Part shown: positions 1-64,000 of the stretch, piece after piece
Position numbering within the stretch: position 1 is the first letter of the stretch
Layout of the letters: each line of letters begins with the position of its first letter
DNA from: Dehalococcoidia bacterium
GTDB taxonomy: Bacteria > Chloroflexota > Dehalococcoidia > Lucifugimonadales > UBA3495
Direction of reading: 5' to 3'
DNA length: 64,000 bases
Assembly: GCA_965197655.1 (NCBI GenBank)
Contig: OZ240220.1
Coordinates: 804,412 to 868,411, forward strand
The notes under the pieces: generated by a model
Databases searched by the model: none
The model's input: only the letters and a program-made list of their open reading frames with translations
Told to the model about the DNA's origin: nothing
Position numbers and translations under genes: made by a program

Positions 1-743
1 GCGTCAACCACGTGAACGGGCTTTGTTTCGACGTTTCCGGCAACCTGTTCGGCTGCCAGCAGGGAGGGCGGCGCATCGTCCGGTTTGAGCAGGCAGGCAA
101 GACAATCACTTCGCTGCCGCACCGGCTGGACGGCAAACGGCACAACAACCCCAACGACCTGGTGGTGGACCGTTCCGGCCGAATCTGGTTTACCGACCCG
201 TACAGCGGCATCGGGGACAGCGGGCCGCAGGAACTGGACCATATGTCGGTGCTGCGGCTGGACCCGACTGGCGACGACCAGTATGAGTTGAAACGGGCCA
301 CCACCGACATCAGCCGGCCCAACGGAATCCTGATTTCCCGGGACCAGAAGACGCTGTACGTGGCGCAGAGTGACTATGGGCTGGACCGACTAAGGGAACT
401 GCGGGCCTATCCAATCAACGACGACGGGTCGTTGGGCGATTACGAAGCTCTGCACACCTTCGGGGTGGACCACCGGGGCGCACAGCGGGGTGTGGACGGG
501 ATGACCCTGGACACCGACGGGAACATCATCGCCTGCGCCGGCTGGGAGACTGCGGGCCCGGGGCCTATGATCTACGTGTTCTCTCCCGCCGGGAGGGTGC
601 TGGAAACCCACCCCATCCGCGCCGAGCGGGCGACCAACTGCTGCTTCGGGGACGCGGACCTGAAGACGCTGTACGTCACCACGGGCGGCGGGCACCTGTT
701 CCGGGCGCGGACGGACCATACCGGTTGGATTATGTGGCCGTAG
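1..743 (+). CDS. SMP-30/gluconolactonase/LRE-like beta-propeller protein (5' end outside window)
   Basis: The frame is open from the window edge. Motifs NPNDLVVDRSGRIWFTDP, PNGILISRDQKTLYVAQS, DGMTLDTDGNI and TNCCFGDADLKTLYVTT are typical of gluconolactonase/SMP-30 propellers. Confidence 0.8.
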   Translation, partial: VNHVNGLCFDVSGNLFGCQQGGRRIVRFEQAGKTITSLPHRLDGKRHNNPNDLVVDRSGRIWFTDPYSGIGDSGPQELDHMSVLRLDPTGDDQYELKRATTDISRPNGILISRDQKTLYVAQSDYGLDRLRELRAYPINDDGSLGDYEALHTFGVDHRGAQRGVDGMTLDTDGNIIACAGWETAGPGPMIYVFSPAGRVLETHPIRAERATNCCFGDADLKTLYVTTGGGHLFRARTDHTGWIMWP

Positions 744-887
744 TTTCTTCAATCCACGAATAGACACGAATGAGCACAATAATATTTGATGGCTGCGTGG
801 GGGAGCAGATTGGCATTCCTTCGCAAGCCAGTCATCCAAGCAACCAACTCCATTAGTGAACATTCGTGCCCATTCGTGGATAAAAAC

Positions 888-1841
888 CTACCACTCCATT
901 TCCATGCCCAGACCCCTGGACTTGGCTTGGTCGTGGGCCAGCTTGGCGGCGGCTACGTCGGCTACCCCGGTGCCCATCAGTTTGGCATAGACTATCTGCT
1001 CCGGGTTATCTCGGCCACTGACTGCGCCGGTTACTACGTGGCGCAGTTCCTGTAGTCGGCTCCACTGCAATATGCCCCGGTCAACGGCGCTGGCCATATC
1101 CCCGGCCTCTGATTGGGCCTGTTCTGCCGAATCAACGAATATCTTGTCAGCCCGGGCAAAGGTGGCGTCATCCACTTCTCTGACCCGCCAGGTGGTGGGG
1201 CCGGCGCCAATCACTGTTGCCCCCGGCGAAAGCCATTCGCCCTCCAGCACCGGGTCCATAACGGCGGCGATGCAGATAACTATATCGCTGCCGGCCACGG
1301 CGGTTTCACTATCGTCAACTGATTCCACTTCCAGCCCCAGGGAGTTGGTCATAGCCTGGGCAAAGGCATCCCGGCGCTCCGCTGTACGGCTGAAAGCCTT
1401 GACTTTCTTGATGTCGCGCACCTTGCATACCGCCTCCAACTGGGCCGGGGCCTGGTAGCCGGTGCCGATGATGCCCACGGTGGCCGCGTCGGGCTTGGAA
1501 AGGTGCTTGACCGCTATGCCGGTGGTGGCTCCGGTGCGCAGTTGACCCAGCCGATTGGCCTGGGTGTAGCACATCAGCTCGCCGGTGTCTGCATCGTAGA
1601 TGCTGACCTGGAAGGAATACTTGCCCTTGACCACCGTATAGGTCTTGACGCCCAGGATGTTGTCATAGAACAGGCCGCCGCCCATCACCGAGAGCATCCC
1701 GCCAGGGCCGATAATCTTGCGCCGGGTCAGGTTCATTACCTCGCCCTGACCGAAATGCCGCTGCATCTCCTCGATAGCGTCCAGCATTTCGTCCATTGAA
1801 ACCGCTTGGTTGACCTCATCGTCCCGGAGAAACAGGGCCAT
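888..1841 (-). CDS. ornithine cyclodeaminase/mu-crystallin family protein
   Basis: 317-aa ORF with the family-typical N-terminus (LRDDEV...MDEMLDAIEE) and Rossmann motif GIIGTGYQAPAQLEA. An RBS-like GAGGTAG lies upstream. Confidence 0.85.
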   Translation of the reverse strand: MALFLRDDEVNQAVSMDEMLDAIEEMQRHFGQGEVMNLTRRKIIGPGGMLSVMGGGLFYDNILGVKTYTVVKGKYSFQVSIYDADTGELMCYTQANRLGQLRTGATTGIAVKHLSKPDAATVGIIGTGYQAPAQLEAVCKVRDIKKVKAFSRTAERRDAFAQAMTNSLGLEVESVDDSETAVAGSDIVICIAAVMDPVLEGEWLSPGATVIGAGPTTWRVREVDDATFARADKIFVDSAEQAQSEAGDMASAVDRGILQWSRLQELRHVVTGAVSGRDNPEQIVYAKLMGTGVADVAAAKLAHDQAKSRGLGMEMEW

Positions 1842-1977
1842 AGCTATCTACCTCAATTCTTCAAGTCTGGAATTAACCCGCATAGTGTACCCGCCCCGGC
1901 CAACTCTGGCAAAGCCCCGACATAATCAATCCACGAAGAGACACGAAGGTTCACGAAGGAAATATAAAGAGACAAGC

Positions 1978-2011
<34 letters not shown>

Positions 2012-2021
2012 AGAGGAAATA

Positions 2022-3563
2022 TTAGTCGCCGCCGCTGGCTTGGGGCGCCGGGGCAGCCCTGGGCGGGGCCTGGCTGGCCGAGGGCGTTCGTTGGAACATT
2101 GCTACGATGCTGCCGGAAATCATTATCCACACTACGGCCAGCGCGGAAATCTGGAATCCACCGAGGTAATAGGGCCGGGCCTCAGTCGCGGTCAACAAGT
2201 CAATGGTCGCCGGCAGGGCCAATCCCAGCACCGTGGCGCTTACCGTAGTCCCCACCGAGTGGCCCATTTGCCGCGTGGTTTCCAGCATCCCGGAGGCAAA
2301 ACTCCGGTTCTCCGGCAGGGTGTTCATCACTGTGGCGTTATTCGGTGAGTTGAACAAGTTGGAACCAATGGCTATCGGCAACAGCATCACCGGCAACATA
2401 TAGATGGGTACGTTGTCTGCAAAGAATCCAGCCAGAAAGAACCCCGCTGCGATAAGCAGGAGCGAACTGGGCCGGAGCCAGCGCGGGTTATACCGGTCGT
2501 GAATCCAGCCGCCTAGGGTAGGCAGGAAAAGCCCCATAAACTGGTTGGGCAACAGGACCAGGGCCACAAATATGGGCGCTTGACCCAAGCCGTTCTCCAC
2601 CAGAATCGGTATCAGGGTCGTTACCGCCAGCATCGACAGGTGGAAGGTGGTGTTGGTGAACAAGGCCATCGAGAAATACTTCTGCTTGAAGTAACGGAAG
2701 TCCACGAAAGGGTCGGCGCTCCGCTGCTGTATGATGAAGAACAGGGCCAGACAGGCCAAAAACAGCAAGTGCATCGGTATATGGTAGCTCAAAGCGTCCG
2801 GCGTGGTGAAAGACTCTGCTCCCTCATGGATGTGCAACCCGGACAGGATGAAGGTTCCCAGGGTGGCTATCATCAGCACCGCGCCGAAGTAGTTGATCGG
2901 AACTTGCTTAACTTCTTCGGTCATCTGCTGGGCATGGTATTTCAGCAGCGGGAGACTGCACCAGATAGCCAGCAATCCGATGGGCAGGGCGGTAAGAAAT
3001 ACCAGCCGCCAGCCCCATTGCAAACTGAAGAATTGCAGGAAAACCCCGAACAAACCCAGGCCGATTAGCGTTCCGAACCGGGCTGCCACCACCGGAACCG
3101 CAAAGGCGCGTCCCCGTTCTTCCGCCGGGAACACCATCGCCAGGATGGCATTGGAGTTGGCCGTAATCAGGGCGCCGCCGAGGCCCACAACGCCGCTCCA
3201 GAGAATCAACTGGGTTGGCGTGAAAGAGGTGGCGGACAGGACACTGGCTACGGAGAGGAGAATTGCCCCAGTGAAATAGACGCGAACGTGGCCGAACTTC
3301 TGTCCCAGCCGGGCTGCCAGGAAGACCGTGCTGCCCAACATCAGCAGCCGGATTACCACCATCCAGGCTGCTTGGGCCACGTCTATTTCAAAGTGGCGGG
3401 CCACTGATGGGATGACCAGCGCAATCGGCATACTGGAGAGCTGCACCAGCAATTGAGTGGCGGCCAGGCCGATCATCGTTTCCCGGCGCTGCCGGTCACT
3501 ACCCAATTCCCGGAAATTGCCAATTACATTGAGCCGGCGAAGGACTAAAAGAACAAGGTCCAA
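2022..3563 (-). CDS. MFS transporter (about 14 TM, DHA2-like)
   Basis: 513-aa ORF that is hydrophobic throughout, with many predicted TM helices. The exact start is uncertain; an internal Met at MIGLAATQ is possible. Confidence 0.8.
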   Translation of the reverse strand: MDLVLLVLRRLNVIGNFRELGSDRQRRETMIGLAATQLLVQLSSMPIALVIPSVARHFEIDVAQAAWMVVIRLLMLGSTVFLAARLGQKFGHVRVYFTGAILLSVASVLSATSFTPTQLILWSGVVGLGGALITANSNAILAMVFPAEERGRAFAVPVVAARFGTLIGLGLFGVFLQFFSLQWGWRLVFLTALPIGLLAIWCSLPLLKYHAQQMTEEVKQVPINYFGAVLMIATLGTFILSGLHIHEGAESFTTPDALSYHIPMHLLFLACLALFFIIQQRSADPFVDFRYFKQKYFSMALFTNTTFHLSMLAVTTLIPILVENGLGQAPIFVALVLLPNQFMGLFLPTLGGWIHDRYNPRWLRPSSLLLIAAGFFLAGFFADNVPIYMLPVMLLPIAIGSNLFNSPNNATVMNTLPENRSFASGMLETTRQMGHSVGTTVSATVLGLALPATIDLLTATEARPYYLGGFQISALAVVWIMISGSIVAMFQRTPSASQAPPRAAPAPQASGGD

Positions 3564-3641
3564 CGGGTCTCCTTAACGGTCTATCCCCGCGTGGGCGGCT
3601 TATAGGGGGAGGTATTCAGCATTTCAGATAGGAGTTACTTG

Positions 3642-3777
3642 GTGGTATGTCACTCTGAGCGTGGTATGTCATCCTGAGCGCAGCGAAGGATCTAAAATGC
3701 CTGGCTGCTGCCTCCTTCCGGTTCCGGTAGAGTCTCTCCTGGCCGGAGTTTGGATTCTTCACTCCGTTCAGAATGAC
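3642..3777. repeat. PAL-2 element (GTCAYYCTGAGCG...GAAGGATC / GGATTCTTC...CAGAATGAC), left arm tandemly duplicated
   Basis: GTGGTATGTCACTCTGAGC plus GTGGTATGTCATCCTGAGCG, then the right arm GGATTCTTCACTCCGTTCAGAATGAC. Confidence 0.8.
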
Positions 3778-3883
3778 ATACTAACTGCGTAACTTCTGTC
3801 CTAAATACTTACCCTTGTCAGCGTCTGGGCGGGGGAACCCGACTGGAATTTGCTAGGGCGCCCGCCAGCTAATTTTCGGCCAG

Positions 3884-4126
3884 CTACTTTCTGAAGAATA
3901 CCCGGTTCTTCTGGATGTACTCCCGCATGGTAGCGGGAACGGTGAACTCATCGAATATAGCATTCACCGGGCAGGCCGATTCGCAGTAGGCGCAGTCGAT
4001 GCAGTCGTCAGGGTTTATGAAAAACATCGGTTCGTCGTCGCCGGTGTGGATACAATCTACCGGACAGACCTCTACGCAGGATGCATCTTTGACCCCGATA
4101 CAGGGTTCAGTAATAACAAAAGCCAT
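3884..4126 (-). CDS. ferredoxin (7Fe/2x[4Fe-4S]-type)
   Basis: 80 aa with N-terminus MAFVITEPCIGVKDASCVEVCPVDCIH and a second cluster motif CIDCAYCESACPVNAI. Confidence 0.9.
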   Translation of the reverse strand: MAFVITEPCIGVKDASCVEVCPVDCIHTGDDEPMFFINPDDCIDCAYCESACPVNAIFDEFTVPATMREYIQKNRVFFRK

Positions 4127-4282
4127 TAGCCCTGTCCCTCCAAGTACGCAGAGGCAAAGATGGTTGCTTCGGCAATCGTCGGTTAGGTAACCGGCGCACC
4201 AACTCTAAATAATTGCGTCTAAATTATCGTGTCCGGCAAAAGTCATTCTCAAGATAGTTTAGTATTTTGTCAAGTGATATTG

Positions 4283-4296
4283 TATAATATATTATA
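4283..4296. promoter_or_regulatory. perfect 14-bp AT palindrome in the ferredoxin/LysR divergent intergenic region (candidate LTTR box)
   Basis: TATAATATATTATA is its own reverse complement. It lies 48 nt upstream of the LysR ATG in a 217-bp AT-rich divergent region. Confidence 0.35.
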
Positions 4297-4343
4297 TCCA
4301 TGTATTATATGCCTTAAACTAGCTTGAGGGTGGGCACGTTATT

Positions 4344-5306
4344 ATGGAACTGCGCGAGATTATCAGCTTTTACCATGTGGCGCGCTTGCACAGCGTTTCC
4401 AAGGCGGCTCGCAAGCTGGAACTGGGTCAACCTACGGTTACTACCCACTTGCGAAAACTTGAGGATGAGTTCGCCATAACTCTCTTTGACCGTATCAAGC
4501 GGCCAATTCAGTTAACCTCTGAAGGGTATATATTTTTAGAATTGATAACCCCGATAGTTGAATCCGTGGATACCCTCAAAACCCAGATGGACTATACGGA
4601 GCGAAGAGGCTCCCTCCATATTGGCGCCTATCCCGATTTGGTTACCCACCACCTGCCCAGACCGATTCAATCCTTCCTTGACTTTTACCCAGATGTCCGA
4701 TTGCAGCTTACGGCCCGCTCTTACCTGAACCTGATGCAGTTGGTTAAATCCGGGGAGATGGATCTGGCTTTATCTGCGCCCCCGCCCGCGGATGAACCCT
4801 CACTGGAGTTTTCCGAACTGTTCCGTTACCATGTCGTTTTGCTGACTCCGCCGGGGCACCAGCTTTTGCAGAAGCATCCCATCGACCTGCATGATATTGC
4901 CAATTGGCCGTTGATTCTTTCCAGCCCGGAGAGTTTGACTCGCCGCAACTTGGAGCAGGCTTTCAAGAATAACGGCATCAATTTTGACGTTGTGCTGGCG
5001 GTGGATCACGCCGAATCGGTCAAGCAGTACGTGGAGATTGGTATGGGCGTTGCCATCGGCAACGATTTTACGCTTCACCCGGAAGACCACGATAAGCTGG
5101 GAGTTGTTTCCCTGGAGCACATTTTCCCCTCCTCAGTCATCGGGGTCTGTACCCTGAAAGGCAAATTCCTGGGTCGAGCGGTACGCAATTTTATCGACAC
5201 TCTGGTCAAGCACCTGAGCGACTTTCACGTGCACCTGGACGAGTGGGAAACTCCCGTTGCTGAAGACCCGGCAAGCGCCAATGATCTGCTCCGGGTGAAA
5301 CGCTAA
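4344..5306 (+). CDS. LysR family transcriptional regulator
   Basis: N-terminal wHTH (FYHVARLHSVSKAARKLELGQPTVTTHLRKLEDEF) followed by a substrate-binding domain. It is divergent from the ferredoxin gene. Confidence 0.9.
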   Translation: MELREIISFYHVARLHSVSKAARKLELGQPTVTTHLRKLEDEFAITLFDRIKRPIQLTSEGYIFLELITPIVESVDTLKTQMDYTERRGSLHIGAYPDLVTHHLPRPIQSFLDFYPDVRLQLTARSYLNLMQLVKSGEMDLALSAPPPADEPSLEFSELFRYHVVLLTPPGHQLLQKHPIDLHDIANWPLILSSPESLTRRNLEQAFKNNGINFDVVLAVDHAESVKQYVEIGMGVAIGNDFTLHPEDHDKLGVVSLEHIFPSSVIGVCTLKGKFLGRAVRNFIDTLVKHLSDFHVHLDEWETPVAEDPASANDLLRVKR

Positions 5307-5344
5307 TCGCCTCCGGCCAAAGTCCGATTATCCTGCAGTACGCG

Positions 5345-5560
5345 TTATCCGCTTTCCGAAGCCTCGCCCACCGACTCCCGGCGCACTACCTCCCGCACCC
5401 GTCGTTCCAGATAAGGCCGGGGCAGCATCACGTAATGGCGGCACTTCAGGCACAGGATGCCAATGTCTGCGCCTAACCTGGTTACCCGCCAATGGTAACC
5501 GCCGCAGGGGTGCGCCTTCTTCATCCGTACTTCGTCGCCGACTTTCAGGTCTAGGGCCAT
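5345..5560 (-). CDS. DUF951 family small protein
   Basis: 71 aa; KVGDEVRMKKAHPCGGYHWRVTRLGADIGILCLKCRHYVMLPR matches my memory of the DUF951 pattern. Its start overlaps the pyrF stop by 10 nt. Confidence 0.7.
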   Translation of the reverse strand: MALDLKVGDEVRMKKAHPCGGYHWRVTRLGADIGILCLKCRHYVMLPRPYLERRVREVVRRESVGEASESG

Positions 5561-6387
5561 CCCTTTCCCTCGCCTTCCAGCGTTTGGTTGATGGCGTCAC
5601 GGAGCGTTGCCGTAGCCTGCCGGGCTGCCTGGGCAAAGTCGGCGCCGGCCGAAGCGTAAATTATGCCCCGTGAGGAGTTGATTATTGCCCGCCGCCCCTG
5701 GCGGTCAACTCCGTTGCGGACGGCGGCTTGCAAATCTCCGCCTTGCGCGCCCACGCCGGGAATGAGCAGGGGCATATCGGGGCAGATTCCCCGCACCGAG
5801 GCCAACTGCTCCGGTTCGGTGGCCCCGGCGACCAGTCCCAGATTCCCCTGCCCGTTCCACTCCAGAGAGGTCCGGGCCAAATGCTCATAGGCGCTCATCT
5901 TGCCATAGGGCGAGTCCACCTTTAGGTCTTGCAGGTCTGACGCGCCGGCAAAGGAACCGCGACACCACACAAATGCGCCCCGGCTCGCATCTTCCAGAAA
6001 GGGCTGTACCGTGTCCGCTCCGCCCCAGGGGTTGACCGTAACGGCGTCAAAACCCCAGACCTGGAACATGGCCCGGGCGTAGGCCGCTGCCGAGGGGCCA
6101 CCGTCACCGCGCTTGGCATCCCCGATAATCTGCGCCTGGGGCGCAACTTGGCGGATGTGTTGGATAGTCTGTTCCAGCGCCCGCAGGCCGGGCAGTCCCA
6201 ACGCTTCATAAAAGCTCAGGTTGGGCTTATAAGCGCAAACCAGGTCGGCGGTGGCCTCAACAATAGCCCGGTTAAACTCAAAGACGTCGGCCACCGGCTG
6301 CCGGCTTGGCTCCGGGTCCAGCCCCACGCAAACCAGGCTATGGTTGGTGTCACAGGCGCGTTCCAGGCTTTTCAGATAGGTGGACAT
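5551..6387 (-). CDS. pyrF: orotidine 5'-phosphate decarboxylase (type 2)
   Basis: Motifs LVCVGLDPEP, DAKRGD and the C-terminal IINSSRGIIYA. The start is set at the internal Met (MSTYLKSL) rather than at the ORF-track start. Confidence 0.85.
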   Translation of the reverse strand: MSTYLKSLERACDTNHSLVCVGLDPEPSRQPVADVFEFNRAIVEATADLVCAYKPNLSFYEALGLPGLRALEQTIQHIRQVAPQAQIIGDAKRGDGGPSAAAYARAMFQVWGFDAVTVNPWGGADTVQPFLEDASRGAFVWCRGSFAGASDLQDLKVDSPYGKMSAYEHLARTSLEWNGQGNLGLVAGATEPEQLASVRGICPDMPLLIPGVGAQGGDLQAAVRNGVDRQGRRAIINSSRGIIYASAGADFAQAARQATATLRDAINQTLEGEGKGWP

Positions 6388-6536
6388 AAATCTACCCCGG
6401 TAATTTCCTGACATTATAGCCCGGTGACCGTTCGGTTTGCTATCTGTCTCCGCCGCCGGTTTGCCAGGACTGTGCCAGGTTGCTACTATTAGCCAGCAGT
6501 AGCTACGCAGAACAACCAATTTTTATTGAGGCGGCA

Positions 6537-7229
6537 GTGAAGTTACACCCGGAACTGGTGGAAGCCCGTTTCCTGACTCGGCTTAACCGTTTTGCTGCCT
6601 TAATGGAGCTGGACGGCCGGGAAGTAATGGTGCACGTCGCCAATTCCGGGCGGCTGGGGGAACTGCTGGAACCTGGGCGTCGGATGTTGCTGGCCCCGGC
6701 CCCCGGCGAACACCGGAAAACTCAATTCGACCTGGCCCTGGTTGACCTGGATTCCACCCTGGTTTCCGCCGACGCCCGGCTGCCCAACGCGCTGGTAGCG
6801 GAGGCTTTGGCGCGAGGCTACTTGCCTCCCTTCGCCGGCTATCCGCAAGTACGCCGGGAAGTAACTTATGGGGAGAGCCGCCTGGACCTGATGCTGGAAG
6901 GTCCGGCCGGGCGGTGTTACCTGGAAACCAAGTCGGTGACCTTGGTGGTTGACCAAGGCGTCGCTCAGTTCCCCGATGCGCCGACTTCCCGCGGGGTTAA
7001 ACACCTGCGCACCCTGTCTCAAGCGGTGGCAGCAGGTCACCGGGCGGCGGCGGTGTTTGTGGTGCAACGCAGCGATGCCCGATCCCTTACTCCCCACTAT
7101 GCGGCAGACCCGGAGTTTAGCGCAGCCTTGCGGTCGGCCCATGCCGCTGGCGTGGAGGTTTACGCCTACCGCTGCCGAGTCACACCGGAGGAAATAAGAT
7201 TGGCCGACCCGATTCCGGTTAATTTGTGA
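6537..7229 (+). CDS. sfsA: sugar fermentation stimulation protein SfsA family
   Basis: ARFLTRLNRFAALMELDGREVMVHVANSGRLGELLEPG and later motifs are typical of SfsA. A GTG start at 6537 is preceded by GAGGCGG; the ORF-track start at 6480 is also possible. Confidence 0.8.
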   Translation: MKLHPELVEARFLTRLNRFAALMELDGREVMVHVANSGRLGELLEPGRRMLLAPAPGEHRKTQFDLALVDLDSTLVSADARLPNALVAEALARGYLPPFAGYPQVRREVTYGESRLDLMLEGPAGRCYLETKSVTLVVDQGVAQFPDAPTSRGVKHLRTLSQAVAAGHRAAAVFVVQRSDARSLTPHYAADPEFSAALRSAHAAGVEVYAYRCRVTPEEIRLADPIPVNL

Positions 7230-7239
7230 GAGAGGTAAA

Positions 7240-7926
7240 TTGACCCAACCGCCTGGAAACTTGAACCAGACCACTCTCCAGGAGGTTTACCGGCTCCTCT
7301 ACGATGCTTATGGGCCGCAGGACTGGTGGCCGGGGGACGGCCCCTTTGACGTGGTGGTTGGTGCCATCCTGACCCAGGCGGCATCCTGGAAAAACGTGGA
7401 GCTGGCTCTCCAGAATCTCAAGGAGGCCGATTGCTGGTCGTTTCCGGCCATCCACCGCTGCCCGCAAGAAGAACTGGCGGCAATAGTCCGCCCATCCGGG
7501 TATTTCAACGCCAAGGCCGCCAAACTGAAAGCTTTTGCCGCCCATGTGTTGCAAAATTATGGCGGTGACCTGTCCCTGTTGTTTGACCAGGACACCGGAA
7601 CGCTCCGCGCCGAGCTACTGTCCATCTACGGCATCGGCCCGGAAACTGCCGACGCTATTATGGTTTATGCGGCGGGTAAACCGTCCTTTGTAATTGACAC
7701 CTATACCATAAGGATTCTGAAGCGGCTGGGCATCTTGCCGGATAATGGAAAAGAGGGATACGGTGACTTCCAACAGATGTTTCACCAGCAACTGCCGCCG
7801 GATGTCGGCCGCTACAATGAGTTTCATGCCCTGTTGGACCACCACGCCGGAAAATCTTGTCGGAAGAGTCCGGCCTGCTCCGGCTGTTGTCTCCGGGAAG
7901 TATGCTTAATCGGCAGGGTCTCTTAG
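7240..7926 (+). CDS. endonuclease III-related HhH-GPD domain protein with C-terminal Fe-S Cys cluster
   Basis: HhH region (LLSIYGIGPETADAIMVYA) and C-terminal CRKSPACSGCCLREVC. Confidence 0.75.
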   Translation: MTQPPGNLNQTTLQEVYRLLYDAYGPQDWWPGDGPFDVVVGAILTQAASWKNVELALQNLKEADCWSFPAIHRCPQEELAAIVRPSGYFNAKAAKLKAFAAHVLQNYGGDLSLLFDQDTGTLRAELLSIYGIGPETADAIMVYAAGKPSFVIDTYTIRILKRLGILPDNGKEGYGDFQQMFHQQLPPDVGRYNEFHALLDHHAGKSCRKSPACSGCCLREVCLIGRVS

Positions 7927-7928
7927 TT

Positions 7929-8046
7929 GTCATTCTGAGGAGTGGAGCGACGAAGAATCCAAACTCTTTATTTACCGGCCATTTGCCCGGCGCTAGCAGC
8001 GGCTTTAGCTGAAGGATTTGGGATTCTTCGCTCCGCTCAGAATGAC
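7929..8046. repeat. PAL-2 element
   Basis: GTCATTCTGAGGAGTGGAGCGACGAAGAATCC ... GGATTCTTCGCTCCGCTCAGAATGAC. It starts 3 nt after the endonuclease III-like stop. Confidence 0.85.
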
Positions 8047-8115
8047 ACAGGAAGGCGTACCACAATAAAAATACCCTGGACTGACCGGAGTGGCAATTAA
8101 AGAAGGAGATTGATT

Positions 8116-8916
8116 ATGCCTACCGTTAAACTGGACGATACCCTGGAAATGTACTACGAGGATGACGATTACACCGACCCCTGGAGTCCCCGGGAGACCA
8201 TCGTACTGCACCACGGCAACGCCAAGAACGGACGCCTCTGGTATGCCTGGGTTCCGCTGCTGGCCCGCCAGTACCGGGTGGTGCGGCTGGACGCCCGGGG
8301 CTTTGGCCGGTCAACGGTGCCGCCGCCGGGTTACGATTGGTCGCTGCGCGGGTTCGCCGCCGACTTGCTGGGGTTGCTGGACTATCTGGAACTGGACAAG
8401 GTGCACCTGATTGGCGAGACCGTTGGCGGCACTGTCGCCCTACAGTTTGCCTATGAATATCCCGAGCGGCTGCATACCGTCACCACCTGCACCTCACCCT
8501 ACAAGTTCGTGGGTGCGCCCCAATACCTGGAAAATTACAACCTGATCAAGGCTGAGGGCATTGAGGCTTGGGTCCGGCAGACCGCCGACCGGCGGGTGTC
8601 CGGCCAATCCAACCCGGCCCACCACGAATGGTACGCTCAGCAAATGATGCAGGCTTCTCCCCAAGTGGTGATGGAAACCCTGGCTTATCTCTCCACCCAG
8701 GACTTGACCCCCATCCTGCCGCAAATTGCCACCCCGGCCCTGGTGTTGGTAGCTCAGGATAGCGACACCAACACCCCCGATCGGGCTTCGGGGATGGCCG
8801 GATTGCTGCCTAATTCCCGCCTGGTGGCAATCCCCAACGCCAGCGGCTACGTGCAGCACTCGGAGCCGGAGAAGTGCGTTGCGGCCTGGCGGGAGTTTAT
8901 CGGCAGCCTGGCCTAG
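8116..8916 (+). CDS. alpha/beta hydrolase
   Basis: Oxyanion region HHGNAKNGRLW and nucleophile elbow GETVGG. The ATG is preceded by AAGGAG. Confidence 0.8.
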   Translation: MPTVKLDDTLEMYYEDDDYTDPWSPRETIVLHHGNAKNGRLWYAWVPLLARQYRVVRLDARGFGRSTVPPPGYDWSLRGFAADLLGLLDYLELDKVHLIGETVGGTVALQFAYEYPERLHTVTTCTSPYKFVGAPQYLENYNLIKAEGIEAWVRQTADRRVSGQSNPAHHEWYAQQMMQASPQVVMETLAYLSTQDLTPILPQIATPALVLVAQDSDTNTPDRASGMAGLLPNSRLVAIPNASGYVQHSEPEKCVAAWREFIGSLA

Positions 8917-8971
8917 TATTCTCCCGTTCAGGAGAATGTCCCCGCACAATCCGGGCAATATCGGGGGACCA

Positions 8972-9118
8972 GGCTATCGCATTTGGAATCGGGAGAATCC
9001 GTCATTCCTGCGCAAGTCCATCATTCCTGCGAAAGCAGGAATCTGGCGGCGTCAGGGGCAGAGGTTTCTGCCTCCGCAGGAACGACGGATACCCTCCTCG
9101 ACTCCAAATGCGATTGCC
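8972..9118. repeat. PAL-1 nested palindromic element (outer IR GGCTATCGCATTTGGA / TCCAAATGCGATTGCC)
   Basis: Core arms are GTCATTCCTGCGAAAGCAGGAAT ... TTTCTGCCTCCGCAGGAACGACGG. Intergenic. Confidence 0.85.
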
Positions 9119-9227
9119 CTGTATTAGGGGATAGCCTGGCTTGCCAGCAAACCGGGCCGAGATTATCCTTATAGTGTGGCAGCGTTAGTTTTGGAAGCAG
9201 TATCGTTGCAATTGGGAGGGTTTGAAG

Positions 9228-9446
9228 ATGGCTGTGCGGAGAACCGCATACGCTTGCGTCAAGTGCAATAACAATAGCTACACCACCGATGAGTTTCGGG
9301 CCACCGGGGGCGGTTTCTCCCGGTTCTTTGACGTGCAGAACAAGAAATTCACCACCGTGTCCTGCTCGCAGTGTGGCTACACCGAAATCTACCGGGGCGA
9401 TACCTCCAAGCTGGGCAACGTCCTCGACTTCTTTGTGGGCGGCTAG
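9228..9446 (+). CDS. zinc-ribbon domain protein
   Basis: Two CxxC pairs (CVKCNN ... CSQCGY) in about 72 aa, with a GGGAGGG RBS upstream. Confidence 0.7.
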   Translation: MAVRRTAYACVKCNNNSYTTDEFRATGGGFSRFFDVQNKKFTTVSCSQCGYTEIYRGDTSKLGNVLDFFVGG

Positions 9447-9532
9447 ACAGCCGCGAGGCGCCTTTTGCGCATCTATCGATATTCCCGGTATATGTGTTGG
9501 GGTTCCCCATATCAATAAGGCTACTCTGGTAG

Positions 9533-9735
9533 GAGCGGGTTTGAAACCATCGGTTCCAACTAATGCGATTGCTCACCGCAAAAAGCAATCTTTCCGTCGT
9601 TCCTGCGAAGGCAGGAACCTAAAACCGTGAAGCCAGAGGTTCCTGCCTTCGCAGGAACGACGACTAAGGGTAAACCTACGGGCAAGGCGCTTGCAAGGCC
9701 AATTAGTTGGAACAGCTGGTTTGAAACCCGCCCCT
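9533..9735. repeat. PAL-1 element with GCGGGTTTGAAACC/GGTTCCAACTAAT outer module
   Basis: The core is CCGTCGTTCCTGCGAAGGCAGGAACC...GGTTCCTGCCTTCGCAGGAACGACG (9594..9662). Outer arms pair at 9533-9562 and 9700-9735. It lies between convergent genes. Confidence 0.85.
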
Positions 9736-9797
9736 CCGTTTTGGTTATACTAACCCGCCTCAGGAATACCCATTTATCGCCAGGCTCCTCGGGTCTG

Positions 9798-10574
9798 TTA
9801 GAACAGGGACTTGGACTGGCCGCCGTCCACGTTGATGCAGGCCCCGGTTATCAGGTCGGCCCGGTCTGAGGCGAGGAAGGCCACCGTTTCGGCTATCGGT
9901 TCCGGCCAGCCAAACCGGCCCATGGGCAGGTTGCGGTTGATAAACTCGGACACCACTTCCGGCGGCTGGGTATTCTGGAACCGCTCCCAGGTGCTGCCGG
10001 GGAAGTCAATGGAGCCGGGGGCCACGCAGTTGACCAGTACACCGTGGGGCGCCATCTGCAACGCCAGGTGCTTGGAAAAGGCGATCAACCCTGCCTTGCC
10101 GGTCATGTAATCTATCGAGCCACCGTGTTCCCGTCCGTAGATTGAGGAAATGTTGATTATCCGACCCCAGCCCTGATCCTTCATGTGCGGCAAGGCCAAC
10201 GCGGTCAGGTGTACCGCGCTGAACAGGTTGACCTCCAGGCCGTCCCTGAATTGGGCCATGCTGGTCTCCTCAAACAGAGTCGAACCGCGGCGGCCCCCCA
10301 CGTTGTTGACCAGGATGTCCGGGTCGCCCAGGCCGGCGACGGTCTCCTCGTAGAAACGAACGGCCTGCGCCTCCTCGGTCACATCCGCCGGCGTCCCCTG
10401 AACTCGATAACCCAGCCCGGCCAACTCGGCCACCGAGTTGTTGAGTTGAGTCTCGTCCCTGGCGCAGATGGCTATTTGGCAACCTTCCCGCGCCAGGGCC
10501 TCGGCAATCTGCCGGCCCAGGCCCCGGCTGCCTCCGGTAATCATCGCTGTTTTGCCGTTCAATCCCAGGTCCAT
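9798..10574 (-). CDS. SDR family oxidoreductase
   Basis: TGGSRGLG cofactor motif and a YMTGK active-site region (YxxxK). The start is set at the internal Met (MDLGLNGKTAMITGG). Confidence 0.85.
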   Translation of the reverse strand: MDLGLNGKTAMITGGSRGLGRQIAEALAREGCQIAICARDETQLNNSVAELAGLGYRVQGTPADVTEEAQAVRFYEETVAGLGDPDILVNNVGGRRGSTLFEETSMAQFRDGLEVNLFSAVHLTALALPHMKDQGWGRIINISSIYGREHGGSIDYMTGKAGLIAFSKHLALQMAPHGVLVNCVAPGSIDFPGSTWERFQNTQPPEVVSEFINRNLPMGRFGWPEPIAETVAFLASDRADLITGACINVDGGQSKSLF

Positions 10575-10758
10575 TTTCACTCCCCTCCGGCTGTTCGGTA
10601 CGGTCGCCGGCCCATTACTATCAGATTTGGCAGACTTGGAAATGCGGTTCAGGTAACCTCTGCTCCGCCTCCGCCGATTATAGTCCTTGTACCCGGTTAT
10701 GCCCATTCATTTGCAATGAACGTAAATGTTCAGTCTTGAGGAGTTGTTCCCGCCTTAA

Positions 10759-10859
10759 ACCGTCATTCCGGCCTGCGCCGGAATCCAGAGACGCCAAGTA
10801 GGAGTTGGCATTCCAGAGGACAAGGATACCTGGATTCCGGCGAAAGCCGGAATGACGGT
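10759..10859. repeat. PAL-1-like divergent variant (GTCATTCCGGC...GCCGGAATGAC arms)
   Basis: ACCGTCATTCCGGCCTGCGCCGGAATCC ... GGATTCCGGCGAAAGCCGGAATGACGGT. Confidence 0.75.
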
Positions 10860-10970
10860 ATCGGGGCGCAGACGCCTCCCCAACTCTGGACATTTACGAT
10901 TCGTGCTTGGCCTTGACTTTGCACATATCCTGTTGACCGCTTCAAGCCGCTCTAGCCTACTACCTCGCTG

Positions 10971-10979
10971 TGCTATAAT
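10971..10979 (+). promoter_or_regulatory. extended -10 promoter candidate upstream of LLM paralog 1
   Basis: TGCTATAAT (TGnTATAAT) about 115 nt upstream of the ATG at 11093. There is no good -35. Confidence 0.3.
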
Positions 10980-11092
10980 TAGCCGGCTGTATCTACAATG
11001 TTACCGATTAATTGAGTAATCCTTTTCGGGTTAGTAAGGGGCAAATAAATCTATCCTTGAAAGGCAGACCAGATAACACAGGGAGTTAAGGC

Positions 11093-12268
11093 ATGATAAA
11101 GCGGTTTTCCGTCTTGTACGTCGGGCAGATTGACCTGGATAACGTGGGGGCCGGCGGCACCCCGGCCAATGATCGAAGGTATCCCAACGAAAAGCTGATT
11201 CAAGCCTACGACCACGCCGTTGCTCTGGCCAAGCACCTGGATGAGTTGGGCTTTTACTGTATGTGGACGGCGGAACATCATTTCCAGCGGGAGGGCTATG
11301 AGTGCCTCCCCAATATGACTCTGCTGGGCGTCCACCTGGCCGGGCTTACCAAGCAGTTGAAGTTTGGTGCCGCGTTCAACATAGTTCCGATGTGGCACCC
11401 CCTGCGGCTGGCTGAGGACTTTGCCATGGCCGACGTTCTTACCGGGGGCCGGCTGATTTTCGGCGTAGGCCGGGGCTACCATTCCCGCGAGGTGGAGACC
11501 TTCGGCTCGCCGGTAATTGACAATGACGCCAACCGGGAACTCTTCGAAGAGCAGATGGAAGTAATCCAGAAAGCCTTTAACGAAGAGTCCTTTAGCCACA
11601 AGGGCAAGTACTACACCATCCCGCCGGATGTTCCCTACCGTGGTTATCAGGTTGAGGATGTTACTTTGGTACCCCGCCCCCTGAAGCGTCCGGTGGAGAT
11701 TTGGCAGCCCATCGCCAGCGGCAAGACGCTGGAGTATATCGCCCAGCGGGGCATCAAGGCCATGGTGGCCCTTACCGGCGAAGTCCTGGTGGACCGGATG
11801 TTCCACTCCTACCACGATGCCGCCGTGGCCGCCGGTCGTTCCATCACCCTCGGCCAGGACATGGCGTTGGGTTTCGGTTTCTGTCTTGACGACACTCAAC
11901 AGAAGGCAATTGAACGGATTCGGCCCTATCACGACGAGCGGTACAAGTGGTTCGCTCCCTTTGGCTTTGTCCGTTATACCGACGATCAGGGCCGGCCCTG
12001 GGGTACTCCGGGCGCGCCGGTGGGCGTTCCCAGGATTGAGGACGGCGTACAGCAGAAGGCTTGGTACTGCGGCCCGGCTCAGGACTTCATTCCCTTCCTC
12101 CATGAAGTCGAGGCCAAATACCCCGGCCTGGAAGACGTAATCCTGCAATGGCCGGAGGGTATGCCCTGGCTGGAGTTCAAAGACCAGCTTTCCCAATTCG
12201 CCGCTGCGGTTATGCCGGCCTTCGCCGGACGCCACGCGGCATCCCTGGCCGGTGACGACGGAAACTAA
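11093..12268 (+). CDS. LLM-class (luciferase-like) flavin-dependent oxidoreductase, paralog 1
   Basis: 391 aa with a TIM-barrel LLM pattern (WTAEHHF, GRLIFGVGRGY). The 408-aa antisense ORF is rejected. Confidence 0.85.
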   Translation: MIKRFSVLYVGQIDLDNVGAGGTPANDRRYPNEKLIQAYDHAVALAKHLDELGFYCMWTAEHHFQREGYECLPNMTLLGVHLAGLTKQLKFGAAFNIVPMWHPLRLAEDFAMADVLTGGRLIFGVGRGYHSREVETFGSPVIDNDANRELFEEQMEVIQKAFNEESFSHKGKYYTIPPDVPYRGYQVEDVTLVPRPLKRPVEIWQPIASGKTLEYIAQRGIKAMVALTGEVLVDRMFHSYHDAAVAAGRSITLGQDMALGFGFCLDDTQQKAIERIRPYHDERYKWFAPFGFVRYTDDQGRPWGTPGAPVGVPRIEDGVQQKAWYCGPAQDFIPFLHEVEAKYPGLEDVILQWPEGMPWLEFKDQLSQFAAAVMPAFAGRHAASLAGDDGN

Positions 12269-12314
12269 GGTATTCAAACATGGATAGACCGGATTTCCGG
12301 CCCATCCGTCTAAG

Positions 12315-12466
12315 AAACCTCTGAATAAGTCCGTGACTCGTGATGTTTACACTTATCCGTCGTTCCTGCGCCGGCAGGAACCTAAAACGTTACGTACAGA
12401 GGTTCCTGCTTTCGCAGGAACGACGGGTGAAGGCGCTAGTGTTCAATGACTTATTTAGAGTATCCC
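12315..12466. repeat. PAL-1 element, CTCTGAATAAGTC outer module
   Basis: The core is 12356..12426. Outer arms are AACCTCTGAATAAGTC / GACTTATTTAGAGTATCC. Confidence 0.85.
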
Positions 12467-12516
12467 TAAGTTATACAAGTTGGGCCGATAAAGGAGTATT
12501 TCCTGGCAACCCCTCC

Positions 12517-12864
12517 TCACTCCTCAAACCGCGTATCCTTGTCTAGCATCAGGCAAGGCTCGCCCCACTGGCCGGAGTTTCCCAGTCCCCACGCTCCGGC
12601 ATCCCCGTCGGGCTTCAGGCGGATGCCCTCGCTCCCACCGTAAACTAGCAGAATCACCCCGTCTCCAGAGTCCTCAGCCAACGCCGCCCAGGCCGGGCCG
12701 GGGCCGGCTTCGCTCCAGCCCGTAACCTGGCACCAAACATCCTCGCCGCTCAGGTCAGCGGTGAACAGTCTGCTGACCGGTCGGGGTTCCTCCAGCAGGT
12801 CAAAGACCCGGTTCAGGGCCATGGGGCTGTTGCCCCCATCGGTCACTTCAACTTCATAGAGCAT
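12517..12864 (-). CDS. hypothetical protein
   Basis: 115-aa ORF with no recognised motif, flanked on both sides by PAL-1 repeats. Coding status is uncertain. Confidence 0.4.
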   Translation of the reverse strand: MLYEVEVTDGGNSPMALNRVFDLLEEPRPVSRLFTADLSGEDVWCQVTGWSEAGPGPAWAALAEDSGDGVILLVYGGSEGIRLKPDGDAGAWGLGNSGQWGEPCLMLDKDTRFEE

Positions 12865-12979
12865 AGTTAGTCAAATCCAGCCATCAATTTGACGGCAATT
12901 CTAGGGTAAAGCGGCCAGACTTTCCACTGCCGGGTGATATTCACACAATACGCCGGGCAACCGTGGGGCAGAGAGGTCA

Positions 12980-13110
12980 GGGCAATCGCACTAGGATTGA
13001 AAGCTATCCGTCGTTCCTGCGAAAGCAGGAACCTAAAGTGTTGCGGACAGAGGTTCCTGCTTTCGCAGGAACGACGGGAAAGGGGAATCTGCCATCACGT
13101 GCGATAGTCC
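12980..13110. repeat. PAL-1 element, GGGCAATCGCA outer module
   Basis: The core is 13008..13077. Outer arms are GGGCAATCGCA / TGCGATAGTCC. Confidence 0.85.
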
Positions 13111-13266
13111 TGGCAGAAAGGCAACTTTGCAATACTCCGAGTCGCTGCGTCTCTGTGTGAAAATGGGCAAATTGTTCAGCCGTTGAGCCGGCTTTACCAA
13201 TGGCTTATACTTACCCGTATTCCCCGCCGGCGAAGGTCGGCCATCAACTCCCCTGAGGAGGCGGTT

Positions 13267-14349
13267 ATGCGCTTGGGTTACTTTACTATGCCCCTCCATC
13301 CGCCCGGCTCCGACATTTCGGAAACCATGGAGTCCGACCTGGTGCAGCTGGAAACCCTGGACCGGCTGGGCTACCGGGAGGCCTGGATTGGCGAGCATTT
13401 CACTACGGTCTGGGAGAACATACCCGCCCCCGACCAGTTCATCGCTGCGGCCCTGCCCCGTACCAAAGACATCATTTTCGGTACCGGCGTCACCTGTATG
13501 CCCAACCACGACCCCTTTATGATTGCCCACCGGGTCGCCCAGTTGGATAACTTGGCCCGGGGCCGGTTCTACTGGGGCGTCGGTTCCGGCGGCTTCCCCG
13601 GCGACTTTGAGGTGTTTGGAGTTGACCCTTCCGAGGGCGCTCACCGGGGAATGTCCCGGGAAATGATCGAGCTGATCCTGAAAATGTGGGAAGACCCCCA
13701 GCCGGGCGAATACCAACATCCCTTCTGGAAGTTCGTCATACCTGAGCCGGTGCCCGAAATCGGCCTGCAATTTCATGTGAAGCCCTACCAGAAACCTCAT
13801 CCGCCCATCGGAGTGGCCGGCGTCTCCCCCAACTCGGATACCCTGATTCTGGCCGGCGAGCGGGGCTGGCTCCCCCTCAGCATCAACCTGGTGCCGCCGG
13901 TGACCTTGAAGAGCCATTGGGATGCGGTGGAATTGGGTGCGAGTAAGTCCGGGCGCACTCCTGACCGCTCCGAATGGCGTATTGCCCGTGAAATCTACGT
14001 GGCGGAAACCACCGAGCAGGCCCGTGAAGAAGTCCTGGGAGGCACCATCGGGCGGGACTTTCGGCAGTATTTCATACCTTTGATGAAGTACGTCAACGGC
14101 ACCGGCTTGTTCAAGATCGACCCGGAAATGCCCGACGAAGCGGTTACGCCCGAATACCTGGTGGACAACGTCTGGATCGTGGGCAGTCCCGACGACGTGA
14201 CCGAGAAAATTCGGCAGATGCACCGGGATGTGGGCGGTTTTGGCGTCCTGCTGGCCATGGGCCACGAGTGGCAGCCGGAGGAAAGCTGGGTCAACTCGGT
14301 GACTTCTCTGGCCAAGGATGTTATGCCCCGGCTGGCCGACCTAAACTAG
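13267..14349 (+). CDS. LLM-class flavin-dependent oxidoreductase, paralog 2
   Basis: MRLGYFTMPLHPPG... WIGEHF ... GVGSGG. The ATG at 13267 is preceded by GAGGAGG. Confidence 0.85.
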   Translation: MRLGYFTMPLHPPGSDISETMESDLVQLETLDRLGYREAWIGEHFTTVWENIPAPDQFIAAALPRTKDIIFGTGVTCMPNHDPFMIAHRVAQLDNLARGRFYWGVGSGGFPGDFEVFGVDPSEGAHRGMSREMIELILKMWEDPQPGEYQHPFWKFVIPEPVPEIGLQFHVKPYQKPHPPIGVAGVSPNSDTLILAGERGWLPLSINLVPPVTLKSHWDAVELGASKSGRTPDRSEWRIAREIYVAETTEQAREEVLGGTIGRDFRQYFIPLMKYVNGTGLFKIDPEMPDEAVTPEYLVDNVWIVGSPDDVTEKIRQMHRDVGGFGVLLAMGHEWQPEESWVNSVTSLAKDVMPRLADLN

Positions 14350-14384
14350 CCAACCCAAATCAGACTACTTGAGGAGGCTTGGAA

Positions 14385-16148
14385 ATGGCGCTAGGACTCA
14401 GGACTTATCGCCCGCTCATTGCTGGCACCACCCACATGGTGGCAACCGGCCATTATCTGGCTACCGCCGCCGCCTATCGCATTCTGGAGCAGGGAGGCAA
14501 CGCTACTGACGCCGGGGTGGCGGCCGGCATTGTTCTAAATGTGACGCTGCCCCAATATACCAGCTTCGGCGGCGTGGCCCCGATTATGGTGCATGACGCG
14601 GGGCGCGGCGAAACGGCGACCATCAGCGGCCTGGGGCGGTGGCCCAAGGCCGCCAGCGTTGACTACTTCAATCGTCATTGCGGTGGCGAACTGCCGGCTG
14701 GCGTACTCCGCACAGTAACCCCCTCTGCCGCCGATGCCTGGCTGACCGCGCTGAAGTTGTACGGCACTCTGACTTTTGAGCAGGTGGTCGCTCCGGCGTT
14801 GGAACTGGCCGAGAATGGGTTTCCCATACCCCATACCCTGCACCGGGCCTTGGCGCGGGAAGAAGAGAAGTTCAGCAACGGGCGCCGGGGTTCCGCTCAC
14901 TGGGCTGCAACCCAGGAGGTGTTCTTCCCCAGGGGCCGCGCCTTAAAGTCAGGTGACCTGGCGGTCCAAAGTGACCTGGCCCGCACTTTCCGACGCCTGA
15001 TTGCGGTGGAGCAAGCGGCTGGCGGCGGCCGGGAAGCCGGCATTCAGGCGGCCCGCGACCTCTTCTACCGGGGCGAGATTGCCGAGGAGATGGTGCAGTT
15101 CAATCAAGCGCAGGGTGGATTACTTTCCCTGGACGACCTGGCCGAGTTTGAGGCCAAGCTGGAGCCGCCGGTGTCCATCAACTACAAGGGTATTGACGTT
15201 GTGACCTGCGGGCCGTGGTGCCAGGGGCCGACGACGGTGCAAGCCCTGGGCATCCTGGAAGGGTTTGATCTGCGCGGCATGGGCCACAACAGCCCTGACT
15301 ATCTGCATACCTTGATTGAGTCCCTGAAGCTGGCTTTTTCCGACCGCCATTCCTACTACGGCGACCCGGATTTTGTGGACGTGCCAATGTCAGGTCTGAC
15401 CAACCCCGACTACGCGGCGCAGCGGCGGCAGGAAATTGACCCGCAACGGGCCTGCCCGGAAATGCCGCAATCCGGTGACCCCTGGCCCTACCAGGGCGCC
15501 CACCGCCATGAATTCAATAGAAGCCAGCCAGCCCACCCGGAGCCGGTAGCAGGGTTGGCTGAGCCGGACACCAGCTATATCTGCATTGTGGACCGTTGGG
15601 GCAACGGTTTCTCCGCCACGCCCAGCGACGGCATGACCGGCGCGCCGGTAACCCCCAGCCTGGGCTTTGCCCTGTCCACCCGGGGCTATCAGACCTGGCT
15701 GGACCCGGAGCATCCCGCCTGCCTCGCCCCGGGTAAACGCCCCCGGCTGACGCCCAACCCGGCGATGGCTTTCCGTGACGGCAAGTTGTGGATGCCCTTT
15801 GGCACCCCGGGCGGCGATGTCCAGTGTCAATCTATGGTGCAGCTTTTCCTGAATGTGGTGGAGTTCGGGATGGACGTGCAGCAGGCGATTGAGGCTCCGC
15901 GGGTGGCAAGCTGGAGCTTCCCCGATTCCGGCTGGCCCCACGGCTACACGCCGGCGGCAATGTCGGCGGAGGGACGCATTGACCCGGCCACCATCGCCGA
16001 ACTGGAACGGCGCGGCCACGTAGTTGATGTTTGGGACGACTGGACGCCGCGGATGGGCGCCCTCAACGCCATCACCATTGACCGGGAACGCGATACCCTG
16101 GAGGTTGGCGCCGACCTGCGCCGGGACAATTACGCTTTCGGCCGGTAG
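14385..16148 (+). CDS. gamma-glutamyltransferase family protein
   Basis: N-terminal MVATGHYLATAAAYRILEQGGNATDAGVA and an autoprocessing-site-like PDTSYICIVD. GAGGAGG lies 7 nt upstream of the ATG. Confidence 0.85.
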   Translation: MALGLRTYRPLIAGTTHMVATGHYLATAAAYRILEQGGNATDAGVAAGIVLNVTLPQYTSFGGVAPIMVHDAGRGETATISGLGRWPKAASVDYFNRHCGGELPAGVLRTVTPSAADAWLTALKLYGTLTFEQVVAPALELAENGFPIPHTLHRALAREEEKFSNGRRGSAHWAATQEVFFPRGRALKSGDLAVQSDLARTFRRLIAVEQAAGGGREAGIQAARDLFYRGEIAEEMVQFNQAQGGLLSLDDLAEFEAKLEPPVSINYKGIDVVTCGPWCQGPTTVQALGILEGFDLRGMGHNSPDYLHTLIESLKLAFSDRHSYYGDPDFVDVPMSGLTNPDYAAQRRQEIDPQRACPEMPQSGDPWPYQGAHRHEFNRSQPAHPEPVAGLAEPDTSYICIVDRWGNGFSATPSDGMTGAPVTPSLGFALSTRGYQTWLDPEHPACLAPGKRPRLTPNPAMAFRDGKLWMPFGTPGGDVQCQSMVQLFLNVVEFGMDVQQAIEAPRVASWSFPDSGWPHGYTPAAMSAEGRIDPATIAELERRGHVVDVWDDWTPRMGALNAITIDRERDTLEVGADLRRDNYAFGR

Positions 16149-16201
16149 CCGGGGTATTCCCCAAGCTATTGGATATTGCAAACGTAGGGGCGGGTTTCAC
16201 A

Positions 16202-16336
16202 GGGCTATTGCATTTGGATTGGAGGCTATCCGTCGTTCCTGCGAAAGCAGGAACCTGGAATATTGCAGACAAAGGTCCCTGCTTTCGCAGGAACGACGGG
16301 AGAAGGGCCTTTACCGTCAAGTACGGTTGCCGGGGC
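16202..16336. repeat. PAL-1 element (right outer arm degraded)
   Basis: The left half is identical to that of the copy at 61562. The core is 16230..16298. Confidence 0.8.
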
Positions 16337-16353
16337 GGGTTTCAAACCCGCCC
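16332..16353. repeat. HP-3 hairpin GGGGCGGGTTTCAAACCCGCCC
   Basis: A GC-rich 8-9 bp stem with a TTCAA loop, directly abutting a PAL-1 copy. Confidence 0.8.
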
Positions 16354-16426
16354 TTGCGCCGGTCGGTCAATATGCCTCGATCAACCCGGATGCCAGGCTG
16401 GATACCGGGCTAATTTCAAACCTGCC

Positions 16427-17176
16427 CTACATCGCCGTGCGGCCGCCGTCTATCACCAACTCGCTGCCGGTTACGAAGGAGGACTCGTCCGAGGCCAGGT
16501 ACAGGGCGCCGTAGGCCACGTCCTCCGGGCGTCCGATTCGGCCAAGGGGGGTGCGGCCCAGCCGTTCCCGGTACTGTTCGGCGTCGGCCAGCAGATGCTC
16601 GGTCATTGGCGTCTCGATAATGCCGGGGTGGATGGAGTTGGCCCGGATGCCGTCCTCGGCGTATTGAATGGCAGTAGCCTTGGTGAAAATCCGCACTGCG
16701 CCCTTGGAGGAACCGTAGGCCGCGGACATCTGGCTGCCCACCAATCCCGCTACGGATGAGATGTTGATTATGGAGCCGCCGCCGGCCCGGCGCATTTCAG
16801 GAATGGCGCACTTGGTGCCCAGGAACACCCCCTTGCCGTTAACGTCCATTACCTGGTCCCACAACTCCTCGGTCGTTTCCTCCACCCGCTCCGTCCGGTA
16901 AATGCCGGCGTTGTTGATTAGCACGTCCAGCTTGCCAAAGCGGTCCACTGTGGCGGCCACCACCTCCTGCCAGTTAGCCTCGCTGGTCACGTCCAACCGC
17001 AGGAACAGGCATTCGCCACCGTTTTCGTTAATTTCGGCCTCCACCTGGCGGCCCTCATCCTCCAGAACGTCGGCAATAACTACCCGCGCGCCCTCGCTGC
17101 TGAACAGCTTGGCCTCCACCGCGCCCTGGCCCCTGGCCCCGCCGCTAATCAGTACCACCTTTCCTTCCAACCGCAT
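16427..17176 (-). CDS. SDR family oxidoreductase (glucose/hydroxysteroid dehydrogenase-like)
   Basis: ISGGARGQG, NNAG and YGSSK motifs. Confidence 0.9.
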   Translation of the reverse strand: MRLEGKVVLISGGARGQGAVEAKLFSSEGARVVIADVLEDEGRQVEAEINENGGECLFLRLDVTSEANWQEVVAATVDRFGKLDVLINNAGIYRTERVEETTEELWDQVMDVNGKGVFLGTKCAIPEMRRAGGGSIINISSVAGLVGSQMSAAYGSSKGAVRIFTKATAIQYAEDGIRANSIHPGIIETPMTEHLLADAEQYRERLGRTPLGRIGRPEDVAYGALYLASDESSFVTGSELVIDGGRTAM

Positions 17177-17286
17177 ATTCTTGCCCCCTTTATTTTAACC
17201 CCGTCGGTCATTGTAGGATGTCCTTTTGGAAGGATTGTAACCTGCGCCGGATTAGAGTCAAGGGCGGTGACCGGCAAGGGTTAATA

Positions 17287-17415
17287 GGGCTATCGCACGT
17301 GATGGCAGATTCCCCTTTCCCGTCGTTCCTGCGCAGGCAGGACCTAAAATGTTACGGACAGAGGTTCCTGCTTTCGCAGGAACGACGGATAACTTTCAAT
17401 CCTAGTGCGGTAGCC
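17287..17415. repeat. PAL-1 element, GGGCTATCGCA module, inverted relative to 12980..13110
   Basis: GGGCTATCGCACGTGATGGCAGATTCCCCTTTCCCGTCGTTCC ... CGACGGATAACTTTCAATCCTAGTGCGGTAGCCC. Confidence 0.85.
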
Positions 17416-17523
17416 CCGGCCAGAGGCAAGCTCATCAATTGACCCTGCTGCCCGCTGCGAATAGAATGTTCCGGCCCGGATGTAGGAAGAACTGGGCAGA
17501 ATGAGGACGTATTTGCCTGCCGG

Positions 17524-18006
17524 ATGACCGTTGTTGACTGGATACTGGTAGCGATTCGCTGGTGCCACGCCCTGGGCGCGGTGGCCTGGGTCGGTGGCGG
17601 GATTTTTTATCTGCTGGTGCTGCGTCCGGCTTTCCGCCGCGCCGCCGCTACTTCGGATACGAACCGGGCCATCGGAGCAGAGTTTCGGGGCTTGGTAAAC
17701 ACGGCGATTATCGTCCTGGTGGTAACCGGGGTTATCCTGACCGCCAGCCGCCTTACCGCCGACTCGGTGACCGTCCCGTACATTGGGGTGCTGGCCCTGA
17801 AAGTCGTTCTGGCCCTGTATATGTTTGCCGTCATCCGGTTTAGAAGGCGCGGGGCCAGTGGCCAGGACGCTGCGGTGGCCGGAAGTCGCTGGGCCAGAAT
17901 ACGGGCCGGGCTTGCCGGCCCCACGGCGTTGCTGATTATTGGCGTGGTCGTGTTTGGCTTGGCCGACCTGTTGAGTGCCCTGTTTGAAAGCAGCCTGGCC
18001 GGTTAA
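17524..18006 (+). CDS. membrane protein, about 4 TM
   Basis: 160 aa with hydrophobic segments. No family recognised. Confidence 0.5.
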   Translation: MTVVDWILVAIRWCHALGAVAWVGGGIFYLLVLRPAFRRAAATSDTNRAIGAEFRGLVNTAIIVLVVTGVILTASRLTADSVTVPYIGVLALKVVLALYMFAVIRFRRRGASGQDAAVAGSRWARIRAGLAGPTALLIIGVVVFGLADLLSALFESSLAG

Positions 18007-18043
18007 ATGGCTGAATCAAAAGCGGTGAGGAATCGGAGGAAAC

Positions 18044-18226
18044 TTGAACAAAGAACTGATGGAAATACTGGCCTGCCCGGTCTGCAAGGGCGAACTGGAG
18101 TTGAAGGTAGAAACAGAGGAAGGCGACGATGTAATTGAGGGCGCTCTTCTCTGCGCCAACTGCAACGAAACCTACCCGATTACCGACTCAATCCCCAACC
18201 TGCTCCCGCCGCAAATGCGGGTCTAG
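18044..18226 (+). CDS. Trm112 family protein
   Basis: LMEILACPVCKGEL ... LLCANCNETYPITDSIPNLLP is the typical Trm112/UPF0434 zinc-ribbon pattern. Confidence 0.8.
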   Translation: MNKELMEILACPVCKGELELKVETEEGDDVIEGALLCANCNETYPITDSIPNLLPPQMRV

Positions 18227-18240
18227 CTGGTTTTGTAACA

Positions 18241-18442
18241 GGGCAATCGCGTTATAATTCCCCATGATGTCATTCTGACGTAGCGGAGCGGAGGAAGAAT
18301 CTAAAATCCTGCAGGGTGGACCCTTGCCGGATACCGGACAACCCTTGCTGCGAAAGATTCTGGATTCTTCGCTCCGCTCAGAATGACATAGCGAGCAGCA
18401 TGACCGTTGGCGAGGCCACTGTTGGTTAAAGCGCGATTGCCC
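18241..18442. repeat. PAL-2 core (18269..18387) nested inside a GGGCAATCGC / GCGATTGCCC outer IR of the PAL-1 type
   Basis: The outer arms at 18241-18250 and 18433-18442 match the PAL-1 outer module. The inner arms are GTCATTCTGACG.../...CTCAGAATGAC. Confidence 0.8.
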
Positions 18443-18517
18443 TGGGTTTTGTAACACTTATGGATTTTAGCGGAGGTATGTCTGCCGGTGTAAACGGGTG
18501 GGCAATAGCGGATTTTT

Positions 18518-18541
18518 AGGGGCGGGTTTCAAACCCGCCCC
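18518..18541. repeat. HP-3 hairpin (possible terminator of the UGSC gene)
   Basis: AGGGGCGGGTTTCAAACCCGCCCC, 36 nt beyond the UGSC stop. Confidence 0.8.
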
Positions 18542-18576
18542 GTCTTGGCCGCTGCGTCAACAAGCGCCGTGAATCT

Positions 18577-19122
18577 CTAGTTGCCGGTCAGGATGGCTAC
18601 CACCTGGCTGGCCAGACCCTCGGCCCGTTCCCGCAATTGTTCCCGGCTCAGGTTCTCAATGGGGTGTTCGGTGAATATGGTGGGATAATCGGCGGCGCCC
18701 CACATCTTCGCCATTCCCTTTGCGGTGGGAATGAACCGGTCGGTGCAGATAGTAGCCGAGGGCAGCCCGGCCTTTTCTACGTGAATCCCGTCGTGCACAC
18801 TGCACGCACTGCAAGAGCCTCAATCCCCGATGGCGATGACCACCGAATCGCAGTCGTGCGCTAACTCCTTAATCGCCGACGGGTCGGCTGGGCGGGAGGC
18901 GCTGGGTTTGCGGTGCCACTTCACCTCGGCTATTTCGTAGCGGGTACGCAGCGTTTCCGCTAATTCTTCCAGTAGCACGTCGGCATTCCGCTTGCTGTCG
19001 TCAATGATGCCCAGCCGGGTGCCGGCCAGAGTGGGTAGCCGAGGCGCGCCGTCAAAGGGCGGCGTAATCGGTTCGGTGGTGGGGTTTACCAGGGTGTATT
19101 GGTTGCCGTTGTCGTTTGCCAT
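18577..19122 (-). CDS. GrdB-like 'UGSC' selenoprotein candidate (in-frame TGA at 18820..18822 read as Sec)
   Basis: ORFs 18820..19236 and 18577..18798 are in the same frame and separated only by a TGA. Read-through gives ...CDSVVIAIGD-U-GSCSACSVHDGIHVEKAGLPSATICTDRFIPTAKGM..., a UxxCxxC context as in GrdB/PrdB-type reductase selenoproteins. Confidence 0.65.
18793..18809 (-). promoter_or_regulatory. candidate bacterial SECIS hairpin for the UGSC gene
   Basis: RNA GUGCGU-GCAGU-GUGCAC forms 6 bp including 2 wobble pairs, with a 5-nt loop containing GU. It starts 10 nt after the UGA. This is a weak call. Confidence 0.3.
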
Positions 19123-19175
19123 ACTCTTGACCCTCTTCAACAGATTTTGCGGCCTGCCGTCACCGTTAAACCCGG

Positions 19176-20237
19176 TTACTCGCCAGGCATTCGGACTGCC
19201 CGGGTAACTGCGGTGGAGCCTACCTTCGGCCCCCAACTAGGAATTACCGAGGACATATTCGATTCCTCGCCACCGGCGAAAACCAGGAGAATGTCCTCTG
19301 GCGCGGCGGCTAGATGCACCAACCTTTCCTCGTCCCCCGTTTCTACCTCGCCGGGGAAAACTTGCGCCCTTTTCAGGTCGGCCACCGAGCGCCGGATGCG
19401 GGAGTGCAGGTAACTCCTGACCTCGTCTTTGCTCCAGTCCCGCCACAGGCCGCTGTTGCCGGCTATGGTGACTACCGTCTCCCCCTGCCGTATGCCCGCG
19501 GCTGAGTCGCCAACGGAGCCGGAGGTGGAGAGGGATGTGCCCAGGGAAGAGGCAACGTCGGCGATGGCGTACAAGATGGCTTCGGGCCTTCCGACCGAAC
19601 GGACCTGCCGCGGCCCCTCGGCAGCGAAGACCGTAACTGCGCTCTGTTCCGGCGCGAACCCCCTTTCCACGTGCAGGGGTTTCCAGTGGGTTTCCGTTTC
19701 CGCCTCGGCGATGCAGTAGGTGAACTTTCCGGGATGTCCGATTACGCTGCGGTCAAACAGGCCGGGGATGGCGGCGCAGGCGTTCATCAGGACCAATCGC
19801 ATCGCCCGTCCAATGGTGGCGTTGGCCCGGTTGCCGGGGCCGAACAGGTTGTTGCGGGCGTTGATGTTCAACTCCCGGGCCACCGGGCCGTTGACGATAA
19901 CCAGGGTGGCCGCCCCGCCCATGCTGGAGGACGGCCCGACCAGGTTGAACTCCGGCGCCAGCATGGCTTCGGTAGCGGCCAGCACCACCGGCAGGTATTC
20001 GGGCAGACAACCCGCCATAACCGCGTTTGCGGCTACCTTCTCGGCGGTTATCACGCGCCGGCGTTCTGGCAGTTCGCCCACCACTTCCGACCCGTCCCGG
20101 CCAGCGCGCTCCAGAAACTCGGCTACTCGTTCGGCGGTCGGTGGCAGTACCGGTAGCCCGTCGGTCCAGCCCAGTTCATACAGGGTTTCTACCGCCTCGA
20201 ATACGTTATCCCAATTTGCTGTGGTGGTTTCGCTCAA
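19176..20237 (-). CDS. conserved hypothetical protein immediately upstream of the UGSC gene
   Basis: 353-aa ORF with protein-like composition (GWTDGLPVLPPTAERV..., NAVMAGCLPEYLPVV...). It lies on the same strand, 53 nt upstream of the UGSC gene. Confidence 0.65.
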   Translation of the reverse strand: MSETTTANWDNVFEAVETLYELGWTDGLPVLPPTAERVAEFLERAGRDGSEVVGELPERRRVITAEKVAANAVMAGCLPEYLPVVLAATEAMLAPEFNLVGPSSSMGGAATLVIVNGPVARELNINARNNLFGPGNRANATIGRAMRLVLMNACAAIPGLFDRSVIGHPGKFTYCIAEAETETHWKPLHVERGFAPEQSAVTVFAAEGPRQVRSVGRPEAILYAIADVASSLGTSLSTSGSVGDSAAGIRQGETVVTIAGNSGLWRDWSKDEVRSYLHSRIRRSVADLKRAQVFPGEVETGDEERLVHLAAAPEDILLVFAGGEESNMSSVIPSWGPKVGSTAVTRAVRMPGE

Positions 20238-20265
20238 GTTATCACTCTTTCCCGTTGAGATAGCG

Positions 20266-20562
20266 CTACTTTGTGAGTTCCGCCAGGCGGGGACCGAACA
20301 CCTGCTTGAACTTTAACAGATTTTCCACCATCCAGTCCCGAACCGCCTCAAGGGTATCGTCGTCTTCAATGCTACCGGGGCGGACTATGGCGACCCGGCA
20401 GGCCCGCCGGTTTTCCAATGGCTGGAAGTCCAGGGATTGACCTAGCTGGGACTCAATCCGTTCCCGGTGAACTTCCAGGTCTTTCAGCAGTTTGCTGTTC
20501 TTGTCTCTGTCCGGATAGTCAATATAGGCTTCTACCCTTTTTCGCCAAATTTGGTGTTGTTG
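20266..20562 (-). pseudogene. C-terminal fragment of a DUF4268-like protein (no start codon, N-terminal about 2/3 missing)
   Basis: The 98-codon open frame VEAYIDYPDRDKNSKLLKDLEVHRERIESQLGQSLDFQPLENRRACRVAIV...WMVENLLKFKQVFGPRLAELTK resembles the DUF4268 C-terminal module as I recall it. It is bounded upstream by an in-frame TGA and has no usable start before the last 52 codons. Confidence 0.45.
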
Positions 20563-20577
20563 TCATGGCTTCGCTCT

Positions 20578-20889
20578 TCAGTCAGCGGGTGTCGTAGGTG
20601 TGGGTGGGTAGAATATCGCAGCGTCTTCTGGGTCATGACGGTGGAAATACAGGGCTTCCAGTGTTCGTTGCGTACTCGCTTGTATTTCCTCGCGCAACGC
20701 CTGGTTATCCTCTCTGTTTTCCTTGCGCAACGCCTGGTTATCCTCTCTGTTTTCCTGTCGAACTGCACGTATCTCTTGACGCATATCTTGTCGGAGACCC
20801 CGAATTTCGGACATTAACCAGTAGAAAGCCCCGGCTCCTACCACCAGCAGCGAAAACAAGGCTCCTACAAATATTTCATAGGTTACCAT
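20578..20889 (-). CDS. small membrane-anchored coiled-coil protein with internal 11-aa tandem repeat
   Basis: N-terminal TM (IFVGALFSLLVVGAGAFYWLM) followed by RQENREDNQALRKENREDNQALREE. GAGGAG lies 6 nt upstream of the ATG. Confidence 0.5.
   Translation of the reverse strand: MVTYEIFVGALFSLLVVGAGAFYWLMSEIRGLRQDMRQEIRAVRQENREDNQALRKENREDNQALREEIQASTQRTLEALYFHRHDPEDAAIFYPPTPTTPAD
20687..20752. repeat. 2 x 33-bp perfect/near-perfect tandem repeat inside the small coiled-coil gene
   Basis: TCCT(C/T)GCGCAACGCCTGGTTATCCTCTCTGTTT occurs twice in tandem. Confidence 0.9.
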
Positions 20890-20959
20890 GGAATCTCCTC
20901 ATCGCGGTTTCAGCCGCCGGCAATCTGCCCTTCCGGAGCAGGCGCCGGCGGCAATTCCC

Positions 20960-21904
20960 CTACCTAACCCGCGCGTACTTGGAGAAGCTGCGCAGCTCCC
21001 GGGGCGGGTCCATGTGTGAGCCCCGGATGGTATATGACACCTCGGAGACGTACACGGCGCCGGTGGAGTCCACGGCTATGCCGTGGGGCGCGATGAACTG
21101 GCCGGCGCCCTCGCCCTCTTCCTTGGCTCCGAACATACCAACGCGGTTGCCTTCCAGGTCGTAGATGGTTACCCGGTGGCCCAGGCCCGGGGCGTCGTCC
21201 ACGCCGCCCATTCCGTTCAACTCGCCAATGTAGATGTTGTTGTCCCACAGAACCATAGCGTCGGGCCGGTGGATGTTGCTCCACATGGTGATGAAACCGC
21301 CTTCCGGATCAAAGACCTGCACCCGGTGGGCTTCCCGATCCACCACCAGTATCCGGTCATCGCCGTCCACGGCGATATTGTGCGGGCGGATGAACTGGCC
21401 GGCGTCAATGCCCGGCTCGCCCCAACTGAACTTGTACGCCCCGTCGCCGGTATAGACATGGATGCGAGAGTTGCCGTACCCGTCGGAGATGTAGATGTCG
21501 CCGTTGGCCGGGCGGATGGCTGCTGAAGTGGGGCGGTTGAAGGGCTGGCCACTCCACTTGGGGGCGGGATGGTTGCGCTCGCCGATTTCCATCACCTTTT
21601 CCCCGTCGGGGGTGAACTTCTGGATGGTATGGATGCCGTCGTCGGCGGCCAGGATGGAATCGTCATGGGCGATGTAGAGGCCGTGGGTGCGGTTGCTGAA
21701 CAGCCCCTGGCCAAAGGAGCGCAGGTAATTGCCGTCCTTGTCGAACACCATAATCGGTTGCTCGCCACGGGTCAGGATGAACACGCGGTCCGCTGAGTCG
21801 CAGACCACGCCGGGGCATTCCATCAGGCGCATCCCCTGCGGCAGCTTTACCCAATCCTCCACAAAATTGTATTGAAAGTCGCCTTCACCGAAAACTTCTG
21901 CCAT
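20960..21904 (-). CDS. NHL-repeat six-bladed beta-propeller protein (peptidyl-alpha-hydroxyglycine alpha-amidating lyase-like)
   Basis: Repeated blades (GIAVD..., IYISDGYGNSRIHVY, VVDREAHRVQVFD, VYVSEVS). The start is set at the internal Met (MAEVFGEG) with a GAGGAGGAGAA RBS. Confidence 0.75.
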   Translation of the reverse strand: MAEVFGEGDFQYNFVEDWVKLPQGMRLMECPGVVCDSADRVFILTRGEQPIMVFDKDGNYLRSFGQGLFSNRTHGLYIAHDDSILAADDGIHTIQKFTPDGEKVMEIGERNHPAPKWSGQPFNRPTSAAIRPANGDIYISDGYGNSRIHVYTGDGAYKFSWGEPGIDAGQFIRPHNIAVDGDDRILVVDREAHRVQVFDPEGGFITMWSNIHRPDAMVLWDNNIYIGELNGMGGVDDAPGLGHRVTIYDLEGNRVGMFGAKEEGEGAGQFIAPHGIAVDSTGAVYVSEVSYTIRGSHMDPPRELRSFSKYARVR

Positions 21905-22034
21905 AGTTTTCTCCTCCTCATCTCGGTCACCGCAGCGGATTAGTCGTGACTTGACTTGACCGGAAAATTTCCAAAGCTCTGCGGTTTTGGTCATACTACC
22001 GCTATGGAATGTTAACGTCAATTGCAGTCGCGGA

Positions 22035-22451
22035 TTACGCCGCCGTATCGTCATCCTGGAAGATGCCGATGGGATTGCCTTCCGTATCGATGAAGTAGGC
22101 AGCGTAGCCCACCCCGGGGATGGCGAACTTGGGAACGGTGAGGACGCCGCCGCCGTCGGTGATTTTGGGGACGTAGTCGTCAATGGACGGCACCTGCATA
22201 ACTATAGTATTAACCGCAGTATTAACCGCGTCGATAACCGCCGCCGGGTCGGTGTCCGGGTCGGGGCCTGGTTCGGAACGTCGCAGCATACCGCCGTTAA
22301 TTCCCGGCTCCGAGTCCTCCCCGGTATTGACCAGCCAAAACCCCGCATCGCCTTCCCAACCGGTAATTTTCCAGTCGAAGATTTCGCTATAGAACTTGCT
22401 GGCGCGCTCCGGGTCGTCAACGTACATCTGGAAATGGACTACTCTAGGCAT
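22035..22451 (-). CDS. VOC (glyoxalase/bleomycin-resistance fold) family protein, tandem paralog A
   Basis: MPRVVHFQMYVDDPERASKFYSEIFDWKI... and the C-terminal GYAAYFIDTEGNPIGIFQDD. Confidence 0.8.
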   Translation of the reverse strand: MPRVVHFQMYVDDPERASKFYSEIFDWKITGWEGDAGFWLVNTGEDSEPGINGGMLRRSEPGPDPDTDPAAVIDAVNTAVNTIVMQVPSIDDYVPKITDGGGVLTVPKFAIPGVGYAAYFIDTEGNPIGIFQDDDTAA

Positions 22452-22494
22452 CTTGTCTCCTGCCCCTAATCTCGGTTTAGCTGACGCCCCGGCC

Positions 22495-22869
22495 TTAGCT
22501 GGCGGCGCTGTCATCCTCAAAGATTCCGAAAGGATTGCCTTCCGTGTCCTTGAAATAGGCGGCGTAGCCAACCCCGGGCACGGCGAACTTGGGTACAAGG
22601 AGGGTTCCGCCACTGCCAGCAATCTTGTCGGTGTAGTCGTCCACCGACGGCACATCCAGGATCACAGTGGTTACCGCCGCCGGATCGGGGCGTTGCAACA
22701 ACCCTCCGTTGATTCCCTGCGCCGGCTCCTCGCCGGTGTTGACCAGCCAATAGACGAAACCGCCTTCCCCTTCCCACTTGTTAACGGACCAGCCGAAAAC
22801 GTCGCCATAGAATTGGCTGGCTCGGTCCAGGTCATCGGCGTAAACTTCAAAATGGACTACTCTGGGCAT
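22495..22869 (-). CDS. VOC family protein, tandem paralog B
   Basis: MPRVVHFEVYADDLDRASQFYGDVFGWSV... GYAAYFKDTEGNPFGIFEDD. It is clearly paralogous to the adjacent gene. Confidence 0.8.
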   Translation of the reverse strand: MPRVVHFEVYADDLDRASQFYGDVFGWSVNKWEGEGGFVYWLVNTGEEPAQGINGGLLQRPDPAAVTTVILDVPSVDDYTDKIAGSGGTLLVPKFAVPGVGYAAYFKDTEGNPFGIFEDDSAAS

Positions 22870-22906
22870 TGGTAAACTCCTTCAAATCATTTTTGCCGTT
22901 AGCTAA

Positions 22907-23059
22907 GGATACTCTGAATAAGTCATTGAACACTAGCGCCTTCACCCGTCGTTCCTGCGCCGGCAGGAACCTCTGTACGTAACATTTTAGGTTCCTGCCG
23001 GCGCAGGAACGACAGATAAGTGTAAACATCACGAGTCACGGACTTATTCAGAGGTTTCC
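22907..23059. repeat. PAL-1 element, CTCTGAATAAGTC module (inverted relative to 12315..12466)
   Basis: GGATACTCTGAATAAGTC ... GACTTATTCAGAGGTTTCC. Confidence 0.85.
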
Positions 23060-23199
23060 TAACACTTAACTAGACTAGCAAACTTGAGTACAAGCGCACA
23101 ATGGGCAACTGTCAGTAAGATGCCCTACCCGATTTCGGGTAGGGCATTCAATCAAGGGAATCCATAAACCTCTGGTGGCACCGGACGCTTACTGTTAGG

Positions 23200-24798
23200 T
23201 CAGGCTACCAGACTGCTCCCCTCACCCTTAACAAAGTCGGCGGTGCGCAGGGCCAGGGCCTGAATCGTGGTGGTGGGGTTGATGCAAGCGCCGGTGGTGA
23301 AAATGCTGCCGTCAATAATCAGCAGGTTGGGTACGTCATGGGCGCGGCCCCAACGGTCCACTACCGAATTGCTGGGGTCGTCTCCCATTCGTGCCGTGCC
23401 CAGCAGGTGCCAGCCGGCATTGCGCCGCAGGTGGGAGGGGAAGGTCTGCTTGGCGCCGGCCGCCTCCAATACCTCCCGCGCCCGCTCCACGCCGTGGTCC
23501 AGCATTTTGTGGGTATTCTCACTAACGGTGTACTGAATCCTGGGCGCCGGTATGCCGTGGGAGTCAGTTAATACCGGGTCGAGGGTTACCTGGTTGCTTT
23601 CTTCGGGCAGGTCCTCGGTCATTATGGTTACGCTGATGGTGTGGCCGAAGCGCTCGCCGAAAACCCGGTGGTGGTCCTGGCCCCAAGGCGCCACCTCTTG
23701 CTGGATACCTCCCAGGGCGGTGGGCAGTGGTGAGCCGGTGACGCCGGTAATTTGCAGGTCGTAGCCGCGGACAAAGCCCCGGCTCAGGTCGGTCTCGTAG
23801 AACTCCTGGCTTAGCATAGTGCTGCCCCGGGGGCCGGAGTCGGCGCCGAGCCATTCCTCAAAGATGCCCATCACCCCGCCGCAGGGGTGGTGCATCAGGT
23901 TCCTGCCCACCAGTCCGCTGCTGTTAGCTAAACCCTGGGGGAAGAGGGCGGACTTGGAGTTGAGCAGCAGGCGGGCGGTGCCGATTCCGTTGCCGGCCAT
24001 CACTACGACCCGCGCCCGCTGTTCTTGCAGGTTGCCCTCGGCATCATAGTAAAGGGCGCCGGAGGCCCGGCCCGATTTGTCCACCAGGATTTCCCGAACC
24101 CGGGCGTAGGTCTTGAGGCGGGCGCCCAGGCGCAGGGCCTTGGGCCAGTAAATGATGTCGGCGCTGGACATAGAGCGAAGGGCGCCGCCAGTGTCCGGCT
24201 GCCGTCCGTCGTATTCCACCGAGGAGATAGCGTTATCCGATGACCACCAGTGCCAGCCCAGCTTGTTGAAGCCCTTGGCCAGCAGTTCCCCGCCAATGCC
24301 GATGGGCAGAGGCGGCGTGGGCCGTTGTGGCTTGGGCGGGTAAGCCGGATCGCCGGCTAGGCCGGATACACCATTCATCCGGTCGTTCAGGTCGTAGTAG
24401 GGTTCCAGTTCGGCGTAGGTCATCGGCCAGTCGTCGGCCACGCCGTCCTGGGACTTGAGGCGAAAGTCGGAGGGATGGAAGCGGGGGAAATGGGAACCCC
24501 AGTGGATGGTGCTGCCGCCGACGGCGTTGTACATCAGCGGCGAAATGGGAGTTTCTGCCTCGTTTACGGGGTAATCTTCGGGGAGGCCGCGGAAATTCGG
24601 GTTGGAATGAAAGTCGTTCTGCCAGCGCACCTGGGCGTCCGGCTCGCTGGTGGGAAAGGCGTCCAGGGGGACCCAGCCGCCCTGTTCCAGGCAGACCACC
24701 TTGATGCCGGCCTGGGCCAGGCTCCAGGTAAATGCCCCACCGGAGGCGCCCGCGCCGATTACCAGAACATCCGCAACTTCGTGTCGATTTACCATCAT
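23200..24798 (-). CDS. GMC family oxidoreductase
   Basis: N-terminal FAD motif DVLVIGAGASGG and a C-terminal GMC region (HLLGTARMG...). Confidence 0.9.
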   Translation of the reverse strand: MMVNRHEVADVLVIGAGASGGAFTWSLAQAGIKVVCLEQGGWVPLDAFPTSEPDAQVRWQNDFHSNPNFRGLPEDYPVNEAETPISPLMYNAVGGSTIHWGSHFPRFHPSDFRLKSQDGVADDWPMTYAELEPYYDLNDRMNGVSGLAGDPAYPPKPQRPTPPLPIGIGGELLAKGFNKLGWHWWSSDNAISSVEYDGRQPDTGGALRSMSSADIIYWPKALRLGARLKTYARVREILVDKSGRASGALYYDAEGNLQEQRARVVVMAGNGIGTARLLLNSKSALFPQGLANSSGLVGRNLMHHPCGGVMGIFEEWLGADSGPRGSTMLSQEFYETDLSRGFVRGYDLQITGVTGSPLPTALGGIQQEVAPWGQDHHRVFGERFGHTISVTIMTEDLPEESNQVTLDPVLTDSHGIPAPRIQYTVSENTHKMLDHGVERAREVLEAAGAKQTFPSHLRRNAGWHLLGTARMGDDPSNSVVDRWGRAHDVPNLLIIDGSIFTTGACINPTTTIQALALRTADFVKGEGSSLVA

Positions 24799-24887
24799 CC
24801 CTCCGGGTCTTCATTGGTTTATCCACGAATGGACACTAATAGGCACGAATAGAATGGGTACGCCACCCCCCTAACGCCCTATGCCAA

Positions 24888-26084
24888 TTACCGCCGCTCA
24901 AACACTGCCGCCATGCCCTGGCCGCCGCCGACGCACATGGTTTCCAGGCCATACTGCACACCCCGTCGCTCCATTTCGTGGAGCAGGGTGGTCAGGATGC
25001 GGGCGCCGGTGGCGGCAATGGGGTGGCCCAGGGAGATGCCGGAGCCGTTGACGTTCAGCTTGTCCTCGTTGGGCAGCTTCCACTCCCGCAGCACGGACAG
25101 TACCTGGGCGGCAAAAGCCTCGTTCAGTTCAATCAGGTCCATGTCTTCCAGGGACATACCGATTTTGGGCATTAGCTTGTTGACCGACGGCACCGGGCCG
25201 ATTCCCATGTAGGCCGGGTGGCAGCCGGTTACGGCCCACCCCTTCAGGTAGCCCATCGGCGTCAACCCCAATTCTTCCAGCTTGTCCTCGGCCACTACCA
25301 GACAAACGGAAGCGGCGTCGTTCTGGCTGCTGGCGTTGCCGGCGGTGACCGTCCCGTTGGGCATCACCGGGCGGAGCCGGCCCAGGGCTTCGATAGAGGT
25401 ATCAGCCCGCGGGTTTTCGTCCTTGTTGAAATCTACCGGGTCGCCTCGCCGTTGGGGGATGGGCACTCCCACGATTTCCTGGTCGAACTTGCCCGACTCA
25501 ACGGCGGCAATCGCCCGCTGGTGGCTGCGCAGAGCATATTCGTCCTGCTCTTCCCGGGAAATTTCGTACTGTTTCGCCAGGTTCTCTGCGGTTTCTACCA
25601 TGCCGGAGATATAGCCGAAACGCTCCTCCGGGGAGATGGTTTCCCGGGCGCGCACCAGTCGGTCGTGCATCGTCAGCGAGCCGAACCGGCTGCCCCAGCG
25701 GGACTCGTTGACATAATACTCGGCGTTGCTCATGCTCTCCACGCCGCCGGCGATAACCGCATCGGCGTTCTCCGTCTGTATGAGCATCGCGGCGTTGAGG
25801 ATGGCTTGCAGGCCGGAAGAGCAGCGGCGGTCCAACTGGTAGCCGGGGACTTCAATGGGAAGTTCGGCCTTCAGTCCGGCCAACCGGCCAATGGCCGGGT
25901 TCTCGCCGCTGGGATAGCCCAGGCCCAGAATAACGTCGTCCACCCTGGCCGGCTCAATACCGCTGCGCTCGACCAACTCCTTGATAACCAGGGAACTGAG
26001 GTCGGCGGCGGAAACACCCCGCAGCGCCCCGCCGAAATTGCCTACGGCAGTCCTGACCGGTGATACTATTGCGACTCCTCGCAT
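24888..26084 (-). CDS. acetyl-CoA C-acyltransferase (thiolase)
   Basis: Active-site CSSGLQAI, NGSGISLGHPIAATG and CVGGGQGMA. Confidence 0.9.
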   Translation of the reverse strand: MRGVAIVSPVRTAVGNFGGALRGVSAADLSSLVIKELVERSGIEPARVDDVILGLGYPSGENPAIGRLAGLKAELPIEVPGYQLDRRCSSGLQAILNAAMLIQTENADAVIAGGVESMSNAEYYVNESRWGSRFGSLTMHDRLVRARETISPEERFGYISGMVETAENLAKQYEISREEQDEYALRSHQRAIAAVESGKFDQEIVGVPIPQRRGDPVDFNKDENPRADTSIEALGRLRPVMPNGTVTAGNASSQNDAASVCLVVAEDKLEELGLTPMGYLKGWAVTGCHPAYMGIGPVPSVNKLMPKIGMSLEDMDLIELNEAFAAQVLSVLREWKLPNEDKLNVNGSGISLGHPIAATGARILTTLLHEMERRGVQYGLETMCVGGGQGMAAVFERR

Positions 26085-26257
26085 CTGCTGCTCCTTATTG
26101 CTGAAGGTTAGTTTTGGTGGAACTTCTGCCTTTTTCGATGGGCAATATAATACCCGGTTGCGTCCCCGATGTCGAATCTCCCCGCCGCTTCGTGGTAGAA
26201 TGACACACGCCGAAAACTACGGTTCCTTTTCTGGTCCGTATTTTAAGGCCGAACCTT

Positions 26258-26330
26258 GGGGGTGTAGCTCAGTCGGGAGAGCACCTGCTTTGCAAGCAGG
26301 GGGTCAGGGGTTCGAATCCCCTCACCTCCA
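26258..26330 (+). tRNA. tRNA-Ala (anticodon UGC)
   Basis: GGGGGTGTAGCTCAGTCGGGAGAGCACCTGCTTTGCAAGCAGGGGGTCAGGGGTTCGAATCCCCTCACCTCCA folds as a cloverleaf. The anticodon loop is TTTGCAA, the G3:U70 Ala identity pair is present, and the sequence is followed by CCT rather than an encoded CCA. Confidence 0.92.
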
Positions 26331-26332
26331 CC
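26275..26332 (+). repeat. 58-bp direct repeat, copy 1 (within the intact tRNA-Ala; putative attL)
   Basis: Identical to 28377..28434 (GGGAGAGCACCTGCTTTGCAAGCAGGGGGTCAGGGGTTCGAATCCCCTCACCTCCACC). Confidence 0.9.
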
Positions 26333-26417
26333 TTTGTCGCTGAAACTTGTCATATCCAAAGACCAATGTAGTATTGGTCAAGGTGATTAGGCTTCTGCAA
26401 ATTTTCCTAACATCAAG

Positions 26418-27365
26418 GTGGTCATATTGGCTAGATTTTTCCTTACATCTTATACGGTGAGATTACGGCGTAAGAACTCTAGAGAGTACCTTCATCTGGA
26501 CAACTTTGCGAATAATCATGATTTTCTGGCGACGCTCACGACTTATCTGCGGGAACGCCAGGCCAATCGATCTATCAACGGTGAAACGCAGAAGCTGCTT
26601 GGGGTCCTCAATTACCAACAACAAGGTAGAACCATAAGCGGTAGATTTGAATCTGGGGAGTACGGATACGAAGCTGAGTTATACGATGTGCAAGCTGACG
26701 CGATGGCATATCAGCGGACAATGTACGACGCAGAAGTAATCCCCTTTTATTTCCGTGCTCAATTCCCTAACCAGCAAGATGAAGGAGTGTTGGTACTGCA
26801 AAGGAGAGGACAGTTAGGCGTGAAGTTAGCCCTGATGCAAGATTTCTCAAATTACTTTGGTAATTTGTACCCAAATCTAATGCTTGAGATCAATCCGCTA
26901 GTTCCCCAGCAATTGATCGACCAGCTTATGGGAAATGGGGAACTTACAAAGGTTAGGTTTGTGAGGTTTGATATTCCCAATGACATTACTGATGCCTACG
27001 AAGGCGGTGGGCACGTAGAGCAGTTGGGGCACGCTGAGTTGGTGATACTTGCAAGGAGAAATAGAAGGATCCCTCTATTGGATAGAGTCCGTGATGTCCT
27101 GGCGCGAAGAAGGCAAGTAAATGAGATGGTTGAGATCCAAGATTTTGATTACGACACCGTCAAGGTGGAGATACAACTTGGTAGTAGTAAGAGAACAGTG
27201 GACCTTTCTGACGTCATGAACCTAAGGTCAAATTATGACGTTACAGATGACTTGGAAATAGGAGCAGATGGTCATCCTTTATTCGATAGTATTGACGGCG
27301 TGGCTAGAGAACTCTTGGAGGAGTTGATGCAGGGGATTGGTGCCGGTGAGAATAATGCTGGATAA
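26418..27365 (+). CDS. hypothetical soluble protein (islet cassette gene 1)
   Basis: 315-aa ORF with low GC and no family recognised. An alternative TTG start at 26427 follows AAGGTGG. Its stop overlaps the start of the next gene. Confidence 0.6.
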   Translation: MVILARFFLTSYTVRLRRKNSREYLHLDNFANNHDFLATLTTYLRERQANRSINGETQKLLGVLNYQQQGRTISGRFESGEYGYEAELYDVQADAMAYQRTMYDAEVIPFYFRAQFPNQQDEGVLVLQRRGQLGVKLALMQDFSNYFGNLYPNLMLEINPLVPQQLIDQLMGNGELTKVRFVRFDIPNDITDAYEGGGHVEQLGHAELVILARRNRRIPLLDRVRDVLARRRQVNEMVEIQDFDYDTVKVEIQLGSSKRTVDLSDVMNLRSNYDVTDDLEIGADGHPLFDSIDGVARELLEELMQGIGAGENNAG

Positions 27366-27870
27366 GATCAACATATCAGGGATTATTCGCGACCATCTCG
27401 GAACACTGCGAGACTATCCTCAAGACAAGAGAAGTTCAGTGGATTTCATCGTATTTTTCGGCACCCCGGCAATAATGACTGGTTTGTTGCTAAAGTTCTA
27501 TGGTGGCCTTGAAAAAGACTTGATCACTATTGTCTCTACTTCCTTGTCGATTTTTGCTGCCCTGCTCTTTAACCTTTTGCTGCTGGCCTACGATCTATCA
27601 CGAAGGACTATTGGCCCAAATGAAAACCCAGACGGACTAAGACAAAGGCTAATTAAAGAAGTCATAAGTAATATATCCTTCGCTATTTTAGTAGCACTTG
27701 TAGCTATTGCTTCAGTGCTTGCCGTTGTGGTAATGGATTGTTCCGAGGTCGCCACGTTTGCTTTAAGCGGTGTGGTTTTCTTCCTGGTTTCTTTATTCTT
27801 TCTTACCCTCTTAATGTTACTGAAGAGAGTACATGTGCTCTTAAAGGGAGAGGTTGAAAAGGGTGCATAG
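27356..27870 (+). CDS. hypothetical 4-TM membrane protein (islet cassette gene 2)
   Basis: The ATG at 27356 overlaps the upstream stop (ATGCTGGATAA). There are four hydrophobic helices arranged as two helical hairpins. Confidence 0.6.
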
Positions 27871-27992
27871 AGGGAATGCCCTTAGCTTGAAAGCAGCTTT
27901 GCTTTAGAAAGCTGTGCTAAAGAAGTGGTCATATCAAGAAATTCTATTTAGAACAGACATCCGGGTCAGGTTTAGTATCAGGATTCCCCCAA

Positions 27993-28295
27993 ATGCGCGT
28001 CCTAACCCCAATCAAAGCAACCGCTAACAGCGGGGCCCGCGTCATGCTTCCCCCGAACTCATCGAAGCAGTGGGTGCCTTCAACCAGTAACTGGTCAACG
28101 CCGGTATTATGCAGGGCGGCGAGGGTCTTAGGCCATCGTCCCAGGGCAAGCGGTTGGCCTTTGACGGGGCAAGTCGCACCGTCATTGACGGCCCCTTTCC
28201 CGCCACCGCCGAGTTGGAGGTCGGCTTCTGGCTATGGGAAGTTAGGGGCCCTGAGTAAGGCCGTCGAGTGGGTGAAGCGCTGCCCTAACTTCTGA
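27993..28295 (+). pseudogene. decayed YciI/DGPF-type (YCII-related) gene
   Basis: The family-like sequence is spread over two frames. It begins MRVLTPIKATANSGARVM, shifts to ELIEAVGAFNQ*LVNAGIMQGGEGLRPSSQGKRLAFDGASRTVIDGPFPATAELEVGFWLWEV, then shifts back to AVEWVKRCPNF*. That is at least 2 frameshifts, 1 internal stop and a truncated C-terminus. Confidence 0.6.
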
Positions 28296-28376
28296 ACTCA
28301 GGGAAAAGGAAGCACGAATCTGGTAGAATGTAGCGGGTAACTGAGGGGTCCCTTTTCTCCCGATAATGGATTCAGA

Positions 28377-28434
28377 GGGAGAGCACCTGCTTTGCAAGCA
28401 GGGGGTCAGGGGTTCGAATCCCCTCACCTCCACC
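28377..28434 (+). repeat. 58-bp direct repeat, copy 2 (orphan 3' part of tRNA-Ala; putative attR)
   Basis: Identical to 26275..26332. This copy is followed by A, giving an encoded CCA. There is no tRNA 5' half upstream. Confidence 0.9.
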
Positions 28435-28540
28435 ACAAATCTGTGGTTGGACACCCGGGTTGCGCTACCAGGACTGGAAGACCGGTCTAGCTGCGAAACG
28501 TACCGGACTCCCCCCTCAAACTTAACAGCAGGAGGAAACG

Positions 28541-29566
28541 ATGCCTTACTTAATGTACGTTGCTCTGCAAGAGGATGACCAGATTTCGGTTTTTGACCTA
28601 GACCCGCAAACTGGAAAGCTATCTCCTCAGGTTGAGGTATCCGTACCCGGCGGGCCATTCACCCTGGCAATCAGCCCGGACCGGAAGTTTCTTTACGCGG
28701 GCTGCCGCGACACGCCTCAGATAACCAGCTTCGAGGTTGACCAGGCCAGCGGGAGACTAACCCGGAACGGGAATGTGTCGCTGGAAGCTAATCCCACTTT
28801 CATTTCCACTGACCGCCGCGGCAAGTTTGTGCTGTCGGCCTATTACCAGGGCGCCCATGTGGGCGTGCATCCGATAGGAGATGATGGCTCGGTGGGCGGC
28901 CAACCTATTGAATGGCTGGAAACGGCCACCGGCGCCCACGCAATGCAGGCTGACCCGACCAATACCTACGCTTTTGTGCCGCATATTGCCGGCAATGGCC
29001 CCAACGCCATCTTTCAGTTCAGGTTCGACCAGGACACCGGCCAGATAACCCCGAATACGCCAGCCAGAGTGGAGTTGGAAGAGTTCTTAGGCCCGCGCCA
29101 CTTTTGCTTTCACCCGTCCCTGGACATCCTCTACTTTTCCAACGAGCAGGGTTGCAGCGTGAGCGGCTATAACCTGGATACTGCCTCGGGAACGCTTTCT
29201 CTCTATCAGACCATAACCACCCTGCCCGAGGAGGGTTTCGCGGAGCGGAATAGCTGCTCCCAGATTCAGGTCTCGGCGTCGGGAAGGTTCCTTTACGCTC
29301 CCAACCGGGGACATAACAGCATCGCCTGCTTTTCGGTAGATACGGCCACGGGACAATTGACTTCCAACGGCATTGTTGCCTCTGAACCGATACCCAACGC
29401 CTTGTGCCTGGACCCCCAGGAGAAGTTTCTCTTCTCCGCCGGGCAGGAATCGGGCCGCATGGCATCCTTTAGCATCAACCCGGACACCGGGCAGTTGACG
29501 CCGTTGGAGACTTATCCCCTGGGCAACCGGCCGGCTTGGGTGTCGATTATAGAATTGCCCGGATAA
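28541..29566 (+). CDS. lactonase family 7-bladed beta-propeller protein (6-phosphogluconolactonase-like)
   Basis: MPYLMYVALQEDDQISVFDLDPQTGKL... with repeated FLYA/NRGHNSI blade motifs. Confidence 0.85.
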   Translation: MPYLMYVALQEDDQISVFDLDPQTGKLSPQVEVSVPGGPFTLAISPDRKFLYAGCRDTPQITSFEVDQASGRLTRNGNVSLEANPTFISTDRRGKFVLSAYYQGAHVGVHPIGDDGSVGGQPIEWLETATGAHAMQADPTNTYAFVPHIAGNGPNAIFQFRFDQDTGQITPNTPARVELEEFLGPRHFCFHPSLDILYFSNEQGCSVSGYNLDTASGTLSLYQTITTLPEEGFAERNSCSQIQVSASGRFLYAPNRGHNSIACFSVDTATGQLTSNGIVASEPIPNALCLDPQEKFLFSAGQESGRMASFSINPDTGQLTPLETYPLGNRPAWVSIIELPG

Positions 29567-29755
29567 CCGGCACGGCGTACAGGGTGAACCAGCCGCTGGG
29601 AAGTTGGAAGTTTGTAATACAACACCACTTATGATTAAGGAATCGGGTTAGGTAGCCAACTCAGGGAGGCAATTCTGGCGACTACGGCAGCTTCGCGGAA
29701 TGTTAGCTACGAGGCGCAGGAGAGTCCGCCTTTACTGGCTTCGCTCGGCTATGGC

Positions 29756-31418
29756 TTGCAGTTCAGCCTCATCGCCTCGGCCACCCTGCTGGTAACGCCG
29801 GTGATTGTGGCTAAAGCGTCAGGGAGGGACGATTCTTACCTGGTGTGGATGGTGTTCGCCTCGCTGATTGTCGTGGGCGTGTCCACTTTGATTCAGGTGC
29901 GACGGTTGGGGCCGGTTGGGGCCGGAGCCGGTTTGCCCATGTTTACGGCTGCCTTCTCCATCCCCTTCTGCATCACGGCGCTGGTGGACGGGGGGCCGGC
30001 AACCCTGACGACTTTGGTGCTCGTCTCGGCGGCGGCTCAACTCGTCATCTCCAAATGGCTGTTCATTCTGCGGAGAATCGTCACGCCAACCGTGGGCGGC
30101 ACCGTGATGATGATACTTTCCATAACCCTGGCTTCCGTGGTCTTTGGTCTGTTGGACGGGGCAGCGAAAGCCGAGCCGGTGGCGGCGCCTTTGACTGCGC
30201 TGGCTACCCTGGGCATTGTCGCCGCGCTGGCCCTGCGCGGGTCGGCGCTGCTGCGTCTCTGGGGCCGGTAATCGGCATTGTCGGCGGTTGCCTGGTTGCT
30301 GCCGCACTCGGAATCTACAACATCGCCCCGGCGCTGCAAGCCCCTTGGGTGGGACTGCCCAGCGCCTGGCCCGGTTTGGGACGCGACTTCGGCATTCCCT
30401 TCTGGACGCTGCTTCCGGCCTTCCTTTTCCTCGGTGTAATCATCTCCATACAAGCCAACGGCGAAGCCATTGCCTTGCAGCGGGTCGCCTGGCGGGATGA
30501 CCGGGCCGTGGACTTTCGGCAGGTTCAGCGGACGCTGTTGGGCGCCGGCGTGTCTAATCTGTTGGCCGGCCTGGCCGGGGCGGTGCCCAACATCATCAAT
30601 CCGGGCATCGTGTCATTTACGCAGCTAACCGGCGTGGCGGCGCGCCGGGTTGGCTACTGCATCGGCTGCGCCTTTATCGTGGGGGCCTTTCTGCCCAAGG
30701 TGTCCGGGCTGCTCAGCACCATACCCGGGCCGGTAATGACCGGATACCTCATCCTGGTGACGGGAACCCTGTTTGTTGACGGTGCGCGGACCATCATCCA
30801 AGCCGAACCGAACCGGCAAAAGATTGTGATTGCGGGAGTCTGTTTCTGGATTGGCGCGGCTTTCCAGTTCGGGCTGTTCACCCTGCCCAACCTCGGCGCA
30901 GTGGTGGGAGCGTTGTTCAAGAGCGGTATAACCACCGGGGGATTCGCCGCAATAATGATGATTCTATATCTGGAGCTTACCAACCCGCGCCGTATGCGTT
31001 TTCAAGCCCGGCTCCACATAGACGCCTTGCCGGAACTCAACGAGTTCATCGCCCGGTTCGCCAACCGCCGCGGCTGGGAGCTGCGATGCAAGAGCGGCTG
31101 AGCGCAGTTGCCGAGGAAACGCTCCTGACCCTGGCGCCGCTTAATCTGGAAGGAGACTTGGAGGAAGAAGACGCTGAACAAATCGGCCGCCTGGTAGTCT
31201 TGGCCTCCAGCGAAGGCCCGATCGCCGACCTGGAGTTTATCGGCGGGGGCAATGAAGAGAACATCGAGGACCAGGTCCGGCAACTTCAGCAGCACGCCCC
31301 GGAATCCCCGGTAGAGAATGAAATCTCCCTCCGCCTGCTGCGGAGCTTCGCCTTGTCGGTGCGGCACCAGCAGTATCAAGGCACTGATATAATTGCAGTC
31401 CGGGTTGCGCCGCCGTAA
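29756..31418 (+). pseudogene. NCS2 (xanthine/uracil) family permease with C-terminal anti-sigma/HATPase-like domain, split over three frames
   Basis: Permease-like sequence continues from ORF 29756..30271 into ORF 29845..31101 (...ALLRLWG|PVIGIVGGCLVAAALG...), with a 1-nt shift near 30260-30270. It appears to continue again into ORF 31086..31418 (...FANRRGW|GAAMQERLSAVAEETLLTL...). The N-terminal homology region (VSYEAQESPPLLASLGYGLQF) has no ATG/GTG/TTG start upstream of it. Confidence 0.55.
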
Positions 31419-31804
31419 ACAAGGTAGGTACTCGGCAGTCACCTCGATGCCCGGATGCGCGCCACCGGAGGTTTGTCGTCACCCTCAATTGTTTCCAACA
31501 CTTTTCCGATTAGCTTACTGAGACACTCCCGTTGAAGGAGTGGTTTTCCTTGCTGACTGGCTTGCCTCCCTCATTATCCAAACTCCCGCACCCGGCAACC
31601 TGGTAAGCGTTGTCATTTGTTTTACCGCCGCCTCCGCAACGCCATTGTAAACCGGGCAATCGCATCAGGCCGAAGAACGACGGGTTTCCCCGATTCCAAA
31701 TGCGATTGCCCCTGCCTTTGTAACCTTCCCGTAACAAAGCATTAACGAATTGTTGCTATACTCTTCCGTGGATTAAAAGATAAGAGGAACGGAAGAAGTA
31801 GATT

Positions 31805-33184
31805 ATGCTGCCGACACTAGCGCTCAATGAAAAGACTTACAGCGAATATCTTGCCGCGGACGGCTCATTGCATCCCAGTTATCGGGAAGCCCTGACCGCC
31901 ATTGACGGCATGGGCGTTGCCGGGCTGCGGGATATTTGGCGGCAGGGCAAGCGAGAGGCCGCCCTCGACGCCGTGTCCTTCCTGCTTGACCCCAATGCCT
32001 TTCGGCCCATCCCCACCGACTGGATACCCCGAATCATTCCCAAGGCCGAATGGGACGTTATCAGCGCCGGCGTAGAGCAGCGGCTCAAGGCCTTAAATCT
32101 GTTTCTGCTGGACCTCTACACCGGCGAGCAGAAGGTCGTCCCGGAGGACGTTATCTACTCCTGCCAGTATTTCTACCCGGAGTACCAGGGCTTTCACCCG
32201 GCAAAGGATACTTTCGTTCACATTTACGGCATTGACCTGGTCCACCTGAAGGACGGGCGGTATGTGATCCTGGAGGATAATTTGCGGATTCCTTCCGGGA
32301 TTTCCTACCAGCTCAAATCCGTCGAAATGGCAAAAAGCCTGATGCCGGAGTTGGCGGCGGCCTACGACGTCGTTCCCTACGACATAAAGGCAACTTACCT
32401 GGACCTGTTCACCTCCCTCTGCGACGTCGACAACCCGGTCTGCGTCCTCCTGACCGACAGCAAGTTCGGGGCGGCGTTCTTTGAACACCGCTACCTGGCC
32501 GAGTTGCTGGGTATTCCCCTGGTGGAAGGCTCGGACTTGTATGTCGGCTACGACGGCCGGGTGATGGTCAAGGCCCTGGACGGCGACGTGGCGGTGGACC
32601 TCATCTACCGCCGGGTAGAAGACCTGGAGATTTTCGTTCCCGGCCTGACCGAGGCTTACCTGCAAGGTAAAGTCGTGATGGTTAACGGGATGGGCACCAG
32701 CGCCGCCGATGACAAGCTGGTCTTTATGTGGGTACCGGAGATGATTCGCCACTACCTGGGCGAGGAGCCGATATTGGAACAAGCGGTCAGCTACGATTTG
32801 CAGGACGACGAAAGCTGGAAGTACGTGCTGGATAATCTGGACAAGATGGTGGTAAAGACTCGCCAGGGCTACGGCGGAATGGGCGTTTACGTTATGCCCG
32901 ATTTGGGCGGGGACTACCGCACTAATCTGGCGCGGAGTATCATTGAAGAACCCAGGGTGTTCATCGCCCAGGAAACCCTGGATTTTTCCAGGCATTTGAT
33001 CTTTGATGATGAAACCGGAGAGTTCGAGGAGCGTTACATCGACCTGCGGGTGTTCGCCGTGCAAAACGGGCGCGGCGAGGCTACGGCCTTCCCCGGCGGC
33101 CTGACCCGGGTATCCAAGGCCAACAGTCGCATTACCAATAACTCATCGGGTGGGCTATGCAAACCAACCTGGGTGGTTCGATAA
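31805..33184 (+). CDS. circularly permuted type-2 ATP-grasp protein
   Basis: DGRYVILEDNLRIPSGISY, VVKTRQGYGGMGV and the C-terminal ITNNSSGG are typical of the family. Confidence 0.85.
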   Translation: MLPTLALNEKTYSEYLAADGSLHPSYREALTAIDGMGVAGLRDIWRQGKREAALDAVSFLLDPNAFRPIPTDWIPRIIPKAEWDVISAGVEQRLKALNLFLLDLYTGEQKVVPEDVIYSCQYFYPEYQGFHPAKDTFVHIYGIDLVHLKDGRYVILEDNLRIPSGISYQLKSVEMAKSLMPELAAAYDVVPYDIKATYLDLFTSLCDVDNPVCVLLTDSKFGAAFFEHRYLAELLGIPLVEGSDLYVGYDGRVMVKALDGDVAVDLIYRRVEDLEIFVPGLTEAYLQGKVVMVNGMGTSAADDKLVFMWVPEMIRHYLGEEPILEQAVSYDLQDDESWKYVLDNLDKMVVKTRQGYGGMGVYVMPDLGGDYRTNLARSIIEEPRVFIAQETLDFSRHLIFDDETGEFEERYIDLRVFAVQNGRGEATAFPGGLTRVSKANSRITNNSSGGLCKPTWVVR

Positions 33185-34059
33185 GTGAGGCCGGTATCGT
33201 CGCCAGCTACAGCTATGCGGCCCGATACCACTACACCGATGTGGTGGTGCAAAACGATAATTTCCTGAGGTTGTCGGCTTGTGCCGATACTTATCAAACG
33301 CCCGTGACCGCCTCGGTCATGACCTCGCCCGTCAGCCGTCCCGCCCAATTCCGGGATGCCTACGGCAACATCACCCATCGGGTCAGGGTAACCACTCCTC
33401 ACCAGGAGTTAATCATTCTGGCCATTGGGGTTGTGCGGATAGAACTGCCGCCGGCCTTGCCCGCGGAGGTAGCGATGCGCTCCCTGGTGTTTGACCAGTC
33501 GGTTAATGAGTTTCTGACGCCCACCCCCCTGGTGGACCCGGAAAAGCTGGCCGCTATAGCTCGTGACATCACCTGGGGAGCTGAAGGTCTGTTGGAGTCG
33601 GTGACGCAGATTACCGACTGGGTTTACCGAAATATCAACTACGTGAAGCAAAGCACGACGGTGGCAACTACCGCCGAACACGTCCTGGCCTCTGGCATGG
33701 GTGTTTGCCAGGACAAGGCCCACCTGGCAATGGGATTCCTGAAGGCGCTGGGAATCCCGGCGCGGTACGTGAGTGGCTTGTTGGCGACCCAGGTGGGAGA
33801 AACCCATGCCTGGTTGGAGTTCCTGCATCCCCAACTGGGCTGGCTGCCGGCAGACCCTACCCGGGGCCAGGCGTTGGCCGGAAATGGAGATTTGATTAAG
33901 TTCGCCGTGGGCCGGGACTATACCCAGGCGGCCCCGGTGGAAGGCACCTTTGTCTCCCGGGGTTCCGGTTGGCTGGATACCGCCCTGGCCCAAGTCCAGC
34001 TTGAGGCTGATCTGGTGTCTTTTGACGATGCTCTCAGGTTGATTGAAAATCGGTTCTAA
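33157..34059 (+). CDS. transglutaminase family protein (N-terminal Bact_transglu_N-like plus transglutaminase core)
   Basis: Catalytic-Cys context GMGVCQDKAHLAMGFLKALGIPARYVSG and a downstream HAWLEF. It overlaps the ATP-grasp gene by 28 nt. Confidence 0.85.
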   Translation: MQTNLGGSISEAGIVASYSYAARYHYTDVVVQNDNFLRLSACADTYQTPVTASVMTSPVSRPAQFRDAYGNITHRVRVTTPHQELIILAIGVVRIELPPALPAEVAMRSLVFDQSVNEFLTPTPLVDPEKLAAIARDITWGAEGLLESVTQITDWVYRNINYVKQSTTVATTAEHVLASGMGVCQDKAHLAMGFLKALGIPARYVSGLLATQVGETHAWLEFLHPQLGWLPADPTRGQALAGNGDLIKFAVGRDYTQAAPVEGTFVSRGSGWLDTALAQVQLEADLVSFDDALRLIENRF

Positions 34060-34215
34060 GGATACTCTGAATAAGTCGTACTTGTGCTGTTCACCCCCTA
34101 CTCGTCGTTCCTGCGAAAGCAGGAACCTCTGTACGTAACGTTTTAGGTTCCTGCCTGCGCAGGAACGACAGATAAGTGTAAACATCACGAGTCATGGACT
34201 TATTCAGAGGTTTCC
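34060..34215. repeat. PAL-1 element, CTCTGAATAAGTC module
   Basis: It starts directly after the transglutaminase stop codon and is nearly identical to 22907..23059. Confidence 0.85.
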
Positions 34216-34238
34216 TAAATCGGTGAAGGTGTGTTGCT

Positions 34239-34766
34239 ATGACTGAGCCCAGGTCTTTGACTGCTTCCCAAAGCAGTTGGTTAATTGATTCCCGGGTTTA
34301 CAATCTCATCTGGATGGGCCGGTGGTTGGAGCGGACGGAGCTAATTTCCCGCGCGGTGAACACCGCCGCTCGCCGCGTTCAGCAGACCGGCGGTGATGAA
34401 CCGGAGCTTGTAGATGAGCTTTGTCCCATTGCCGATTTCCTGGGGGCGGCGCTTGCCGACCGAGCCGACGTAGCCAGTGAGATTCTATTGAATAACCCGG
34501 CATCGTCGGCGTTGCAATGCTTGTCCAAAGCCAGAATGAACGCCACCCAGGTTGCGCCGGTGGAGGTGATTCGGGCCATCGCCGCAATCATCCTTGACTT
34601 GGAGGCGGCGGACGCTGACTCCCTCCGATTGCCGGAACAGGTGATAGAAATTACGGCAGGAATCAACTCCGGCCTTGAGGTCGTCTTTAAGGCTATTGAA
34701 GACCGCTGGTTTGGCCGCGAGTCTCTTACCGAGGAAGAGGTCTTTCACCGATCCGTGCAGCAATAG
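34239..34766 (+). CDS. alpha-E domain protein (short, 175 aa)
   Basis: YNLIWMGRWLERTE matches the alpha-E N-terminal signature (YWMGRYLERAE-like). It is roughly half the usual length. Confidence 0.6.
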   Translation: MTEPRSLTASQSSWLIDSRVYNLIWMGRWLERTELISRAVNTAARRVQQTGGDEPELVDELCPIADFLGAALADRADVASEILLNNPASSALQCLSKARMNATQVAPVEVIRAIAAIILDLEAADADSLRLPEQVIEITAGINSGLEVVFKAIEDRWFGRESLTEEEVFHRSVQQ

Positions 34767-34784
34767 CAGCCGGGCAGACTGCCT

Positions 34785-34897
34785 ATCCGTCATTCCTGCG
34801 AAAGCAGGAATCCAGGGGCGTCAGGGGCAGAGGTTCCTGCCGGCGCAGGAACGACGGGTGAAGGCATTAGAGCTTAATGACTTATTCAGGGTATCCC
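34785..34897. repeat. PAL-1 element, chimeric (spacer as in 8972 copy, right arm of CTCTGAATAAGTC module, left outer arm absent)
   Basis: The spacer GGCGTCAGGGGCAGAGG is shared with the 8972..9118 copy. The right flank is GACTTATTCAGGGTATCCC. Confidence 0.75.
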
Positions 34898-34922
34898 CTA
34901 ACATTCTATAAAGGGATGGTTT

Positions 34923-35423
34923 ATGACCACCTACCAATTTGAAGCAACCCTGGAAAGGCCCGATATGCGGGGTGCGTGGACCTTTGTCCGGGCGCCTTTC
35001 AGCGTGGCCGAGGAGTTCGGGGCCAAGGGGCGGGTCGCGGTCAAAGGCGCCATTAACGACGTTCCTTTCCGGTCATCCCTTCTGCCCCAGGGCGACGACG
35101 TGCATATCCTGGTGGTCAACAAGGACTTGCGCGACCGGGCGGGAGTAACCGCCGGGGACAGCGCCAGTTTTGTCTTGGAGCCGGATAAGGAGCCACGAGA
35201 GGCGGAGTTGCCGCCGGAGCTTGCCGCGGCGCTCCAATCAAGCGCCGGGGCCAGCGCCGCCTTTGCGAAACTGTCCTTTTCCCACCAGAAAGAGTACGCC
35301 GACTACGTAAAGGAAGCCAAGCGGCCCGAAACTCGTTTACGCCGTGCCGCCAACTCTGTTGCCCTGTTGCTCGAAGCAGAAGCTATGGGTCTTTCTCCCC
35401 GGTATCGTCGTTTCCGCAGTTGA
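34923..35423 (+). CDS. DUF1905 plus YdeI/OmpD-associated domain protein
   Basis: WTFVRAPFSVAEEFGAKGRVAVKGAINDVPFRSSLLPQGDD and the C-terminal FSHQKEYADYVKEAKRPETRLRR. Confidence 0.8.
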   Translation: MTTYQFEATLERPDMRGAWTFVRAPFSVAEEFGAKGRVAVKGAINDVPFRSSLLPQGDDVHILVVNKDLRDRAGVTAGDSASFVLEPDKEPREAELPPELAAALQSSAGASAAFAKLSFSHQKEYADYVKEAKRPETRLRRAANSVALLLEAEAMGLSPRYRRFRS

Positions 35424-35482
35424 CTGCTGCGATTGCCTTGATTCCGGCGTTGCCGGGTGTAGCAGTTTTTTCAGGAGGTTCT

Positions 35483-35612
35483 CTCTTCATTCCTGCCAAC
35501 CTCCTTGGGCCTTTCGGTTCTCCTCCCCGGGCAACCACCAGGGTTGTTAAGCTTGGGGTGCTATTTTCGTTAGGGGCAACCATGAGGGTTGCCCTCTTCA
35601 TTCCTGCCAACC
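35483..35612. repeat. about 110-bp imperfect direct duplication (CTCTTCATTCCTGCCAACC ... GGGCAACCA..AGGGTTG hairpins)
   Basis: CTCTTCATTCCTGCCAACC occurs at 35483 and 35594. GGGCAACCACCAGGGTTG is at 35529 and GGGGCAACCATGAGGGTTGCCC at 35573. Confidence 0.7.
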
Positions 35613-35659
35613 CCATCAGGCATCGGAAGACCCTTGCCAATTTTATCCTTGTTATCCCA

Positions 35660-35790
35660 GGGCTATCGCACTAGAATTGAAAGCTATCCGTCGTTCCTGC
35701 GCAAGCAGGAACCCCTATCCGCAACATTTTAGGTTCCTGCTTTCGCAGGAACGACGAGAAAGGGGAACCTGCCATCACGTGCGATAGCCC
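35660..35790. repeat. PAL-1 element, GGGCTATCGCA module
   Basis: GGGCTATCGCACTAGAATTGAAAGCTATCCGTCG ... GCCATCACGTGCGATAGCCC. Confidence 0.85.
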
Positions 35791-35915
35791 TCCTTCTTCT
35801 CCCCCTCCTCATTGTACTAATGCTATAGTGTCAGCAACGCCGCCGGCCCCGCTGGCGATTTCTCTTGGTCGTGGGCCGGTATTCCGGTCTGACATCTTTG
35901 GCACAAAGGAACTAA

Positions 35916-37163
35916 ATGGCCCAACTGTTGGCACGTTTTAAGGCAGCTACCCCCCGACTCCCGGCCTTTCAGGCCTTGCGTTACGCTAATTTCCGCTGGT
36001 TCTGGCTCAGCACCGCCGGCCAGGCAATGGCCCAGGGGATGCAGTTTCTAATCCTCGGCTGGCTGGTGCTCGCCCTTACCGACTCAGTTTCCCAACTAGG
36101 GCTGACCGCATTCTTCTATGGCATACCGAACCTGACTCTCGTGCTGTTTGGCGGCATTTTTGCCGACCGCATTAACCGCCAAAAACTCCTCGTAGTATCC
36201 CAAACCGGCGTAACCATAATCATTTTTGCTGTTGCCACCCTGGCTATAACCAATCTGGTGGCCGTCTGGCAGATTTTCGCTGCCTCTTTTCTGCTGGGGA
36301 CGCTTCACGCAATCAATATGCCTACCCGTCTCGCAATGGTGGTAAACCTGGTGGATCGGGATGACATAATGAACGCCGTGGTGCTTAATGCGGCGGTGAT
36401 GAACACCGGGCGGATAGTCGGTCCGGCCCTGGCTGGCGGAATCATCGAGCTGTTGGGCATCGGCCCAGCCCTTTACATCAATGCCGGTTGCTACCTGATG
36501 GCGGCCGGTTGCGTCCTGCTTATCCGCAACTTCGGCCAGGACCGGCCGGCCCGAAAAACGGATATTTTCCGAGACTTGTTGACCGGGCTGGACTACTTTA
36601 TAAAGACGCCGGTGGCGTTTACCGTCATCGGGGTAGGGTTCGCTTTCGGGTTCTTTGGGATGCCCCACGTCCAGGTGATGCCCGCTTTTGCCAAGGAAGT
36701 GCTGGGGGTGGGCGCCGCGGAAGCCGGGCTACTTATCACTGCCGCCGGGTTGGGGTCGTTGCTGGCTAACGTCTTTCTGGCCTTGCTGGGCAACTTCCGC
36801 CGCAAGAACTTGCTGCTAATCGGCTCGGTCTTGCTCTTTGAGCTCAGCCTGTTCCTGTTTGCCTGGTCGCAGTGGTTCTGGCTTTCCTGGGGCATCTTGC
36901 TTTTCGTCGGTGCGGGGAGTATCGGTTACATCTCCCTGGGCACCACGGTGCTGCAACTAACCGTGCCATCGGAGTTGCAGGGTCGGGTGATGAGCTTGTG
37001 GTATGTGTCGGCCGGCCTGATGTTCATTGGCTCCCTGCCAATGGCGGTAGTGGCGGACTTCGTCAGTTGGCCCCTGGCCCTGGCTGGCGGCGCAGTAGTA
37101 AGTTTTGCTTTTACCCTCTGGCTGGCAATCTGGCGCCCGACCCTGCGCCGATTGCAGATTTAG
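35916..37163 (+). CDS. MFS transporter (12 TM, EntS/MFS_3-like)
   Basis: N-terminal FQALRYANFRWFWLSTAGQAMAQGMQFLILGWLV and hydrophobic throughout. Confidence 0.85.
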   Translation: MAQLLARFKAATPRLPAFQALRYANFRWFWLSTAGQAMAQGMQFLILGWLVLALTDSVSQLGLTAFFYGIPNLTLVLFGGIFADRINRQKLLVVSQTGVTIIIFAVATLAITNLVAVWQIFAASFLLGTLHAINMPTRLAMVVNLVDRDDIMNAVVLNAAVMNTGRIVGPALAGGIIELLGIGPALYINAGCYLMAAGCVLLIRNFGQDRPARKTDIFRDLLTGLDYFIKTPVAFTVIGVGFAFGFFGMPHVQVMPAFAKEVLGVGAAEAGLLITAAGLGSLLANVFLALLGNFRRKNLLLIGSVLLFELSLFLFAWSQWFWLSWGILLFVGAGSIGYISLGTTVLQLTVPSELQGRVMSLWYVSAGLMFIGSLPMAVVADFVSWPLALAGGAVVSFAFTLWLAIWRPTLRRLQI

Positions 37164-37313
37164 GAATACTCTGATTAAGTCATTAAACTCTGGCGCTTTC
37201 ACCCGTCGTTCCTGCGAAAGCAGGAACCTCAAACGTTGTGGACAGAGGTTCCTGCTTGCGCAGGAACGACGGGTAGGTGTAAACAGCACAAGCCACGGAC
37301 TCATTCAGAGGTT
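37163..37313. repeat. PAL-1 element, CTCTGA(A/T)TAAGTC module
   Basis: It starts at the MFS stop codon and lies between convergent genes. Confidence 0.85.
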
Positions 37314-37455
37314 ACTTAGGGCGGAGGTAGAGATTCAGCCGCAGTTTTGCCCGTAGGCTGCCGGCGTAATAGGAAATCCAAGCTCGAAGCTGCCACACAA
37401 CCCGACCAAGGCCAATCCGCTCAACAGTACCGGCGCTCACTCGTTTATTACAAAG

Positions 37456-38469
37456 TCAACTCGCCAATAACTCCTTTAGCTGACGGTCAATGAATGCGGT
37501 ATCGGCGGGATTGCGGCCCGGGCCGCCGCCGGTATGCCCCCAGATTGTTGCGATCGGGCGTAGCTCGGCATTGGACATCAGGCTAACCTCTATCCGGTTG
37601 TCCTCCGGTGGAAAGTACTGGTCGGTGTGGGAGGGCATGACAAATGCTCGCGCCGCTATCGCCCCCAGAGCCTTTTCGAAGTCACCTTGGTACAAGGGGT
37701 TGTTGCTGATGTCCCCGGCCTGCCAGGTTGCGACCATTGCCAGGATGTCATTGGCATCCAACTGTAAATACCTTCCCTCCCAAGCAGTGATCAAATAGTC
37801 CTCCAGGGACGAGAACCCCAGGTCAAGGAACACATTCTCCCGATAAAAGGCCGGCGATGGGGCCCACCCGGCATAAACCCGGGCCATCGCCCGCAATCCT
37901 TTGCGTGGTGGGGTGTCGTACCAGCCATTGTTCCAGGCATCGTCGGCGCACAGCGCTGCCTTGACCCCCTCCAGAAAAACGAAGTTATGCGGAGACGTTC
38001 GCGCCGAGCCGCACCAGGGGGCAATCCTCTCCACCATGTCGGGGAACAGCGCGCCCCAATGGAAGGCCTGCTGAGCGCCCATCGAGAAACCGCAGACCAG
38101 CGCGATGCGTTCTATACCGAACTGCTCGGTCACCAGGCGGCGCTGGCACCTGATGTTGTCGTAGTAGGTGACTTTAGGGAATCTCGCCCGGTCGTAGGGA
38201 GCCGGCGTATTGCTGGGGGAGGAGGAGAGCCCGTTGCCGAATAGATTAGGCACTATGATGAAATAATTGGAGGGGTCCAGCGCCATGCCCGGCCCGATCA
38301 TCGGTTCGTTGGCTGAGTGCTGGGAAGCGAAGAAAGTGGGAAACACGATGGCGTTGTCCTTGCGTCTATTCAACTCCCCATAGGTCTTGTAGGCCAGGCG
38401 GGCGCCGCGCAGTCGCAGGCCGCATTGCAGGTCCACATCACCCAGTTCGAATATGTTGTGTTCGCTCAT
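37456..38469 (-). CDS. alpha/beta hydrolase, homoserine O-acetyltransferase (MetX)-like family
   Basis: Nucleophile elbow GFSMGAQQAF and an overall MetX-like layout. The substrate is unknown. Confidence 0.7.
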   Translation of the reverse strand: MSEHNIFELGDVDLQCGLRLRGARLAYKTYGELNRRKDNAIVFPTFFASQHSANEPMIGPGMALDPSNYFIIVPNLFGNGLSSSPSNTPAPYDRARFPKVTYYDNIRCQRRLVTEQFGIERIALVCGFSMGAQQAFHWGALFPDMVERIAPWCGSARTSPHNFVFLEGVKAALCADDAWNNGWYDTPPRKGLRAMARVYAGWAPSPAFYRENVFLDLGFSSLEDYLITAWEGRYLQLDANDILAMVATWQAGDISNNPLYQGDFEKALGAIAARAFVMPSHTDQYFPPEDNRIEVSLMSNAELRPIATIWGHTGGGPGRNPADTAFIDRQLKELLAS

Positions 38470-38547
38470 CTCGGCACCTCTTGAGGGTTGAATGTCGGAG
38501 CAAAATCCAATAGGCTTGCACCAATTCTAACAGCTTGGAGGTTCATC

Positions 38548-38955
38548 ATGCTAAACAAGGTGCATCACGTTACTTATGCGGTGGAGAGCGTAGCTGACAT
38601 TGCCGCGTACCTGGACCGTAATTTCTCCCTCAAGCCCATTAGGACTGACGAATTCACCGAACGCGGCTTCAAATCCGTCCTTTACCAGGTTGGGGAAACG
38701 CTGGTTGACTTCTTCGAACCGCTGCGGGATGACACGCCGCTGGCGCGTCAGCTACGAGATAGCGGTCCCGGTGTCATGCACGTCGCCTGGGGTGTGGACG
38801 ACATCGACCAGGTCTTCAGCGACTTGCAAGCCAAGGGCAACGAACTGCGGGGAGAGGCCCCGTCCGTCAGTCCCTACGGCTACAAGACAGCCAGCATCGA
38901 GCCTGCTAGCTCACACAACATCTATTTCCAGTTGGCTGAAGGAGAGCACAGCTAG
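38548..38955 (+). CDS. VOC family protein (methylmalonyl-CoA epimerase-like)
   Basis: MLNKVHHVTYAVESVADIAAYL... GPGVMHVAW. The start is set at the internal ATG. Confidence 0.75.
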   Translation: MLNKVHHVTYAVESVADIAAYLDRNFSLKPIRTDEFTERGFKSVLYQVGETLVDFFEPLRDDTPLARQLRDSGPGVMHVAWGVDDIDQVFSDLQAKGNELRGEAPSVSPYGYKTASIEPASSHNIYFQLAEGEHS

Positions 38956-38984
38956 GAAATTGAAGTGGACCGCTTACCTGATGC

Positions 38985-39132
38985 CGCTGTCAGGGCTATC
39001 GCATTAGGCCGAAGAAGAGAACCCCTCGTTCCTGCGAAAGCAGGAACCTCTGTTCTCAAGGTTGTGTTCCTGCCTTCGCAGGAACGACGTATAGTGCCCG
39101 TTTTGGTTCATGCGATAGCCCTGATGCGGCTG
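38985..39132. repeat. PAL-1 element, GGGCTATCGCA module with extended outer IR
   Basis: GCCGCTGTCAGGGCTATCGCA ... TGCGATAGCCCTGATGCGGC. Confidence 0.85.
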
Positions 39133-39235
39133 TTCGTTTCGGTAGTTTACCGAAACTATTGTGGATACAATTGGCGGCAACAAGGGGTTTACGTATTAAC
39201 CGCCCCGTCCCGCATCATTAGAAAAGGAAATAACG

Positions 39236-40393
39236 ATGAAACAGAGTGTTGACCGGATACTGACCACCCACACGGGCAGCCTGCCCCGTCCGCCGGATAT
39301 GTTGGGCCTGCTGGTGGAGGAGCAGCAAGCCCGCTTGGCCGCCCAACCGGCAGGTCATACCGACCTGGCTTCGTCGGTGCGCGCCGCCGTTCAGGACGTG
39401 GTAAACCGGCAGGTTGAGACCGGCCTGGACGTTATCAACGACGGCGAGCAGGGGCGGGTGGACTACACCGTGTACGTCAAAGACCGGCTCACCGGCTACG
39501 ATGGCGAAAGTGCGCCATTGGGCGGTATGACCAGCGAGGTTGAGTTTCCCGAACTGGCCGAGTTGCTGAAACCCTTTGCCTCTCCCTTCCAAGTACGGCC
39601 CACCTGCACCGGGCCTATTGACTGGGAGGACTGGCCGGCGGTGGAGGCGGATATTGACAACCTCAAAGCCGCTTCCTCCGGCGTATCCGCTCAGGAGGTG
39701 TTTATGACCTCCCCGTCGCCGGGGCAGATTGCCCGCTTCCTGCACAACGAGTATTACGCTACCGACGAAGAATACCTTTATGCGTTGGCCGAGGTTATGA
39801 AGCGCCAATACCGGGCCATCGTGGACGCCGGTTTCCTGCTCCAGTTGGACTGTCCCGACCTGGCCCTGGGGCGTCACCAGATTTTCTCTCACCTGACGCT
39901 GGAGGAGTTTCGGGCCGTGGCGGAGATGCACGTGGAGGTGCTGAACTACTCGGTGGCCGACATCCCCTCTGACCGGATGCGGATGCACATTTGTTGGGGC
40001 AGCACCCTGGGGCCGCACCATACCGACGTGCCAATCAGCGACGTAATAGACATCGTGCTGAAAGCCAAACCCGCTGCCGTCGCTTTCCCCGGCGCCAACC
40101 CCCGCCACGAACACGAGTGGAAAATCTGGCGGGACTTGAAGCTGCCCGAAGGCAAAATCATTGTCCCCGGCGTGATAGATTCCACCTCCAATTTCGTTGA
40201 ACACCCGGAGGTGGTGGCCGACCGGATAATCCGCTATGCCGAAGTGGTAGGCCAGGAGAATATGATTGCCGGCGTTGACTGCGGCTTCGGCACCTTTGCC
40301 GGACGGCTCCAGGTCGATTCCAAGATAGTCTGGATGAAAATCGGTTCGCTGGTAGAAGGGGCGCGCCGGGCATCGGAACAGCTCTGGCAGTAG
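39236..40393 (+). CDS. cobalamin-independent methionine synthase II (MetE C-terminal-like) family protein
   Basis: ILTTHTGSLPRP N-terminus and a HICWG metal-site-like region. The 328-aa antisense ORF is rejected. Confidence 0.8.
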   Translation: MKQSVDRILTTHTGSLPRPPDMLGLLVEEQQARLAAQPAGHTDLASSVRAAVQDVVNRQVETGLDVINDGEQGRVDYTVYVKDRLTGYDGESAPLGGMTSEVEFPELAELLKPFASPFQVRPTCTGPIDWEDWPAVEADIDNLKAASSGVSAQEVFMTSPSPGQIARFLHNEYYATDEEYLYALAEVMKRQYRAIVDAGFLLQLDCPDLALGRHQIFSHLTLEEFRAVAEMHVEVLNYSVADIPSDRMRMHICWGSTLGPHHTDVPISDVIDIVLKAKPAAVAFPGANPRHEHEWKIWRDLKLPEGKIIVPGVIDSTSNFVEHPEVVADRIIRYAEVVGQENMIAGVDCGFGTFAGRLQVDSKIVWMKIGSLVEGARRASEQLWQ

Positions 40394-40448
40394 GGCCGGA
40401 TCTATGTGTCCGACCTGGTCCTCGCCCCAGCGATAACCGCTACCCGGT

Positions 40449-40672
40449 AGGGGTGGGTTTCAAACCATTGGTTCCAACTAATTGGTCATTAGAAACTAAT
40501 GAATTGTCCTACAAGCGTCTTGCTCGTAGGGTGACCCTTACCCGTCGTTCCTGCGTAGGCAGGAACCTCAAACCTTGAGGCCAAAGGTTCCTGCCTACGC
40601 AGGAACGACGGATCACTTGCTTCTCCGTTGAGCAGTCGAATTAGTTGAAGCGGATGGTTTTAAACCCGCCCT
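40449..40672. repeat. PAL-1 element with GGGTGGGTTTCAAACC/GGTTCCAACTAAT outer module
   Basis: Same architecture as 9533..9735. The core is 40541..40610. Confidence 0.85.
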
Positions 40673-40823
40673 TGCACCGCCAGTGTTGCCGGAGAAGTAA
40701 AAGATGGCGAGAGCGGCTTGATTGACTACAACCAACAGGTAGAGTAACTTTACAACCAATCCCAAGGTACGCTGCCGGGCGGGTGGCCGGAGTAGGCTGC
40801 CCTGAATCTGCCGGCCAGGAGGC

Positions 40824-42056
40824 TTGCCCATGTTCGTAATGAGGTTTACCGAGCGCGCTTACTTTAACTATACTGAGGATGACGTTAAGAACAGTCCCAA
40901 CGGCGCCCACCGGGTCACTTTCTCCAACTCCCATTTTGACCCGGAAGTTGCCGCCAACCAATACAACTATTACCTGGATGAGTGGCAATACTGCGAAGAA
41001 GTGGGGTTTGACGGGATGATGCTCAACGAGCACCACAGCACCCCCACCAGCCTGGGGGCGGCAATGAACCTGGAAGCCGCCATCCTGGCCCGCATCACCA
41101 AGAAGCCCAAAATCGTCCTGATGGGCAACCCGCTGCCCATCCACGAAAACCCCCTCCGGTTGGCCGAGGAACTGGCCGAGATTGACTGCATCTCCCGGGG
41201 CCGCCTGGTATCCGGCTTTGTCCGGGGCGGTGGCACTGAAAGCTGGGCCACCAACACCAACCCGGTTTACAATCGGGAGCGGTTCGAGGAGGCCCATGAC
41301 CTGCTAATCAAGACCTGGACCACACCCGGCCCCTTCCGCTGGGAGGGCAAGCACTACCACTTCCGGGCGGTTAATCCCTTCCAGGTGCCTTTGCAAAAGC
41401 CCCACCCGCCCGTCTGGATTCCGGGCACCGGCAGCGCGGAGACGGCGGCTTGGTGCGCCGAGCGTCATTACCCCTACTTCTACCTGGGCATCGTTCCCTA
41501 CACCTTCAGCTATATGCAGGACATTTACCGGGACGCCGCCCGAATGAACGGGTACGAGGCTGGGCCGCAGAACTTTGGCTATATGCTGCCCATCCACGTT
41601 CAGGATACGGACGAAAAGGCGAAAGTTGAGGGTAGAGGCTTCCTGGAGGCCCTGGTCGGCGTTGGCCGGGTGCCGATGCCCCGCGAGTATTCCTTCCCGC
41701 CCGGCTATAACCGGGCCACCCGGGACGAATGGGCCGACGACGCGCGGGAAGCCAAGGTGCGGGAAGCCCGGGCCAGCGACCCCTTCCGCACCGGCCCGGT
41801 CACCGATGAGACCTTCCAGGCGATGATTGACAACAATCGTATGGTAATCGGCAGCCCGGACACGGTGATTCGCAAGGTGCGGGAAGTGCTGGAAGCAGTG
41901 CGCCCCGGCATCCTGGCCGTCTGGACCAATGACGGCTCCATCTCTCACGAGGCTACCATGCGTTGCTTGCAGTTGATGGACCAGGAAGTCCTACCCGCCA
42001 TTCGCGAAATTGGCGATGAGTTGGAACTGCCCGGGCCTTTTGACGTTGCCCCCTAA
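40824..42056 (+). CDS. LLM-class flavin-dependent oxidoreductase, paralog 3
   Basis: MLNEHH, RLVSGFVRGGG and the overall LLM pattern. Confidence 0.85.
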   Translation: MPMFVMRFTERAYFNYTEDDVKNSPNGAHRVTFSNSHFDPEVAANQYNYYLDEWQYCEEVGFDGMMLNEHHSTPTSLGAAMNLEAAILARITKKPKIVLMGNPLPIHENPLRLAEELAEIDCISRGRLVSGFVRGGGTESWATNTNPVYNRERFEEAHDLLIKTWTTPGPFRWEGKHYHFRAVNPFQVPLQKPHPPVWIPGTGSAETAAWCAERHYPYFYLGIVPYTFSYMQDIYRDAARMNGYEAGPQNFGYMLPIHVQDTDEKAKVEGRGFLEALVGVGRVPMPREYSFPPGYNRATRDEWADDAREAKVREARASDPFRTGPVTDETFQAMIDNNRMVIGSPDTVIRKVREVLEAVRPGILAVWTNDGSISHEATMRCLQLMDQEVLPAIREIGDELELPGPFDVAP

Positions 42057-42075
42057 CCTCAAGTCTGCGCCTGTA

Positions 42076-42097
42076 GGGGCGGGTTTCAAACCCGCCC
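42076..42097. repeat. HP-3 hairpin
   Basis: CTGTAGGGGCGGGTTTCAAACCCGCCC, 27 nt identical to the copy at 43680. Confidence 0.8.
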
Positions 42098-42120
42098 AGA
42101 TGGGTTAACAGTTGGCGAGT

Positions 42121-42543
42121 ATGGCAAGCATAGACACCGCCGAGAAAGCGCCATTGGTTGAGGTCTTTTATGACGGCCGCTGCCCGGTATGCCAGCGGGA
42201 AATTCGCCTTTTGCAGCGGCTGGACCGGAAGGGGAACCTTCGCGCCATAGATATTACCGACCCCGACTTTGACCCGGCCCAATGCGGCCTGGAGTTGTCG
42301 GACTTCGTTTCCCGGATGTATGTCAGAGACCGGTATGGCGTCCTGCATGAGGGGCTGGACGGTTTTCCGGTGCTGTGGGATGCCGTGGGCCAGGGTTGGG
42401 TCTGGGGTTGGACGCGAGTTCCGGTGCTGCGGCAGTTGGGGATGGCCGGCTATGCCCTGTTCCGGCGGGTGCGTCCCCGCTTTTCCGGCTTCAAACCCTG
42501 CCCTACCGATGGCTCTTGTCGGCTCCCGCGGGACGCCGACTAA
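42121..42543 (+). CDS. DCC-family (DUF393) thiol-disulfide oxidoreductase
   Basis: VFYDGRCPVCQREIRLLQRLD is the family's CxxC signature region. Confidence 0.8.
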   Translation: MASIDTAEKAPLVEVFYDGRCPVCQREIRLLQRLDRKGNLRAIDITDPDFDPAQCGLELSDFVSRMYVRDRYGVLHEGLDGFPVLWDAVGQGWVWGWTRVPVLRQLGMAGYALFRRVRPRFSGFKPCPTDGSCRLPRDAD

Positions 42544-42613
42544 TCCGGTTGACGCTTTCACTAATACCCAACTATAGTGGGCTGAATCCCAATTCATTAT
42601 ACGGAGGAGCCTG

Positions 42614-43633
42614 ATGACCCAAGCTAATAGCTCCAACGCTGCCCAGCCCCAACGAAACATCATCTCCCGTCCGGTGGGCGAGGACACGGTTCTTACTTTG
42701 ATCGGCGCCGGCGCCGGTAATCGAGGCCCCTGGCCTTTCGTAACCGGCATCCCCAACCTGAGCTCCGACAGCAGCGGCCCGCCGCCGCAGTACCTGGCGG
42801 TGGCCGGTTGGGCCGCTTGAACCGTGGTCACGGTGGTAGGCGTGGCCTACCGGGGTGGGATAGCTCTGGAAGACATTGAGGTTGACTTTGAGGTTGAGCC
42901 GGTGGAGCGCGCCGGTTCTATCGGTTTTGGCGTCCGGGAAGTGGTCAGGCTCAAGGGCAATATCTCCGAGGCGGAGCGGGTCCGACTCCAGCGCGCCGCC
43001 CGTTTCTGTCCCGTAGGGCAGGCCCTCACCAAGGGCGCGATGGTGGTGGAGGATGAGGTGCAGTGGCTGTCCGGCGAGATAACCGCCGCATCGCCGGCAA
43101 CCGAGGGTCTCCAACCTCTGGAGGGGAACTTGCCGGCGATAATGCCAGGCACAGTGCACGGCAGCTATCTGCTGGATACTAAGGAATATGACGAAAACGG
43201 GGGGATGGAGCATGAGGGAGAGGCCAAGGTTTACGTAACCACCCAAAACCTGACTCATACCAGCCGGTGGACGCTGCTGGCCGGCCACAGTTCCGATGGC
43301 TGGGTGCCGCCGCCCTTCCCTACCGCCCAAGCCGGTTGGGCCGCCTCCACGGCGATCACTTTGAGCCGTCTGCTGCCCTTGGAGGGAGTCGGTGATGCCG
43401 CAGACCTGCGGGTGGAAGTGGGTATGAACGTGACCGGAGGGCGCGGCCAGGCCCAGGGCAACGCCGCCGAGGGCCGGGTGGCCCACCGCAACGCCGTACG
43501 CCGGATTGTGGTGCCGGGCAGTCCCCGCACCATACCCATCGAGGCAATACAGGCCGCCCTGCTGCGCGACCCCATTTCTACTGCCTACCGCGACGGCGGC
43601 GTCCTGCTGGATGAGCAGGTGGTGGTCGATTAA
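42614..43633 (+). CDS. OsmC-like di-domain protein, candidate selenoprotein (in-frame TGA at 42818..42820 read as Sec)
   Basis: ORFs 42614..42820 and 42824..43633 share one frame. Read-through gives PPPQYLAVAGWAA-U-TVVTVVG ... AARFCPVGQAL, which aligns by eye with E. coli OsmC NPEELIGAAHAACFSMALS ... AKAGCPVSQVL. The second half repeats the domain with AGWAAS at the equivalent position. GGAGGAG lies 5 nt upstream of the ATG. Confidence 0.7.
42835..42851 (+). promoter_or_regulatory. candidate bacterial SECIS hairpin for the OsmC-like gene
   Basis: GGUAGGC-GUG-GCCUACC is a perfect 7-bp stem starting 14 nt after the UGA, with a G/U-containing apical loop. Confidence 0.45.
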
Positions 43634-43684
43634 ACCGGCTTACCCGGCCTGGGGTAAATGGTAACTTTAACTGCCCAAGCTGTA

Positions 43685-43706
43685 GGGGCGGGTTTCAAAC
43701 CCGCCC
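43685..43706. repeat. HP-3 hairpin
   Basis: CTGTAGGGGCGGGTTTCAAACCCGCCC, lying after the OsmC-like gene. Confidence 0.8.
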
Positions 43707-43787
43707 TGCCCTTGCCTTAAATCATGATCCCCAGGCGGCCATAGTCCCGGTGTGATTGCCCGGAGTGTCGGCTGGGGTCTTTGGGTT

Positions 43788-43906
43788 GTCATTCTGAGGA
43801 GCGGAGCGACGAAGAATCTCAAGTCCTTGTTAGCTGACTATTCGCCCGGAGGCATTGATGGTTCTAGCTGAAGGATTTGGATTCTTCGCTCCGCTCAGAA
43901 TGACAA
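43788..43906. repeat. PAL-2 element
   Basis: GTCATTCTGAGGAGCGGAGCGACGAAGAATC ... GGATTCTTCGCTCCGCTCAGAATGAC. Confidence 0.85.
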
Positions 43907-43966
43907 AGGAAGCCCTCAGAATGACAAAGGAAGCCCTCGGAATGATAAAGGAAGTCCTCGGAATGG
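43894..43966. repeat. 3.5 x 21-bp tandem repeat growing out of the PAL-2 right arm
   Basis: CTCAGAATGACAAAGGAAGCC twice, then CTCGGAATGATAAAGGAAGTC, then a partial CTCGGAATGG. Confidence 0.9.
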
Positions 43967-44083
43967 CGCCAGAGGGCGGAGGGCCACCGAAACCCCTTCG
44001 AGTGCTGTCCGTTATTTGCTGACTTTAGGCAACTCTACGGCCGCTTTAGCGCTACAACAATTGAATTGATGGAAGGTGTGGTT

Positions 44084-46408
44084 ATGAGCGAGAACCGGTT
44101 TCGCCTGGAAGAGGCGACCATCGCAGACTTGCAGGCGGCAATACAGGCGGGGCAGACCACCTGCGTCGAGATTGTTCAGGGTTATATTGACCGGGTGCGC
44201 GCCTACAACGGCGTACCTAGCCTGCTGGTAACCGAGGACGGCGCGCCGGTTCCTGAGACTACTGGAACGATACGGGGCGGGGAGCCGATTCGCTTTCCCA
44301 CCGAAACGGTCAAGGCTTCCGAGGTGTTCCCCGACCTGGACCAGTACCAGGGGAAGCCGCTGGAGTTTGGCCGGATGGAAGCCACCGCATCCGACCCTTC
44401 GGTGCAGCAGCAGTACGGGATGATTGTCGCCCAGCGCAAGGCCGGCCAGGTCAACGCCCTGGGCACCCTGAACATCCGGGGGGAACGGTCGGTGACCTGC
44501 AAAGGGGACTATGACCGCCATCCCTCTCAAGGGCCGCTGCCCGCCGGCGCTCCTCCGGTCTGCGAGCATTTCCGCCAATTACCCGATGCCCTGGAACGGG
44601 CGGCGGAACTGGATGCCGCTTATGGCCGTAACCCGGACCTGGAATTGATGCCGATGTACGGGGTGACTTTCTCCTTCAAAGACCCCTTCGACACCAAGGA
44701 TATGCGCTCCACCGGCGGCGGCGATGCGGCCTACGACATTGATTTTCCGGCCCGTGACCACATCCTGGTCGAGCAGCTCCGCAACAAGGGAGCGATTATC
44801 TTCGCCAAGGCGGTTAACACCGAATACAACGGGCGGGCCGGCGACCCGGGCGGACGACATACGCCGGATGAGCTACTGCCTTCGGTGCTGGGCTATCAGC
44901 GCAGCACTTGGGCTGGCAATCCCTCTAATCCTTATGACACATCCCGTTCCGCCTCCCTGGGTTCAAGTTCCGGCTCGGCCTTGTCGGTCAGCGCCAACAT
45001 GGTAATGGCCAGCCTGGGCGAGGAAACCCGCGCCTCGACCCGAGGGCCGGCCAACCACAACTCCGTCGCCCTCATCCTGCCCCACAAGGCGATGCTGGGT
45101 TTTGACGGCGGGGCCATCGGCGCCGACATCTACTGCGACCGCAGCGGCATCCATTGCCGCTCGATTCAGGATTGCGCCAGGGTGCTGGACGCCCTGAAAG
45201 ACCCGGAAAACGGTTACTATGACCCGCGCGACCCCTTCACCACCGTGCCCCGGTCCTCGGTGCTTTCCACCCCCTACGCCGGCCACGCCCGCAGTTCCGG
45301 GGAGTCGGGTTCCCTGGCCGGGCGGCGCATCGGCATTATCCGGGAGTCAATGGCCTACCCCCGCGGTTCCCTGACTGAAGAACCTATTGTCACCGCCGCC
45401 AACCGGGAGATAAAGGAAGTGCTGCGGGACCGGCTGGGCGCGACCCTGCTGGAGTCCTATGACCGGAACTGGGACCGGAACTGGCCGGCCGACCCGGAGA
45501 TTGAGCCAATGACGGTTGACTTCCGGCGGGCCATTGCCCGGCTGGTGCCGGTCTTTATGCCCGACATCCTCTACCGGCTGGGGCCGGATGGCCAACCCCT
45601 GTTCAAGGAGTTTGCCGAGACTATTGTTCCTACCGAATTCGCCCCTGGCAAGTTTTTCGGTTCCGGGGAAATGCAGCCCATCGACTATTTTGTGGAGCTG
45701 GCCGACGGGTTGATTGAGCCGCCGGTGAACCTGGACCTGGCAACCATTCAGCAGCAGGTACTGGCGATGTCCTTCCGGTTCCACATCCGGCAGTACCTGT
45801 CCCGCCGCTCCGCCGACTGGCGCGCCTTGGGCTACCACGAGAGCCTGGTGGACTGGCCCAGCCTTAACGCCCGTTCCAAGTTCTGGGGCGACGACCAGCG
45901 GGCTGCCTTCAAGAACTGGGAAGAAGTTACCGATATGCGTAACCCCCTCGGCGGACGCCAGGGGGTCGATGAGCGCATTATGCTGCGGGAATTGCTGCGG
46001 CGAGTGGATATGATGGTAATTCTGGAGAATAAGCTGGACGCCCTGGTCCGGCTGCATACCCCCTATCCGCCGGCCAAGATTGGCGGCGCCAACCAGAACG
46101 ACGGAGGGAACAACATCCGGCAGGAATCGACTAACGGCCCCAACGCCGGCCTGACCGAGGTTCTGATACCGGCCGGTTACGTCCAGACCGCTTACGACCC
46201 GGTCTTCAGGCTGTCTGCTGACCGCACCCGCTACGAATCGGCCCAGTCCGACGTCGCCACCGCATTGGACGCACCCGGCCTGCCCTTCTCGCTGGTTTTC
46301 CGCACCGAGCCGGGCAAGGAGGACATTCTGCTGACCATAGCTTCGGCCTACGAAGCCGCTTCCCGGCGCCGGGTTCCTCCGCCCGATTTTGGCCCGGTGG
46401 GGGGGTGA
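44084..46408 (+). CDS. amidase-signature family protein (large, about 775 aa)
   Basis: N-terminal LEEATIADLQAAIQAGQTTCVEIVQGY and an amidase signature-like GSSSGSALSVSANM. Confidence 0.8.
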   Translation: MSENRFRLEEATIADLQAAIQAGQTTCVEIVQGYIDRVRAYNGVPSLLVTEDGAPVPETTGTIRGGEPIRFPTETVKASEVFPDLDQYQGKPLEFGRMEATASDPSVQQQYGMIVAQRKAGQVNALGTLNIRGERSVTCKGDYDRHPSQGPLPAGAPPVCEHFRQLPDALERAAELDAAYGRNPDLELMPMYGVTFSFKDPFDTKDMRSTGGGDAAYDIDFPARDHILVEQLRNKGAIIFAKAVNTEYNGRAGDPGGRHTPDELLPSVLGYQRSTWAGNPSNPYDTSRSASLGSSSGSALSVSANMVMASLGEETRASTRGPANHNSVALILPHKAMLGFDGGAIGADIYCDRSGIHCRSIQDCARVLDALKDPENGYYDPRDPFTTVPRSSVLSTPYAGHARSSGESGSLAGRRIGIIRESMAYPRGSLTEEPIVTAANREIKEVLRDRLGATLLESYDRNWDRNWPADPEIEPMTVDFRRAIARLVPVFMPDILYRLGPDGQPLFKEFAETIVPTEFAPGKFFGSGEMQPIDYFVELADGLIEPPVNLDLATIQQQVLAMSFRFHIRQYLSRRSADWRALGYHESLVDWPSLNARSKFWGDDQRAAFKNWEEVTDMRNPLGGRQGVDERIMLRELLRRVDMMVILENKLDALVRLHTPYPPAKIGGANQNDGGNNIRQESTNGPNAGLTEVLIPAGYVQTAYDPVFRLSADRTRYESAQSDVATALDAPGLPFSLVFRTEPGKEDILLTIASAYEAASRRRVPPPDFGPVGG

Positions 46409-46520
46409 GCTCAGCCATCCGGTTGAGGCGGCCGAGGGTGTAATTGCCGCCTTCAATAGGCGGTGCGGACAGTTGCCTTTTCAGATATAAATGCCAGGTT
46501 AATGCTGCGTGAAGCGGTTA

Positions 46521-46549
46521 TTGACAATTGATATGGCTTGTCTTATAGT
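46521..46549 (+). promoter_or_regulatory. sigma70-like promoter candidate for the ABC substrate-binding protein gene
   Basis: TTGACA, an exact 17-nt spacer, then TATAGT, in an AT-rich intergenic region about 140 nt upstream of the ATG at 46693. Confidence 0.45.
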
Positions 46550-46692
46550 GCGTCAAATTGTCGTTTGTGGGCCTAATGCGTTGCTGACGTATTGGGGCTG
46601 TGCGTCAGTAATTGAGGAAGCCTTGGTCTGCCGACGGATAGCTCAGGACATATCCAACTACGATACTCATAGGAGGTTAGAGAGGGAAGAGT

Positions 46693-48636
46693 ATGAATTA
46701 TCACTGGTTTGCAAATCCTAAGACATGGATCTACGGGTCTCTTTGCTTGTTGTTACTCCTGATTGTGGCGTGCGGCTCATCGTCGGCCCCGGCAGCGCCT
46801 GCGGAAAGTGTTACTTCAAAGTCGGTCTCTGAAGTGGCGGGACTACCGCAGGAAAAGGCCCCGGCCCCGGTGGCTCAGCGTGAACCGGCTGCGGCGGCAA
46901 AGCCCGCGCCCAGCGGTTCCACCACGACGGATACGACCGCCAAGGCTGAACCGGCGCCAACGGCAGTGCCGGCAGTCGCTCCGGACAAGCCGATGGTGGA
47001 GGCCCGTTCGGTAACGCGGTTGCAATACGCCATCGGCGCGGTGGCCAATGAGTCTAACCGCACCTGGGCCGGCAGCCGCCAGGCTTACGTGCTGTATGAC
47101 CCCATCCTGGAACAGGCCATCGGCATTGACGGCAAGACTAGCCAGTACATCCCGGAGCTGGCGACCAAGTGGGAAGCCAACGACGACCTGTCCGAGTGGA
47201 CTTTCCATATTCGCGAGGGCGTCCAGTTCCACAACGGCTGGGGCGAGTTGACCTCAAAGGACTTCAAGCACACCTCCGAGATTCTCACTCGCGAGGATTC
47301 TCGTCTGGGCACCGGCCGGTTCTTCACCGGTCGCAATGAGAAGGTCGGGTCTGACCAGTTCTTCAAGATTATTGACGACCACACCTTCACCGTAGTTTTC
47401 CACGAGGACGGCAAGCCGACCACCACCTTCGACGCCGAGTTCATAATGAGCAACGCTTCCTCGGAGATGGGGCCGTGGAGTGTGGATTTCTGGGAATCCG
47501 CCGGGCCTGTCCTGGAAGACCGGGAAAAGCTGCTCGATGAGAACGGGCTGCAGGGTACCGCTTCTTACCAGTACCTGGACCTGGAACCGGCCCAGGCTTT
47601 CGTCATCGAAAAAGCTCCGGGCCGTCACTGGACCCAGGACGCAGACGATGTTCCGGCGGAAGACCCGGACTTCCAGGAAATAAGGATTTACTGGGTGCGG
47701 GAGGATGCCAGCCGCCACGCCGCCCTGCTGGCCGGTGAGGCCCACATGGCCGACCTTCCCCTGGACCTGCAGAAGGACGTGGCTGGCAAGGGCCTGAATC
47801 TGATTCGCTCCCAGTTCACCGCCAACAACTTCTTCGTCTTCTTTGGCGGTATGTACTTGGGTGACGACCCGGATGACTTGGCAGCCTTTGACAATACGGT
47901 GCCCTGGGCCAATATGGAGCATGGCATCAAGATACGCGAGGCGATGAACAAGGCCATCAACCGGGAAGAACTGCTGGACCAGCTCTACAAGGGCATCGGC
48001 GAGCTGATGTACGTCGGCTACTACCACCCCAGCCACTACGGTTGGGATGACACTTGGCCGGAGCGCTACAAGACCAAGTACAAGTACGATCCGGAAGAGG
48101 CCATGCGGTTGATGGCTGAGGCCGGCTATGGGCCGGATAACCCCATCAAGGTTACCGTGCAGTCCTACGTCTCGCCGGGTGAATCGGAGATGCCCCAGGC
48201 GATGGAAGCCATTGCCAACTACTGGCAACAGGTGGGAATTGAGGTGGAGATTGAGGACCTGGACGGCGCCACCGTGCGGCAGCGCTACCGTGGCCGTGAG
48301 ATGCAGCACCGGGTCTGGCCCAACATCATTATCTACTTCCCCCTGGAGTACGGCGTAACCAACCTGCTGAGTAACCTGGGTTCCGGTAACGCCTACAAGG
48401 ACAACTGGACCAACGAAATGGCTTCTAAATGGCGGGCGACCACCGACGACGACGAGCGGGACCGGATTGCTCGCGAGTTCGGTAACCACGCCTTCGAGAA
48501 CTACGTAAATATGCCGCTGTTCTGGTTCCCCCACACCGTCGCGGTGGACCCGTCGGTAGTTTCCGACTGGGTCTATCCCGGCAGCACGGTGCCCCGGGGC
48601 GGCCACCTGCACAGCGTAAAGGCGGCGGCCAAGTAG
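46693..48636 (+). CDS. ABC transporter substrate-binding lipoprotein (peptide/nickel family 5)
   Basis: Signal peptide plus lipobox (LLLLIVAC), a roughly 90-aa Ala/Pro/Thr-rich tether, then an SBP_bac_5-like body. The 472-aa antisense ORF is rejected. Confidence 0.85.
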   Translation: MNYHWFANPKTWIYGSLCLLLLLIVACGSSSAPAAPAESVTSKSVSEVAGLPQEKAPAPVAQREPAAAAKPAPSGSTTTDTTAKAEPAPTAVPAVAPDKPMVEARSVTRLQYAIGAVANESNRTWAGSRQAYVLYDPILEQAIGIDGKTSQYIPELATKWEANDDLSEWTFHIREGVQFHNGWGELTSKDFKHTSEILTREDSRLGTGRFFTGRNEKVGSDQFFKIIDDHTFTVVFHEDGKPTTTFDAEFIMSNASSEMGPWSVDFWESAGPVLEDREKLLDENGLQGTASYQYLDLEPAQAFVIEKAPGRHWTQDADDVPAEDPDFQEIRIYWVREDASRHAALLAGEAHMADLPLDLQKDVAGKGLNLIRSQFTANNFFVFFGGMYLGDDPDDLAAFDNTVPWANMEHGIKIREAMNKAINREELLDQLYKGIGELMYVGYYHPSHYGWDDTWPERYKTKYKYDPEEAMRLMAEAGYGPDNPIKVTVQSYVSPGESEMPQAMEAIANYWQQVGIEVEIEDLDGATVRQRYRGREMQHRVWPNIIIYFPLEYGVTNLLSNLGSGNAYKDNWTNEMASKWRATTDDDERDRIAREFGNHAFENYVNMPLFWFPHTVAVDPSVVSDWVYPGSTVPRGGHLHSVKAAAK

Positions 48637-48674
48637 ATTCAGCCGGGAGGGCAGCGCCCTTACTGGTGCCAAAG

Positions 48675-48712
48675 GAGGCAGGTTGCTATAATAGTAACCT
48701 GCCTCTCTTTTT
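48675..48712 (+). terminator. intrinsic terminator after the SBP gene
   Basis: GAGGCAGGTT-(11-nt loop)-AACCTGCCTC followed by TCTTTTT. Confidence 0.7.
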
Positions 48713-48771
48713 AGCTAGGGGTTCGTATTAACACTTGGGTTCTTAATTAACAACTGTACCGGAGTCTTGGA

Positions 48772-49821
48772 ATGAGCGCTACGCAGGCCAACGGCAACGC
48801 CCTGGAGTTTGGCATCTTTGACTGGATTGAATGGGAAAAGCAGCCCCACAACAAGATTTATGAGGAGCGGCTCAAGCTCCTGGAATATGCCGACCGGAAC
48901 GGCTTTTACTGCTACCATCTGGCCGAGCACCACATAACCCCCTTGAGTCTGGCTCCGTCACCGTCGGTTTTCCTGTCGGCGGCCTCCCAGCGCACCAAAA
49001 ATATTCGCCTGGGCCCCCTGGTCTTCCTGCTGCCTTTTTACAGCCCGCTGCGCTTGCTCCACGAAGTCTGTATGCTGGACAACCTGAGCAACGGCCGTCT
49101 GGAACTGGGCGTGGGCCGCGGTATCGTCCCGATGGAGGCCGAACACTATGATGTCAACTATGAGAACGGCCGGGATATGTTCCACGAGGCTCTGGATATC
49201 CTTATCATGGGTCTGACCCAAGACACCCTGAACTATGAGGGCCAGTATTATACTTATAAGGACATCCGCCTGTGGGCCGAGCCACAGCAGAAGCCTTATC
49301 CTCCCCTGTGGTACGCCACCAACAACCGGGAGTCGGTGCCCTGGATTGCGCAGCATGGGTTCAACACCAGCAGCGTCTTCGACCGGTCGGTGGACGTTAA
49401 GCCTCACTTTGACCTCTACCGGCAGCTCTGGCAGGAGCATCAGGGGGATGCCAACCGGCTGAACGGTCATATCAAGGAGCCGAAACTGGGACTGACCCGT
49501 CACGTTTACGTGGCTCCTACCGATGCGGAGGCCATCAGCGATTGCCGGAAGGCATTCGATACCTGGTTCTACAACATCAACTTCCTGTGGGACAAGCATG
49601 ATGTACCCCTGCCCGCTACCATAGATTTCGACGAATGGGTGGAGCAGGAAGTACTCCTCGCCGGTTCTCCCGAGACAGTACGCGACCAGGTAAAGCGGAC
49701 GGTGGAGGAGAGCAGCATCAATTACTTTTGCTCCATCTTTGCCTGGGGCGACCTGACCCATGAACAGGTAATGCGTTCGATTGGCCTGTTCACGGAAGAG
49801 GTTATCCCCGCTTTCCGGTGA
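48772..49821 (+). CDS. LLM-class flavin-dependent oxidoreductase, paralog 4
   Basis: HLAEHH, GRLELGVGRG and the overall LLM pattern. Confidence 0.85.
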   Translation: MSATQANGNALEFGIFDWIEWEKQPHNKIYEERLKLLEYADRNGFYCYHLAEHHITPLSLAPSPSVFLSAASQRTKNIRLGPLVFLLPFYSPLRLLHEVCMLDNLSNGRLELGVGRGIVPMEAEHYDVNYENGRDMFHEALDILIMGLTQDTLNYEGQYYTYKDIRLWAEPQQKPYPPLWYATNNRESVPWIAQHGFNTSSVFDRSVDVKPHFDLYRQLWQEHQGDANRLNGHIKEPKLGLTRHVYVAPTDAEAISDCRKAFDTWFYNINFLWDKHDVPLPATIDFDEWVEQEVLLAGSPETVRDQVKRTVEESSINYFCSIFAWGDLTHEQVMRSIGLFTEEVIPAFR

Positions 49822-49951
49822 CCATTTCAGCGACCCTTAGCGAGTTAGCCCACAAGGAAAGTTCTTGCTGCAATCGTACTGAAACGGGAGGCCAGGAGAT
49901 TGCAGCAGTATTGTCCCGCCGTTATGACCCTTTATTTATGAATGTCAAAGG

Positions 49952-50476
49952 ATGGGAACAAAATTGCTTAGCTATCAAGCATCGTCGCCCAGTGGCCCGT
50001 CAGCCTTCCCCGTTTCTATGTTTATCGCTATTGTCAGCGCGGCGCTGGTAATCGTTGGCGCGCTGAGTCCCTGGGCCAAGGTGCCGGGCTACCGGAGCAT
50101 TTACGGCTTGGTTGGTGGCGAGTCCGATGTGTTCTTGGTTATTGGTACCGAGGCGCCTGGTATGATTCCCCTGGTGGGCGATGGCATGATTGCCCTGATA
50201 CTGGCCTCTTTGGCCGGCGTCCTGATTCTCTGGCGGTTGATACATCCTCCCAATTCCAGTGGCTTCATTTTGTTCGCCATTTTCCTGCTCCTTCTGGTCA
50301 GCGCGTTGGTGGGAGTGGTCAACTGGGCCAATGCCGGGAACATCCCCAGGGCCGATTCCAGGGTCTTCTTTGAAGGGAGCGTGGAGGTTAGTTGGGGGTT
50401 GATTGTGCTGTGTCTGGGGGCCTGGCCCGGTGTCTTGGCCGCTGGCTACCAGCTTTGGAAGGATGAACTTCGTTGA
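49952..50476 (+). CDS. hypothetical membrane protein (about 4-5 TM)
   Basis: Hydrophobic 174-aa ORF. The start is uncertain and no family is recognised. Confidence 0.45.
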   Translation: MGTKLLSYQASSPSGPSAFPVSMFIAIVSAALVIVGALSPWAKVPGYRSIYGLVGGESDVFLVIGTEAPGMIPLVGDGMIALILASLAGVLILWRLIHPPNSSGFILFAIFLLLLVSALVGVVNWANAGNIPRADSRVFFEGSVEVSWGLIVLCLGAWPGVLAAGYQLWKDELR

Positions 50477-50618
50477 TGGGCAGGTTTCGGACCCTTCACC
50501 TGCGGTGGCGGTGTGGGCGCCGCCAAATATAACCACATCTTCCGCAAGCAATTTCCAAAGGGCAAAGAATCAGGGACTCCTGGATGGAGTCCCTGATTCT
50601 TTGCAGTGGTTTAGAGAT

Positions 50619-51518
50619 TTACAGGTTGCGCTGCTTCGGGTCCAGCCGGTCGCGCAGCCAGTCCCCCATAAGGTTGAGCGAAAGCACCACTAGTGAGATG
50701 GCAACACCGGGGAAGAAAGATACCCACCAGGCGGCAGTAACCAGGTCGCGCCCGTCGGATACCATCAGGCCCCAAGCCGGCGTGGGCCGGGGGATTCCAG
50801 CGCCCAAGAAGCTCAAGCTCGCCTCCAGCAGAATCACGAAGCCCACTTGAAGGGTGGCCAGCACCACTATGGTGTTGACCACGTTGGGAAATACGTGCCG
50901 CACGATAATGCGGAAGCTGGAGGAACCGGCTACCTGGGCGCGGGATATGAAGTCCTGGTTCTTGATGGACAAGACCTCGCCCCGCACCTGCCGGGCATAC
51001 CTGGACCACAGAACCACACAGATTACGAAAATTACTGTGCCGAAGCTGGGCCCCCGCGACGCTACTATCGCCAAGGCCAACAGGATAGCCGGTATGGATA
51101 AGGCAATATCCACGCCGCGCATAATCAACATATCCCATCTGCCGCCAAAGTAGCCGGCAATCAGGCCCAGAGAAACCCCCAAAACTCCGCTGATGGCGAT
51201 GACCGTCAGGGATACAATCAGCACGTACTTGGCGCCGTGCAGGATGCGGCTAAGCTGGTCGCGCCCCTGCTTGTCGGTACCCAGGACGTACTTCAGGGAG
51301 CCTCCTTCCTGCCACGCCGGGGGGGTCAGCCGTTCGGCAAACTGGCCCCGCGTCGGATGGTGTGGTGCGATAACCTGGGCAAAGAAGGCCGGGATTACCA
51401 AAACCACTATCAGAATTACCAGCGGAATCAAGGGATACCGCCGTACCTCTCGCCCAAGGTTAGCTATCCCGGACGGGGAGTACCAACTGGCTTTCCTTGC
51501 TGGAGCGCTTATCTGCAT
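50619..51518 (-). CDS. ABC transporter permease (DppC/OppC-like)
   Basis: N-terminal anchor and an EAA-loop-like region ([17 protein letters not shown]). Confidence 0.9.
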
Positions 51519-51542
51519 TGACTTAACTCCTGTTTAATAACT

Positions 51543-51650
51543 GTCTCAAAATGTGGTTCGAAAAGCTCACCCTGAGCGGAGCAAGACTATCTACCGCTCA
51601 CCCTGAGCTTGCCGAAGGGCGCTGCAAACAGCGACAGTGGTTTTGAGATA
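51543..51650. repeat. palindromic element with internal GCTCACCCTGAGC direct repeat, inserted between the two ABC permease genes
   Basis: The outer IR is GTCTCAAAA ... TTTTGAGAT. GCTCACCCTGAGC occurs at 51565 and 51595. Confidence 0.7.
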
Positions 51651-51727
51651 ATTTCTTGGTATTCAGCATTGTCTCGCTGGGCTCCTAAATTACAACTCTT
51701 GAAAGGGCGGTTGGCCCGGTCAGGCCC

Positions 51728-52645
51728 CTAATAACGAATGCGAGGGTCCAGGTAGGCGTAAAGTATGTCCACTATCAAGTTGGAAAGAATGTAAATCCCG
51801 GCGAAGGTAATAACTACCGCCTGCACCACCGGATAGTCCCTGGAGCGGATGGCGTCCACGGCCAGCAAACCGACGCCCGGCCAGGTAAAAACGCTTTCGG
51901 TAATTACCGCGCCGGTCATCAGCTGCCCGGCCACGATGCCGAAGAAAGTCAGGGGCGCAATGGAGGCGTTACGCAGGGCGTGCTTCCAGATTACCTTCCA
52001 CTCCACGATACCTTTAATGCGGGCGAGCTTTATGTACTCGGAGTCCAGCACCTCCAGCATTGCCGAGCGGACTAGGCGCATCATCGCCGCCACCTGGAAC
52101 CAGCCCAGGGTTACGGCGGGCAGAATTAGATTCTTTCCTCCGCCCCGGCCGGAAGTGGGGAATAGGTCCAGATAAACGGCAAATATAAAGATGAGCACAA
52201 TACCCAGCCAGAAGGGAGGCAAAGACTGACCGGCCAGCGCAATGACTTTGCCGATGTAGTCGAAGACGGTGTCCTTCTTGACCGCAGACAACACCCCGAC
52301 CGGAACGGCAATTAGCAGGCTGATGCCCATAGCGATGATGCCCAGTTGAAGTGTGGCGGGGAACCGGTGGGCCACCAGGCCCATGGAGGTCTGACCGTCC
52401 CACTTGATGGAGTCGCCAAAGTCACCGCGCAAGGCGTTGCCCACGAACTTCAAATACTGTATGGGCAACGGCTGGTCCAAGCCTAGGTCTCGCTCCAGGG
52501 CTGCCTGCTGGTCATCCGTAGCGTCGAAGGGAAGAAAAACATCCACCGGGTTGCCGCTGATTCGAGCCAGCGCAAACACGATAATGCTAACGATGAATAG
52601 GACGATTAGCGCATAGAAGCACCTGATAATGATAAACCGCTGCAT
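51728..52645 (-). CDS. ABC transporter permease (DppB/OppB-like)
   Basis: MQRFIIIRCFYALIVLFIVSIIVF... LGLDQPLPIQYLKFVGNALRGDFGDS is typical of DppB. Confidence 0.9.
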   Translation of the reverse strand: MQRFIIIRCFYALIVLFIVSIIVFALARISGNPVDVFLPFDATDDQQAALERDLGLDQPLPIQYLKFVGNALRGDFGDSIKWDGQTSMGLVAHRFPATLQLGIIAMGISLLIAVPVGVLSAVKKDTVFDYIGKVIALAGQSLPPFWLGIVLIFIFAVYLDLFPTSGRGGGKNLILPAVTLGWFQVAAMMRLVRSAMLEVLDSEYIKLARIKGIVEWKVIWKHALRNASIAPLTFFGIVAGQLMTGAVITESVFTWPGVGLLAVDAIRSRDYPVVQAVVITFAGIYILSNLIVDILYAYLDPRIRY

Positions 52646-52922
52646 ACTCGCTCCTCAGTTTTTGGAGCCGGTAATTTTCCGGCGATTGAATTACGCTGCG
52701 CAGGCAAGGACGATGGAGTTTTCGATCTCTTGCCTTTATGCCGCTGGGATTAGTCGATATACTTTATCAAATGCCTCGTATAGCAGCGAACAAAGAAATC
52801 TCCGCCAACTTGGCGTTGGCGAGCTTGGGCATACTCCGGCGACTGCGATAATTTCACCAAAATATATGCTATCAAGGGTTATGTGTCAACGAAACCAGCC
52901 GTCACGGGAGAGTATTTTAGTT

Positions 52923-53058
52923 GTCATTAGCCTTCCTGCTGTCATTCCAAGCCGGGCGAAGAATCCCAAATCCCAACCCGTCCTGGAAACAACCTGAGCG
53001 CCGGAGAATGGTCAGGCGGCCAACGGGGGATTCCAGTCGCTTCGCTCCTCAGAATGAC
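52923..53058. repeat. PAL-2 element (degenerate)
   Basis: GTCATTAGCC..GTCATTCCAAGCCGGGCGAAGAATCC ... CGCTTCGCTCCTCAGAATGAC. Confidence 0.7.
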
Positions 53059-53263
53059 AACCACAAGACCCCGGAACCCGATTGAAAGCCAATTGCACGG
53101 AATCTGTTGGGCGTGTTACAATTAGCAGTAGTGATATGCCTAATGACAAAATTGGCGTAGATTCGCCAAGGTGTTGATTAACAATATGTAGAAAGGTAAT
53201 TCGCTGGGCGGTAATTTGGCAGCCTCCCAGCTTCCCAGTATCCGTTTTTAAAAGGAGTTTGCC

Positions 53264-54529
53264 ATGAAATTGGTTGTTGTTGGGACGGGTCAAGGGGGAT
53301 CCAATATAGCGGATGAGTTCGTTGCGCTGGGGCAGTGGGTTTGGGCGAATCGAAGGATTCGTATATTTACCGGCACGGAGAGCGACCCCATATCCTGCGG
53401 TGTTTTTGCGGTAAATCTGGGGGCTGGCGACCTTTATGGTCTGGAGAACATCCCGCAGACTGACGACCATACCATTTTGTTGGGTTCAACTGATGAGTTC
53501 CGGGGGCGGGGCGCGGGCAAAGTTAACGCCGATGGCGCGGAACAGGCCCGGCGAGATTCCCGCAAGATTGCTTCCACCATCAGAGACTACGGGGATGTTT
53601 ACACTGCCGACGCCATTCTGGTCATCGCCACTACTGCCGGTGGAACCGGCTCCGGTTCAGTGGGGGTTATCGTTGACCTGCTCAAGGAAGAGTTCAAGAA
53701 ACCGATCTATGCTATGCTGGTGCTGCCCTTTGAGAACCAGTATGACGAGCCGGACAGCGTCATTAACACTGCCACTTGTCTCAAAAAAGTCCTGGAAAAC
53801 TCCAAGGCCGACGCAGTTTTTTTGGTGGACAACCAGAAGTTTGCCCGAAAGCAGGACTCTATGGGCCTGAACTACGCCACTATCAACCGGAAAATCGCCG
53901 ACTCTTTCATGGATATCCTGTGCGTCGGCGAGGAAACCGACCGCCGCTACATCGGCGAGGTGTTGGACGCCAACGACGTTGTCCGAATACTGAAAGGCCC
54001 CACCGTGATTGGCGTTAGCCACGCCCCTATTCCTGTGGTTAGGCGGCCTAGGACTTTGTTTGGCCGCATTCGCGCCGGCGGCGACCGGTCCCAGCAGCAC
54101 TTTTCGGTATCCAAGGCTCAGATTGAACGAGCGCAGAATGTGGTTACTCAGGCCTTCTCCGAGCTTTCCCTCGATTGTGAATACGTGGATGACGGCAAAA
54201 CGCTGTATGATGCCCAGCACGTTTTGGGTCTGTTCAGCGGGCCGGCAAACGAGGCCACCGAAGAGATTGTGGAGATGATGGACAACACCTTCTCCGAGCT
54301 GGTGCCAGGAGCCGGCCGGCGTAAGGGGACTTACCCAGGCCGGACTTCCGATACCATCAGCGTAACTGCCATGGTAGCGAATCTTGGTGAGGGCAAGGCG
54401 ATGGACCGGATCGAATGGTTCTACCGGGAGGCGGCCAACATGATGAACACTTCCCGAGACCGCCGCGAAGGTCGAGGCCGGCGTTGGGAGGACATCGCCA
54501 AGCTGTCCGACGTATTGCCCAACCTGTAA
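53264..54529 (+). CDS. tubulin/FtsZ-superfamily GTPase, non-canonical (CetZ/tubulin-like T1 loop)
   Basis: T1-like loop VVVGTGQGGSNIADEF, the tubulin signature AGGTGSG (nt 53636..53656) and a T7-like LDANDVV. It has no FtsZ-type C-terminal tail that I can recognise. Confidence 0.75.
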   Translation: MKLVVVGTGQGGSNIADEFVALGQWVWANRRIRIFTGTESDPISCGVFAVNLGAGDLYGLENIPQTDDHTILLGSTDEFRGRGAGKVNADGAEQARRDSRKIASTIRDYGDVYTADAILVIATTAGGTGSGSVGVIVDLLKEEFKKPIYAMLVLPFENQYDEPDSVINTATCLKKVLENSKADAVFLVDNQKFARKQDSMGLNYATINRKIADSFMDILCVGEETDRRYIGEVLDANDVVRILKGPTVIGVSHAPIPVVRRPRTLFGRIRAGGDRSQQHFSVSKAQIERAQNVVTQAFSELSLDCEYVDDGKTLYDAQHVLGLFSGPANEATEEIVEMMDNTFSELVPGAGRRKGTYPGRTSDTISVTAMVANLGEGKAMDRIEWFYREAANMMNTSRDRREGRGRRWEDIAKLSDVLPNL

Positions 54530-54598
54530 CTGTTAACTGTAAATCACGCCCAGGCCTGTTTCCTGAGCCGTCATTGAACCGAATAACTGGAGGCAAAT

Positions 54599-55447
54599 TT
54601 GAGAGTCTCAAGAGCGCCGGAGTACCGGGGAGGCACCGGCTCACCAATTCTTATTATCTTAGTTTTACTGGTCGTGCTTATTGTTGGCGGCGTGGTTATC
54701 TATCTGTTGCTGGAGAATAATCCTGCAGCCGCGCCGGTAGCGCCCAACTCACCGGCCATCACTCAACCGATTCAGCCGAATACAGTACCGGGAAGCAATC
54801 CCGCTCCCCAGGTGTCAATGCCGACCCAGCCCGAACAGCCTCCCGTCTCCCCGCAGGATACCGGCATGGAGCAGGTCGGTGACCAAGCCAGGTTTGTACC
54901 GCCGCCTGTGGACCCCCAATACGGCAATCCTCTGTACGAGGGTTATCTGGACTTCGGGCTTTTGAGCCGCCCAGTCCGAGCTTGGTACTCTCTGCGAGTG
55001 AACGCCAACACCAATATCAATACTTTGTTCCTCGCCTTCTATGACCCGGTTGAGGGTTCCCTGAGCCGTCAGGTAAAAGTAGAAAACTTTGTTCAAGCGG
55101 GGCTTATCGACAACGCCGAATTAACCGTTTATTATCCCAACGCTCCGCAGCGGGCTATCAGATTTGATCGGGAATCCGGAATTATGGTTTCCAGCCGGTT
55201 CTTCACTGCACGGCCTTATGAACCCAGCATCTTTTCCCAGCAAATACGGTTATCCCTGATTCAGCAGAGCCTAGCTTTGCAAAATCAGGAGGTCAATACC
55301 CAAGCGGAGTTGGGAATTGACCTGACCGGGCTGTCCGACAAGGAAGGCATCGTGGTGCGGCAGCACAATGCCGTGGCCGTTGAGAACGCTTTGGCCGAGA
55401 TTCAGGAGATAGTTGACCAGATTGAGAGCCGGAGGCCCCGGTCTTAG
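54599..55447 (+). CDS. single-pass membrane protein with Pro/Gln-rich linker (partner of the tubulin-like gene)
   Basis: A TTG start 6 nt after GGAGG, a TM helix (ILIILVLLVVLIVGGVVIYLLL), a roughly 70-aa P/Q-rich linker, then a roughly 170-aa globular region. It lies 70 nt downstream of the tubulin-like gene. Confidence 0.55.
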   Translation: MRVSRAPEYRGGTGSPILIILVLLVVLIVGGVVIYLLLENNPAAAPVAPNSPAITQPIQPNTVPGSNPAPQVSMPTQPEQPPVSPQDTGMEQVGDQARFVPPPVDPQYGNPLYEGYLDFGLLSRPVRAWYSLRVNANTNINTLFLAFYDPVEGSLSRQVKVENFVQAGLIDNAELTVYYPNAPQRAIRFDRESGIMVSSRFFTARPYEPSIFSQQIRLSLIQQSLALQNQEVNTQAELGIDLTGLSDKEGIVVRQHNAVAVENALAEIQEIVDQIESRRPRS

Positions 55448-55476
55448 GTCCGGCTTCGGTCCCCGGATAATCAGGG

Positions 55477-55512
55477 AAGGCGCCGAAGGATGAATTCGGC
55501 GCCTTTTCTTTT
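55477..55512. terminator. hairpin terminator between convergent genes
   Basis: AAGGCGCCGAA-(loop)-TTCGGCGCCTT followed by TTTCTTTTC. It sits between the 55447 (+) and 55573 (-) gene ends. Confidence 0.65.
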
Positions 55513-55572
55513 CGAGCGTAATTTTCGGAGGATCCCGGCATTACCGCGGGGCCGGGTTCCACCGACCGACCT

Positions 55573-56427
55573 TCAGGAGTCGCCAGGCTGGTGAGGGTTG
55601 CCCAACTCGGCCAACAGGGTCTCGTCCATCGCAAAGCTCTCCTTTTCCGTGGGGAATGAGCCGTCCCTGACCTCTTGGGAGTATTGGGAAAAGGCGTCTT
55701 TAATCACTTGGGCCAGGTTGACGTACTGCTTGGCGTGTTTGGGGACGAAGTCGGTGAACAGTCCCAGCATATCGTGAAGGACTTGCACCTGCCCGTCGCA
55801 GCCGGCCCCGGCTCCGATGCCGATGGTGGGAATGGTCAACCGCTGGGAAATGAGCTGCGACAAGGGCGCCGGCACCAGTTCCAGCACCACCGCGTAGGCC
55901 CCGGCCGCTTCCAGGGCCAGGGCGTCGGCCAGCAACTGGGATGCCTCTCTGGGGTTGCGCCCGCGCACCCGGTAGCCGCCCAGGGCGTTGACCGATTGGG
56001 GAGTTACCCCGATATGGCCCATAACCGGGATATCGCACTCAACGATGCGCTGCACAATCGGGGCCACATTCTCCCCGCCTTCCAGTTTGACCGTGTGGGC
56101 GCCGCCTTCCTGCATCAGGCGGGCGGCGTTGGTTAAAGCCTGGGCCGGGTCAATCTGGTAGGTCATAAAGGGCAGGTCGGCGACAATCAGGGCGTTCTTG
56201 CTGCCCCGGGCCACCATCTTAACGTGATGAATCATGTCATCCAGCGTCACCGGAATGGTTGATTGGTAGCCTAAAACCACCATGCCCAGGCTGTCACCCA
56301 CCAGGACAATCGGAATCTCCGCAGCGTCCGCTATTATGGCCGTGGTGTAGTCGTAGGCGGTTATCATTGGGATTTTCTCCCCCCGCCGTTTCATTTCAGC
56401 GATATTCCTGACGGTTATTCTGGGCAT
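55573..56427 (-). CDS. panB: 3-methyl-2-oxobutanoate hydroxymethyltransferase
   Basis: KIPMITAYDYTTAIIADAAEIPIVLVGDSLGMVVLGY and VKLEGG motifs. Confidence 0.9.
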   Translation of the reverse strand: MPRITVRNIAEMKRRGEKIPMITAYDYTTAIIADAAEIPIVLVGDSLGMVVLGYQSTIPVTLDDMIHHVKMVARGSKNALIVADLPFMTYQIDPAQALTNAARLMQEGGAHTVKLEGGENVAPIVQRIVECDIPVMGHIGVTPQSVNALGGYRVRGRNPREASQLLADALALEAAGAYAVVLELVPAPLSQLISQRLTIPTIGIGAGAGCDGQVQVLHDMLGLFTDFVPKHAKQYVNLAQVIKDAFSQYSQEVRDGSFPTEKESFAMDETLLAELGNPHQPGDS

Positions 56428-57353
56428 GAGTCCAACCTCCGGTAGTTCCCATCATAATCAGTATCGTATTGAATCAGTAATTGACGGATAGCTTTTTCCT
56501 CGTCCGCGCCAATTCCTGCCTGGACGGCCAATGGCAGCGATGCAGCGGTCAGTGAAAGGTAAACGCCGGTCAATTCCGGGGCGCTCCGGGCAATCGCTTC
56601 AAAGTGGCTGTGGATAGTATCAACGTCGCCGCGAACCACCGGCCCGGTAACGCTGCCGGCAAATCCAGACCGGGCCACATTTTCCAGCGCGGCGCGGGAT
56701 AGAGGGAGCAGGGCGTTCAGGGCCTGTTCTTCGCTGAAACCTGCTGCTTGCCAGAGCCGCACCGCCCCTTGTAGCAGGGCGGCCAGGTAGCCGCAACTCA
56801 ACACCGCCGAGGCATGATACAGGGGCCGGTCGGCGTCGCCGATTTGGACCGGTACGCCGCCGAGACGCTGGGCCGTTGCTACGAGAAACCGGCCCAATTC
56901 TCCCGAGGCGGATATGGCGAAAGTGACACCGGCCAGCCGAGCCACCGTATCGGCGGGGTCGGCCAAGCCGGCGAAGGTCTGTAAAGGGTGAAAGGCCCCG
57001 GTGCTGGCTCCCTGCTCCGCTGCCGGCTGCAAAATACCCCGTCCGACCGCTCCGCAGCAGTGGACAACCGCTTGGCAGGGACGCCACCTTACCGCCGCCG
57101 CCACCGAGCCAATCACCGAATCGGGGGTGGTTATAAACACCAGATCCGTGCCGTCAGCCAAATCCTGCGGGGACTCCAGCGCACGGCAACCCGGAATCCT
57201 CTCGGCTAAACCTTGGGCCGATTCAGGGCGACGGCTGGCGGCGGCGGCGACGTTATAGCCCTGCTCGGCCAAAGCCAAGGACAGGCCGTTACCCAGGACG
57301 CCGGCTCCGATGAACCCGATACGGGTTGTATTGCTGTCCATCTCACAACTCAT
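56415..57353 (-). CDS. Rossmann-fold plus DUF2520 domain protein (possible PanG-type ketopantoate reductase)
   Basis: IGFIGAGVLGNGLSLALAEQGYNV Rossmann motif. It overlaps panB by 13 nt. The PanG analogy is from memory of the COG5495/DUF2520 literature. Confidence 0.7.
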   Translation of the reverse strand: MSCEMDSNTTRIGFIGAGVLGNGLSLALAEQGYNVAAAASRRPESAQGLAERIPGCRALESPQDLADGTDLVFITTPDSVIGSVAAAVRWRPCQAVVHCCGAVGRGILQPAAEQGASTGAFHPLQTFAGLADPADTVARLAGVTFAISASGELGRFLVATAQRLGGVPVQIGDADRPLYHASAVLSCGYLAALLQGAVRLWQAAGFSEEQALNALLPLSRAALENVARSGFAGSVTGPVVRGDVDTIHSHFEAIARSAPELTGVYLSLTAASLPLAVQAGIGADEEKAIRQLLIQYDTDYDGNYRRLDSCPE

Positions 57354-58317
57354 TGATGGCGGGGATGCCTCCCAACCCGGTGGCGGTGGTCACGGCGCGC
57401 AAAATAGCTTGCGCAGTAACCTCTACTACCGCTGCTCCCAGGGCGGTGATGTCTTCCGGTCCGGTACGCTGTCCGGTGGCCAAGGCAAACATTGTATCGC
57501 CGTCCCGGAGAGTGTGGCAGGGCCGTATCGCCAGGGCCAGCCCATCGTGGCTGATACGAGCCAGCCAGTTGGCTTCCTCGCGGGTTAGGGTGGCGTCCGT
57601 CGCTACCACTCCGATGGTGGTGTTGCTCAAGGGAGGGGCTGCCGGCTCCGGGGTCTTGGGTTCTCCCCGGGTCAACAACTCCACCGCGTTGATGAATCCC
57701 GGTTCCGATTCCCGCCGGGCGCCGGCGATTAACCGGCCGGTGCGGTAGTCAACCACGTCTCCGACGGCATTCACGGCGGTCAGGGCGGATACCGTGGCTC
57801 CGCCGGGCAGGGTCAATGCCGCGCAGCCGATACCGGCCTTGACCGACCGTTCTATGCCGAGGATTTTTCCTACCGTAGCGCCGGTTCCGGCTCCTATGCT
57901 GCCTTCGCTGACCGGGTCAGGCCTGGCAGCTACGGCGGCGGCATAGCCATCAGCAGCGCCGGGTCGTACTTTGTCGGTTATCAAGCCCAGGTCGAACAGG
58001 ATGGCCGACGCCACTATCGGCACAATCGCCGGGCCTACCCTGACGCCAATGCCTTGCTCTTCCAGATACCGCATTGCCCCGGAGGCGGCGTCCAGCCCAA
58101 AGGCGCTGCCCCCACTAAGGACAATGCCGTGAACCCGGTCAACGCGGTGCATGGGCCGGAGCAGGTCAGTCTCCCGGGTGCCGGGGGAGCCGCCGCGCAC
58201 GTCAACGCCTCCGACGGCCCCTTGACGGCAGAGGACGGCGGTGCAGCCGGTGGCATTATCTTGGTCGGTGTAGTGGCCTACTTCCAGTCCGGCCACTGCG
58301 GTAAGGGTGGCGTTCAA
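57343..58317 (-). CDS. P1/S58 (DmpA-type) aminopeptidase family protein
   Basis: VAGLEVGHYTDQDNATGCTAVLC and GGSPGTRETDLL motifs. Confidence 0.85.
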   Translation of the reverse strand: MNATLTAVAGLEVGHYTDQDNATGCTAVLCRQGAVGGVDVRGGSPGTRETDLLRPMHRVDRVHGIVLSGGSAFGLDAASGAMRYLEEQGIGVRVGPAIVPIVASAILFDLGLITDKVRPGAADGYAAAVAARPDPVSEGSIGAGTGATVGKILGIERSVKAGIGCAALTLPGGATVSALTAVNAVGDVVDYRTGRLIAGARRESEPGFINAVELLTRGEPKTPEPAAPPLSNTTIGVVATDATLTREEANWLARISHDGLALAIRPCHTLRDGDTMFALATGQRTGPEDITALGAAVVEVTAQAILRAVTTATGLGGIPAINEL

Positions 58318-58603
58318 GCAGCTTTATCCTCCAGGTGAAAGGCAGGCGTCCCTGCTGTGTCGTGGTACCAGGCAAAAATAAGGCCACGCCAAACTGTGGC
58401 GCAGCCGTTGAAGCCTTCGCGAAAAGGGAACCTTTCGATTTTGGCCGTCTCGGTCAGCATCGGATCCCAGCGGCCCGCCACAAATGGAAACTGTCGTCGC
58501 TAACCCCCCTTGTGGGTGGATTGCAAGGGGAGTTTAAGTTAGGTCAAGGGGAGTGTCAAGTTGGGCCGGCTATTGCAGTTGTCCTCCGCGCCGTCGCTGG
58601 GTA

Positions 58604-58737
58604 TTTTAGTTGTCATTCTGAGCGGAGCGAAGAATCCTAACTCTTGCCGCTAGAACCGCCGCTGGCGCTGAGTGTATGGTCGGGGAATGAGGATTTTGGA
58701 TTCTTCGTCGCTCCGCTCCTCAGAATGACAACTAAAG
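58604..58737. repeat. PAL-2 element
   Basis: TATTTTAGTTGTCATTCTGAGCGGAGCGAAGAATCC ... GGATTCTTCGTCGCTCCGCTCCTCAGAATGACAACTAAAGG. Confidence 0.85.
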
Positions 58738-58774
58738 GACCCTGCACTCTGTTGCTGAGATACAATAGGGATAG

Positions 58775-60034
58775 TCACAGCATATTTGGAGTCGATTCGA
58801 CGGATTCATCGGCCTGAATCAGCTCCTCGGCGTAGCGAATTATCTTGTCGCGTCGCTGCGGTTCAGCCTCCCGGCTTTCCAGGTAAAGCCGCAGCGCCTG
58901 CATTGGCTGCAAATCGTCTGCCGAATCGCGATCTAACCGAGTGCGACGCGGGCCGTCTAGCTCCAGACTAACGGCGGCGATGTAGTGGGCTGGCTGCAAG
59001 GCTTCCCGGATTTCGCCCTCCCGGAGCGGGGTGGACACTGCCGCCGGCGCCCGAACCCGAACCCGCACCACGGCGTCGGCAATATCGCGGCGGGAAATGG
59101 CCCGCAGGACGGCAGCGGTGGGGTCCGGCTCACCCGGCGGGACTTGAACATCAATGGTTACAAAGGGGCGGGCTTGCACCGGCTGGAAACGAAAGTCCAC
59201 CAGCCGCTGTCCCTGAGGAGCTTCGGTGTCCAGGTCAATTACGCAAAATCCCTTATCGTCCCCCTCCTCGGAAAAATCCACTCGCTGCAAGCTGCCGGAG
59301 TAAACCACCATTGGCGGTTCCCGGCGTAGAACCTGGTGCTTGTGGATGTGGCCCAAGGCAACGTATTCCAGTTCCGGGCGGTGAACGGCGCTGACCAGCA
59401 GTACATGGTCGTTGCCTAGCATCATGGAGCGTTCGGTACCCACGGTCGAGCCGTTGATGGTAACGTGGCCGGAAAGGATGGCCGGAATGTCAGGGTCTAA
59501 GGCATCCACCCGGGCCTGAATGCCAATGGTCATAACCTCTTCTATTCTTTGGCGGACCTCTTCGATGGTCAGCCCTCGAGATTCCTCGCGGGTCAATATC
59601 CCGCCCCGCCTGGGCCAGGGAACGGCTACAACCTGAAGAGGGCCGGCCGGCGTGCTTATGTTGTAAGTCTGTAAATTGTCGCCGATGTGAACATTCGGCA
59701 CCTGAAGCGTGGGGAAAATCTCCACGGCGTTGGCGCGGCTGCTGGCGTTAGGCAGGTCGTGATTGCCCACCAGCAGAAACACCGGGACTCCCGCCGAGGA
59801 CAGCGTGTGCAGCCGCCTGGCAAACTCCCGCTGGTGGGTCTGGGAAGGGTCGCGGCCCTTGTAGGCGTCGCCGGCCAGCAGCACCAGGTCCACCTGCTCG
59901 TTCAGGGCAAACTCCACGACTTCATCCAGCGAACCCAGAAAGTCCCCCAAGCGGGTGGAAAGTCCGGTTGCCGGGTCAATCCGGCCATAGTTTTCCACGC
60001 CGATATGCAGGTCGGAGAAATGGAGGATACGCAT
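58775..60034 (-). CDS. sbcD: SbcD/Mre11-type metallophosphoesterase nuclease
   Basis: MRILHFSDLHIG, LLAGDAYK, GNHD and GHIH motifs. No sbcC lies adjacent. Confidence 0.8.
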   Translation of the reverse strand: MRILHFSDLHIGVENYGRIDPATGLSTRLGDFLGSLDEVVEFALNEQVDLVLLAGDAYKGRDPSQTHQREFARRLHTLSSAGVPVFLLVGNHDLPNASSRANAVEIFPTLQVPNVHIGDNLQTYNISTPAGPLQVVAVPWPRRGGILTREESRGLTIEEVRQRIEEVMTIGIQARVDALDPDIPAILSGHVTINGSTVGTERSMMLGNDHVLLVSAVHRPELEYVALGHIHKHQVLRREPPMVVYSGSLQRVDFSEEGDDKGFCVIDLDTEAPQGQRLVDFRFQPVQARPFVTIDVQVPPGEPDPTAAVLRAISRRDIADAVVRVRVRAPAAVSTPLREGEIREALQPAHYIAAVSLELDGPRRTRLDRDSADDLQPMQALRLYLESREAEPQRRDKIIRYAEELIQADESVESTPNML

Positions 60035-60275
60035 GACTTACCTCATACTGCTTGGGCCGGTTACTCCAACCGGAGACTTGACGGCAAGTATAGCAGAAGA
60101 ACGGGAGAGCTTTCCGGCGGAATGCTCCGGTGAGATTTATCCTAATCCCCGACAACTATCTGATTCATTGATTGAAGTTATAGTTGACATTGACAATATG
60201 CGGTCAAGGTCAATAGAATCACTGTGTCCAAATAACTATTGTCAGGACAATCATTTAAGCTATTCAGGCGGCTAG

Positions 60276-60977
60276 ATGACCACAGTAAAACAACTGTATT
60301 CTCTTCAGGAGCTAGACCTCGACTTGGATGGTGTTAATCACCGGATAGCCGAGGCAGAGAAGGAATTGGAAACCCGCTTGTCATTGGGCCAGCTTGAGGA
60401 ATCTCTGGAGCAGGCCAGGGTCCGGCTGCAGGAAATCCAGAGTGCGCATCGGAACCTGCAATTGGATACGGAACGCCAGCGGGAACGCTCGGCCCTTTTA
60501 GACACGCAGCTGTACGGCGGCGACCTTGCCAATCCGAGGGATTTGGAAGCGTTGCAGTTGGAAGCCAGCAATGTCCAGCATCAAGTGGAGCAGCAGGATG
60601 TTAAGCTCCTGGAGCTTTCCCTGCAATCGGAGGATACCCGAGCCACGATAGCGAGGCTGGAGCAGGAACTGACGGATAGGCAGTCGGTCTGGGAAGCGCG
60701 TCAAGCTGAGCTATGGGAACAGTTAGAGGAATTGACCGACCGGCAGGAAGCCTTGATGAAAGACCGGGCCGCGCTGGCTGCCGGGGTTGACGCTATTGAA
60801 CTGACCCGCTATGAGGGCCTGCGTAGGAACAAGGGCGGGCAGGCGGTAGCCCGGGTGGTGCGGGGCCTGTGCCAGGCCTGTCGAATGTCTCTGCCGACCC
60901 AACACCTGCAACGGGTAAGGGCCGGTCGCCAAACCGTTCTTTGCAACAGTTGCGGTCGGATGTTACTGCCCGGCTAG
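60276..60977 (+). CDS. coiled-coil plus C4 zinc-ribbon protein (DUF164/COG1579-like)
   Basis: A long coiled coil followed by CQACRMSLP ... CNSCGRML. Confidence 0.75.
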   Translation: MTTVKQLYSLQELDLDLDGVNHRIAEAEKELETRLSLGQLEESLEQARVRLQEIQSAHRNLQLDTERQRERSALLDTQLYGGDLANPRDLEALQLEASNVQHQVEQQDVKLLELSLQSEDTRATIARLEQELTDRQSVWEARQAELWEQLEELTDRQEALMKDRAALAAGVDAIELTRYEGLRRNKGGQAVARVVRGLCQACRMSLPTQHLQRVRAGRQTVLCNSCGRMLLPG

Positions 60978-61561
60978 GAAGCCGGCGCTCTCCTTTGACT
61001 TTTGGCCGGTTCTTTACATCACCTGGCGCCCACTACCGGAGCGCTTTCCTCTCAACCCGGACATCAACCCGCGATTGCCCGGTTCTGCCAATGCCTGCCG
61101 ATTTGTGATTCTACCGGCTGACCAGGGGCCGGTTAAAGAGGCGTCGGCAGGACGCGTTTTGGCACGCCCCGCCGTTCCTACCGGGGATAGTTGTTCCCGG
61201 GCCAAGGTCGGCCCGTTGACGGGTTTGCCAGGGCCGCAGCGTCCGACCTACCGGGTACTTGCCGGTGAGGTGCGTCTTGGGGTTGGGGAGGCAATCCCCC
61301 GACCTTATCCCGTCCGTCGAACCGCTTTTCGCCGGCTGCTTGGCCGGGTAGTGGTTTCAAGATTTCCGGCCTTGGGCCGGGAGGCTCTTGAGGGCCTGGA
61401 ACCTGGGAAAGGGGTTGCCACTTCGAAGTGGGCCTAACCTTGCCTTGGGGTAGGGTATGCCGGTAATCCTGCTTCCAGGGTTGATATGCGACGGCCATCT
61501 GCATATTTTCAGACTAGAGACGGGTCAAGCAGTATGTCAATAGGGTGTGGGACATAAATCA

Positions 61562-61692
61562 GGGCTATTGCATTTGGATTGGAGGCTATCCGTCGTTCCT
61601 GCGGAGGCAGGAACCTAAAACGTTGAGGACAGAGGTTCCTGCTTTCGCAGGAACGACGGGAAAAGGGCCTATATCGTCACGTGCGATTGCGC
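61562..61692. repeat. PAL-1 element, GGGCTATTGCA module
   Basis: GGGCTATTGCATTTGGATTGGAGGCTATCCGTCG ... TCGTCACGTGCGATTGCGC. Confidence 0.85.
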
Positions 61693-61808
61693 TGGGACAT
61701 AGATTTTAATTTGGGGCGGGTTGGCGGGATGAAGGGTTAAGACGGCATTGACCTGGGAGAGTTTCAGGGTCTTTTGATAGCCACCGTCGAGTAACAGTTC
61801 AGAGTTGA

Positions 61809-61935
61809 GGGGATTCGCCAGGGTAAGAAATCCCGTCGTTCCTGCGCAAGCAGGAACCTTGCTAACCGCAATTCGAGGTTCCTGCCGGCGCAGGAACGAC
61901 GGAAAAAGAGAAGCTGCCATCACGTGCGATTGCCC
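61809..61935. repeat. PAL-1 element (left outer arm degraded)
   Basis: The core is 61834..61903. The right arm is GCCATCACGTGCGATTGCCC. Confidence 0.8.
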
Positions 61936-61990
61936 TATGGGTAGCCTCTCCTTCCTTGACCCTCCCAGGGGGGTATGCTAGAGTGCGGTT

Positions 61991-62516
61991 GGAGAGGCCA
62001 GGTAAAACCGGGTGACCGCCGCAGTGAGGGTTACCTTGCTGGGGAGGAAAGTCCGGGCTCCACCGGACAGGGTGCTGGGTAACGCCCAGGCTCCTGTGAC
62101 AGCTTTACCGCTGTTCCAGGGGACGGATAGTGGCACAGAAACATACCGCCTCCGGGCTATTTCGCGGAGTTGTGGTTCCTCGGAATTGCGACTTCAGGGA
62201 AAGCCGGCGGCAAGGTTGAAATCGGACGGTAAGAGCGTCCGGTCGCTTGTGGTGACACAGCGACGGCTAAACCCCACCTGGAGCAAGGCCGAATAGAGGG
62301 ACTAGGGGCGTCCGGCTCGTCCCCGGGTTGGCTGCTTGACCCCGATGGCAACGTCGTCCGGCGTAGCGCTTGCTATTTCGGACTGCGGGAATTGTCCGCG
62401 GACATTCCTGTGAGGGGCTAGATAGATGGTCACCGCCCGCCGCGCCTCAGTAATTTTTACGCGAGGCCAGTCGGTGGGATACAGAACCCGGCTTACAGGT
62501 TTTCCCGGTTCTCTCC
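61991..62516 (+). ncRNA. rnpB: RNase P RNA, bacterial type A (long variant)
   Basis: Conserved blocks GGAGGAAAGTCCGGGCTCC, ACAGAAACATACCGCC, GGTAAGAGCG, AAACCCCACCTGGAGCAAGGCC, GATAGATGGTCACC and ACAGAACCCGGCTTA. The 5' GGAGAG pairs with the 3' CTCTCC. The ends are approximate. Confidence 0.88.
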
Positions 62517-62630
62517 ACTTCCTTAACACCCAGGGCTTCCGCTTGCGCCGGCTTGGAAGGTGGAGATTGGGGTAGTATAAATCATTACCCAGGCAAGCTA
62601 TTCGTCGTTTGGCGATAATCAGGAGAGGGC

Positions 62631-63404
62631 ATGGTTCGAACCAACAAAACCAAAGCGAAAATTGCCGAGGGACAGGTAGCCATCGGCGCCAGTATCAACT
62701 TTTACGCGCCGGGGCTGGTGGAATTGTACGGCGTAATGGGATTCGATTGGGTCTGGATTGACTGCGAGCACGGCTCCTCCAACGATTCCGAGACGGAAAA
62801 CATGGTGCGGGCCGCCGAGCTTTACGACCTGTCGCCCATTGTGCGGATTCCCAATGCCTATCCCTCTACTATTTTGCGTTTTCTCGACCGGGGCGCCCAG
62901 GGTCTTATCGTGCCGCATATATCCACCCGGGAGGAGGCCGAGGGGGTGGCCCGCGCGTCCCACCACTACCCGGAAGGCGACCGCAGCAGCGCCACCGGAG
63001 GCCGCACCAACCGGTTTGGCGCCGGACTTTCTACGCCGGAATACTACGCCGCCGCCAACCGGGAAGTTCTGGTTATCGTGATGATTGAAACGCCGGAAGC
63101 GGTGGAAAACGTCCCGGAGATTGCCGCCGTTCCCGGTGTTGACGCTCTCCTGGTAGGCAGCAGCGACCTTACCCAGACAATGGGCATGGCCAGCCCCGCC
63201 GAGTTGGACGCGGCCATTGACCGGGTGATTGAGGGGACCAAGGCGGCGGGCAAGGCTGTGGGGGTAGCCAGTGCGGGAATGACCCTGGGCAATGTTGAGC
63301 GGTTCCGGCACTTTGCCGGCCGCGGGGTCCAGCTTCTTTCGGTAGGCGCCCAGGATATGATTCGCAGCGGCGGCGACGGGTTTCTGAAGGCTATGCGGAG
63401 CTAA
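62631..63404 (+). CDS. HpcH/HpaI aldolase family protein
   Basis: GFDWVWIDCEHGS, VRIPN and a MIETPEAVENVPEIAAVPGVDALLVGSSDL pattern. Confidence 0.85.
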   Translation: MVRTNKTKAKIAEGQVAIGASINFYAPGLVELYGVMGFDWVWIDCEHGSSNDSETENMVRAAELYDLSPIVRIPNAYPSTILRFLDRGAQGLIVPHISTREEAEGVARASHHYPEGDRSSATGGRTNRFGAGLSTPEYYAAANREVLVIVMIETPEAVENVPEIAAVPGVDALLVGSSDLTQTMGMASPAELDAAIDRVIEGTKAAGKAVGVASAGMTLGNVERFRHFAGRGVQLLSVGAQDMIRSGGDGFLKAMRS

Positions 63405-63447
63405 CGGATGGGGTTCGTGTTGGGGTGGTTGCCGGGTTATTGTATTG

Positions 63448-63572
63448 GGATAGCGGGCTATCGCTATCCGTCGTTCCTGCGGAGGCAGGAACCTCTGTCC
63501 GCAAGGTTTTAGGTCCCTGCCTGCGCAGGAACGACGCGAAAGGGACGACTGCCGTCAGGTGGGATAGCTCCG
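63448..63572. repeat. PAL-1 element, GGGCTATCGC module
   Basis: The core is 63468..63537. It lies downstream of the aldolase gene. Confidence 0.8.
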
Positions 63573-63738
63573 GGGGCGGTTGATGAATCCAGCCCCAAAC
63601 GCTATTATGGTGACGTAAGGTCGCTGGTGTGATTTTCCTTTCACCCAGCGAATTTCATAGCTGAAGAGAGGGCTGTCCTGGCCGCTGCCTGGCCGCCCGC
63701 CGTCCCGGTCAAAAACTTTGGAGGCAATCACCTGCCGG

Positions 63739-64000
63739 ATGTACCTGGACTTGCACAGCCATTCCGTTTCCTCCGACGACTCCCGCGCCACTGTGGAGCA
63801 GTACGTCAAGTTTATTCAAGTGTGGCGCAAGCGAGGGTACACGGTGGACGGAATTGTCCTCACCGAGCATCGCAAGTTCGACTTTGACAAGGACTATTCC
63901 CAGTTGGCAGCGGAGTATGATGTCCTGATCCTCAAAGGGTCGGAATTGGACACCCGGTACGGCCACTTCCTGGTCTATGGCGTCACCCAGGCCCTGACCA
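63739..64000 (+). CDS. PHP-domain metal-dependent phosphoesterase (3' end outside window)
   Basis: MYLDLHSHSVSSDDS... is a typical PHP N-terminus, and the frame is open to the window end. Confidence 0.55.
   Translation, partial: MYLDLHSHSVSSDDSRATVEQYVKFIQVWRKRGYTVDGIVLTEHRKFDFDKDYSQLAAEYDVLILKGSELDTRYGHFLVYGVTQALT

Follow-up and report, generated by a model that had tools for sequence, protein, structure and literature searches.

A CGTC-tagged hairpin dimer as the probable passenger of several unrelated MITE families in a Dehalococcoidia genome

The palindromic elements that recur between the genes of the 64,000-nucleotide stretch of DNA analysed here (the window) share a core of about 70 bp, in which two CGTC-tagged REP hairpins form an inverted dimer. 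Quite probably, this dimer rides as a passenger in the middle of elements from at least four unrelated MITE families that were spread by the transposases of insertion sequences (IS). Judged by their sequence, the hairpins appear to be of the class recognised by Ssn (small GIY-YIG) single-strand DNA nucleases.

A search of the window with the pattern GTTCCTGCGMARGCAGGAAC, allowing at most two mismatches, returned 32 matches, and 100 shuffles used as controls returned 0. The matches formed 16 inverted pairs, or twins, at 9023, 9599, 12362, 13013, 16235, 17325, 22951, 34107, 34792, 35693, 37208, 39028, 40547, 61595, 61838 and 63473. The single arm is a CGTC-GTTCCTGC-GNNR-GCAGGAAC-C hairpin, and the full core reads C-CGTC-[GTTCCTGC-GNNR-GCAGGAAC]-C, followed by a spacer and then the mirror image. 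The stem starts with GT in most copies and with AT in about 11%. Conservation of the C that follows the palindrome is 95%. The original prediction of 16 copies plus one variant, all intergenic, was borne out in count and placement, as were the two-armed core of about 70 bp and its recurring spacer types; the spacers, however, measured 18-21 nt rather than 15-20 nt, given an arm-to-arm distance of 38-41 bp. The spurious ORF motif PSFLRKQEP was likewise correctly recognised, being the translation of CCGTCGTTCCTGCGAAAGCAGGAACC read directly off the sequence. The elements of the window, all of which lie between long ORFs, are as follows.

8969..9121, A-type MITE with a twin core, one arm being the ATTCC...GGAAT stem variant; both ends match CAGGGCTATCGCA, and the flanks (tatcggggga / tattagggga) resemble a worn duplication.
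9548..9718, C-type MITE with ends CATCGGTTCCAACTAAT and a twin core, in the loop of a GGGCGGGTTTGAAACCCGCC hairpin; the target duplication makes up the flanks gggtttgaaac / gtttgaaaccc.
10722..10897, variant in which an IS66-type frame (GTAAATGTTCAG...CTGGACATTTAC) surrounds a twin built from another type of hairpin, CGTCATTCCGGC..GCCGGAATC, with a spacer of about 47 nt.
12314..12465, B-type (IS5-derived) MITE that encloses a twin core and is flanked by the 4-bp duplication CTAA.
12978..13112, A-type MITE with a twin core; flanks ggcagagagg(t) / gcagaaagg resemble a worn duplication.
16200..16334, A-type MITE, its right end worn, within a GGGGCGGGTTTCAAACCCGCCC hairpin; perfect 10-bp duplication GCGGGTTTCA.
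17285..17418, A-type MITE with sub-terminal linkers in the opposite orientation.
22907..23058, B-type MITE; duplication CTAA / CTAA.
34060..34214, B-type MITE; duplication CTAA / CTAA, the left CTAA including the TAA stop of ORF 33157-34059.
34755..34896 (left boundary approximate), chimera with a B-type right half (GACTTATTCAGGGTATCC + CTAA) and a left half without a recognised end; one arm is the ATTCC variant.
35658..35792, A-type MITE, predicted to fold as single-stranded DNA into one long hairpin (-44.9 kcal/mol, z = -11).
37164..37315, B-type MITE; duplication TTAG / TTAG, the left TTAG including the TAG stop of ORF 35916-37163.
38991..39123, A-type MITE; duplication gatgccgctgt / (g)atgcggctgt.
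40466..40656, C-type MITE that occupies the loop of a GGGTGGGTTTCAAACCCGCC-type hairpin.
61560..61694, A-type MITE; duplication gggacataaat / ggacatagat.
61791..61937, cross-family chimera in which the left end and the spacer are D-type (IS66) and the right half is A-type.
63453..63572, worn A-type MITE.

Three outer modules had been described around the core, and these do exist; they are the terminal inverted repeats of separate MITE families and not, as proposed, interchangeable wrappers of a single family (PAL-1), since both the lengths of their target duplications (10, 4, 8 and 9-10 bp) and their parent IS differ. Matches between the two flanks were counted and compared with shuffled pairings, and the families, with the number of twins in the genome carrying the respective ends on both sides, were as follows.

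Family A (162 twins), ends CAGGGCTATCGCA, 9-10 bp duplications (10 bp tested: mean matches 6.23 against 2.78 in the control, 24/161 perfect and 53 with at least 9/10); ISAs1-family parent at C1:3187940-3189156 with the same 13-bp ends, a 9-bp duplication GGCCTAAGA and a frameshifted transposase.
Family B (68 twins), ends GGATACTCTGAATAAGTC, 4-bp YTAR duplications (4 bp tested: 3.44 against 2.75, 45/68 perfect), the flanks being nearly exclusively CTAA, TTAG, CTAG or TTAA; IS5-family parent at C1:1011445-1012678 with ends GGAACCTCTGAAYAA, the sole copy, gene interrupted.
Family D (26 twins), ends GTAACWGTTCAG, 8-bp duplications (8 bp tested: 7.54 against 2.29, 17/26 perfect); IS66-family parent at C1:1355573-1357005 with ends matching D over 24 nt, a duplication TTCCTTGG and a frameshifted gene.
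Family C (20 twins), ends CATCYGTTCCAACTAAT, 9-10 bp duplications (9-10 bp tested: 5.8-5.95 against 3.5, perfect in 5/20 at 9 bp and 3/20 at 10 bp); no parent was found.

The 4.1-Mb genome as a whole holds 913 arms, arranged as 394 twins and 125 singles. The predicted density of one copy per 3.8 kb holds for the window, and the genome-wide figure is one per 10.5 kb. Fifty further twins have one A end, and only 30 are without any recognised end. Many unrelated linkers of 17-22 nt separate the constant ISAs1 end from the constant CCGTC, a variety for which simple descent from one MITE does not account. No MITE copy that was identical save for a missing core was found; the one core-less B-type element (C1:2240075) has an unrelated inner sequence.

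That the elements did move is indicated by empty sites in congeners. The element at 34060-34214 is absent from G003 and G004, the 34755..34896 element is missing from the orthologous spacer in the same two genomes, the spacer that houses 40466..40656 measures 78 bp in G004 against 428 bp here, and in G002 a B-type element occupies the intergenic spacer that holds the A-type 38991..39123 here. Six copies between 33 and 41 kb also fall between blocks conserved in congeners, and the number of arms per genome within the genus is 869, 850, 93, 2 and 1. Thus, the proposed check for duplications and empty sites turned out positive, with duplications far above the shuffled controls, and the description of the elements as MITE/REP-like, modular, nested and formerly mobile stands. 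Active mobilisation at present is doubtful, as the three parent IS, the only full-length ones and present in one copy each, are all broken, and families A, B and C show wear in their duplications as well as their ends; with both ssn genes (see below) broken too, the families are probably mostly fossil today. DDE transposases of the ISAs1, IS5 and IS66 families, acting in trans on the ends, would have produced the approximately 400 copies, and neither Ssn nor a RAYT would have been their maker. As all three candidate parents are defective, we infer this trans-mobilisation from the shared ends and the duplication lengths.

The mosaic look of the elements can be explained by nesting of B in CTAA, arm-to-arm deletion, spacer flipping and crossovers at shared arms, and the suspected recombination among modules is visible as cross-family chimeras, flipped spacers and single-arm deletions. 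The IS5-type MITE targets YTAR and often inserts in the CTAA/TTAG of other core spacers; in 7/68 B copies the insertion point is the CTAA in the spacer of a different core, and split cores occur. C- and A-types insert in the loops of a separate 23-bp hairpin repeat, and GGGCGGGTTTCAAACC, which had been taken as part of the third module, is this duplicated target. Copies that lack one arm, carry a flipped spacer or combine the ends of two families also occur, and these forms probably arose by slippage and by recombination between identical arms. The chimera noted at 34785 indeed combines a B-type right half with an end-less left half. Two copies had been called half-degraded; the one at 16202 is a complete A-type element, and the one at 61809 is the D/A chimera.

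The single variant of the original prediction proved to be a twin of a second hairpin type, ATTCCGGC, at 10761-10857. Its architecture recurs at C1:281816, 695644 and 913167, and the type numbers 219 arms and 80 twins genome-wide. It is housed in both ISAs1-type and IS66-type frames in this genome and inside ISAs1-type frames in G003. The hairpin passenger thus assorts independently of its MITE vehicle.

The arm is identical at 22/28 positions to the Neisseria NTS CGTCATTCCCGCGMAVGCGGGAATCYRG, the recognition motif of SsnA, a GIY-YIG single-strand DNA nuclease of about 94 aa whose binding depends more on the C that follows the palindrome than on any other base (Chenal et al. 2025, PMC11893778). 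Two small genes that appear Ssn-like from their sequence lie each between such hairpins, and both have nonsense codons, at conserved Q and W positions. Among their 80 closest relatives, which come from many phyla, a CGTC-tagged ATTCCNGC hairpin was found upstream in 62/80, downstream in 63/80 and on both sides in 49/80. No model for an Ssn-type protein was found in NCBIfam or PDB.

Given this link, we considered whether the dimer might itself be mobile, a gene-less miniature of an autonomous hairpin-ssn-hairpin unit that was only later amplified by MITEs. Ssn would nick single-stranded DNA just outside the CGTC tags, releasing or copying the unit, which would enter the single-stranded loops of other palindromes such as MITE centres; SsnA does cleave a few nucleotides upstream of the tag (PMC11893778). 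In favour of this, the unit common to unrelated MITEs has sharp limits (CCGTC...GACGG), both hairpin types are found in several MITE frames each, about 30 twins are without a recognised MITE end, and the hairpins of the ssn copy at 80 kb are laid out like a twin, tags outermost, with the gene replacing the spacer. However, many of these naked twins are worn A-types or lie within yet another palindromic repeat, the dimer by itself yielded neither a target duplication nor a target motif nor an empty MITE, and the ssn pseudogene at 4.06 Mb is flanked by two complete, directly oriented twins and is not inside one. We also know of no recombinase or ligase activity of Ssn. Since G003 reached 850 arms although it lacks ssn, and neither of the two ssn genes here is intact, spread needs no Ssn, and we regard a self-mobile dimer as unlikely.

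Somewhat less likely still is that the host keeps the dimers for a function, so that their abundance reflects selection and not only selfish spread; the dimers might protect the 3' ends of transcripts or terminate them, bind a protein, or serve as the target by which Ssn restricts incoming single-stranded DNA. Stems and tags are conserved far better than the remainder of each element, 5-10 times better than linkers and better than the transposase-binding ends of A-types. Among B elements defined by their ends alone, both arms are perfect in 45/71, and stems diverge by about 1-3% versus 13.6% for linkers; in 30 A-type copies, covariation from G-C to A-T is seen at the outermost pair of the stem. 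Either the arms homogenise one another or the hairpin is under selection, as this conservation suggests, but gene conversion among about 900 identical arms could produce it. The elements are strictly intergenic and often lie directly after stop codons, as the original prediction had pointed out (34060 and 37164 begin directly after the stops 34057-34059 and 37161-37163), and CGTC REPs elsewhere are mostly downstream of genes (PMC3733652); yet the preference of the IS5-type MITE for YTAR targets accounts for this placement. Moreover, the hairpins lack the T-run that classical terminators have on their 3' side, members of the genus that have just 1-2 arms do without the dimers, and both ssn genes are broken.

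REPINs/BIMEs, i.e., REP doublets spread by a RAYT or other IS200/IS605-type enzyme, also consist of short palindromes paired in inverted orientation across a short spacer, in hundreds of intergenic copies and mosaic combinations, but the chance of this origin is very nearly nil: a six-frame whole-genome search for Y1_Tnp (PF01797), positive in 6/14 control genomes, gave no match in the assembly (which lacks roughly 2% of the genome), the tag is CGTC and not GTAG, and there are terminal inverted repeats with 4-10 bp duplications, neither of which single-strand "peel and paste" elements make. Such spread, and with it the suggested cognate transposase, is ruled out for the assembled genome.

Returning to the passenger dimer in IS-derived vehicles, its parts resemble known systems. 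The CGTC-1 REP family, which includes Neisseria dRS3 and Rickettsia RPE-6, shares the CGTC tag, 8-bp stem, 4-nt loop and conserved tail base, occurs mostly as inverted dimers with 20-100 bp spacers foldable as one long hairpin, is patchy in copy number among related species and has no RAYT; its dimers, too, were seen embedded in longer palindromes, no "empty" version of which came to light (Di Nocera et al. 2013, PMC3733652). Unlike there, the stem here carries T where known ones have C or G (CTGC), the host is a member of the Dehalococcoidia (Chloroflexota), and the longer palindromes are MITEs of named IS families with target duplications, which were not shown in that work. With the NTS/SsnA system our repeats share, besides the sequence identity and the conserved C, the loop polymorphism (G-M-A-V against G-N-N-R) and the small GIY-YIG genes bracketed by hairpins; the second hairpin type fits the published degenerate SRM search pattern, whereas the main type fails it, MITEs are not mentioned in the SsnA paper (PMC11893778), and the repeat numbers here would be owed to DDE-transposase MITEs. 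Like other IS-derived bacterial MITEs (Correia/NEMIS, RUP, Nezha), the elements are non-coding, 133-190 bp long, intergenic and nested, with insertion polymorphism, family-specific duplications and terminal repeats common with resident IS; unlike those, one inner module, which accounts for roughly half the length of each element and has diverged less than the ends, is found in several unrelated families (ISAs1, IS5, IS66 and one unknown). Neisseria NIMEs, like REPINs/BIMEs, are short-palindrome doublets and mosaics of few module types, but differ in the tag, RAYT and end features given above, and the mosaic here comes from nested transposition and recombination at shared arms. MITEs and CGTC-REP/Ssn hairpins are each known, and their combination in this genome is a new variant of both.

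The repeats in the window were searched for with the arm pattern GTTCCTGCGMARGCAGGAAC, with up to 2 mismatches allowed and 100 shuffles of the window serving as the control. The results showed 32 matches, all of them in 16 inverted pairs, and no match in any of the shuffles (0/100). Each pair, here called a twin, core or dimer, consists of two CGTC-tagged hairpin arms and has the layout CCGTC-GTTCCTGC-GNNR-GCAGGAAC-C, a spacer of 18-21 nt, and the mirror image (type 1); a 17th element, at 10761-10857, is built from the related hairpin ATTCCGGC with a spacer of about 47 nt (type 2). The 16 twin cores of the original prediction were thus recovered at their places, its one variant is the type 2 element, and every copy lies between long ORFs, in agreement with the intergenic placement claimed there. 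The genome under study (G000), a single contig (C1) of 4.135 Mb with 59.5% G+C in which the window occupies positions 804412-868411, contains 913 arms, comprising 394 twins and 125 singles, and the twin density in the window is about 2.7 times the genome average. Genome-wide, spacers of 18-21 nt and about 47 nt go with type 1 and type 2 twins, respectively, and the type 2 hairpin is represented by 219 arms and 80 twins. The GTC tag gave an orientation for 859 arms, and in their consensus the C on its 5′ side is conserved at 97%, the stems at 96-100% and the tail C at 95%; the stem opens with G in 89% of arms and with A in 11%, and its second base is T. The whole element, as single-stranded DNA, is predicted to form a single long hairpin, at -44.9 and -41.7 kcal/mol (z about -10), with a predicted energy of -26.3 kcal/mol for the core alone as against -8.6 kcal/mol for a single arm.

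An Rfam search of the window at gathering thresholds returned only RNase P RNA and tRNAs, with the repeats covered by no family, and a full-text literature search with the arm sequence gave unrelated primer matches only. The RNase P RNA gene (window 62000-62511) is 512 nt long against the 367 positions of the bacterial class A model, and no copy of the genome's repeats was found inside its extra length. A weak partial tRNA match of 32.6 bits, covering model positions 9-63, was seen at window 28369-28424; it lies some 2 kb downstream of the full tRNA at 26258-26330 and may be a tRNA fragment.

The arms resemble CGTC-tagged REPs in their CGTC tag, 8-9 bp stem, 4-5 nt loop and short conserved tail, and differ from them at the first and second stem positions, which are A-T pairs in CGTC-tagged REPs, whereas the first base here is mostly G. 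CGTC-tagged REPs are described as lacking a transposase and as forming, for the most part, inverted dimers whose spacers measure 20-100 bp (PMC3733652); the predominance of inverted dimers is shared by this genome (394 twins vs 125 singles). A REPIN/BIME system with a RAYT is excluded, given that a six-frame search of the 4.1-Mb genome with PF01797 (Y1_Tnp) gave no match, the tag is CGTC and not GTAG, and terminal repeats and duplications are present. The same search was positive in 6 of 14 control genomes, and the RAYT or IS200/IS605 gene suggested by the original prediction is accordingly not found by it. The arm is identical to the Neisseria NTS CGTCATTCCCGCGMAVGCGGGAATCYRG at 22 of 28 positions, and the two are alike in tag, stem length and loop polymorphism. 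Both also have a C after the palindrome, 95% conserved in this genome, which is the base most important for binding by SsnA (PMC11893778). When the published degenerate SRM pattern was applied, the ATTCCGGC arms and the Neisseria NTS passed, but the GTTCCTGC and ATTCCTGC arms failed.

We then considered the sequences that surround the core. The flanks of all twins, 60 nt on each side, were clustered into discrete half-modules with preferred pairings, and most twins were accounted for by four frames.

Frames around the twins (ends; element length; number of twins; target duplication; candidate parent family)
Frame A: ends CAGGGCTATCGCA (13 bp); 133-136 bp; 162 twins with both ends and a further 50 with one end; duplication 10 bp, sometimes 9; ISAs1 family
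Frame B: ends GGATACTCTGAATAAGTC (~18 bp); ~152 bp; 68 twins with both ends; duplication 4 bp, YTAR; IS5 family
Frame D: ends GTAACWGTTCAG (12-17 bp); 135 bp; 26 twins with both ends; duplication 8 bp; IS66 family
Frame C: ends CATCYGTTCCAACTAAT (~17 bp); ~170-190 bp; 20 twins with both ends; duplication 9-10 bp; parent not found

With their terminal inverted repeats, small size and lack of coding capacity, the A, B, C and D elements have the properties of MITEs. The length of the target duplication is fixed within each family, and all four families are far above shuffled pairings. The 10-bp flanks of A-types have a mean of 6.23 matches vs 2.78 when shuffled, with perfect duplications in 24 of 161 and at least 9 of 10 matches in 53; the 4-bp duplication of B-types is perfect in 45 of 68, the flanks being nearly all CTAA, TTAG, CTAG or TTAA; and D-type duplications are perfect in 17 of 26, with at least 7 of 8 matches in 24. 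YTAR is a typical IS5 target. In pairwise comparison, D elements are on average 94% identical, B elements 86% and C elements 75%; the A-types, among which there are several sub-families, average 70%.

Candidate parents for three of the frames were present in the genome, each single-copy and with a broken gene. The ISAs1-family candidate (C1:3187940-3189156, 1.2 kb) has the 13-bp ends of A and a 9-bp duplication, GGCCTAAGA, and its transposase is broken by frameshifts and a stop. An IS5-family copy (C1:1011445-1012678), the only long element with ends matching B (GGAACCTCTGAAYAA), has an interrupted gene. In a parent-like IS66-family element (C1:1355573-1357005), the ends agree with D over 24 nt without a mismatch, a duplication, TTCCTTGG, is present, and the IS66-type transposase is frameshifted. 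A parent IS for the C-type was searched for in the genome and not found. Three stretches with D- or C-type ends and apparent cargo (C1:194583-195814, 2933741-2935275 and 1951897-1955042), tried as D-types with cargo, proved to be spurious end pairings from adjacent MITEs or to lack a transposase. The differing duplication lengths and candidate parent IS families rule out one family with diverged ends, and with it the single modular family of the original prediction, part of whose third module is also a separate hairpin repeat and not part of the element. By these data the elements are MITEs of an ordinary kind, from several IS families, and all carry a hairpin dimer of the CGTC-REP/Ssn type.

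That separate repeat, the 23-bp hairpin GGGGCGGGTTTSAAACCCGCCCC, has 106 copies genome-wide, and C-type elements often lie in its loop. It is a preferred landing site, with C-type and some A-type MITEs in the loop duplicating 9-10 bp of it; in the window, it lies at 9530-9547, 9719-9735, 16186-16199, 16335-16350 and 40656-40675. "Naked" twins at C1:2507440-2507580, 2818400-2818520 and 3540100-3540260 sit inside another palindromic repeat with ends like TTATCCACGAAGGNNCACGAATA, which may represent a frame of a fifth kind. A further tagged type of hairpin (TGTCATTCTGAGCGGAGCGAAGAATCC and relatives; C1:1011300-1011440, 1628424-1628541 and 1994833-1994949) adjoins the IS5 copy and also forms the inner part of C-type frames without a GTTCCTGC core.

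The passenger assorts independently of the vehicle. The type 2 hairpin sits in IS66-type, ISAs1-type and a further kind of frame, and the window variant (10722-10897) is a type 2 hairpin in an IS66-type frame. The unit common to unrelated frames has sharp limits, CCGTC and GACGG, and the 17-22 nt linkers from this unit to the ends are unrelated between sub-families. A MITE copy differing only by a missing dimer was not found in the genome under study, and the inner sequence of the single core-less B-type (C1:2240075) is unrelated. Dimers could have come into the frames by invading MITE centres, by having MITEs arise around them, or through arm-mediated exchange. Nesting was seen in 7 of 68 B-types, which lie at CTAA of another core's spacer, and cores are also split at the same CTAA/TTAG by other elements and by a 2.3-kb IS. 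A and B elements with just one hairpin, 92-102 bp long, are attributable to arm-to-arm deletion, since the palindromic arms are also direct repeats. The spacer is inverted within a fixed outer orientation in 3 of 21 D elements and in 2 A(1,4) elements, against 8 in the main orientation. Halves of A-types reassort (L1 with R3, R4 and R10; L2 with R3, R5, R9 and R10), and cross-family chimeras number at most about 18 genome-wide, one being the D-left/A-right chimera at 61791-61937, which keeps a D spacer.

Movement was visible in the congeners G002, G003 and G004. The five species in the genus have arm counts of 869, 850, 93, 2 and 1, and in the family the counts span 0 to about 200. Gene order around window 33-41 kb is conserved at 82-87% identity, and the conserved blocks end at element edges. 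The site orthologous to the B-type at 34060-34214 is empty in G003 and G004, the chimera at 34755-34896 is absent from both, and G004 has a short spacer at the site of 40466-40656. At the 34060-34214 site the upstream gene ends in ...TTTTAG in G004 vs ...TTCTAA followed by the element in the genome under study, indicating that the MITE used a YTAR containing the stop codon; B-types thus start exactly at a stop codon where its YTAR served as the target. The target duplications and the empty sites (G003/G004) for which the original prediction had proposed to look were both found. One intergenic spacer (window 38956-39217) holds an A-type at 38991-39123 here and a B-type in G002 (C1:909170-909533), which points to separate insertions at a single site that is tolerant or favoured. 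In G002, about 49 B-type copies were counted for about 93 arms, and hence the GTTCCTGC dimer is there essentially a B-type passenger. The arms of G003 belong to the ATTCCGGC/GTTCCGGC type; their spacer is 47 nt long, and they lie inside CAGGGCAATCGCA (ISAs1-type) ends. G003 also has short tandem arrays of half-units and whole elements (C2:2278814-2279017 and 2397159-2397610), with 4-5 copies at 68-bp or 192-bp spacing and short CCGTC-containing pieces reiterated beside arms.

Divergence from the sub-family consensus was 1-3% in stems and 1-4% in tags, 5-14% in linkers, 7-9% in A-type ends, 10-25% in loops and up to 32% in spacers, the last inflated by flips. Given that selecting arms by pattern may bias this comparison, the measurement was repeated on elements defined by their ends only, and the result held. 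In these, both arms are perfect in 45 of 71 B-types and 53 of 141 A-types, and the lower arm divergence indicates that the hairpins are kept more faithfully than the transposase-binding ends. A paired change from G-C to A-T is found at the outer stem pair in 30 A-types. The hairpin fidelity fits either conversion among the roughly 900 arms or selection on the hairpin.

We also examined the genome for Ssn, the small GIY-YIG single-strand nuclease, and two small Ssn-like genes were present (Pfam GIY-YIG E-values of 1.9e-15 and 2.2e-14).

ssn-like genes
C1:80382-80643, gene 1, between inverted CGTCATTCCGGC...GCCGGAATCC (ATTCCGGC-type) hairpins, tags outermost
C1:4062728-4063018, gene 2, between two complete GTTCCTGC twins

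The layout at gene 1 is that of a twin with the gene replacing the spacer. Alignment with relatives showed a TGG to TGA change at a conserved W, nine codons before the end, in gene 1, and a CAA to TAA change at the conserved Q27 in gene 2. Both genes are well preserved apart from these single nonsense codons, and an intact copy is present in G002. An intact Ssn orthologue of a congener, at OZ253548.1:203632-203913, is 85% identical to gene 1. The 80 closest relatives come from many phyla (64-85% identity), and a CGTC-tagged ATTCCNGC hairpin lies near their genes, upstream in 62, downstream in 63 and on both sides in 49; with the gene so bracketed in relatives, the pairing is that of the published Ssn architecture. 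Neither NCBIfam nor PDB yielded a specific match to the Ssn-like protein. G003, with its 850 arms, lacks ssn, and the spread of the hairpin is independent of Ssn. A third small GIY-YIG gene (L001, G000:C1:2973420-2973635, minus strand) is UPF0213/YhbQ-like, not Ssn-like, and is flanked on both sides by another repeat, ...GTGAGCCTGTCGAACCAC...CCCTTCGACAAGCTCAGGGTGAACGG, also seen beside elements in G003; it may form a second nuclease-repeat pairing.

A further reading, which we put forward as a speculation with the odds against it, is that CGTC-REP dimers are "parasites of parasites", Ssn-aided units that lodged in unrelated MITEs and were spread by DDE transposases, with ssn then decaying. Each dimer would be a unit of its own, whose production or movement is helped by Ssn nicks placed just beyond the tags, and such units would time and again invade unrelated MITEs at their single-stranded centres; alternatively, IS elements might land about 20 bp on either side of a dimer, so that a MITE is born around it. 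DDE transposases would then spread the dimer-carrying MITEs, and with hundreds of chromosomal hairpins a cognate Ssn would become a liability and decay. If true, this would explain the two nonsense-mutated ssn genes and the congener with 850 arms and no ssn, and would answer the question, raised in 2013, of how CGTC REPs can multiply although they lack their own transposase.

The 2013 paper went no further than to speculate that CGTC REPs might be moved by "a broad spectrum of transposases" (PMC3733652), the Ssn paper (Chenal 2025) mentions neither MITEs nor Chloroflexota (PMC11893778), and MITE-borne spread is not described in this published CGTC-REP and Ssn work. Many false ORFs (such as PSFLRKQEP) are produced by the elements, as the original prediction had claimed, and the elements mark rearrangement-prone sites in Dehalococcoidia assemblies. 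With two types of hairpin, several MITE frames and congeners whose copy numbers run from 1 to 850, there is a natural test set for asking whether a strong central hairpin aids MITE transposition, whether conversion or selection maintains it, and whether Ssn is lost after expansion. CGTC REPs, among them Neisseria dRS3/NTS and Rickettsia RPEs, were reported in 2013 to be without any transposase and were tied to Ssn nucleases in 2025; for one lineage there is now a concrete, checkable answer, namely that the dimers multiplied as passengers of MITEs of at least three named IS families.

Follow-up and report, generated by a model that had tools for sequence, protein, structure and literature searches.

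Fifteen ssrA islands of Dehalococcoides are bounded by repeats of the ssrA 3′ end, lack an integration module and have been proposed to be cis-mobilizable (McMurdie et al. 2011, PMC3146451). About half of the ssrA islands are without an integrase, and complete elements use a serine recombinase of ∼540 amino acids (aa) (PMC3146451). CIMEs of Streptococcus and degenerate tRNA islands, including remnants of Prochlorococcus tycheposons, have also been described (PMC5704250; bioRxiv 10.1101/2020.12.28.424599), and these retain attL/attR-like repeats while integration and transfer genes are absent. CIMEs are thought to be deletion derivatives of integrative elements that move only with a helper, and the partial tRNAs of degenerate tRNA islands mark old integrations in hotspot islands.

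In the RexAB system of phage lambda, a membrane protein activated by RexA collapses the membrane potential, thereby aborting infection. Phage 21 and e14, which occupy icd of Escherichia coli, supply a substitute 3′ end to their target gene and encode their own tyrosine integrase. RexA and RdgC have one fold in common, and actinophages carry Rex-like pairs (PMC11077077).

The locus described here lies in a 64-kb stretch of Dehalococcoidia DNA (the window), in which an islet of ∼2.1 kb, with two intact genes and one YCII pseudogene, separates an intact tRNA-Ala(UGC) gene from an orphan copy of its 3′ end. We consider that 26333-28376 is probably a horizontally acquired, CIME-like tRNA islet, either decayed or mobilized in trans, that carries a candidate RexAB-like gene pair. 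It shares with the ssrA islands its bacterial class, low GC content, a target at the 3′ end of a small stable RNA gene, bounds formed by that gene and a direct repeat, and a hotspot whose occupant differs from strain to strain. The type of island is ordinary, since att-bounded islets that lack an integrase and occupy stable-RNA genes are known from Dehalococcoides, a member of the same class. Several features nevertheless set it apart: its target is tRNA-Ala instead of ssrA, its repeat measures 58 nt against 20 bp, its length of 2.1 kb is far below that of the ssrA islands, the window shows no tandem array, and a candidate defence pair takes the place of reductive dehalogenases. In ssrA-GI a DsiB serine recombinase module adjoins attL, whereas no recombinase was found among the 30 ORFs of the window that were scanned. 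The islet resembles CIMEs and degenerate tRNA islands in its retained att-like repeats, its lack of integration and transfer genes and its partial tRNA, but differs from CIMEs in that the same cargo occurs elsewhere at the 3′ ends of protein genes or without repeats. The features of the locus are as follows.

23200-24798: GMC oxidoreductase gene, beyond the thiolase gene (Pfam).
24888-26084, minus strand: thiolase gene, native left flank (Pfam; ∼82% nucleotide synteny with contigs L102 and L104 that extends through the tRNA).
26258-26330, plus strand: tRNA-Ala(UGC), intact body with G3:U70 (ARAGORN; Rfam RF00005, 73.5 bits, 73 nt; sequence).
26275-26332, plus strand: left repeat copy, attL-like (direct-repeat search, 100% identity; shuffle test).
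26333-26426, plus strand: putative low-GC leader of the cassette (consensus scan and sequence reading).
26427-27365, plus strand: ORF1, 312 aa, with a TTG start conserved in homologues; predicted RexA/RdgC-like fold, candidate sensor (alignments, AlphaFold2, Foldseek).
27355-27870, plus strand: ORF2, 171 aa, overlapping ORF1 by 11 nt, with four long hydrophobic helices; candidate membrane effector (alignment, hydropathy, AlphaFold2).
27871-27985, plus strand: low-GC tail of the cassette (composition profile), with a 7-bp hairpin at 27894-27914 (sequence).
27993-28295, plus strand: YCII/YciI-family pseudogene of host-like GC content (three-frame translation; PF03795, E = 4.7e-8 after frame repair).
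28377-28435, plus strand: orphan tRNA-Ala 3′ fragment, attR-like; an A directly after the 58-nt repeat completes an encoded CCA (sequence, repeat search).
28436-29566, plus strand: native-type right flank, comprising a leader of 105 nt and, at 28541-29566, the gene for a 7-bladed beta-propeller lactonase (Pfam PF10282, E = 3e-70).

A direct-repeat search yielded one 58-nt repeat of 100% identity (26275-26332 and 28377-28434, spacing 2,102 nt), which consists of tRNA positions 18 to 73 followed by CC. Its final 24 nt occur exactly twice in the 64 kb, even with three mismatches tolerated, and not at all in 100 shuffles. The tRNA-Ala(UGC) gene (26258-26332) is the sole tRNA that ARAGORN found in the window; its body is followed by CC (26331-26332) and then T, such that the sequence reads CCT and CCA is incompletely encoded. 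The orphan copy has no tRNA 5′ half, scores in Rfam only as a tRNA-like 3′ piece and is followed by A, which completes CCA. An earlier, sequence-only reading of this DNA had reported the identical 58-nt duplication of the tRNA 3′ end, the missing 5′ half of the orphan and the CCT and CCA that follow the two copies, and each of these was confirmed. Further tRNA-Ala 3′ fragments, as expected of a tandem array, were found neither in the window nor in relatives. A tmRNA at the orphan was considered and rejected: the Rfam tmRNA match (26.8 bits, against a gathering score of 47) reflects the tRNA-like 3′ end.

Foreign composition is limited to 26333-27985, where GC content is 43.8%, compared with 58.9 ± 2.6% for other 1.65-kb segments (z = −5.8), and the tetranucleotide distance has a z score of 12.2. 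It stops at ∼27985; the last 390 bp of the islet (27986-28376) have a host-like GC content of 58.8%, and the flanking genes are at ∼59 to 63%. The contrast of ∼42% with ∼65% that the sequence-only reading drew between the islet and its flanks thus holds for 26333-27985, but not for the remainder of the islet, and the flanks are less GC rich than was stated. The description of the contents as a two-gene cassette and a decayed YciI-like gene was correct, and the latter matches PF03795. Damage to the YCII pseudogene comprises two frame changes, one in-frame TAA and the loss of ∼40 C-terminal codons; the frame changes may be assembly errors, since both sit at short homopolymers. Full-length YCII homologues are 137 to 140 aa long and at most 73% identical to the pseudogene, and the GC-rich part of the islet (27986-28376) had no homologue in any relative locus compared.

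Each junction of the islet was seen unoccupied, in separate relatives. On the left, two metagenome contigs (L102 and L104) have the GMC oxidoreductase-thiolase-tRNA flank in common with the window at ∼82% nucleotide identity, and their tRNA-Ala(UGC) gene, 100% identical to that of the window, ends in an encoded CCA and continues into unrelated GC-rich DNA without the islet. On the right, nucleotide identity of 83 to 87% to L005-L011 and L031 begins at the tRNA 3′ piece, and the orphan aligns with the 3′ end of tRNA-Ala genes or remnants located 5′ of the lactonase gene in relatives. In three related MAGs (L007, L010 and L011) this place, which corresponds to that of the orphan copy, is taken by an intact tRNA-Ala gene that ends in CCA, 106 nt upstream of the same leader and lactonase gene. 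CCA is encoded in 28 of 29 tRNA genes from related Dehalococcoidia loci, and the CCT after the intact gene is consequently the derived, element-side junction, while the orphan with its CCA is of the native type. This supports the earlier proposal that the orphan is the original chromosomal 3′ end and that the functional tRNA was completed by the element; the attL/attR interpretation, i.e., integration into a tRNA gene, is likewise supported by the repeat, the composition and the junctions of relatives. The search for an empty site succeeded only in part, as the complete arrangement thiolase-tRNA-Ala(UGC)-lactonase was found in no relative. The tRNAs that abut the lactonase gene in relatives are GGC or CGC isoacceptors rather than UGC, and the lactonase block may therefore itself have moved.

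The same junctions bear on whether the arrangement was created by a chimeric join or a collapsed repeat during metagenome assembly. The source is probably a long-read MAG-type assembly, and at least one frameshifted gene in the window (a permease near 30250) may reflect a homopolymer error. However, a repeat of 58 nt falls far short of what would confuse a long-read assembler, the two junctions make biological sense (an intact tRNA on the left, a native-type CCA and leader on the right), and similar islets are present in independent assemblies, e.g., L001 and L002 from different samples, which renders an artefact extremely improbable.

The tRNA-Ala/lactonase junction is a hotspot, because other relatives carry either a large serine recombinase or GmrSD/SNF2 genes there. 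The 95% identity between L005 and L007 starts only in the last ∼21 nt of the tRNA and extends rightwards, and to the left of the tRNA L005 has GmrSD_C and SNF2 helicase genes. Similarly, L008 and L009 match (96.6% identity) only to the right of a point ∼220 nt before the tRNA remnant. L008 encodes a large serine recombinase of 538 aa, close in size to the ∼540-aa recombinase of the ssrA elements, that ends ∼330 nt before the remnant; it would be circumstantial evidence for mobilization of the islet in trans. tRNA-Ala can thus be added as a comparable hotspot in uncultured Dehalococcoidia.

We propose that horizontally acquired DNA, which brought along 58 nt or more of tRNA 3′ sequence, entered the chromosome at the 3′ end of the resident tRNA-Ala(UGC) gene. 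A crossover somewhere inside the identical 58 nt would have restored the tRNA in full on the left, where element DNA (CCT) now follows it, and would have moved the native, CCA-encoding 3′ end and the lactonase leader to the right end. The most likely agent would be a site-specific integrase targeting tRNA-Ala that is now absent from the islet, either because it was deleted or because it was supplied in trans by a larger element. Deletion is suggested by the truncation of the YCII gene. Nevertheless, the orphan copy shows no change in 58 nt beside a broken YCII gene, such that either the islet had decayed before its arrival, which would argue against loss of an integrase in situ, or gene conversion has kept the repeat identical. 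No recombinase domain was detected in ORF1, ORF2 or the YCII pseudogene, in agreement with the earlier claim that the islet has none, nor in the 30 scanned ORFs of the window, among them every one from 12.5 to 40.4 kb (i.e., within ∼13 kb of the islet), and this counts against the proposed mechanism.

Both site-specific and homologous insertion would fit the sequence itself. In the latter case, circular or circularized DNA from a related donor, carrying the cassette and a stretch of that donor's tRNA-Ala 3′ end, would have entered through a single RecA-dependent, Campbell-type crossover that duplicated the 58 nt, and the islet would never have had an integrase. The perfect identity of the repeat is consistent with this, as is the absence of a recombinase domain near the cassette in all 10 Chloroflexota loci (the window and nine others). 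Cassette islets elsewhere are, moreover, flanked by duplications that vary in length and come from the 3′ ends of very different genes, and the islets have no conserved terminal sequences in common. The islet of L001 and L002, found in two different samples, is 1,698 bp long and consists of just the two genes between repeats of 59 nt (78% identity) from the 3′ end of an MFS transporter gene; that of L085 has repeats of 175 nt (91% identity) comprising the 3′ end of an ornithine carbamoyltransferase gene and DNA downstream of it. The target gene remains intact in both, so that these islets, bounded by imperfect 3′-end duplications, recall phage 21 and e14 in icd, although neither has a tyrosine integrase. 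That the 3′ end of the target gene is always left intact is, however, also the behaviour of site-specific elements. In addition, 58 nt is near the minimum for efficient RecA recombination, five cassette loci are entirely without a flanking repeat, and L008 has a serine recombinase element at the equivalent tRNA-Ala/lactonase junction. The L001-type islet is 92% identical to L213, flanks included, and is therefore old and vertically inherited, and its repeat says little about the mechanism of insertion. Insertion by homologous recombination is accordingly considered unlikely, and an integrase-mediated origin is preferred. Insertion as an integron cassette or transposon was rejected, as there is no attC, inverted repeat, transposase or integrase and the bounding repeats are 3′ ends of host genes.

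The selected cargo would be the intact and translationally coupled ORF1/ORF2 pair. Neither protein matched Pfam, NCBIfam or PADLOC, matches in PHROGs were to families of unknown function only, and a scan of 139 family members against Pfam and PADLOC was also negative. The AlphaFold2 model of ORF1 (pLDDT 77.6) nonetheless matched lambda RexA best in a Foldseek search of the PDB (8twq, E = 4e-6, probability 1.0), followed by RdgC (2owl, E = 7e-4). TM-scores against these structures were low (0.29 to 0.32), as might be expected if the two domains of the model are oriented differently; phage proteins in BFVD reached a TM-score of 0.59. This predicted likeness to RexA is structural only: searches of PDB sequences with HMM profiles of 19 and 139 sequences returned nothing, and hhalign comparisons of the ORF1 profiles (19 and 139 sequences) with RexA and of the ORF2 profile with RexB were not significant (probability <1%). 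ORF2 (77% mean column identity in its alignment) gave an all-helical single-sequence AlphaFold2 model of low confidence (pLDDT 60), for which a fold search produced no informative match, and it would be RexB-like in size, topology and gene order only. Those features are nevertheless the ones that lambda RexAB displays, namely a cytoplasmic protein of ∼300 aa encoded ahead of a polytopic membrane protein of ∼150 to 170 aa. By analogy, ORF1, with its RexA/RdgC-like fold, would bind DNA and sense infection and would then activate the four-helix ORF2, and collapse of the membrane potential would abort the infection.

The pair is conserved in nine other Chloroflexota loci, and a gene for a protein of ∼170 to 210 aa directly follows ORF1 in all 12 loci examined, including contig L214, an apparent archaeon in which the downstream gene was counted by position. 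Partners were compared with ORF2 in five Chloroflexota loci, a phage and a plasmid. In Pseudomonas phage PfAC16, a temperate filamentous (Pf) phage, the homologous pair adjoins the repressor and excisionase genes (hhalign probability of 98% for the partner against ORF2), and another is found on a Clostridium plasmid (99%). A first metagenome scan with ORF1 gave no match. The ORF1 family is large, with at least 2,096 clusters at 50% identity. Its size and its reach to a plasmid and apparently an archaeon set it apart from lambda RexAB, as does the absence of an adjacent repressor or prophage in the window.

Placement of the pair beside the repressor in the Pf prophage mirrors that of lambda rexAB and, with the strict pairing of ORF1 with a four-helix membrane protein in 12 loci, the patchy spread across phyla on phage, plasmid and islets, and the occurrence of two Chloroflexota loci in clear defence islands (amid restriction-modification, GmrSD, AAA_15/21 and toxin-antitoxin genes), argues for anti-phage defence. 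A different role is rather less likely. The pair could serve lysogeny or maintenance as a prophage-type module, act in addiction (like a toxin-antitoxin pair) or respond to membrane stress, the fold reflecting only generic DNA binding. Most homologous loci lie outside recognizable defence islands, among housekeeping genes; no sequence-level tie to RexA/RexB or PADLOC match exists, and the model of ORF2 is poor and its fold search empty. Furthermore, RexA acts on the lysis-lysogeny switch without RexB, and orphan RexA homologues exist (PMC11077077).

If the pair, which we favour as a defence system, does exclude phages, Rex-type abortive infection would reach well past lambdoid phages and actinophages and take in Chloroflexota, a Pf prophage of Pseudomonas aeruginosa, a plasmid and possibly archaea. 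The cargo, apparently a widespread two-gene family with a RexA fold that current domain and defence catalogues miss, is in this respect worth more than the island, and the recurrence of gene 3′-end duplications around recombinase-free copies offers a handle on the movement of very small defence islets. A bolder reading, to which we give little credence, is that ORF1/ORF2 represents a large RexAB-analogous defence family of bacteria, a filamentous phage, a plasmid and apparently an archaeon, without a Pfam or PADLOC model, that travels in Chloroflexota as low-GC, recombinase-free islets of 1.7 to 3 kb. These would enter the 3′ ends of unrelated genes (tRNA-Ala, MFS transporter, ornithine carbamoyltransferase) with duplications of 58 to 175 nt, by an undescribed route that is helper dependent, homology driven or assisted by the RdgC fold.

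On a further reading, ORF1 itself, with an RdgC-like, recombination-associated fold, would mediate or assist insertion and the cassette would be a self-contained mobile unit for gene 3′ ends. The minimal 1,698-bp islet with only the two genes, the three different target genes and the likeness of ORF1 to a DNA-binding protein agree with this, but neither a motif nor a domain of a catalytic recombinase or nuclease was detected in ORF1, and RexA and RdgC bind DNA non-specifically and are not known to transfer strands (PMC11077077). Flanking repeats are missing at more than half of the loci, the L001/L213 lineage is stably vertical, and islets carrying the cassette have neither terminal repeats nor conserved ends, only the ribosome-binding site and TTG start being conserved. 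Insertion driven by ORF1 is thus very unlikely.

The leader upstream of ORF1 holds a putative promoter-like sequence, TTGTCA-16-TAGTAT, at 26347-26374, such sites being no commoner than chance in the consensus scan. Reading of the leader also revealed a palindrome, CCAATGTAGTATTGG, at 26363-26377 and a putative ribosome-binding site, AAGGTGG.

The only tRNA gene of the window, that for tRNA-Ala(UGC), was placed at 26258-26332 by ARAGORN, with a 73-nt body at 26258-26330 by Rfam. Its positions 18 to 73 plus the next two nucleotides, CC (26275-26332), recur with 100% identity at 28377-28434. This second copy has no tRNA 5' half, so that the 58-nt orphan duplicate described in the sequence-only reading is confirmed in both respects. 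The final 24 nt of the repeat occur exactly twice in the 64 kb with three mismatches allowed, and in none of 100 shuffles. The base after CC is T at the intact gene (...ACC-T) and A at the orphan (...ACC-A), and a CCA end is therefore encoded at the orphan only.

The 2.1 kb between the repeats consists of two compositional parts. The first, 26333-27985, has 43.8% GC versus 58.9% ± 2.6% in all other 1.65-kb windows (z -5.8), the lowest of which has 50.5%, and it also departs from the remainder of the window in tetranucleotide usage (distance z 12.2). The second, 27986-28376, is host-like at 58.8% GC. The low GC earlier ascribed to all of the intervening DNA, for which GC and tetranucleotide tests had been proposed, thus holds for the first part and not for the second. 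The gene content was described correctly: two intact overlapping genes and a decayed YciI-like gene.

Features of the islet (window positions)
26347-26374, promoter-like site upstream of ORF1, overlapping a 15-nt palindrome
26427-27365, ORF1, 312 aa, intact, with a TTG start conserved in homologues
27355-27870, ORF2, 171 aa, intact, with four long hydrophobic helices, overlapping ORF1
27993-28295, YCII-family pseudogene in the GC-rich part, PF03795 E 4.7e-8 once the frame is repaired

In a consensus promoter scan, sites like that upstream of ORF1 were no commoner than expected by chance. As also claimed from sequence inspection, the islet has no recombinase domain, and none was found among 30 scanned window ORFs, including every ORF from 12.5 to 40.4 kb.

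Each junction of the islet has an islet-free counterpart, in separate relatives. With 41 nt of the tRNA as an exact pattern, a scan of metagenome contigs gave 120 loci. Two contigs, L102 and L104, share the GMC-oxidoreductase and thiolase flank with the window at ∼82% identity and an identical (100%) tRNA-Ala(UGC). In both, an encoded CCA ends the tRNA and is followed by unrelated GC-rich DNA, with neither islet nor lactonase downstream. CCA is encoded in 28 of 29 tRNA genes of related loci, and the CCT that follows the intact tRNA of the window therefore marks a derived junction with foreign DNA. At the other end, the closest relatives of the window lactonase are in Dehalococcoidia metagenome-assembled genomes (MAGs; 87 to 90% amino acid identity), with nucleotide homology starting at the orphan tRNA piece or its last ∼5 to 30 nt and stopping ∼200 nt beyond the lactonase stop codon. 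An intact tRNA-Ala with terminal CCA is present 106 nt upstream of the lactonase, at precisely the orphan's place in the window: tRNA-Ala(GGC) in L007 and tRNA-Ala(CGC) in L010 and L011. The orphan, with its CCA and conserved leader, is the native-type junction, and the earlier assignment of the CCT end to the element side is upheld. The complete empty site that had been sought, thiolase-tRNA-Ala(UGC)-lactonase, was not found among the loci of relatives.

Insertion by recombination in the 3' part of tRNA-Ala is the best-supported explanation. The incoming foreign DNA would have brought along a copy of 58 nt or more from the 3' part of tRNA-Ala. Recombination between this copy and the resident tRNA-Ala(UGC) gene would have restored a complete tRNA gene whose CC now leads into element DNA, and would have shifted the native 3' end, with its CCA and the leader of the lactonase, to the right-hand end. 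The recombinase may have been lost or may never have been aboard, for which reason we regard the islet as CIME-like. A direct precedent exists in the same class as the window's host: of the Dehalococcoides islands at ssrA, 15 have repeats of the ssrA 3' end at their borders but no serine-recombinase module, and a cis-mobilizable nature was proposed for them (PMC3146451). Prochlorococcus islands, too, are reported to contain degenerate elements and stray partial tRNAs (bioRxiv 10.1101/2020.12.28.424599). This type of island is thus already known, and the islet is a further member, in uncultured Dehalococcoidia and at a new target.

The YCII pseudogene bears on the state in which the DNA arrived. 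It has two frame changes, each at a short homopolymer and for that reason possibly a long-read error, and one in-frame TAA; its nearest homologue is only 73% identical. It is short by ∼40 C-terminal codons compared to 137- to 140-aa homologues, and DNA has therefore been deleted between the pseudogene and the orphan tRNA piece, i.e., inside the islet. The orphan has no changes in 58 nt, although the adjacent pseudogene is broken, which mildly favors arrival in an already decayed state, whether through a helper integrase or through Campbell-type homologous insertion. The orphan may instead owe its unchanged sequence to gene conversion, and the argument for decayed arrival is weakened if the two frameshifts are assembly errors. 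A xanthine/uracil-family permease gene 3' of the lactonase (29756-31101) is likewise split over two reading frames near 30250, either as a true pseudogene or through a homopolymer error of long-read assembly, and this affects the trust to be placed in the YCII frameshifts.

The tRNA-Ala/lactonase junction is a hotspot for mobile and defense DNA in this clade, as indicated by its varied left-hand occupants and by identity that extends only rightwards. Five of the loci compared (L005, L006, L008, L009, and L031) have a decayed tRNA 3'-end remnant of ∼20 to 25 nt before the lactonase and no tRNA in the 6 kb upstream. In L008, a gene for a 538-aa large serine recombinase (3917-5533; Resolvase, Recombinase, and Zn-ribbon domains) ends ∼330 nt before the remnant; it resembles the DsiB integrase of the Dehalococcoides ssrA islands in size and domains. 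GmrSD_C and SNF2 helicase genes lie left of the remnant in L005, and an IS3 transposase precedes the intact tRNA in L010 and L011. L005 and L007 share 95% identity solely to the right of a point ∼21 nt before the tRNA end, and L008 and L009 share 96.6% identity solely to the right of a point ∼220 nt before the remnant. The leader and lactonase adjoin three tRNA-Ala isoacceptors (UGC, GGC, and CGC), lineage by lineage. They belong to a block (28435-29770) of tRNA-Ala 3' end, 106-nt leader, lactonase, and first ∼35 permease codons that is 83 to 87% identical between the window and L005 to L011 and L031 (about 5870-7240). In these loci, the DNA on both sides of the block is unrelated to the window and the permease is cut off after ∼35 codons.

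The two-gene cassette is present in nine other Chloroflexota loci, and its GC content is 44 to 50% versus 56 to 64% for the host across all Chloroflexota hosts. No recombinase was found at any cassette locus within 4 to 10 kb, or to the end of shorter contigs. In loci L001 and L002, a 1,698-bp unit has the two genes as its sole content, and 59 nt from the 3' end of the neighboring MFS transporter gene are repeated, with 78% identity, at its two borders. Locus L085 has a 3.1-kb islet flanked by two copies, 91% identical over 175 nt, of the ornithine carbamoyltransferase gene 3' end and downstream DNA.

Imperfect direct repeats bounding cassette islets (positions in each locus)
L001, 9782-9840 and 11480-11538
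L085, 3069-3242 and 6303-6476

These boundaries are of the same kind as those in the window. Five cassette loci have no flanking repeat, and no conserved ends were found among the islets compared. Locus L213 is collinear with L001 at 89 to 93% identity (92% for the cassette itself), and that insertion is therefore old, vertically inherited, and still unameliorated; L213 lacks the left repeat and an ABC transporter operon, and its ORF1 is fragmented. Most out of the ordinary is that minimal, recombinase-free islets recur between gene-3'-end duplications. In locus L003, an array of 11-bp tandem repeats (6448-6560; consensus about CCGTCGCTGAT) is located in the GC-rich DNA that separates the cassette from a thiolase gene.

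ORF1 belongs to a large, uncharacterized family. It had no Pfam, NCBIfam, or PADLOC match and matched only families of unknown function in PHROGs. A word-indexed search returned just 19 relatives, and a full HMM search returned 2,096 cluster representatives at E ≤ 1e-3 (713 at ≤ 1e-30); none of 139 diverse members matched any Pfam or PADLOC model. The best PDB match of its AlphaFold2 model (pLDDT 77.6) was lambda RexA (8twq, E 4e-6, probability 1.0), followed by Escherichia coli RdgC (E 7e-4); RexA and RdgC are established structural relatives (PMC11077077). Against predicted viral structures, the model scored best with uncharacterized tailed-phage proteins of ∼280 to 320 aa (TM-scores up to 0.59). 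Profile comparisons with RexA and RexB were not significant, and the tie to RexAB is therefore one of fold and architecture, not family membership.

A gene of ∼170 to 210 aa directly follows ORF1 in every locus examined, and its product is 54 to 57% identical to ORF2 in the five aligned loci of the nine from Chloroflexota. A Clostridium plasmid carries the pair (hhalign probability of the partner, 99%), and apparently so does an archaeal contig, which has the same gene order. In the Pseudomonas filamentous phage PfAC16 (L088, 412-1883), the pair, annotated merely as hypothetical proteins, is at the left end of the prophage adjoining the repressor and excisionase, with a partner probability of 98%; likeness to lambda RexAB by position beside a repressor is confined to this one phage, which offers a tractable system for probing family function. 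The neighbors of the pair in loci L004 and L211 include Eco57I-type restriction-modification, GmrSD, AAA_15/AAA_21, and toxin-antitoxin genes. The likeliest function, in which we have moderate confidence, is RexAB-like exclusion or abortive infection, with ORF1 as a predicted DNA-binding sensor that would activate ORF2, the candidate membrane effector. The cargo family is without a match in the protein-family and defense libraries searched, and its likeness to RexAB is limited to fold, topology, gene order, and, for PfAC16 only, a location next to the repressor.

Elsewhere in the window, an intergenic palindromic repeat family occupies at least 16 sites in both orientations and for that reason is REP- or MITE-like in look. 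Its core is ∼70 nt (...CGTCGTTCCTGCGCCGGCAGGAACC...GGTTCCTGCCGGCGCAGGAACGACAG...), and the longest copies are ∼160 nt. The islet contains none of these sites, in keeping with a recent foreign origin.

Sites of the palindromic repeat (window positions)
9017-9091, 9591-9675, 12311-12468, 12980-13111, 16202-16331, 17286-17419, 22903-23062, 34056-34218
34784-34903, 35657-35791, 37160-37313, 39021-39093, 40534-40618, 61562-61693, 61831-61938, 63465-63568

A LysR-type regulator gene (4344-5306) lies in a second, milder low-GC spot (48.8% GC, 4001-5000). CetZ-type tubulins are known from archaea, and a 421-aa protein with tubulin/FtsZ GTPase and CetZ_C domains (53264-54529; Pfam E 7e-22 and 2e-9) is therefore unusual in a Dehalococcoidia chromosome. 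Four paralogous luciferase-like (flavin-dependent) monooxygenase genes (11093-12268, 13183-14349, 40824-42056, and 48772-49821) fit the expanded oxidative enzyme families of a Dehalococcoidia genome of SAR202 type.

Follow-up and report, generated by a model that had tools for sequence, protein, structure and literature searches.

Within the 64-kb window (the whole stretch of DNA that was analysed), two open reading frames in the same frame, 42614-42820 (68 aa) and 42824-43633 (269 aa), have nothing between them except a TGA at 42818-42820 and one Thr codon. Read through, the product contains ...PPPQYLAVAGWAA-U-TVVTVVGVAYRG... and, later, ...AARFCPVGQAL... (translation of 42614-43633). The following features were annotated for the gene and its flanks:

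42549-42578, plus strand: promoter-like TTGACG-18-TATAGT (consensus scan, 10/12 matches; shuffled regions hold 0.6 such sites each on average)
42603-42609, plus strand: Shine-Dalgarno sequence GGAGGAG (direct sequence reading), with the ATG 4 nt further on
42614-43633, plus strand: predicted tandem OsmC-like selenoprotein gene, 339 residues (ATG at 42614, Sec codon 69, TAA at 43631-43633)
42818-42820, plus strand: UGA, predicted selenocysteine codon, residue 69 (TGA kept in Sec forms, Cys in some homologs, alignment to OhrB)
43686-43706, no strand assigned: perfect palindrome GGGCGGGTTTCAAACCCGCCC, 53 nt past the stop codon

Direct reading of the sequence identified no Shine-Dalgarno-like site before the GTG at 42824, where the 269-aa ORF starts. 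In ~90 loci the reading frame is conserved before as well as after the TGA, and the codons upstream and downstream of it evolve as coding sequence. Judged from these sequences, 42614-43633 is one gene for a 339-residue OsmC/Ohr-type protein. The first-pass annotation had described two same-frame ORFs split by the TGA, and the ORF coordinates and translation agree. Its further statements, that the 68-aa piece is an OsmC fragment without an active site and that the 269-aa ORF lacks a ribosome-binding site, also held. Moreover, it had expected gene callers to split such a gene, as indeed happens in hundreds of assemblies from Chloroflexota and metagenomes. The proteins of >200 homolog clusters (90% identity) begin immediately past codon 69, and the 68-aa piece appears in assemblies as a small ORF of its own; the family is thus seen in databases as a 64-72-aa ORF plus a ~266-aa ORF ("OsmC family protein" or "hypothetical protein"). 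Two doubts that it had raised were settled. Orthologs do not end at the TGA with an independent downstream gene, the 68-codon upstream frame being coding in ~90 loci, and an assembly error at 42818-42820 was ruled out by ~90 independent assemblies.

The promoter-like site is placed between a DCC1-like gene and the selenoprotein gene, and its sequence points weakly to a promoter. The palindrome GGGCGGGTTTCAAACCCGCCC occurs four times in the window in identical form, each time in what was read as intergenic sequence, against a chance expectation of 0; it may be a terminator or a REP-like element. The DCC1-like thiol-disulfide oxidoreductase encoded upstream was considered as a conserved redox partner and rejected, being present in only the 4 closest loci. 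The downstream amidase gene is syntenic only in the close Dehalococcoidia clade.

Conservation of the UGA and its Cys counterparts

Relatives were searched with the 269-aa ORF as query, and metagenomes were scanned with the closer alignment A2. Codon 69 was compared in 18 Dehalococcoidia/Chloroflexota genomes, ~71 metagenome contigs and 6 single look-ups. Every Sec-form locus with DNA over codon 69 had TGA there, and TAA or TAG never occurred (21 rows of close relatives, 71 metagenome rows and 5 distant loci). No indels were found around the TGA among the aligned Sec-form loci, and the flanking peptide was invariant in ~90 loci whose protein identity ranged from 33 to 93%. One JGI record (P0003) shows Trp at codon 69, yet its DNA reads TGA at that codon; the Trp is therefore a translation-table artefact. 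By sequence comparison, the same TGA in all related loci compared, taken with the synonymous-site selection on the hairpin described below, is far beyond chance.

The first-pass annotation had proposed looking for orthologs with Cys or Sec at this column, and both were found. Cys occupies the codon-69 column in six homologs (P0124, P0130, P0140, P0146, P0153 and P0166), and three further full-length relatives of P0124 were identified (P0198-P0200). The Cys codon is TGT in locus L101 and TGC in locus L103, and the Cys forms run uninterrupted through the column. Sec forms are by far the commoner: they make up >200 clusters, whereas the full-length non-Sec relatives seen number 9, of which 6 are confirmed Cys forms. 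Members of the family were found in marine SAR202/Dehalococcoidia, sponge-associated Chloroflexota and soil metagenomes, and complete chromosomes with the gene include OY730415.1, OZ253548.1 and OZ244136.1.

The hairpin downstream of the UGA

A short RNA element was located 3' of the codon:

42834-42852, plus strand: putative bacterial SECIS-type hairpin, 19 nt (comparative pairing, RNAalifold, synonymous constraint)

It consists of an 8-bp stem (a U.G pair plus GGUAGGC/GCCUACC) and a 3-nt loop, G-U-N, at 42842-42844. The UGA is followed after 13 nt by the stem and after 21 nt by the loop. A 7-bp hairpin beginning 14 nt past the UGA had been noticed before, and the perfect GGUAGGC-GUG-GCCUACC core indeed lies at 42835-42851, with comparative pairing and synonymous constraint now added to it.

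Specifically, the stem positions pair in 98.7% of cells in 78 distinct sequences, versus at most 66% for slid partners, and RNAalifold recovered the same 42834-42852 hairpin. Compensatory changes were observed at two pairs (A-U to G-C and U-A to C-G), together with a change of U.G to C-G, the covariation support amounting to few events (2 pairs, 7 cells). Because the stem lies in the codons for VVGVAYR, a peptide that does not vary, the first two positions of these codons are uninformative on it. Third positions are telling: of the 89 fourfold sites in the gene, the four with the lowest third-position entropy are those of the stem codons (0.11-0.73 bit vs a median of 1.66), and the third position of the loop codon is free (1.54). 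The spacing between the UGA and the hairpin is constant, with zero gaps in alignment A4. Meanwhile, the stem is broken in the Cys-form genes L101 and L103, the two genes that make up this control.

Single-sequence folding of the SECIS region gave results no better than shuffles (z -1.55 and -1.09), and in its 81-nt context the single-sequence fold favours another structure than the hairpin. The RNA evidence for the hairpin is thus wholly comparative. No SECIS family of Rfam was matched at gathering thresholds. A further small hairpin, predicted from the window sequence at +3 to +16, was rejected: its third positions vary freely and its pairing is lost in relatives. Taken together, the alignments support the view that the 42834-42852 hairpin behaves like a functional RNA element. 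The putative element has the features by which a SECIS is recognised, namely a stem-loop shortly 3' of the UGA and a G in the apical loop.

Two OsmC-like domains and one redox pair

The read-through protein was divided into two domains, with three further positions annotated in them:

42614-43078, plus strand: N-terminal OsmC domain, catalytically competent by sequence, ~residues 1-155 (PF02566, HMMER alignments, AF2 secondary structure of a Cys-form homolog)
43007-43009, plus strand: TGT, Cys132, resolving-Cys equivalent (invariant in 22 diverse homologs; OhrB alignment)
43139-43630, plus strand: degenerate OsmC-like domain, ~residues 176-339 (hhalign to the N-terminal half; AF2 strand/helix order)
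43346-43348, plus strand: TCC, Ser245 (AGWAAS), counterpart of Sec69 (hhalign column AGWAAC(U)TVVT / AGWAASTAIT)
43568-43570, plus strand: GAC, Asp319 (RDPIS), counterpart of Cys132 (hhalign column RFCPVGQ / LRDPIST)

The Pfam OsmC model PF02566 matched the read-through protein at residues 52-142 (42.2 bits, cutoff 27.5, E 1.1e-10), a match that therefore spans the TGA. In HMMER alignments, U69 pairs with the first (peroxidatic) Cys of OhrB 2bjo (AGYAAC) and of other Ohr/OsmC structures, and Cys132 (FCPVGQ) pairs with the second (resolving) Cys (FCPYSKA in OhrB). The two residues are 63 positions apart, versus 64 in Ohr. These results agree with the first-pass annotation, which had placed the TGA at the peroxidatic Cys, had named FCPVGQ as the second catalytic region and had called for an HMM alignment across the TGA. 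Where Ohr has its catalytic Glu (NPEQL), the window protein and its relatives have Gln or a variable residue, and peroxidase chemistry is therefore not guaranteed.

An AF2 model was obtained for the Cys-form homolog P0124 (46% identical to the window protein; pLDDT 74.7, pTM 0.78), in which the first 53 residues have low confidence. With this model as query, the top 23 Foldseek matches in the PDB were all OsmC/Ohr-family or OsmC-like proteins, at modest scores (probability at most 0.99, best E 6.6e-3). The model thus argues with moderate confidence for an OsmC fold in the family.

No match to the C-terminal domain was found in the Pfam scan of the read-through protein. The profile of the N-terminal half aligned with that of the C-terminal half over 116 columns (hhalign probability 95.8%, E 7.4e-9), and in the AF2 model the strands and helices of the C-terminal domain come in the same order as those of the N-terminal one. 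Ser245 is conserved in at least 90% of the 22 diverse homologs, and the D-P motif around Asp319 is nearly invariant or invariant in the same set. By these profile comparisons, the C-terminal half is a diverged internal copy of the N-terminal half in which both redox residues have been lost, and the two halves together probably form a pseudo-dimer that has one active site. The AGWAAS repeat and the two-domain Sec/Ser polypeptide had been recognised by eye, and the hhalign result corroborates them.

Decoding, function and relation to known families

A second selenoprotein gene, of the UGSC family, was found in the window on the minus strand, from 18822 downwards (NF041046, 156.2 bits, cutoff 125). 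Its TGA coincides with the U of UGSC, and the gene is indirect evidence that the organism decodes Sec. By eye, a hairpin with a GUG loop (CGUGCA-GUG-UGCACG) lies 13 nt past its UGA; the ViennaRNA minimum-free-energy fold favours another structure. Other in-frame TGA candidates in the window look like out-of-frame artefacts. TGA is the ordinary stop of a permease, an alpha/beta-hydrolase and an amidase gene, and global TGA reassignment (genetic code 4 or 25) was ruled out, as TGA ends three Pfam-verified genes.

Sec users occur among Chloroflexi (PMC1794560). Searches of the 64-kb window and of ~0.5 Mb of related loci turned up no selA, selB, selD or tRNA-Sec. Specifically, ARAGORN reported no tRNA-Sec in the window or 34 related loci, and a Pfam scan detected no SelA, SelB or SelD among the 20 window ORFs of fitting size. 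A weak second tRNA match at 28369-28424 was rejected as tRNA-Sec, being a partial tRNA-Ala copy.

Our main reading, to which we assign a probability of about 0.85, is that the locus holds one gene, that UGA-69 is decoded as Sec by means of the downstream SECIS-type hairpin, and that the protein has two OsmC/Ohr-type domains with one redox pair. Starting from what is observed, a single gene with a kept UGA, Cys homologs, a constrained hairpin and an internal duplication, we infer the substrate, the reductant, the SelB dependence and the pseudo-dimer packing as follows. The hairpin at 42834-42852 would act as a SECIS and recruit SelB-GTP-Sec-tRNA(Sec), and the ribosome would then decode UGA-69 as selenocysteine. 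The N-terminal domain would supply the redox pair, with Sec69 as the peroxidatic and Cys132 as the resolving residue. By analogy with Ohr/OsmC chemistry, the Sec69 selenolate would attack a hydroperoxide, probably organic or lipid, to give a selenenic acid; Cys132 would react with this to form a selenenylsulfide, which a dithiol reductant would presumably reduce. OsmC/Ohr enzymes are obligate intertwined homodimers, so the fused C-terminal domain most likely stands in for the partner subunit, and the predicted packing is that of a single-site pseudo-dimer.

A protein of the same architecture that is a true selenoprotein and not a hydroperoxide reductase, having another redox role or a sulfur/selenium-transfer role as in the poorly understood YhfA/COG1765 branch of the OsmC superfamily, is a possible but distinctly less probable reading. 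One argument for it is the closest PDB sequence match, 9wo1, a 400-residue fusion protein matched in its C-terminal OsmC domain, with a motif GACTAMT that resembles AAUTVVT. The lack of conservation of the Ohr Glu points the same way, as do the Ohr NCBIfam models, which score far under their cutoffs (subfamily TIGR03561: 22.1 bits vs a cutoff of 88.85 for the read-through protein), and gene neighbourhoods that vary by clade and offer no peroxide-stress context. Both redox residues nevertheless coincide exactly with the peroxidatic and resolving positions and are spaced much as in Ohr, and all biochemically characterised OsmC/Ohr members that we know of reduce hydroperoxides.

The remaining two readings concern the UGA itself. 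That it is read through without Sec, by a near-cognate Trp, Cys or Gly or as a locally recoded stop, the hairpin merely stimulating read-through, is very improbable. Such a reading would account for the lack of Sec machinery in the window and related loci searched, and for the Trp in P0003, were this not an artefact over a TGA. It sits badly with a UGA at the position of a catalytic Cys for which Cys forms exist, the classic Sec/Cys signature, with a G-U loop and bacterial-SECIS geometry in the hairpin, with the TGA at a known Sec position in the UGSC-family gene of the same window, and with the normal use of TGA to end other genes. Two separate genes, or a decaying pseudogene in which the TGA is a true stop and the 269-aa ORF is translated alone, would be what automatic annotation records in >200 database clusters. 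Under this reading, the stop would hardly be TGA in every case with an invariant flanking peptide across ~90 loci at 33-93% identity, nor would the Cys forms be uninterrupted; the first ORF would yield an OsmC fragment devoid of an active site, the second has no ribosome-binding site, and callers choose differing starts across assemblies (residues 1, 4, 7 or 9). This reading is refuted as far as sequence data can refute it, and we consider it scarcely credible.

OsmC-like selenoproteins have been known since the 2005 work of Zhang, Fomenko and Gladyshev, of the COG1765/YhfA type with the motif UxxT, from marine metagenomes (PMC1088965, PMC2398784, PMC13188914); the remark in the first-pass annotation that they had already been predicted in metagenomes was correct (PMC1088965, PMC2398784). 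Like the NF041052 "OsmC-related (seleno)protein" family, the window protein combines a PF02566 domain, Sec replacing the first of the two catalytic Cys residues and a putative downstream bacterial SECIS. However, it scores only 14.5 bits against that model (cutoff 95), with residues 52-98 alone matched, and its 339 residues include a second OsmC-like domain, a degenerate one, against the 144 positions of the model. Its motif U-T-V-V-T has Thr at +1 and +4, compared with UxxT in the known family. The balance of forms also differs: Sec dominates in the window family, whereas Cys dominates in the known one (5 Sec vs 161 Cys homologs in GOS; PMC2398784).

With Ohr/OsmC proteins (B. subtilis OhrB 2bjo, P. 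aeruginosa Ohr 1n2f and E. coli OsmC 1nye) the window protein shares the predicted fold, the redox positions and their spacing, as well as the motifs A-G-(W/Y)-A-A-C/U and F-C-P. It differs in having Sec for Cys and in not conserving the Ohr Glu (NPEQL). Moreover, Ohr/OsmC proteins are homodimers of ~140-residue subunits with two sites, whereas the window protein would be a tandem fusion with one site per pseudo-dimer.

Neither OsmC-like selenoproteins nor bacterial SECIS elements are new in themselves; what is new here is the Sec-dominated fused variant. We slightly favour the view that it constitutes a new selenoprotein family, a widespread and mis-annotated fused OsmC pseudo-dimer with one Sec/Cys site and a degenerate domain, dominated by Sec, in which the SECIS possibly freezes VVGVAYR. 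The predicted SECIS lies within the helix after the active site, and the RNA element may also hold this peptide fixed; if so, an RNA structure would constrain the active-site helix of an enzyme. Hundreds of database entries are halves of one predicted selenoprotein, and their correction would enlarge the selenoproteome of soil bacteria and of SAR202/Dehalococcoidia, a group abundant in the deep ocean and in association with sponges. The family would also offer a natural experiment in which Sec rather than Cys prevails as the catalytic residue of an Ohr/OsmC-type enzyme, and a case in which an obligate homodimer became a single-site pseudo-dimer through duplication and decay.

The hairpin would in addition be a short, clearly delimited bacterial SECIS (19 nt, constant spacing) in Chloroflexota, and to our knowledge no SECIS element of this phylum has been studied experimentally. 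The SECIS of E. coli fdhF is a hairpin in the coding sequence at a short, constant distance 3' of the UGA (~11 nt for a minimal element of ~17 nt), and its apical loop carries G-U. The window hairpin likewise lies in coding sequence (19 nt, 13 nt past the UGA) and has a G-U-N loop; it differs in its 3-nt loop, in having no evident bulged U and in sharing no sequence similarity with fdhF. The UGSC selenoprotein (NF041046 / PF24696) comes from the same organism and has an in-frame TGA and, by eye, a small GUG-loop hairpin as well, but its fold and family are unrelated.

A reading frame continuing across the TGA

Two same-frame ORFs are parted by a TGA (42818-42820), as the first-pass annotation had noted from the sequence alone, and one Thr codon.

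42549-42578, +, promoter-like site ahead of the 68-codon ORF
42603-42609, +, GGAGGAG, strong Shine-Dalgarno of the 68-codon ORF
42614-42820, +, upstream ORF, 68 codons
42824-43633, +, downstream ORF, 269 codons, same frame

GGAGGAG precedes only the 68-codon ORF, and no ribosome-binding site was found in the sequence before the start of the 269-codon ORF at 42824, in agreement with that annotation. The read-through product has 339 residues (...QYLAVAGWAA-U69-TVVTVVGVAYRG... then ...RFC132PVGQ...) and carries the motifs attributed to it. Every statement made from the sequence held on re-reading the window, and the interpretation as a selenocysteine (Sec) OsmC was supported by a Pfam match across the TGA, the conserved TGA, Cys forms and a constrained hairpin. 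We put the probability that 42614-43633 forms one gene encoding Sec by means of a working SECIS at about 0.9. Reassignment of TGA in this organism was ruled out, because TGA is the ordinary stop of three Pfam-verified window genes, encoding a permease, an alpha/beta-hydrolase and an amidase.

The protein search returned 218 relatives. Among the 120 listed, all but one were 248-279 residues long and started just past the TGA position; the start codons chosen differed between gene callers, and the upstream piece of 64-72 aa was called as an ORF of its own. The prediction that gene callers would split the gene was borne out. The sole "full-length" record, P0003 (JGI contig Ga0533587_0756131, locus L001), has Trp at the Sec position and TGA in its DNA, and was evidently translated by a TGA=Trp table.

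DNA was taken from 18 Dehalococcoidia/Chloroflexota genome assemblies and 76 metagenome contigs, with single contigs for distant representatives. Across relatives spanning 93% to about 33% protein identity, the codon was TGA in every fetched locus covering the site (TAA 0, TAG 0), the upstream frame was kept at the protein level, and no indels occurred nearby. Searched exhaustively and without a profile, 1.84 billion representatives yielded only 78 clusters at 50% identity, six of which (P0124, P0130, P0140, P0146, P0153 and P0166) contained uninterrupted proteins with Cys at exactly the TGA column; P0124 as query recovered three more full-length relatives (P0198-P0200). The ortholog comparison suggested in the first-pass annotation gave TGA in all loci covering the site and Cys in six clusters, and such alternation of predicted Sec with Cys at one column, here with a Sec majority, is the classic Sec/Cys signature.

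Three soil and rhizosphere metagenome contigs (L083, L084 and L086) kept the TGA and the downstream part, and 5' of ...TYLAVAAWAA their frame is broken by stops and gives way to unrelated sequence, perhaps through truncation of the copies at the 5' end, or through rearrangement or insertion.

The hairpin downstream of the UGA

42835-42851, +, hairpin GGUAGGC-GUG-GCCUACC, read from sequence

The 7-bp hairpin reported 3' of the UGA was present as described. In 78 distinct sequences, an 8-pair stem (42834-42841 with 42845-42852) was paired in 98.7% of cells, and slid partner columns in at most 66%; unguided RNAalifold returned the identical hairpin. Several substitutions kept the pairing, the covariation representing few independent events.

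Stem substitutions that keep pairing
+20/+30, A-U to G-U, 14 sequences
+20/+30, A-U to G-C, 6 sequences, Tyr to His
+19/+31, U-A to C-G, locus L104, Val to Ala and Tyr to Cys
+16/+34, U.G to C-G, loci L097, L098 and L100; 4 sequences in alignment A4

Single-sequence folding energies of the region were not significant. The strongest evidence for a functional RNA is synonymous constraint on the stem codons. When 89 conserved fourfold-degenerate codons were ranked by third-position entropy over 70 distinct full-length genes, stem codons 74, 75, 76 and 78 took the four bottom places (0.12, 0.73, 0.11 and 0.19 bit, respectively; median 1.66), whereas loop codon 77 and the codons just outside the stem varied freely (1.3-1.8 bit). 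In 80% of genes codon 75 reads GTA, despite approximately 75% G+C at the gene's third positions; its final A is the pairing partner of the U in the Tyr codon. Spacing between UGA and hairpin is constant among relatives, and the loop is G-U-N. The bSECISearch rules specify a G in the apical loop and an apical loop 16-37 nt from the UGA; the geometry fits these rules and the E. coli minimal SECIS. In a control of only two Cys-form genes, the equivalent stem was mismatched, with 3 of its 7 pairs disrupted in L101 and 2 in L103. Judged from these comparisons, the hairpin acts like a functional RNA element.

A two-domain member of the OsmC/Ohr superfamily

Domain and family models were run on the read-through protein with Cys in place of the stop. 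Pfam OsmC (PF02566) matched residues 52-142 (42.2 bits, cutoff 27.5), so that an HMM alignment spanning the TGA was obtained, and the significant phmmer matches among PDB sequences were OsmC/Ohr proteins only. Against B. subtilis OhrB (2bjo), AGWAA-U pairs with AGYAA-C, the first, peroxidatic Cys, and FCPVGQA with FCPYSKA, the second, resolving Cys, with redox-residue spacings of 63 and 64 residues, respectively; the TGA therefore does fall at the peroxidatic position, as proposed by eye. The Ohr-specific NCBIfam model (22.1 bits, cutoff 88.85) and the NCBIfam "OsmC-related (seleno)protein" model (NF041052; 14.5 bits, cutoff 95) both fell far short, placing the protein in the superfamily and outside both curated subfamilies.

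The claim that the C-terminal half repeats the fold with Ser at the Sec site was corroborated by hhalign of the two half profiles (probability 95.8%, E 7.4e-9, 116 columns), which pairs AGWAA-U-TVVT with AGWAA-S-TAIT and RF-C-PVGQ with LR-D-PIST. The structure that AF2 predicts for P0124, a Cys-form homolog (pTM 0.78; poor over residues 1-53), runs through one strand/helix order twice, and its best Foldseek PDB matches were OsmC/Ohr structures. Together, these results indicate that the C-domain is a duplicate that has degenerated and carries neither redox residue. It has invariant positions of its own: GHSS, WxPxP, Q281, R296 and DP (read-through numbering, i.e., 269-aa ORF numbering + 70). 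Because OsmC/Ohr enzymes act as intertwined homodimers, the simplest reading is a covalent pseudo-dimer with a single active site, in an inferred packing.

By analogy with Ohr/OsmC, Sec69 would attack the hydroperoxide, Cys132 would resolve the selenenic acid to a selenenylsulfide, and a dithiol would reduce the latter. The pseudo-dimer and this peroxidase mechanism are proposed with less confidence than the single Sec gene with its SECIS. The catalytic Glu of Ohr is not conserved, which limits the analogy, and the motif nearest in sequence is that of YhfA/COG1765, a poorly characterised group.

42112-42543, +, DCC1-like thiol-disulfide oxidoreductase (PF04134, E 6.8e-22), adjoining the selenoprotein gene on its 5' side

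The DCC1-like protein is a possible reductant of the selenoprotein. Its gene adjoins the selenoprotein gene in the four closest loci only, synteny of the downstream amidase is limited to the close clade, and neighbours in distant loci are unrelated; genomic context gives no help with function.

A 2005 study of the Sargasso Sea described an OsmC-like selenoprotein family (COG1765, motif UxxT; PMC1088965), which reappears in the GOS marine metagenome survey (PMC2398784) and in reviews of 2022 and 2026 (PMC9312934, PMC13188914), so the first-pass annotation's remark that metagenomic surveys had predicted such proteins was correct. It is rare in these data, with 3 Sec sequences in the first study and 5 Sec versus 161 Cys homologs in GOS. 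NF041052, of 144 positions, is its NCBI model. Unlike that family, the present one fails this model, carries U-T-V-V-T instead of UxxT, is twice as long and has a dead duplicate domain, is dominated by Sec forms, and appears in NCBI/ENA records as truncated proteins. No description of it was found in the searchable literature; a recent large survey might list it. It amounts to a selenoprotein subfamily with good support and a correction to annotation, with no new principle.

Sec decoding and other features of the window

Neither selA, selB nor selD was found among the 20 window ORFs tested, nor tRNA-Sec in the 64-kb window or the related loci fetched. A further Sec-type gene was present.

19122-18577, -, UGSC-family (seleno)protein gene, TGA 18822-18820 at the U of D-U-G-S-C

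Its Cys-substituted product matched NCBIfam NF041046 (156.2 bits, cutoff 125) as well as Pfam PF24696 (E 4.1e-57). UGSC is among the major marine selenoprotein families (PMC2398784), and Chloroflexi include Sec users (PMC1794560). Given two independent Sec-type genes within 64 kb, the organism very likely decodes Sec.

By eye, a hairpin CGUGCA-GUG-UGCACG (18806-18792) begins 13 nt past the UGSC UGA and shares the GUG loop of the OsmC hairpin, whereas the minimum-free-energy fold favours a different structure. Directly upstream of the UGSC gene lies a 353-aa ORF (19176-20237, -) without a Pfam match; it might be a free-standing form of the conserved 'Unknown_1' domain to which UGSC is fused in the GOS paper (PMC2398784).

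16333-16353, 18520-18540, 42077-42097 and 43686-43706, four identical copies of the 21-nt palindrome GGGCGGGTTTCAAACCCGCCC (chance expectation 0)
26258-26332, complete tRNA-Ala(TGC)
26418-27365, 315-aa ORF between the tRNA-Ala repeats, phrog_15676 (PHROG families of unknown function), E 9e-15
53264-54529, +, tubulin/FtsZ-family protein with CetZ C-terminal domain (PF00091 and PF21011)
62000-62511, +, bacterial RNase P RNA class A (Rfam RF00010, 218.8 bits)

All palindrome copies read as intergenic, two of them a short way 3' of the two selenoprotein genes, and the palindrome is probably a REP-like or terminator element. The last 58 nt of the tRNA-Ala are perfectly repeated at 28377-28434, with approximately 2.1 kb between the repeats; the 315-aa ORF has no Pfam match, and 26258-28434 looks like a small element integrated in a tRNA gene. 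CetZ proteins are typically archaeal, and one would not be expected in a Dehalococcoidia-like genome; the gene is also conserved in a related MAG chromosome (end of locus L002).
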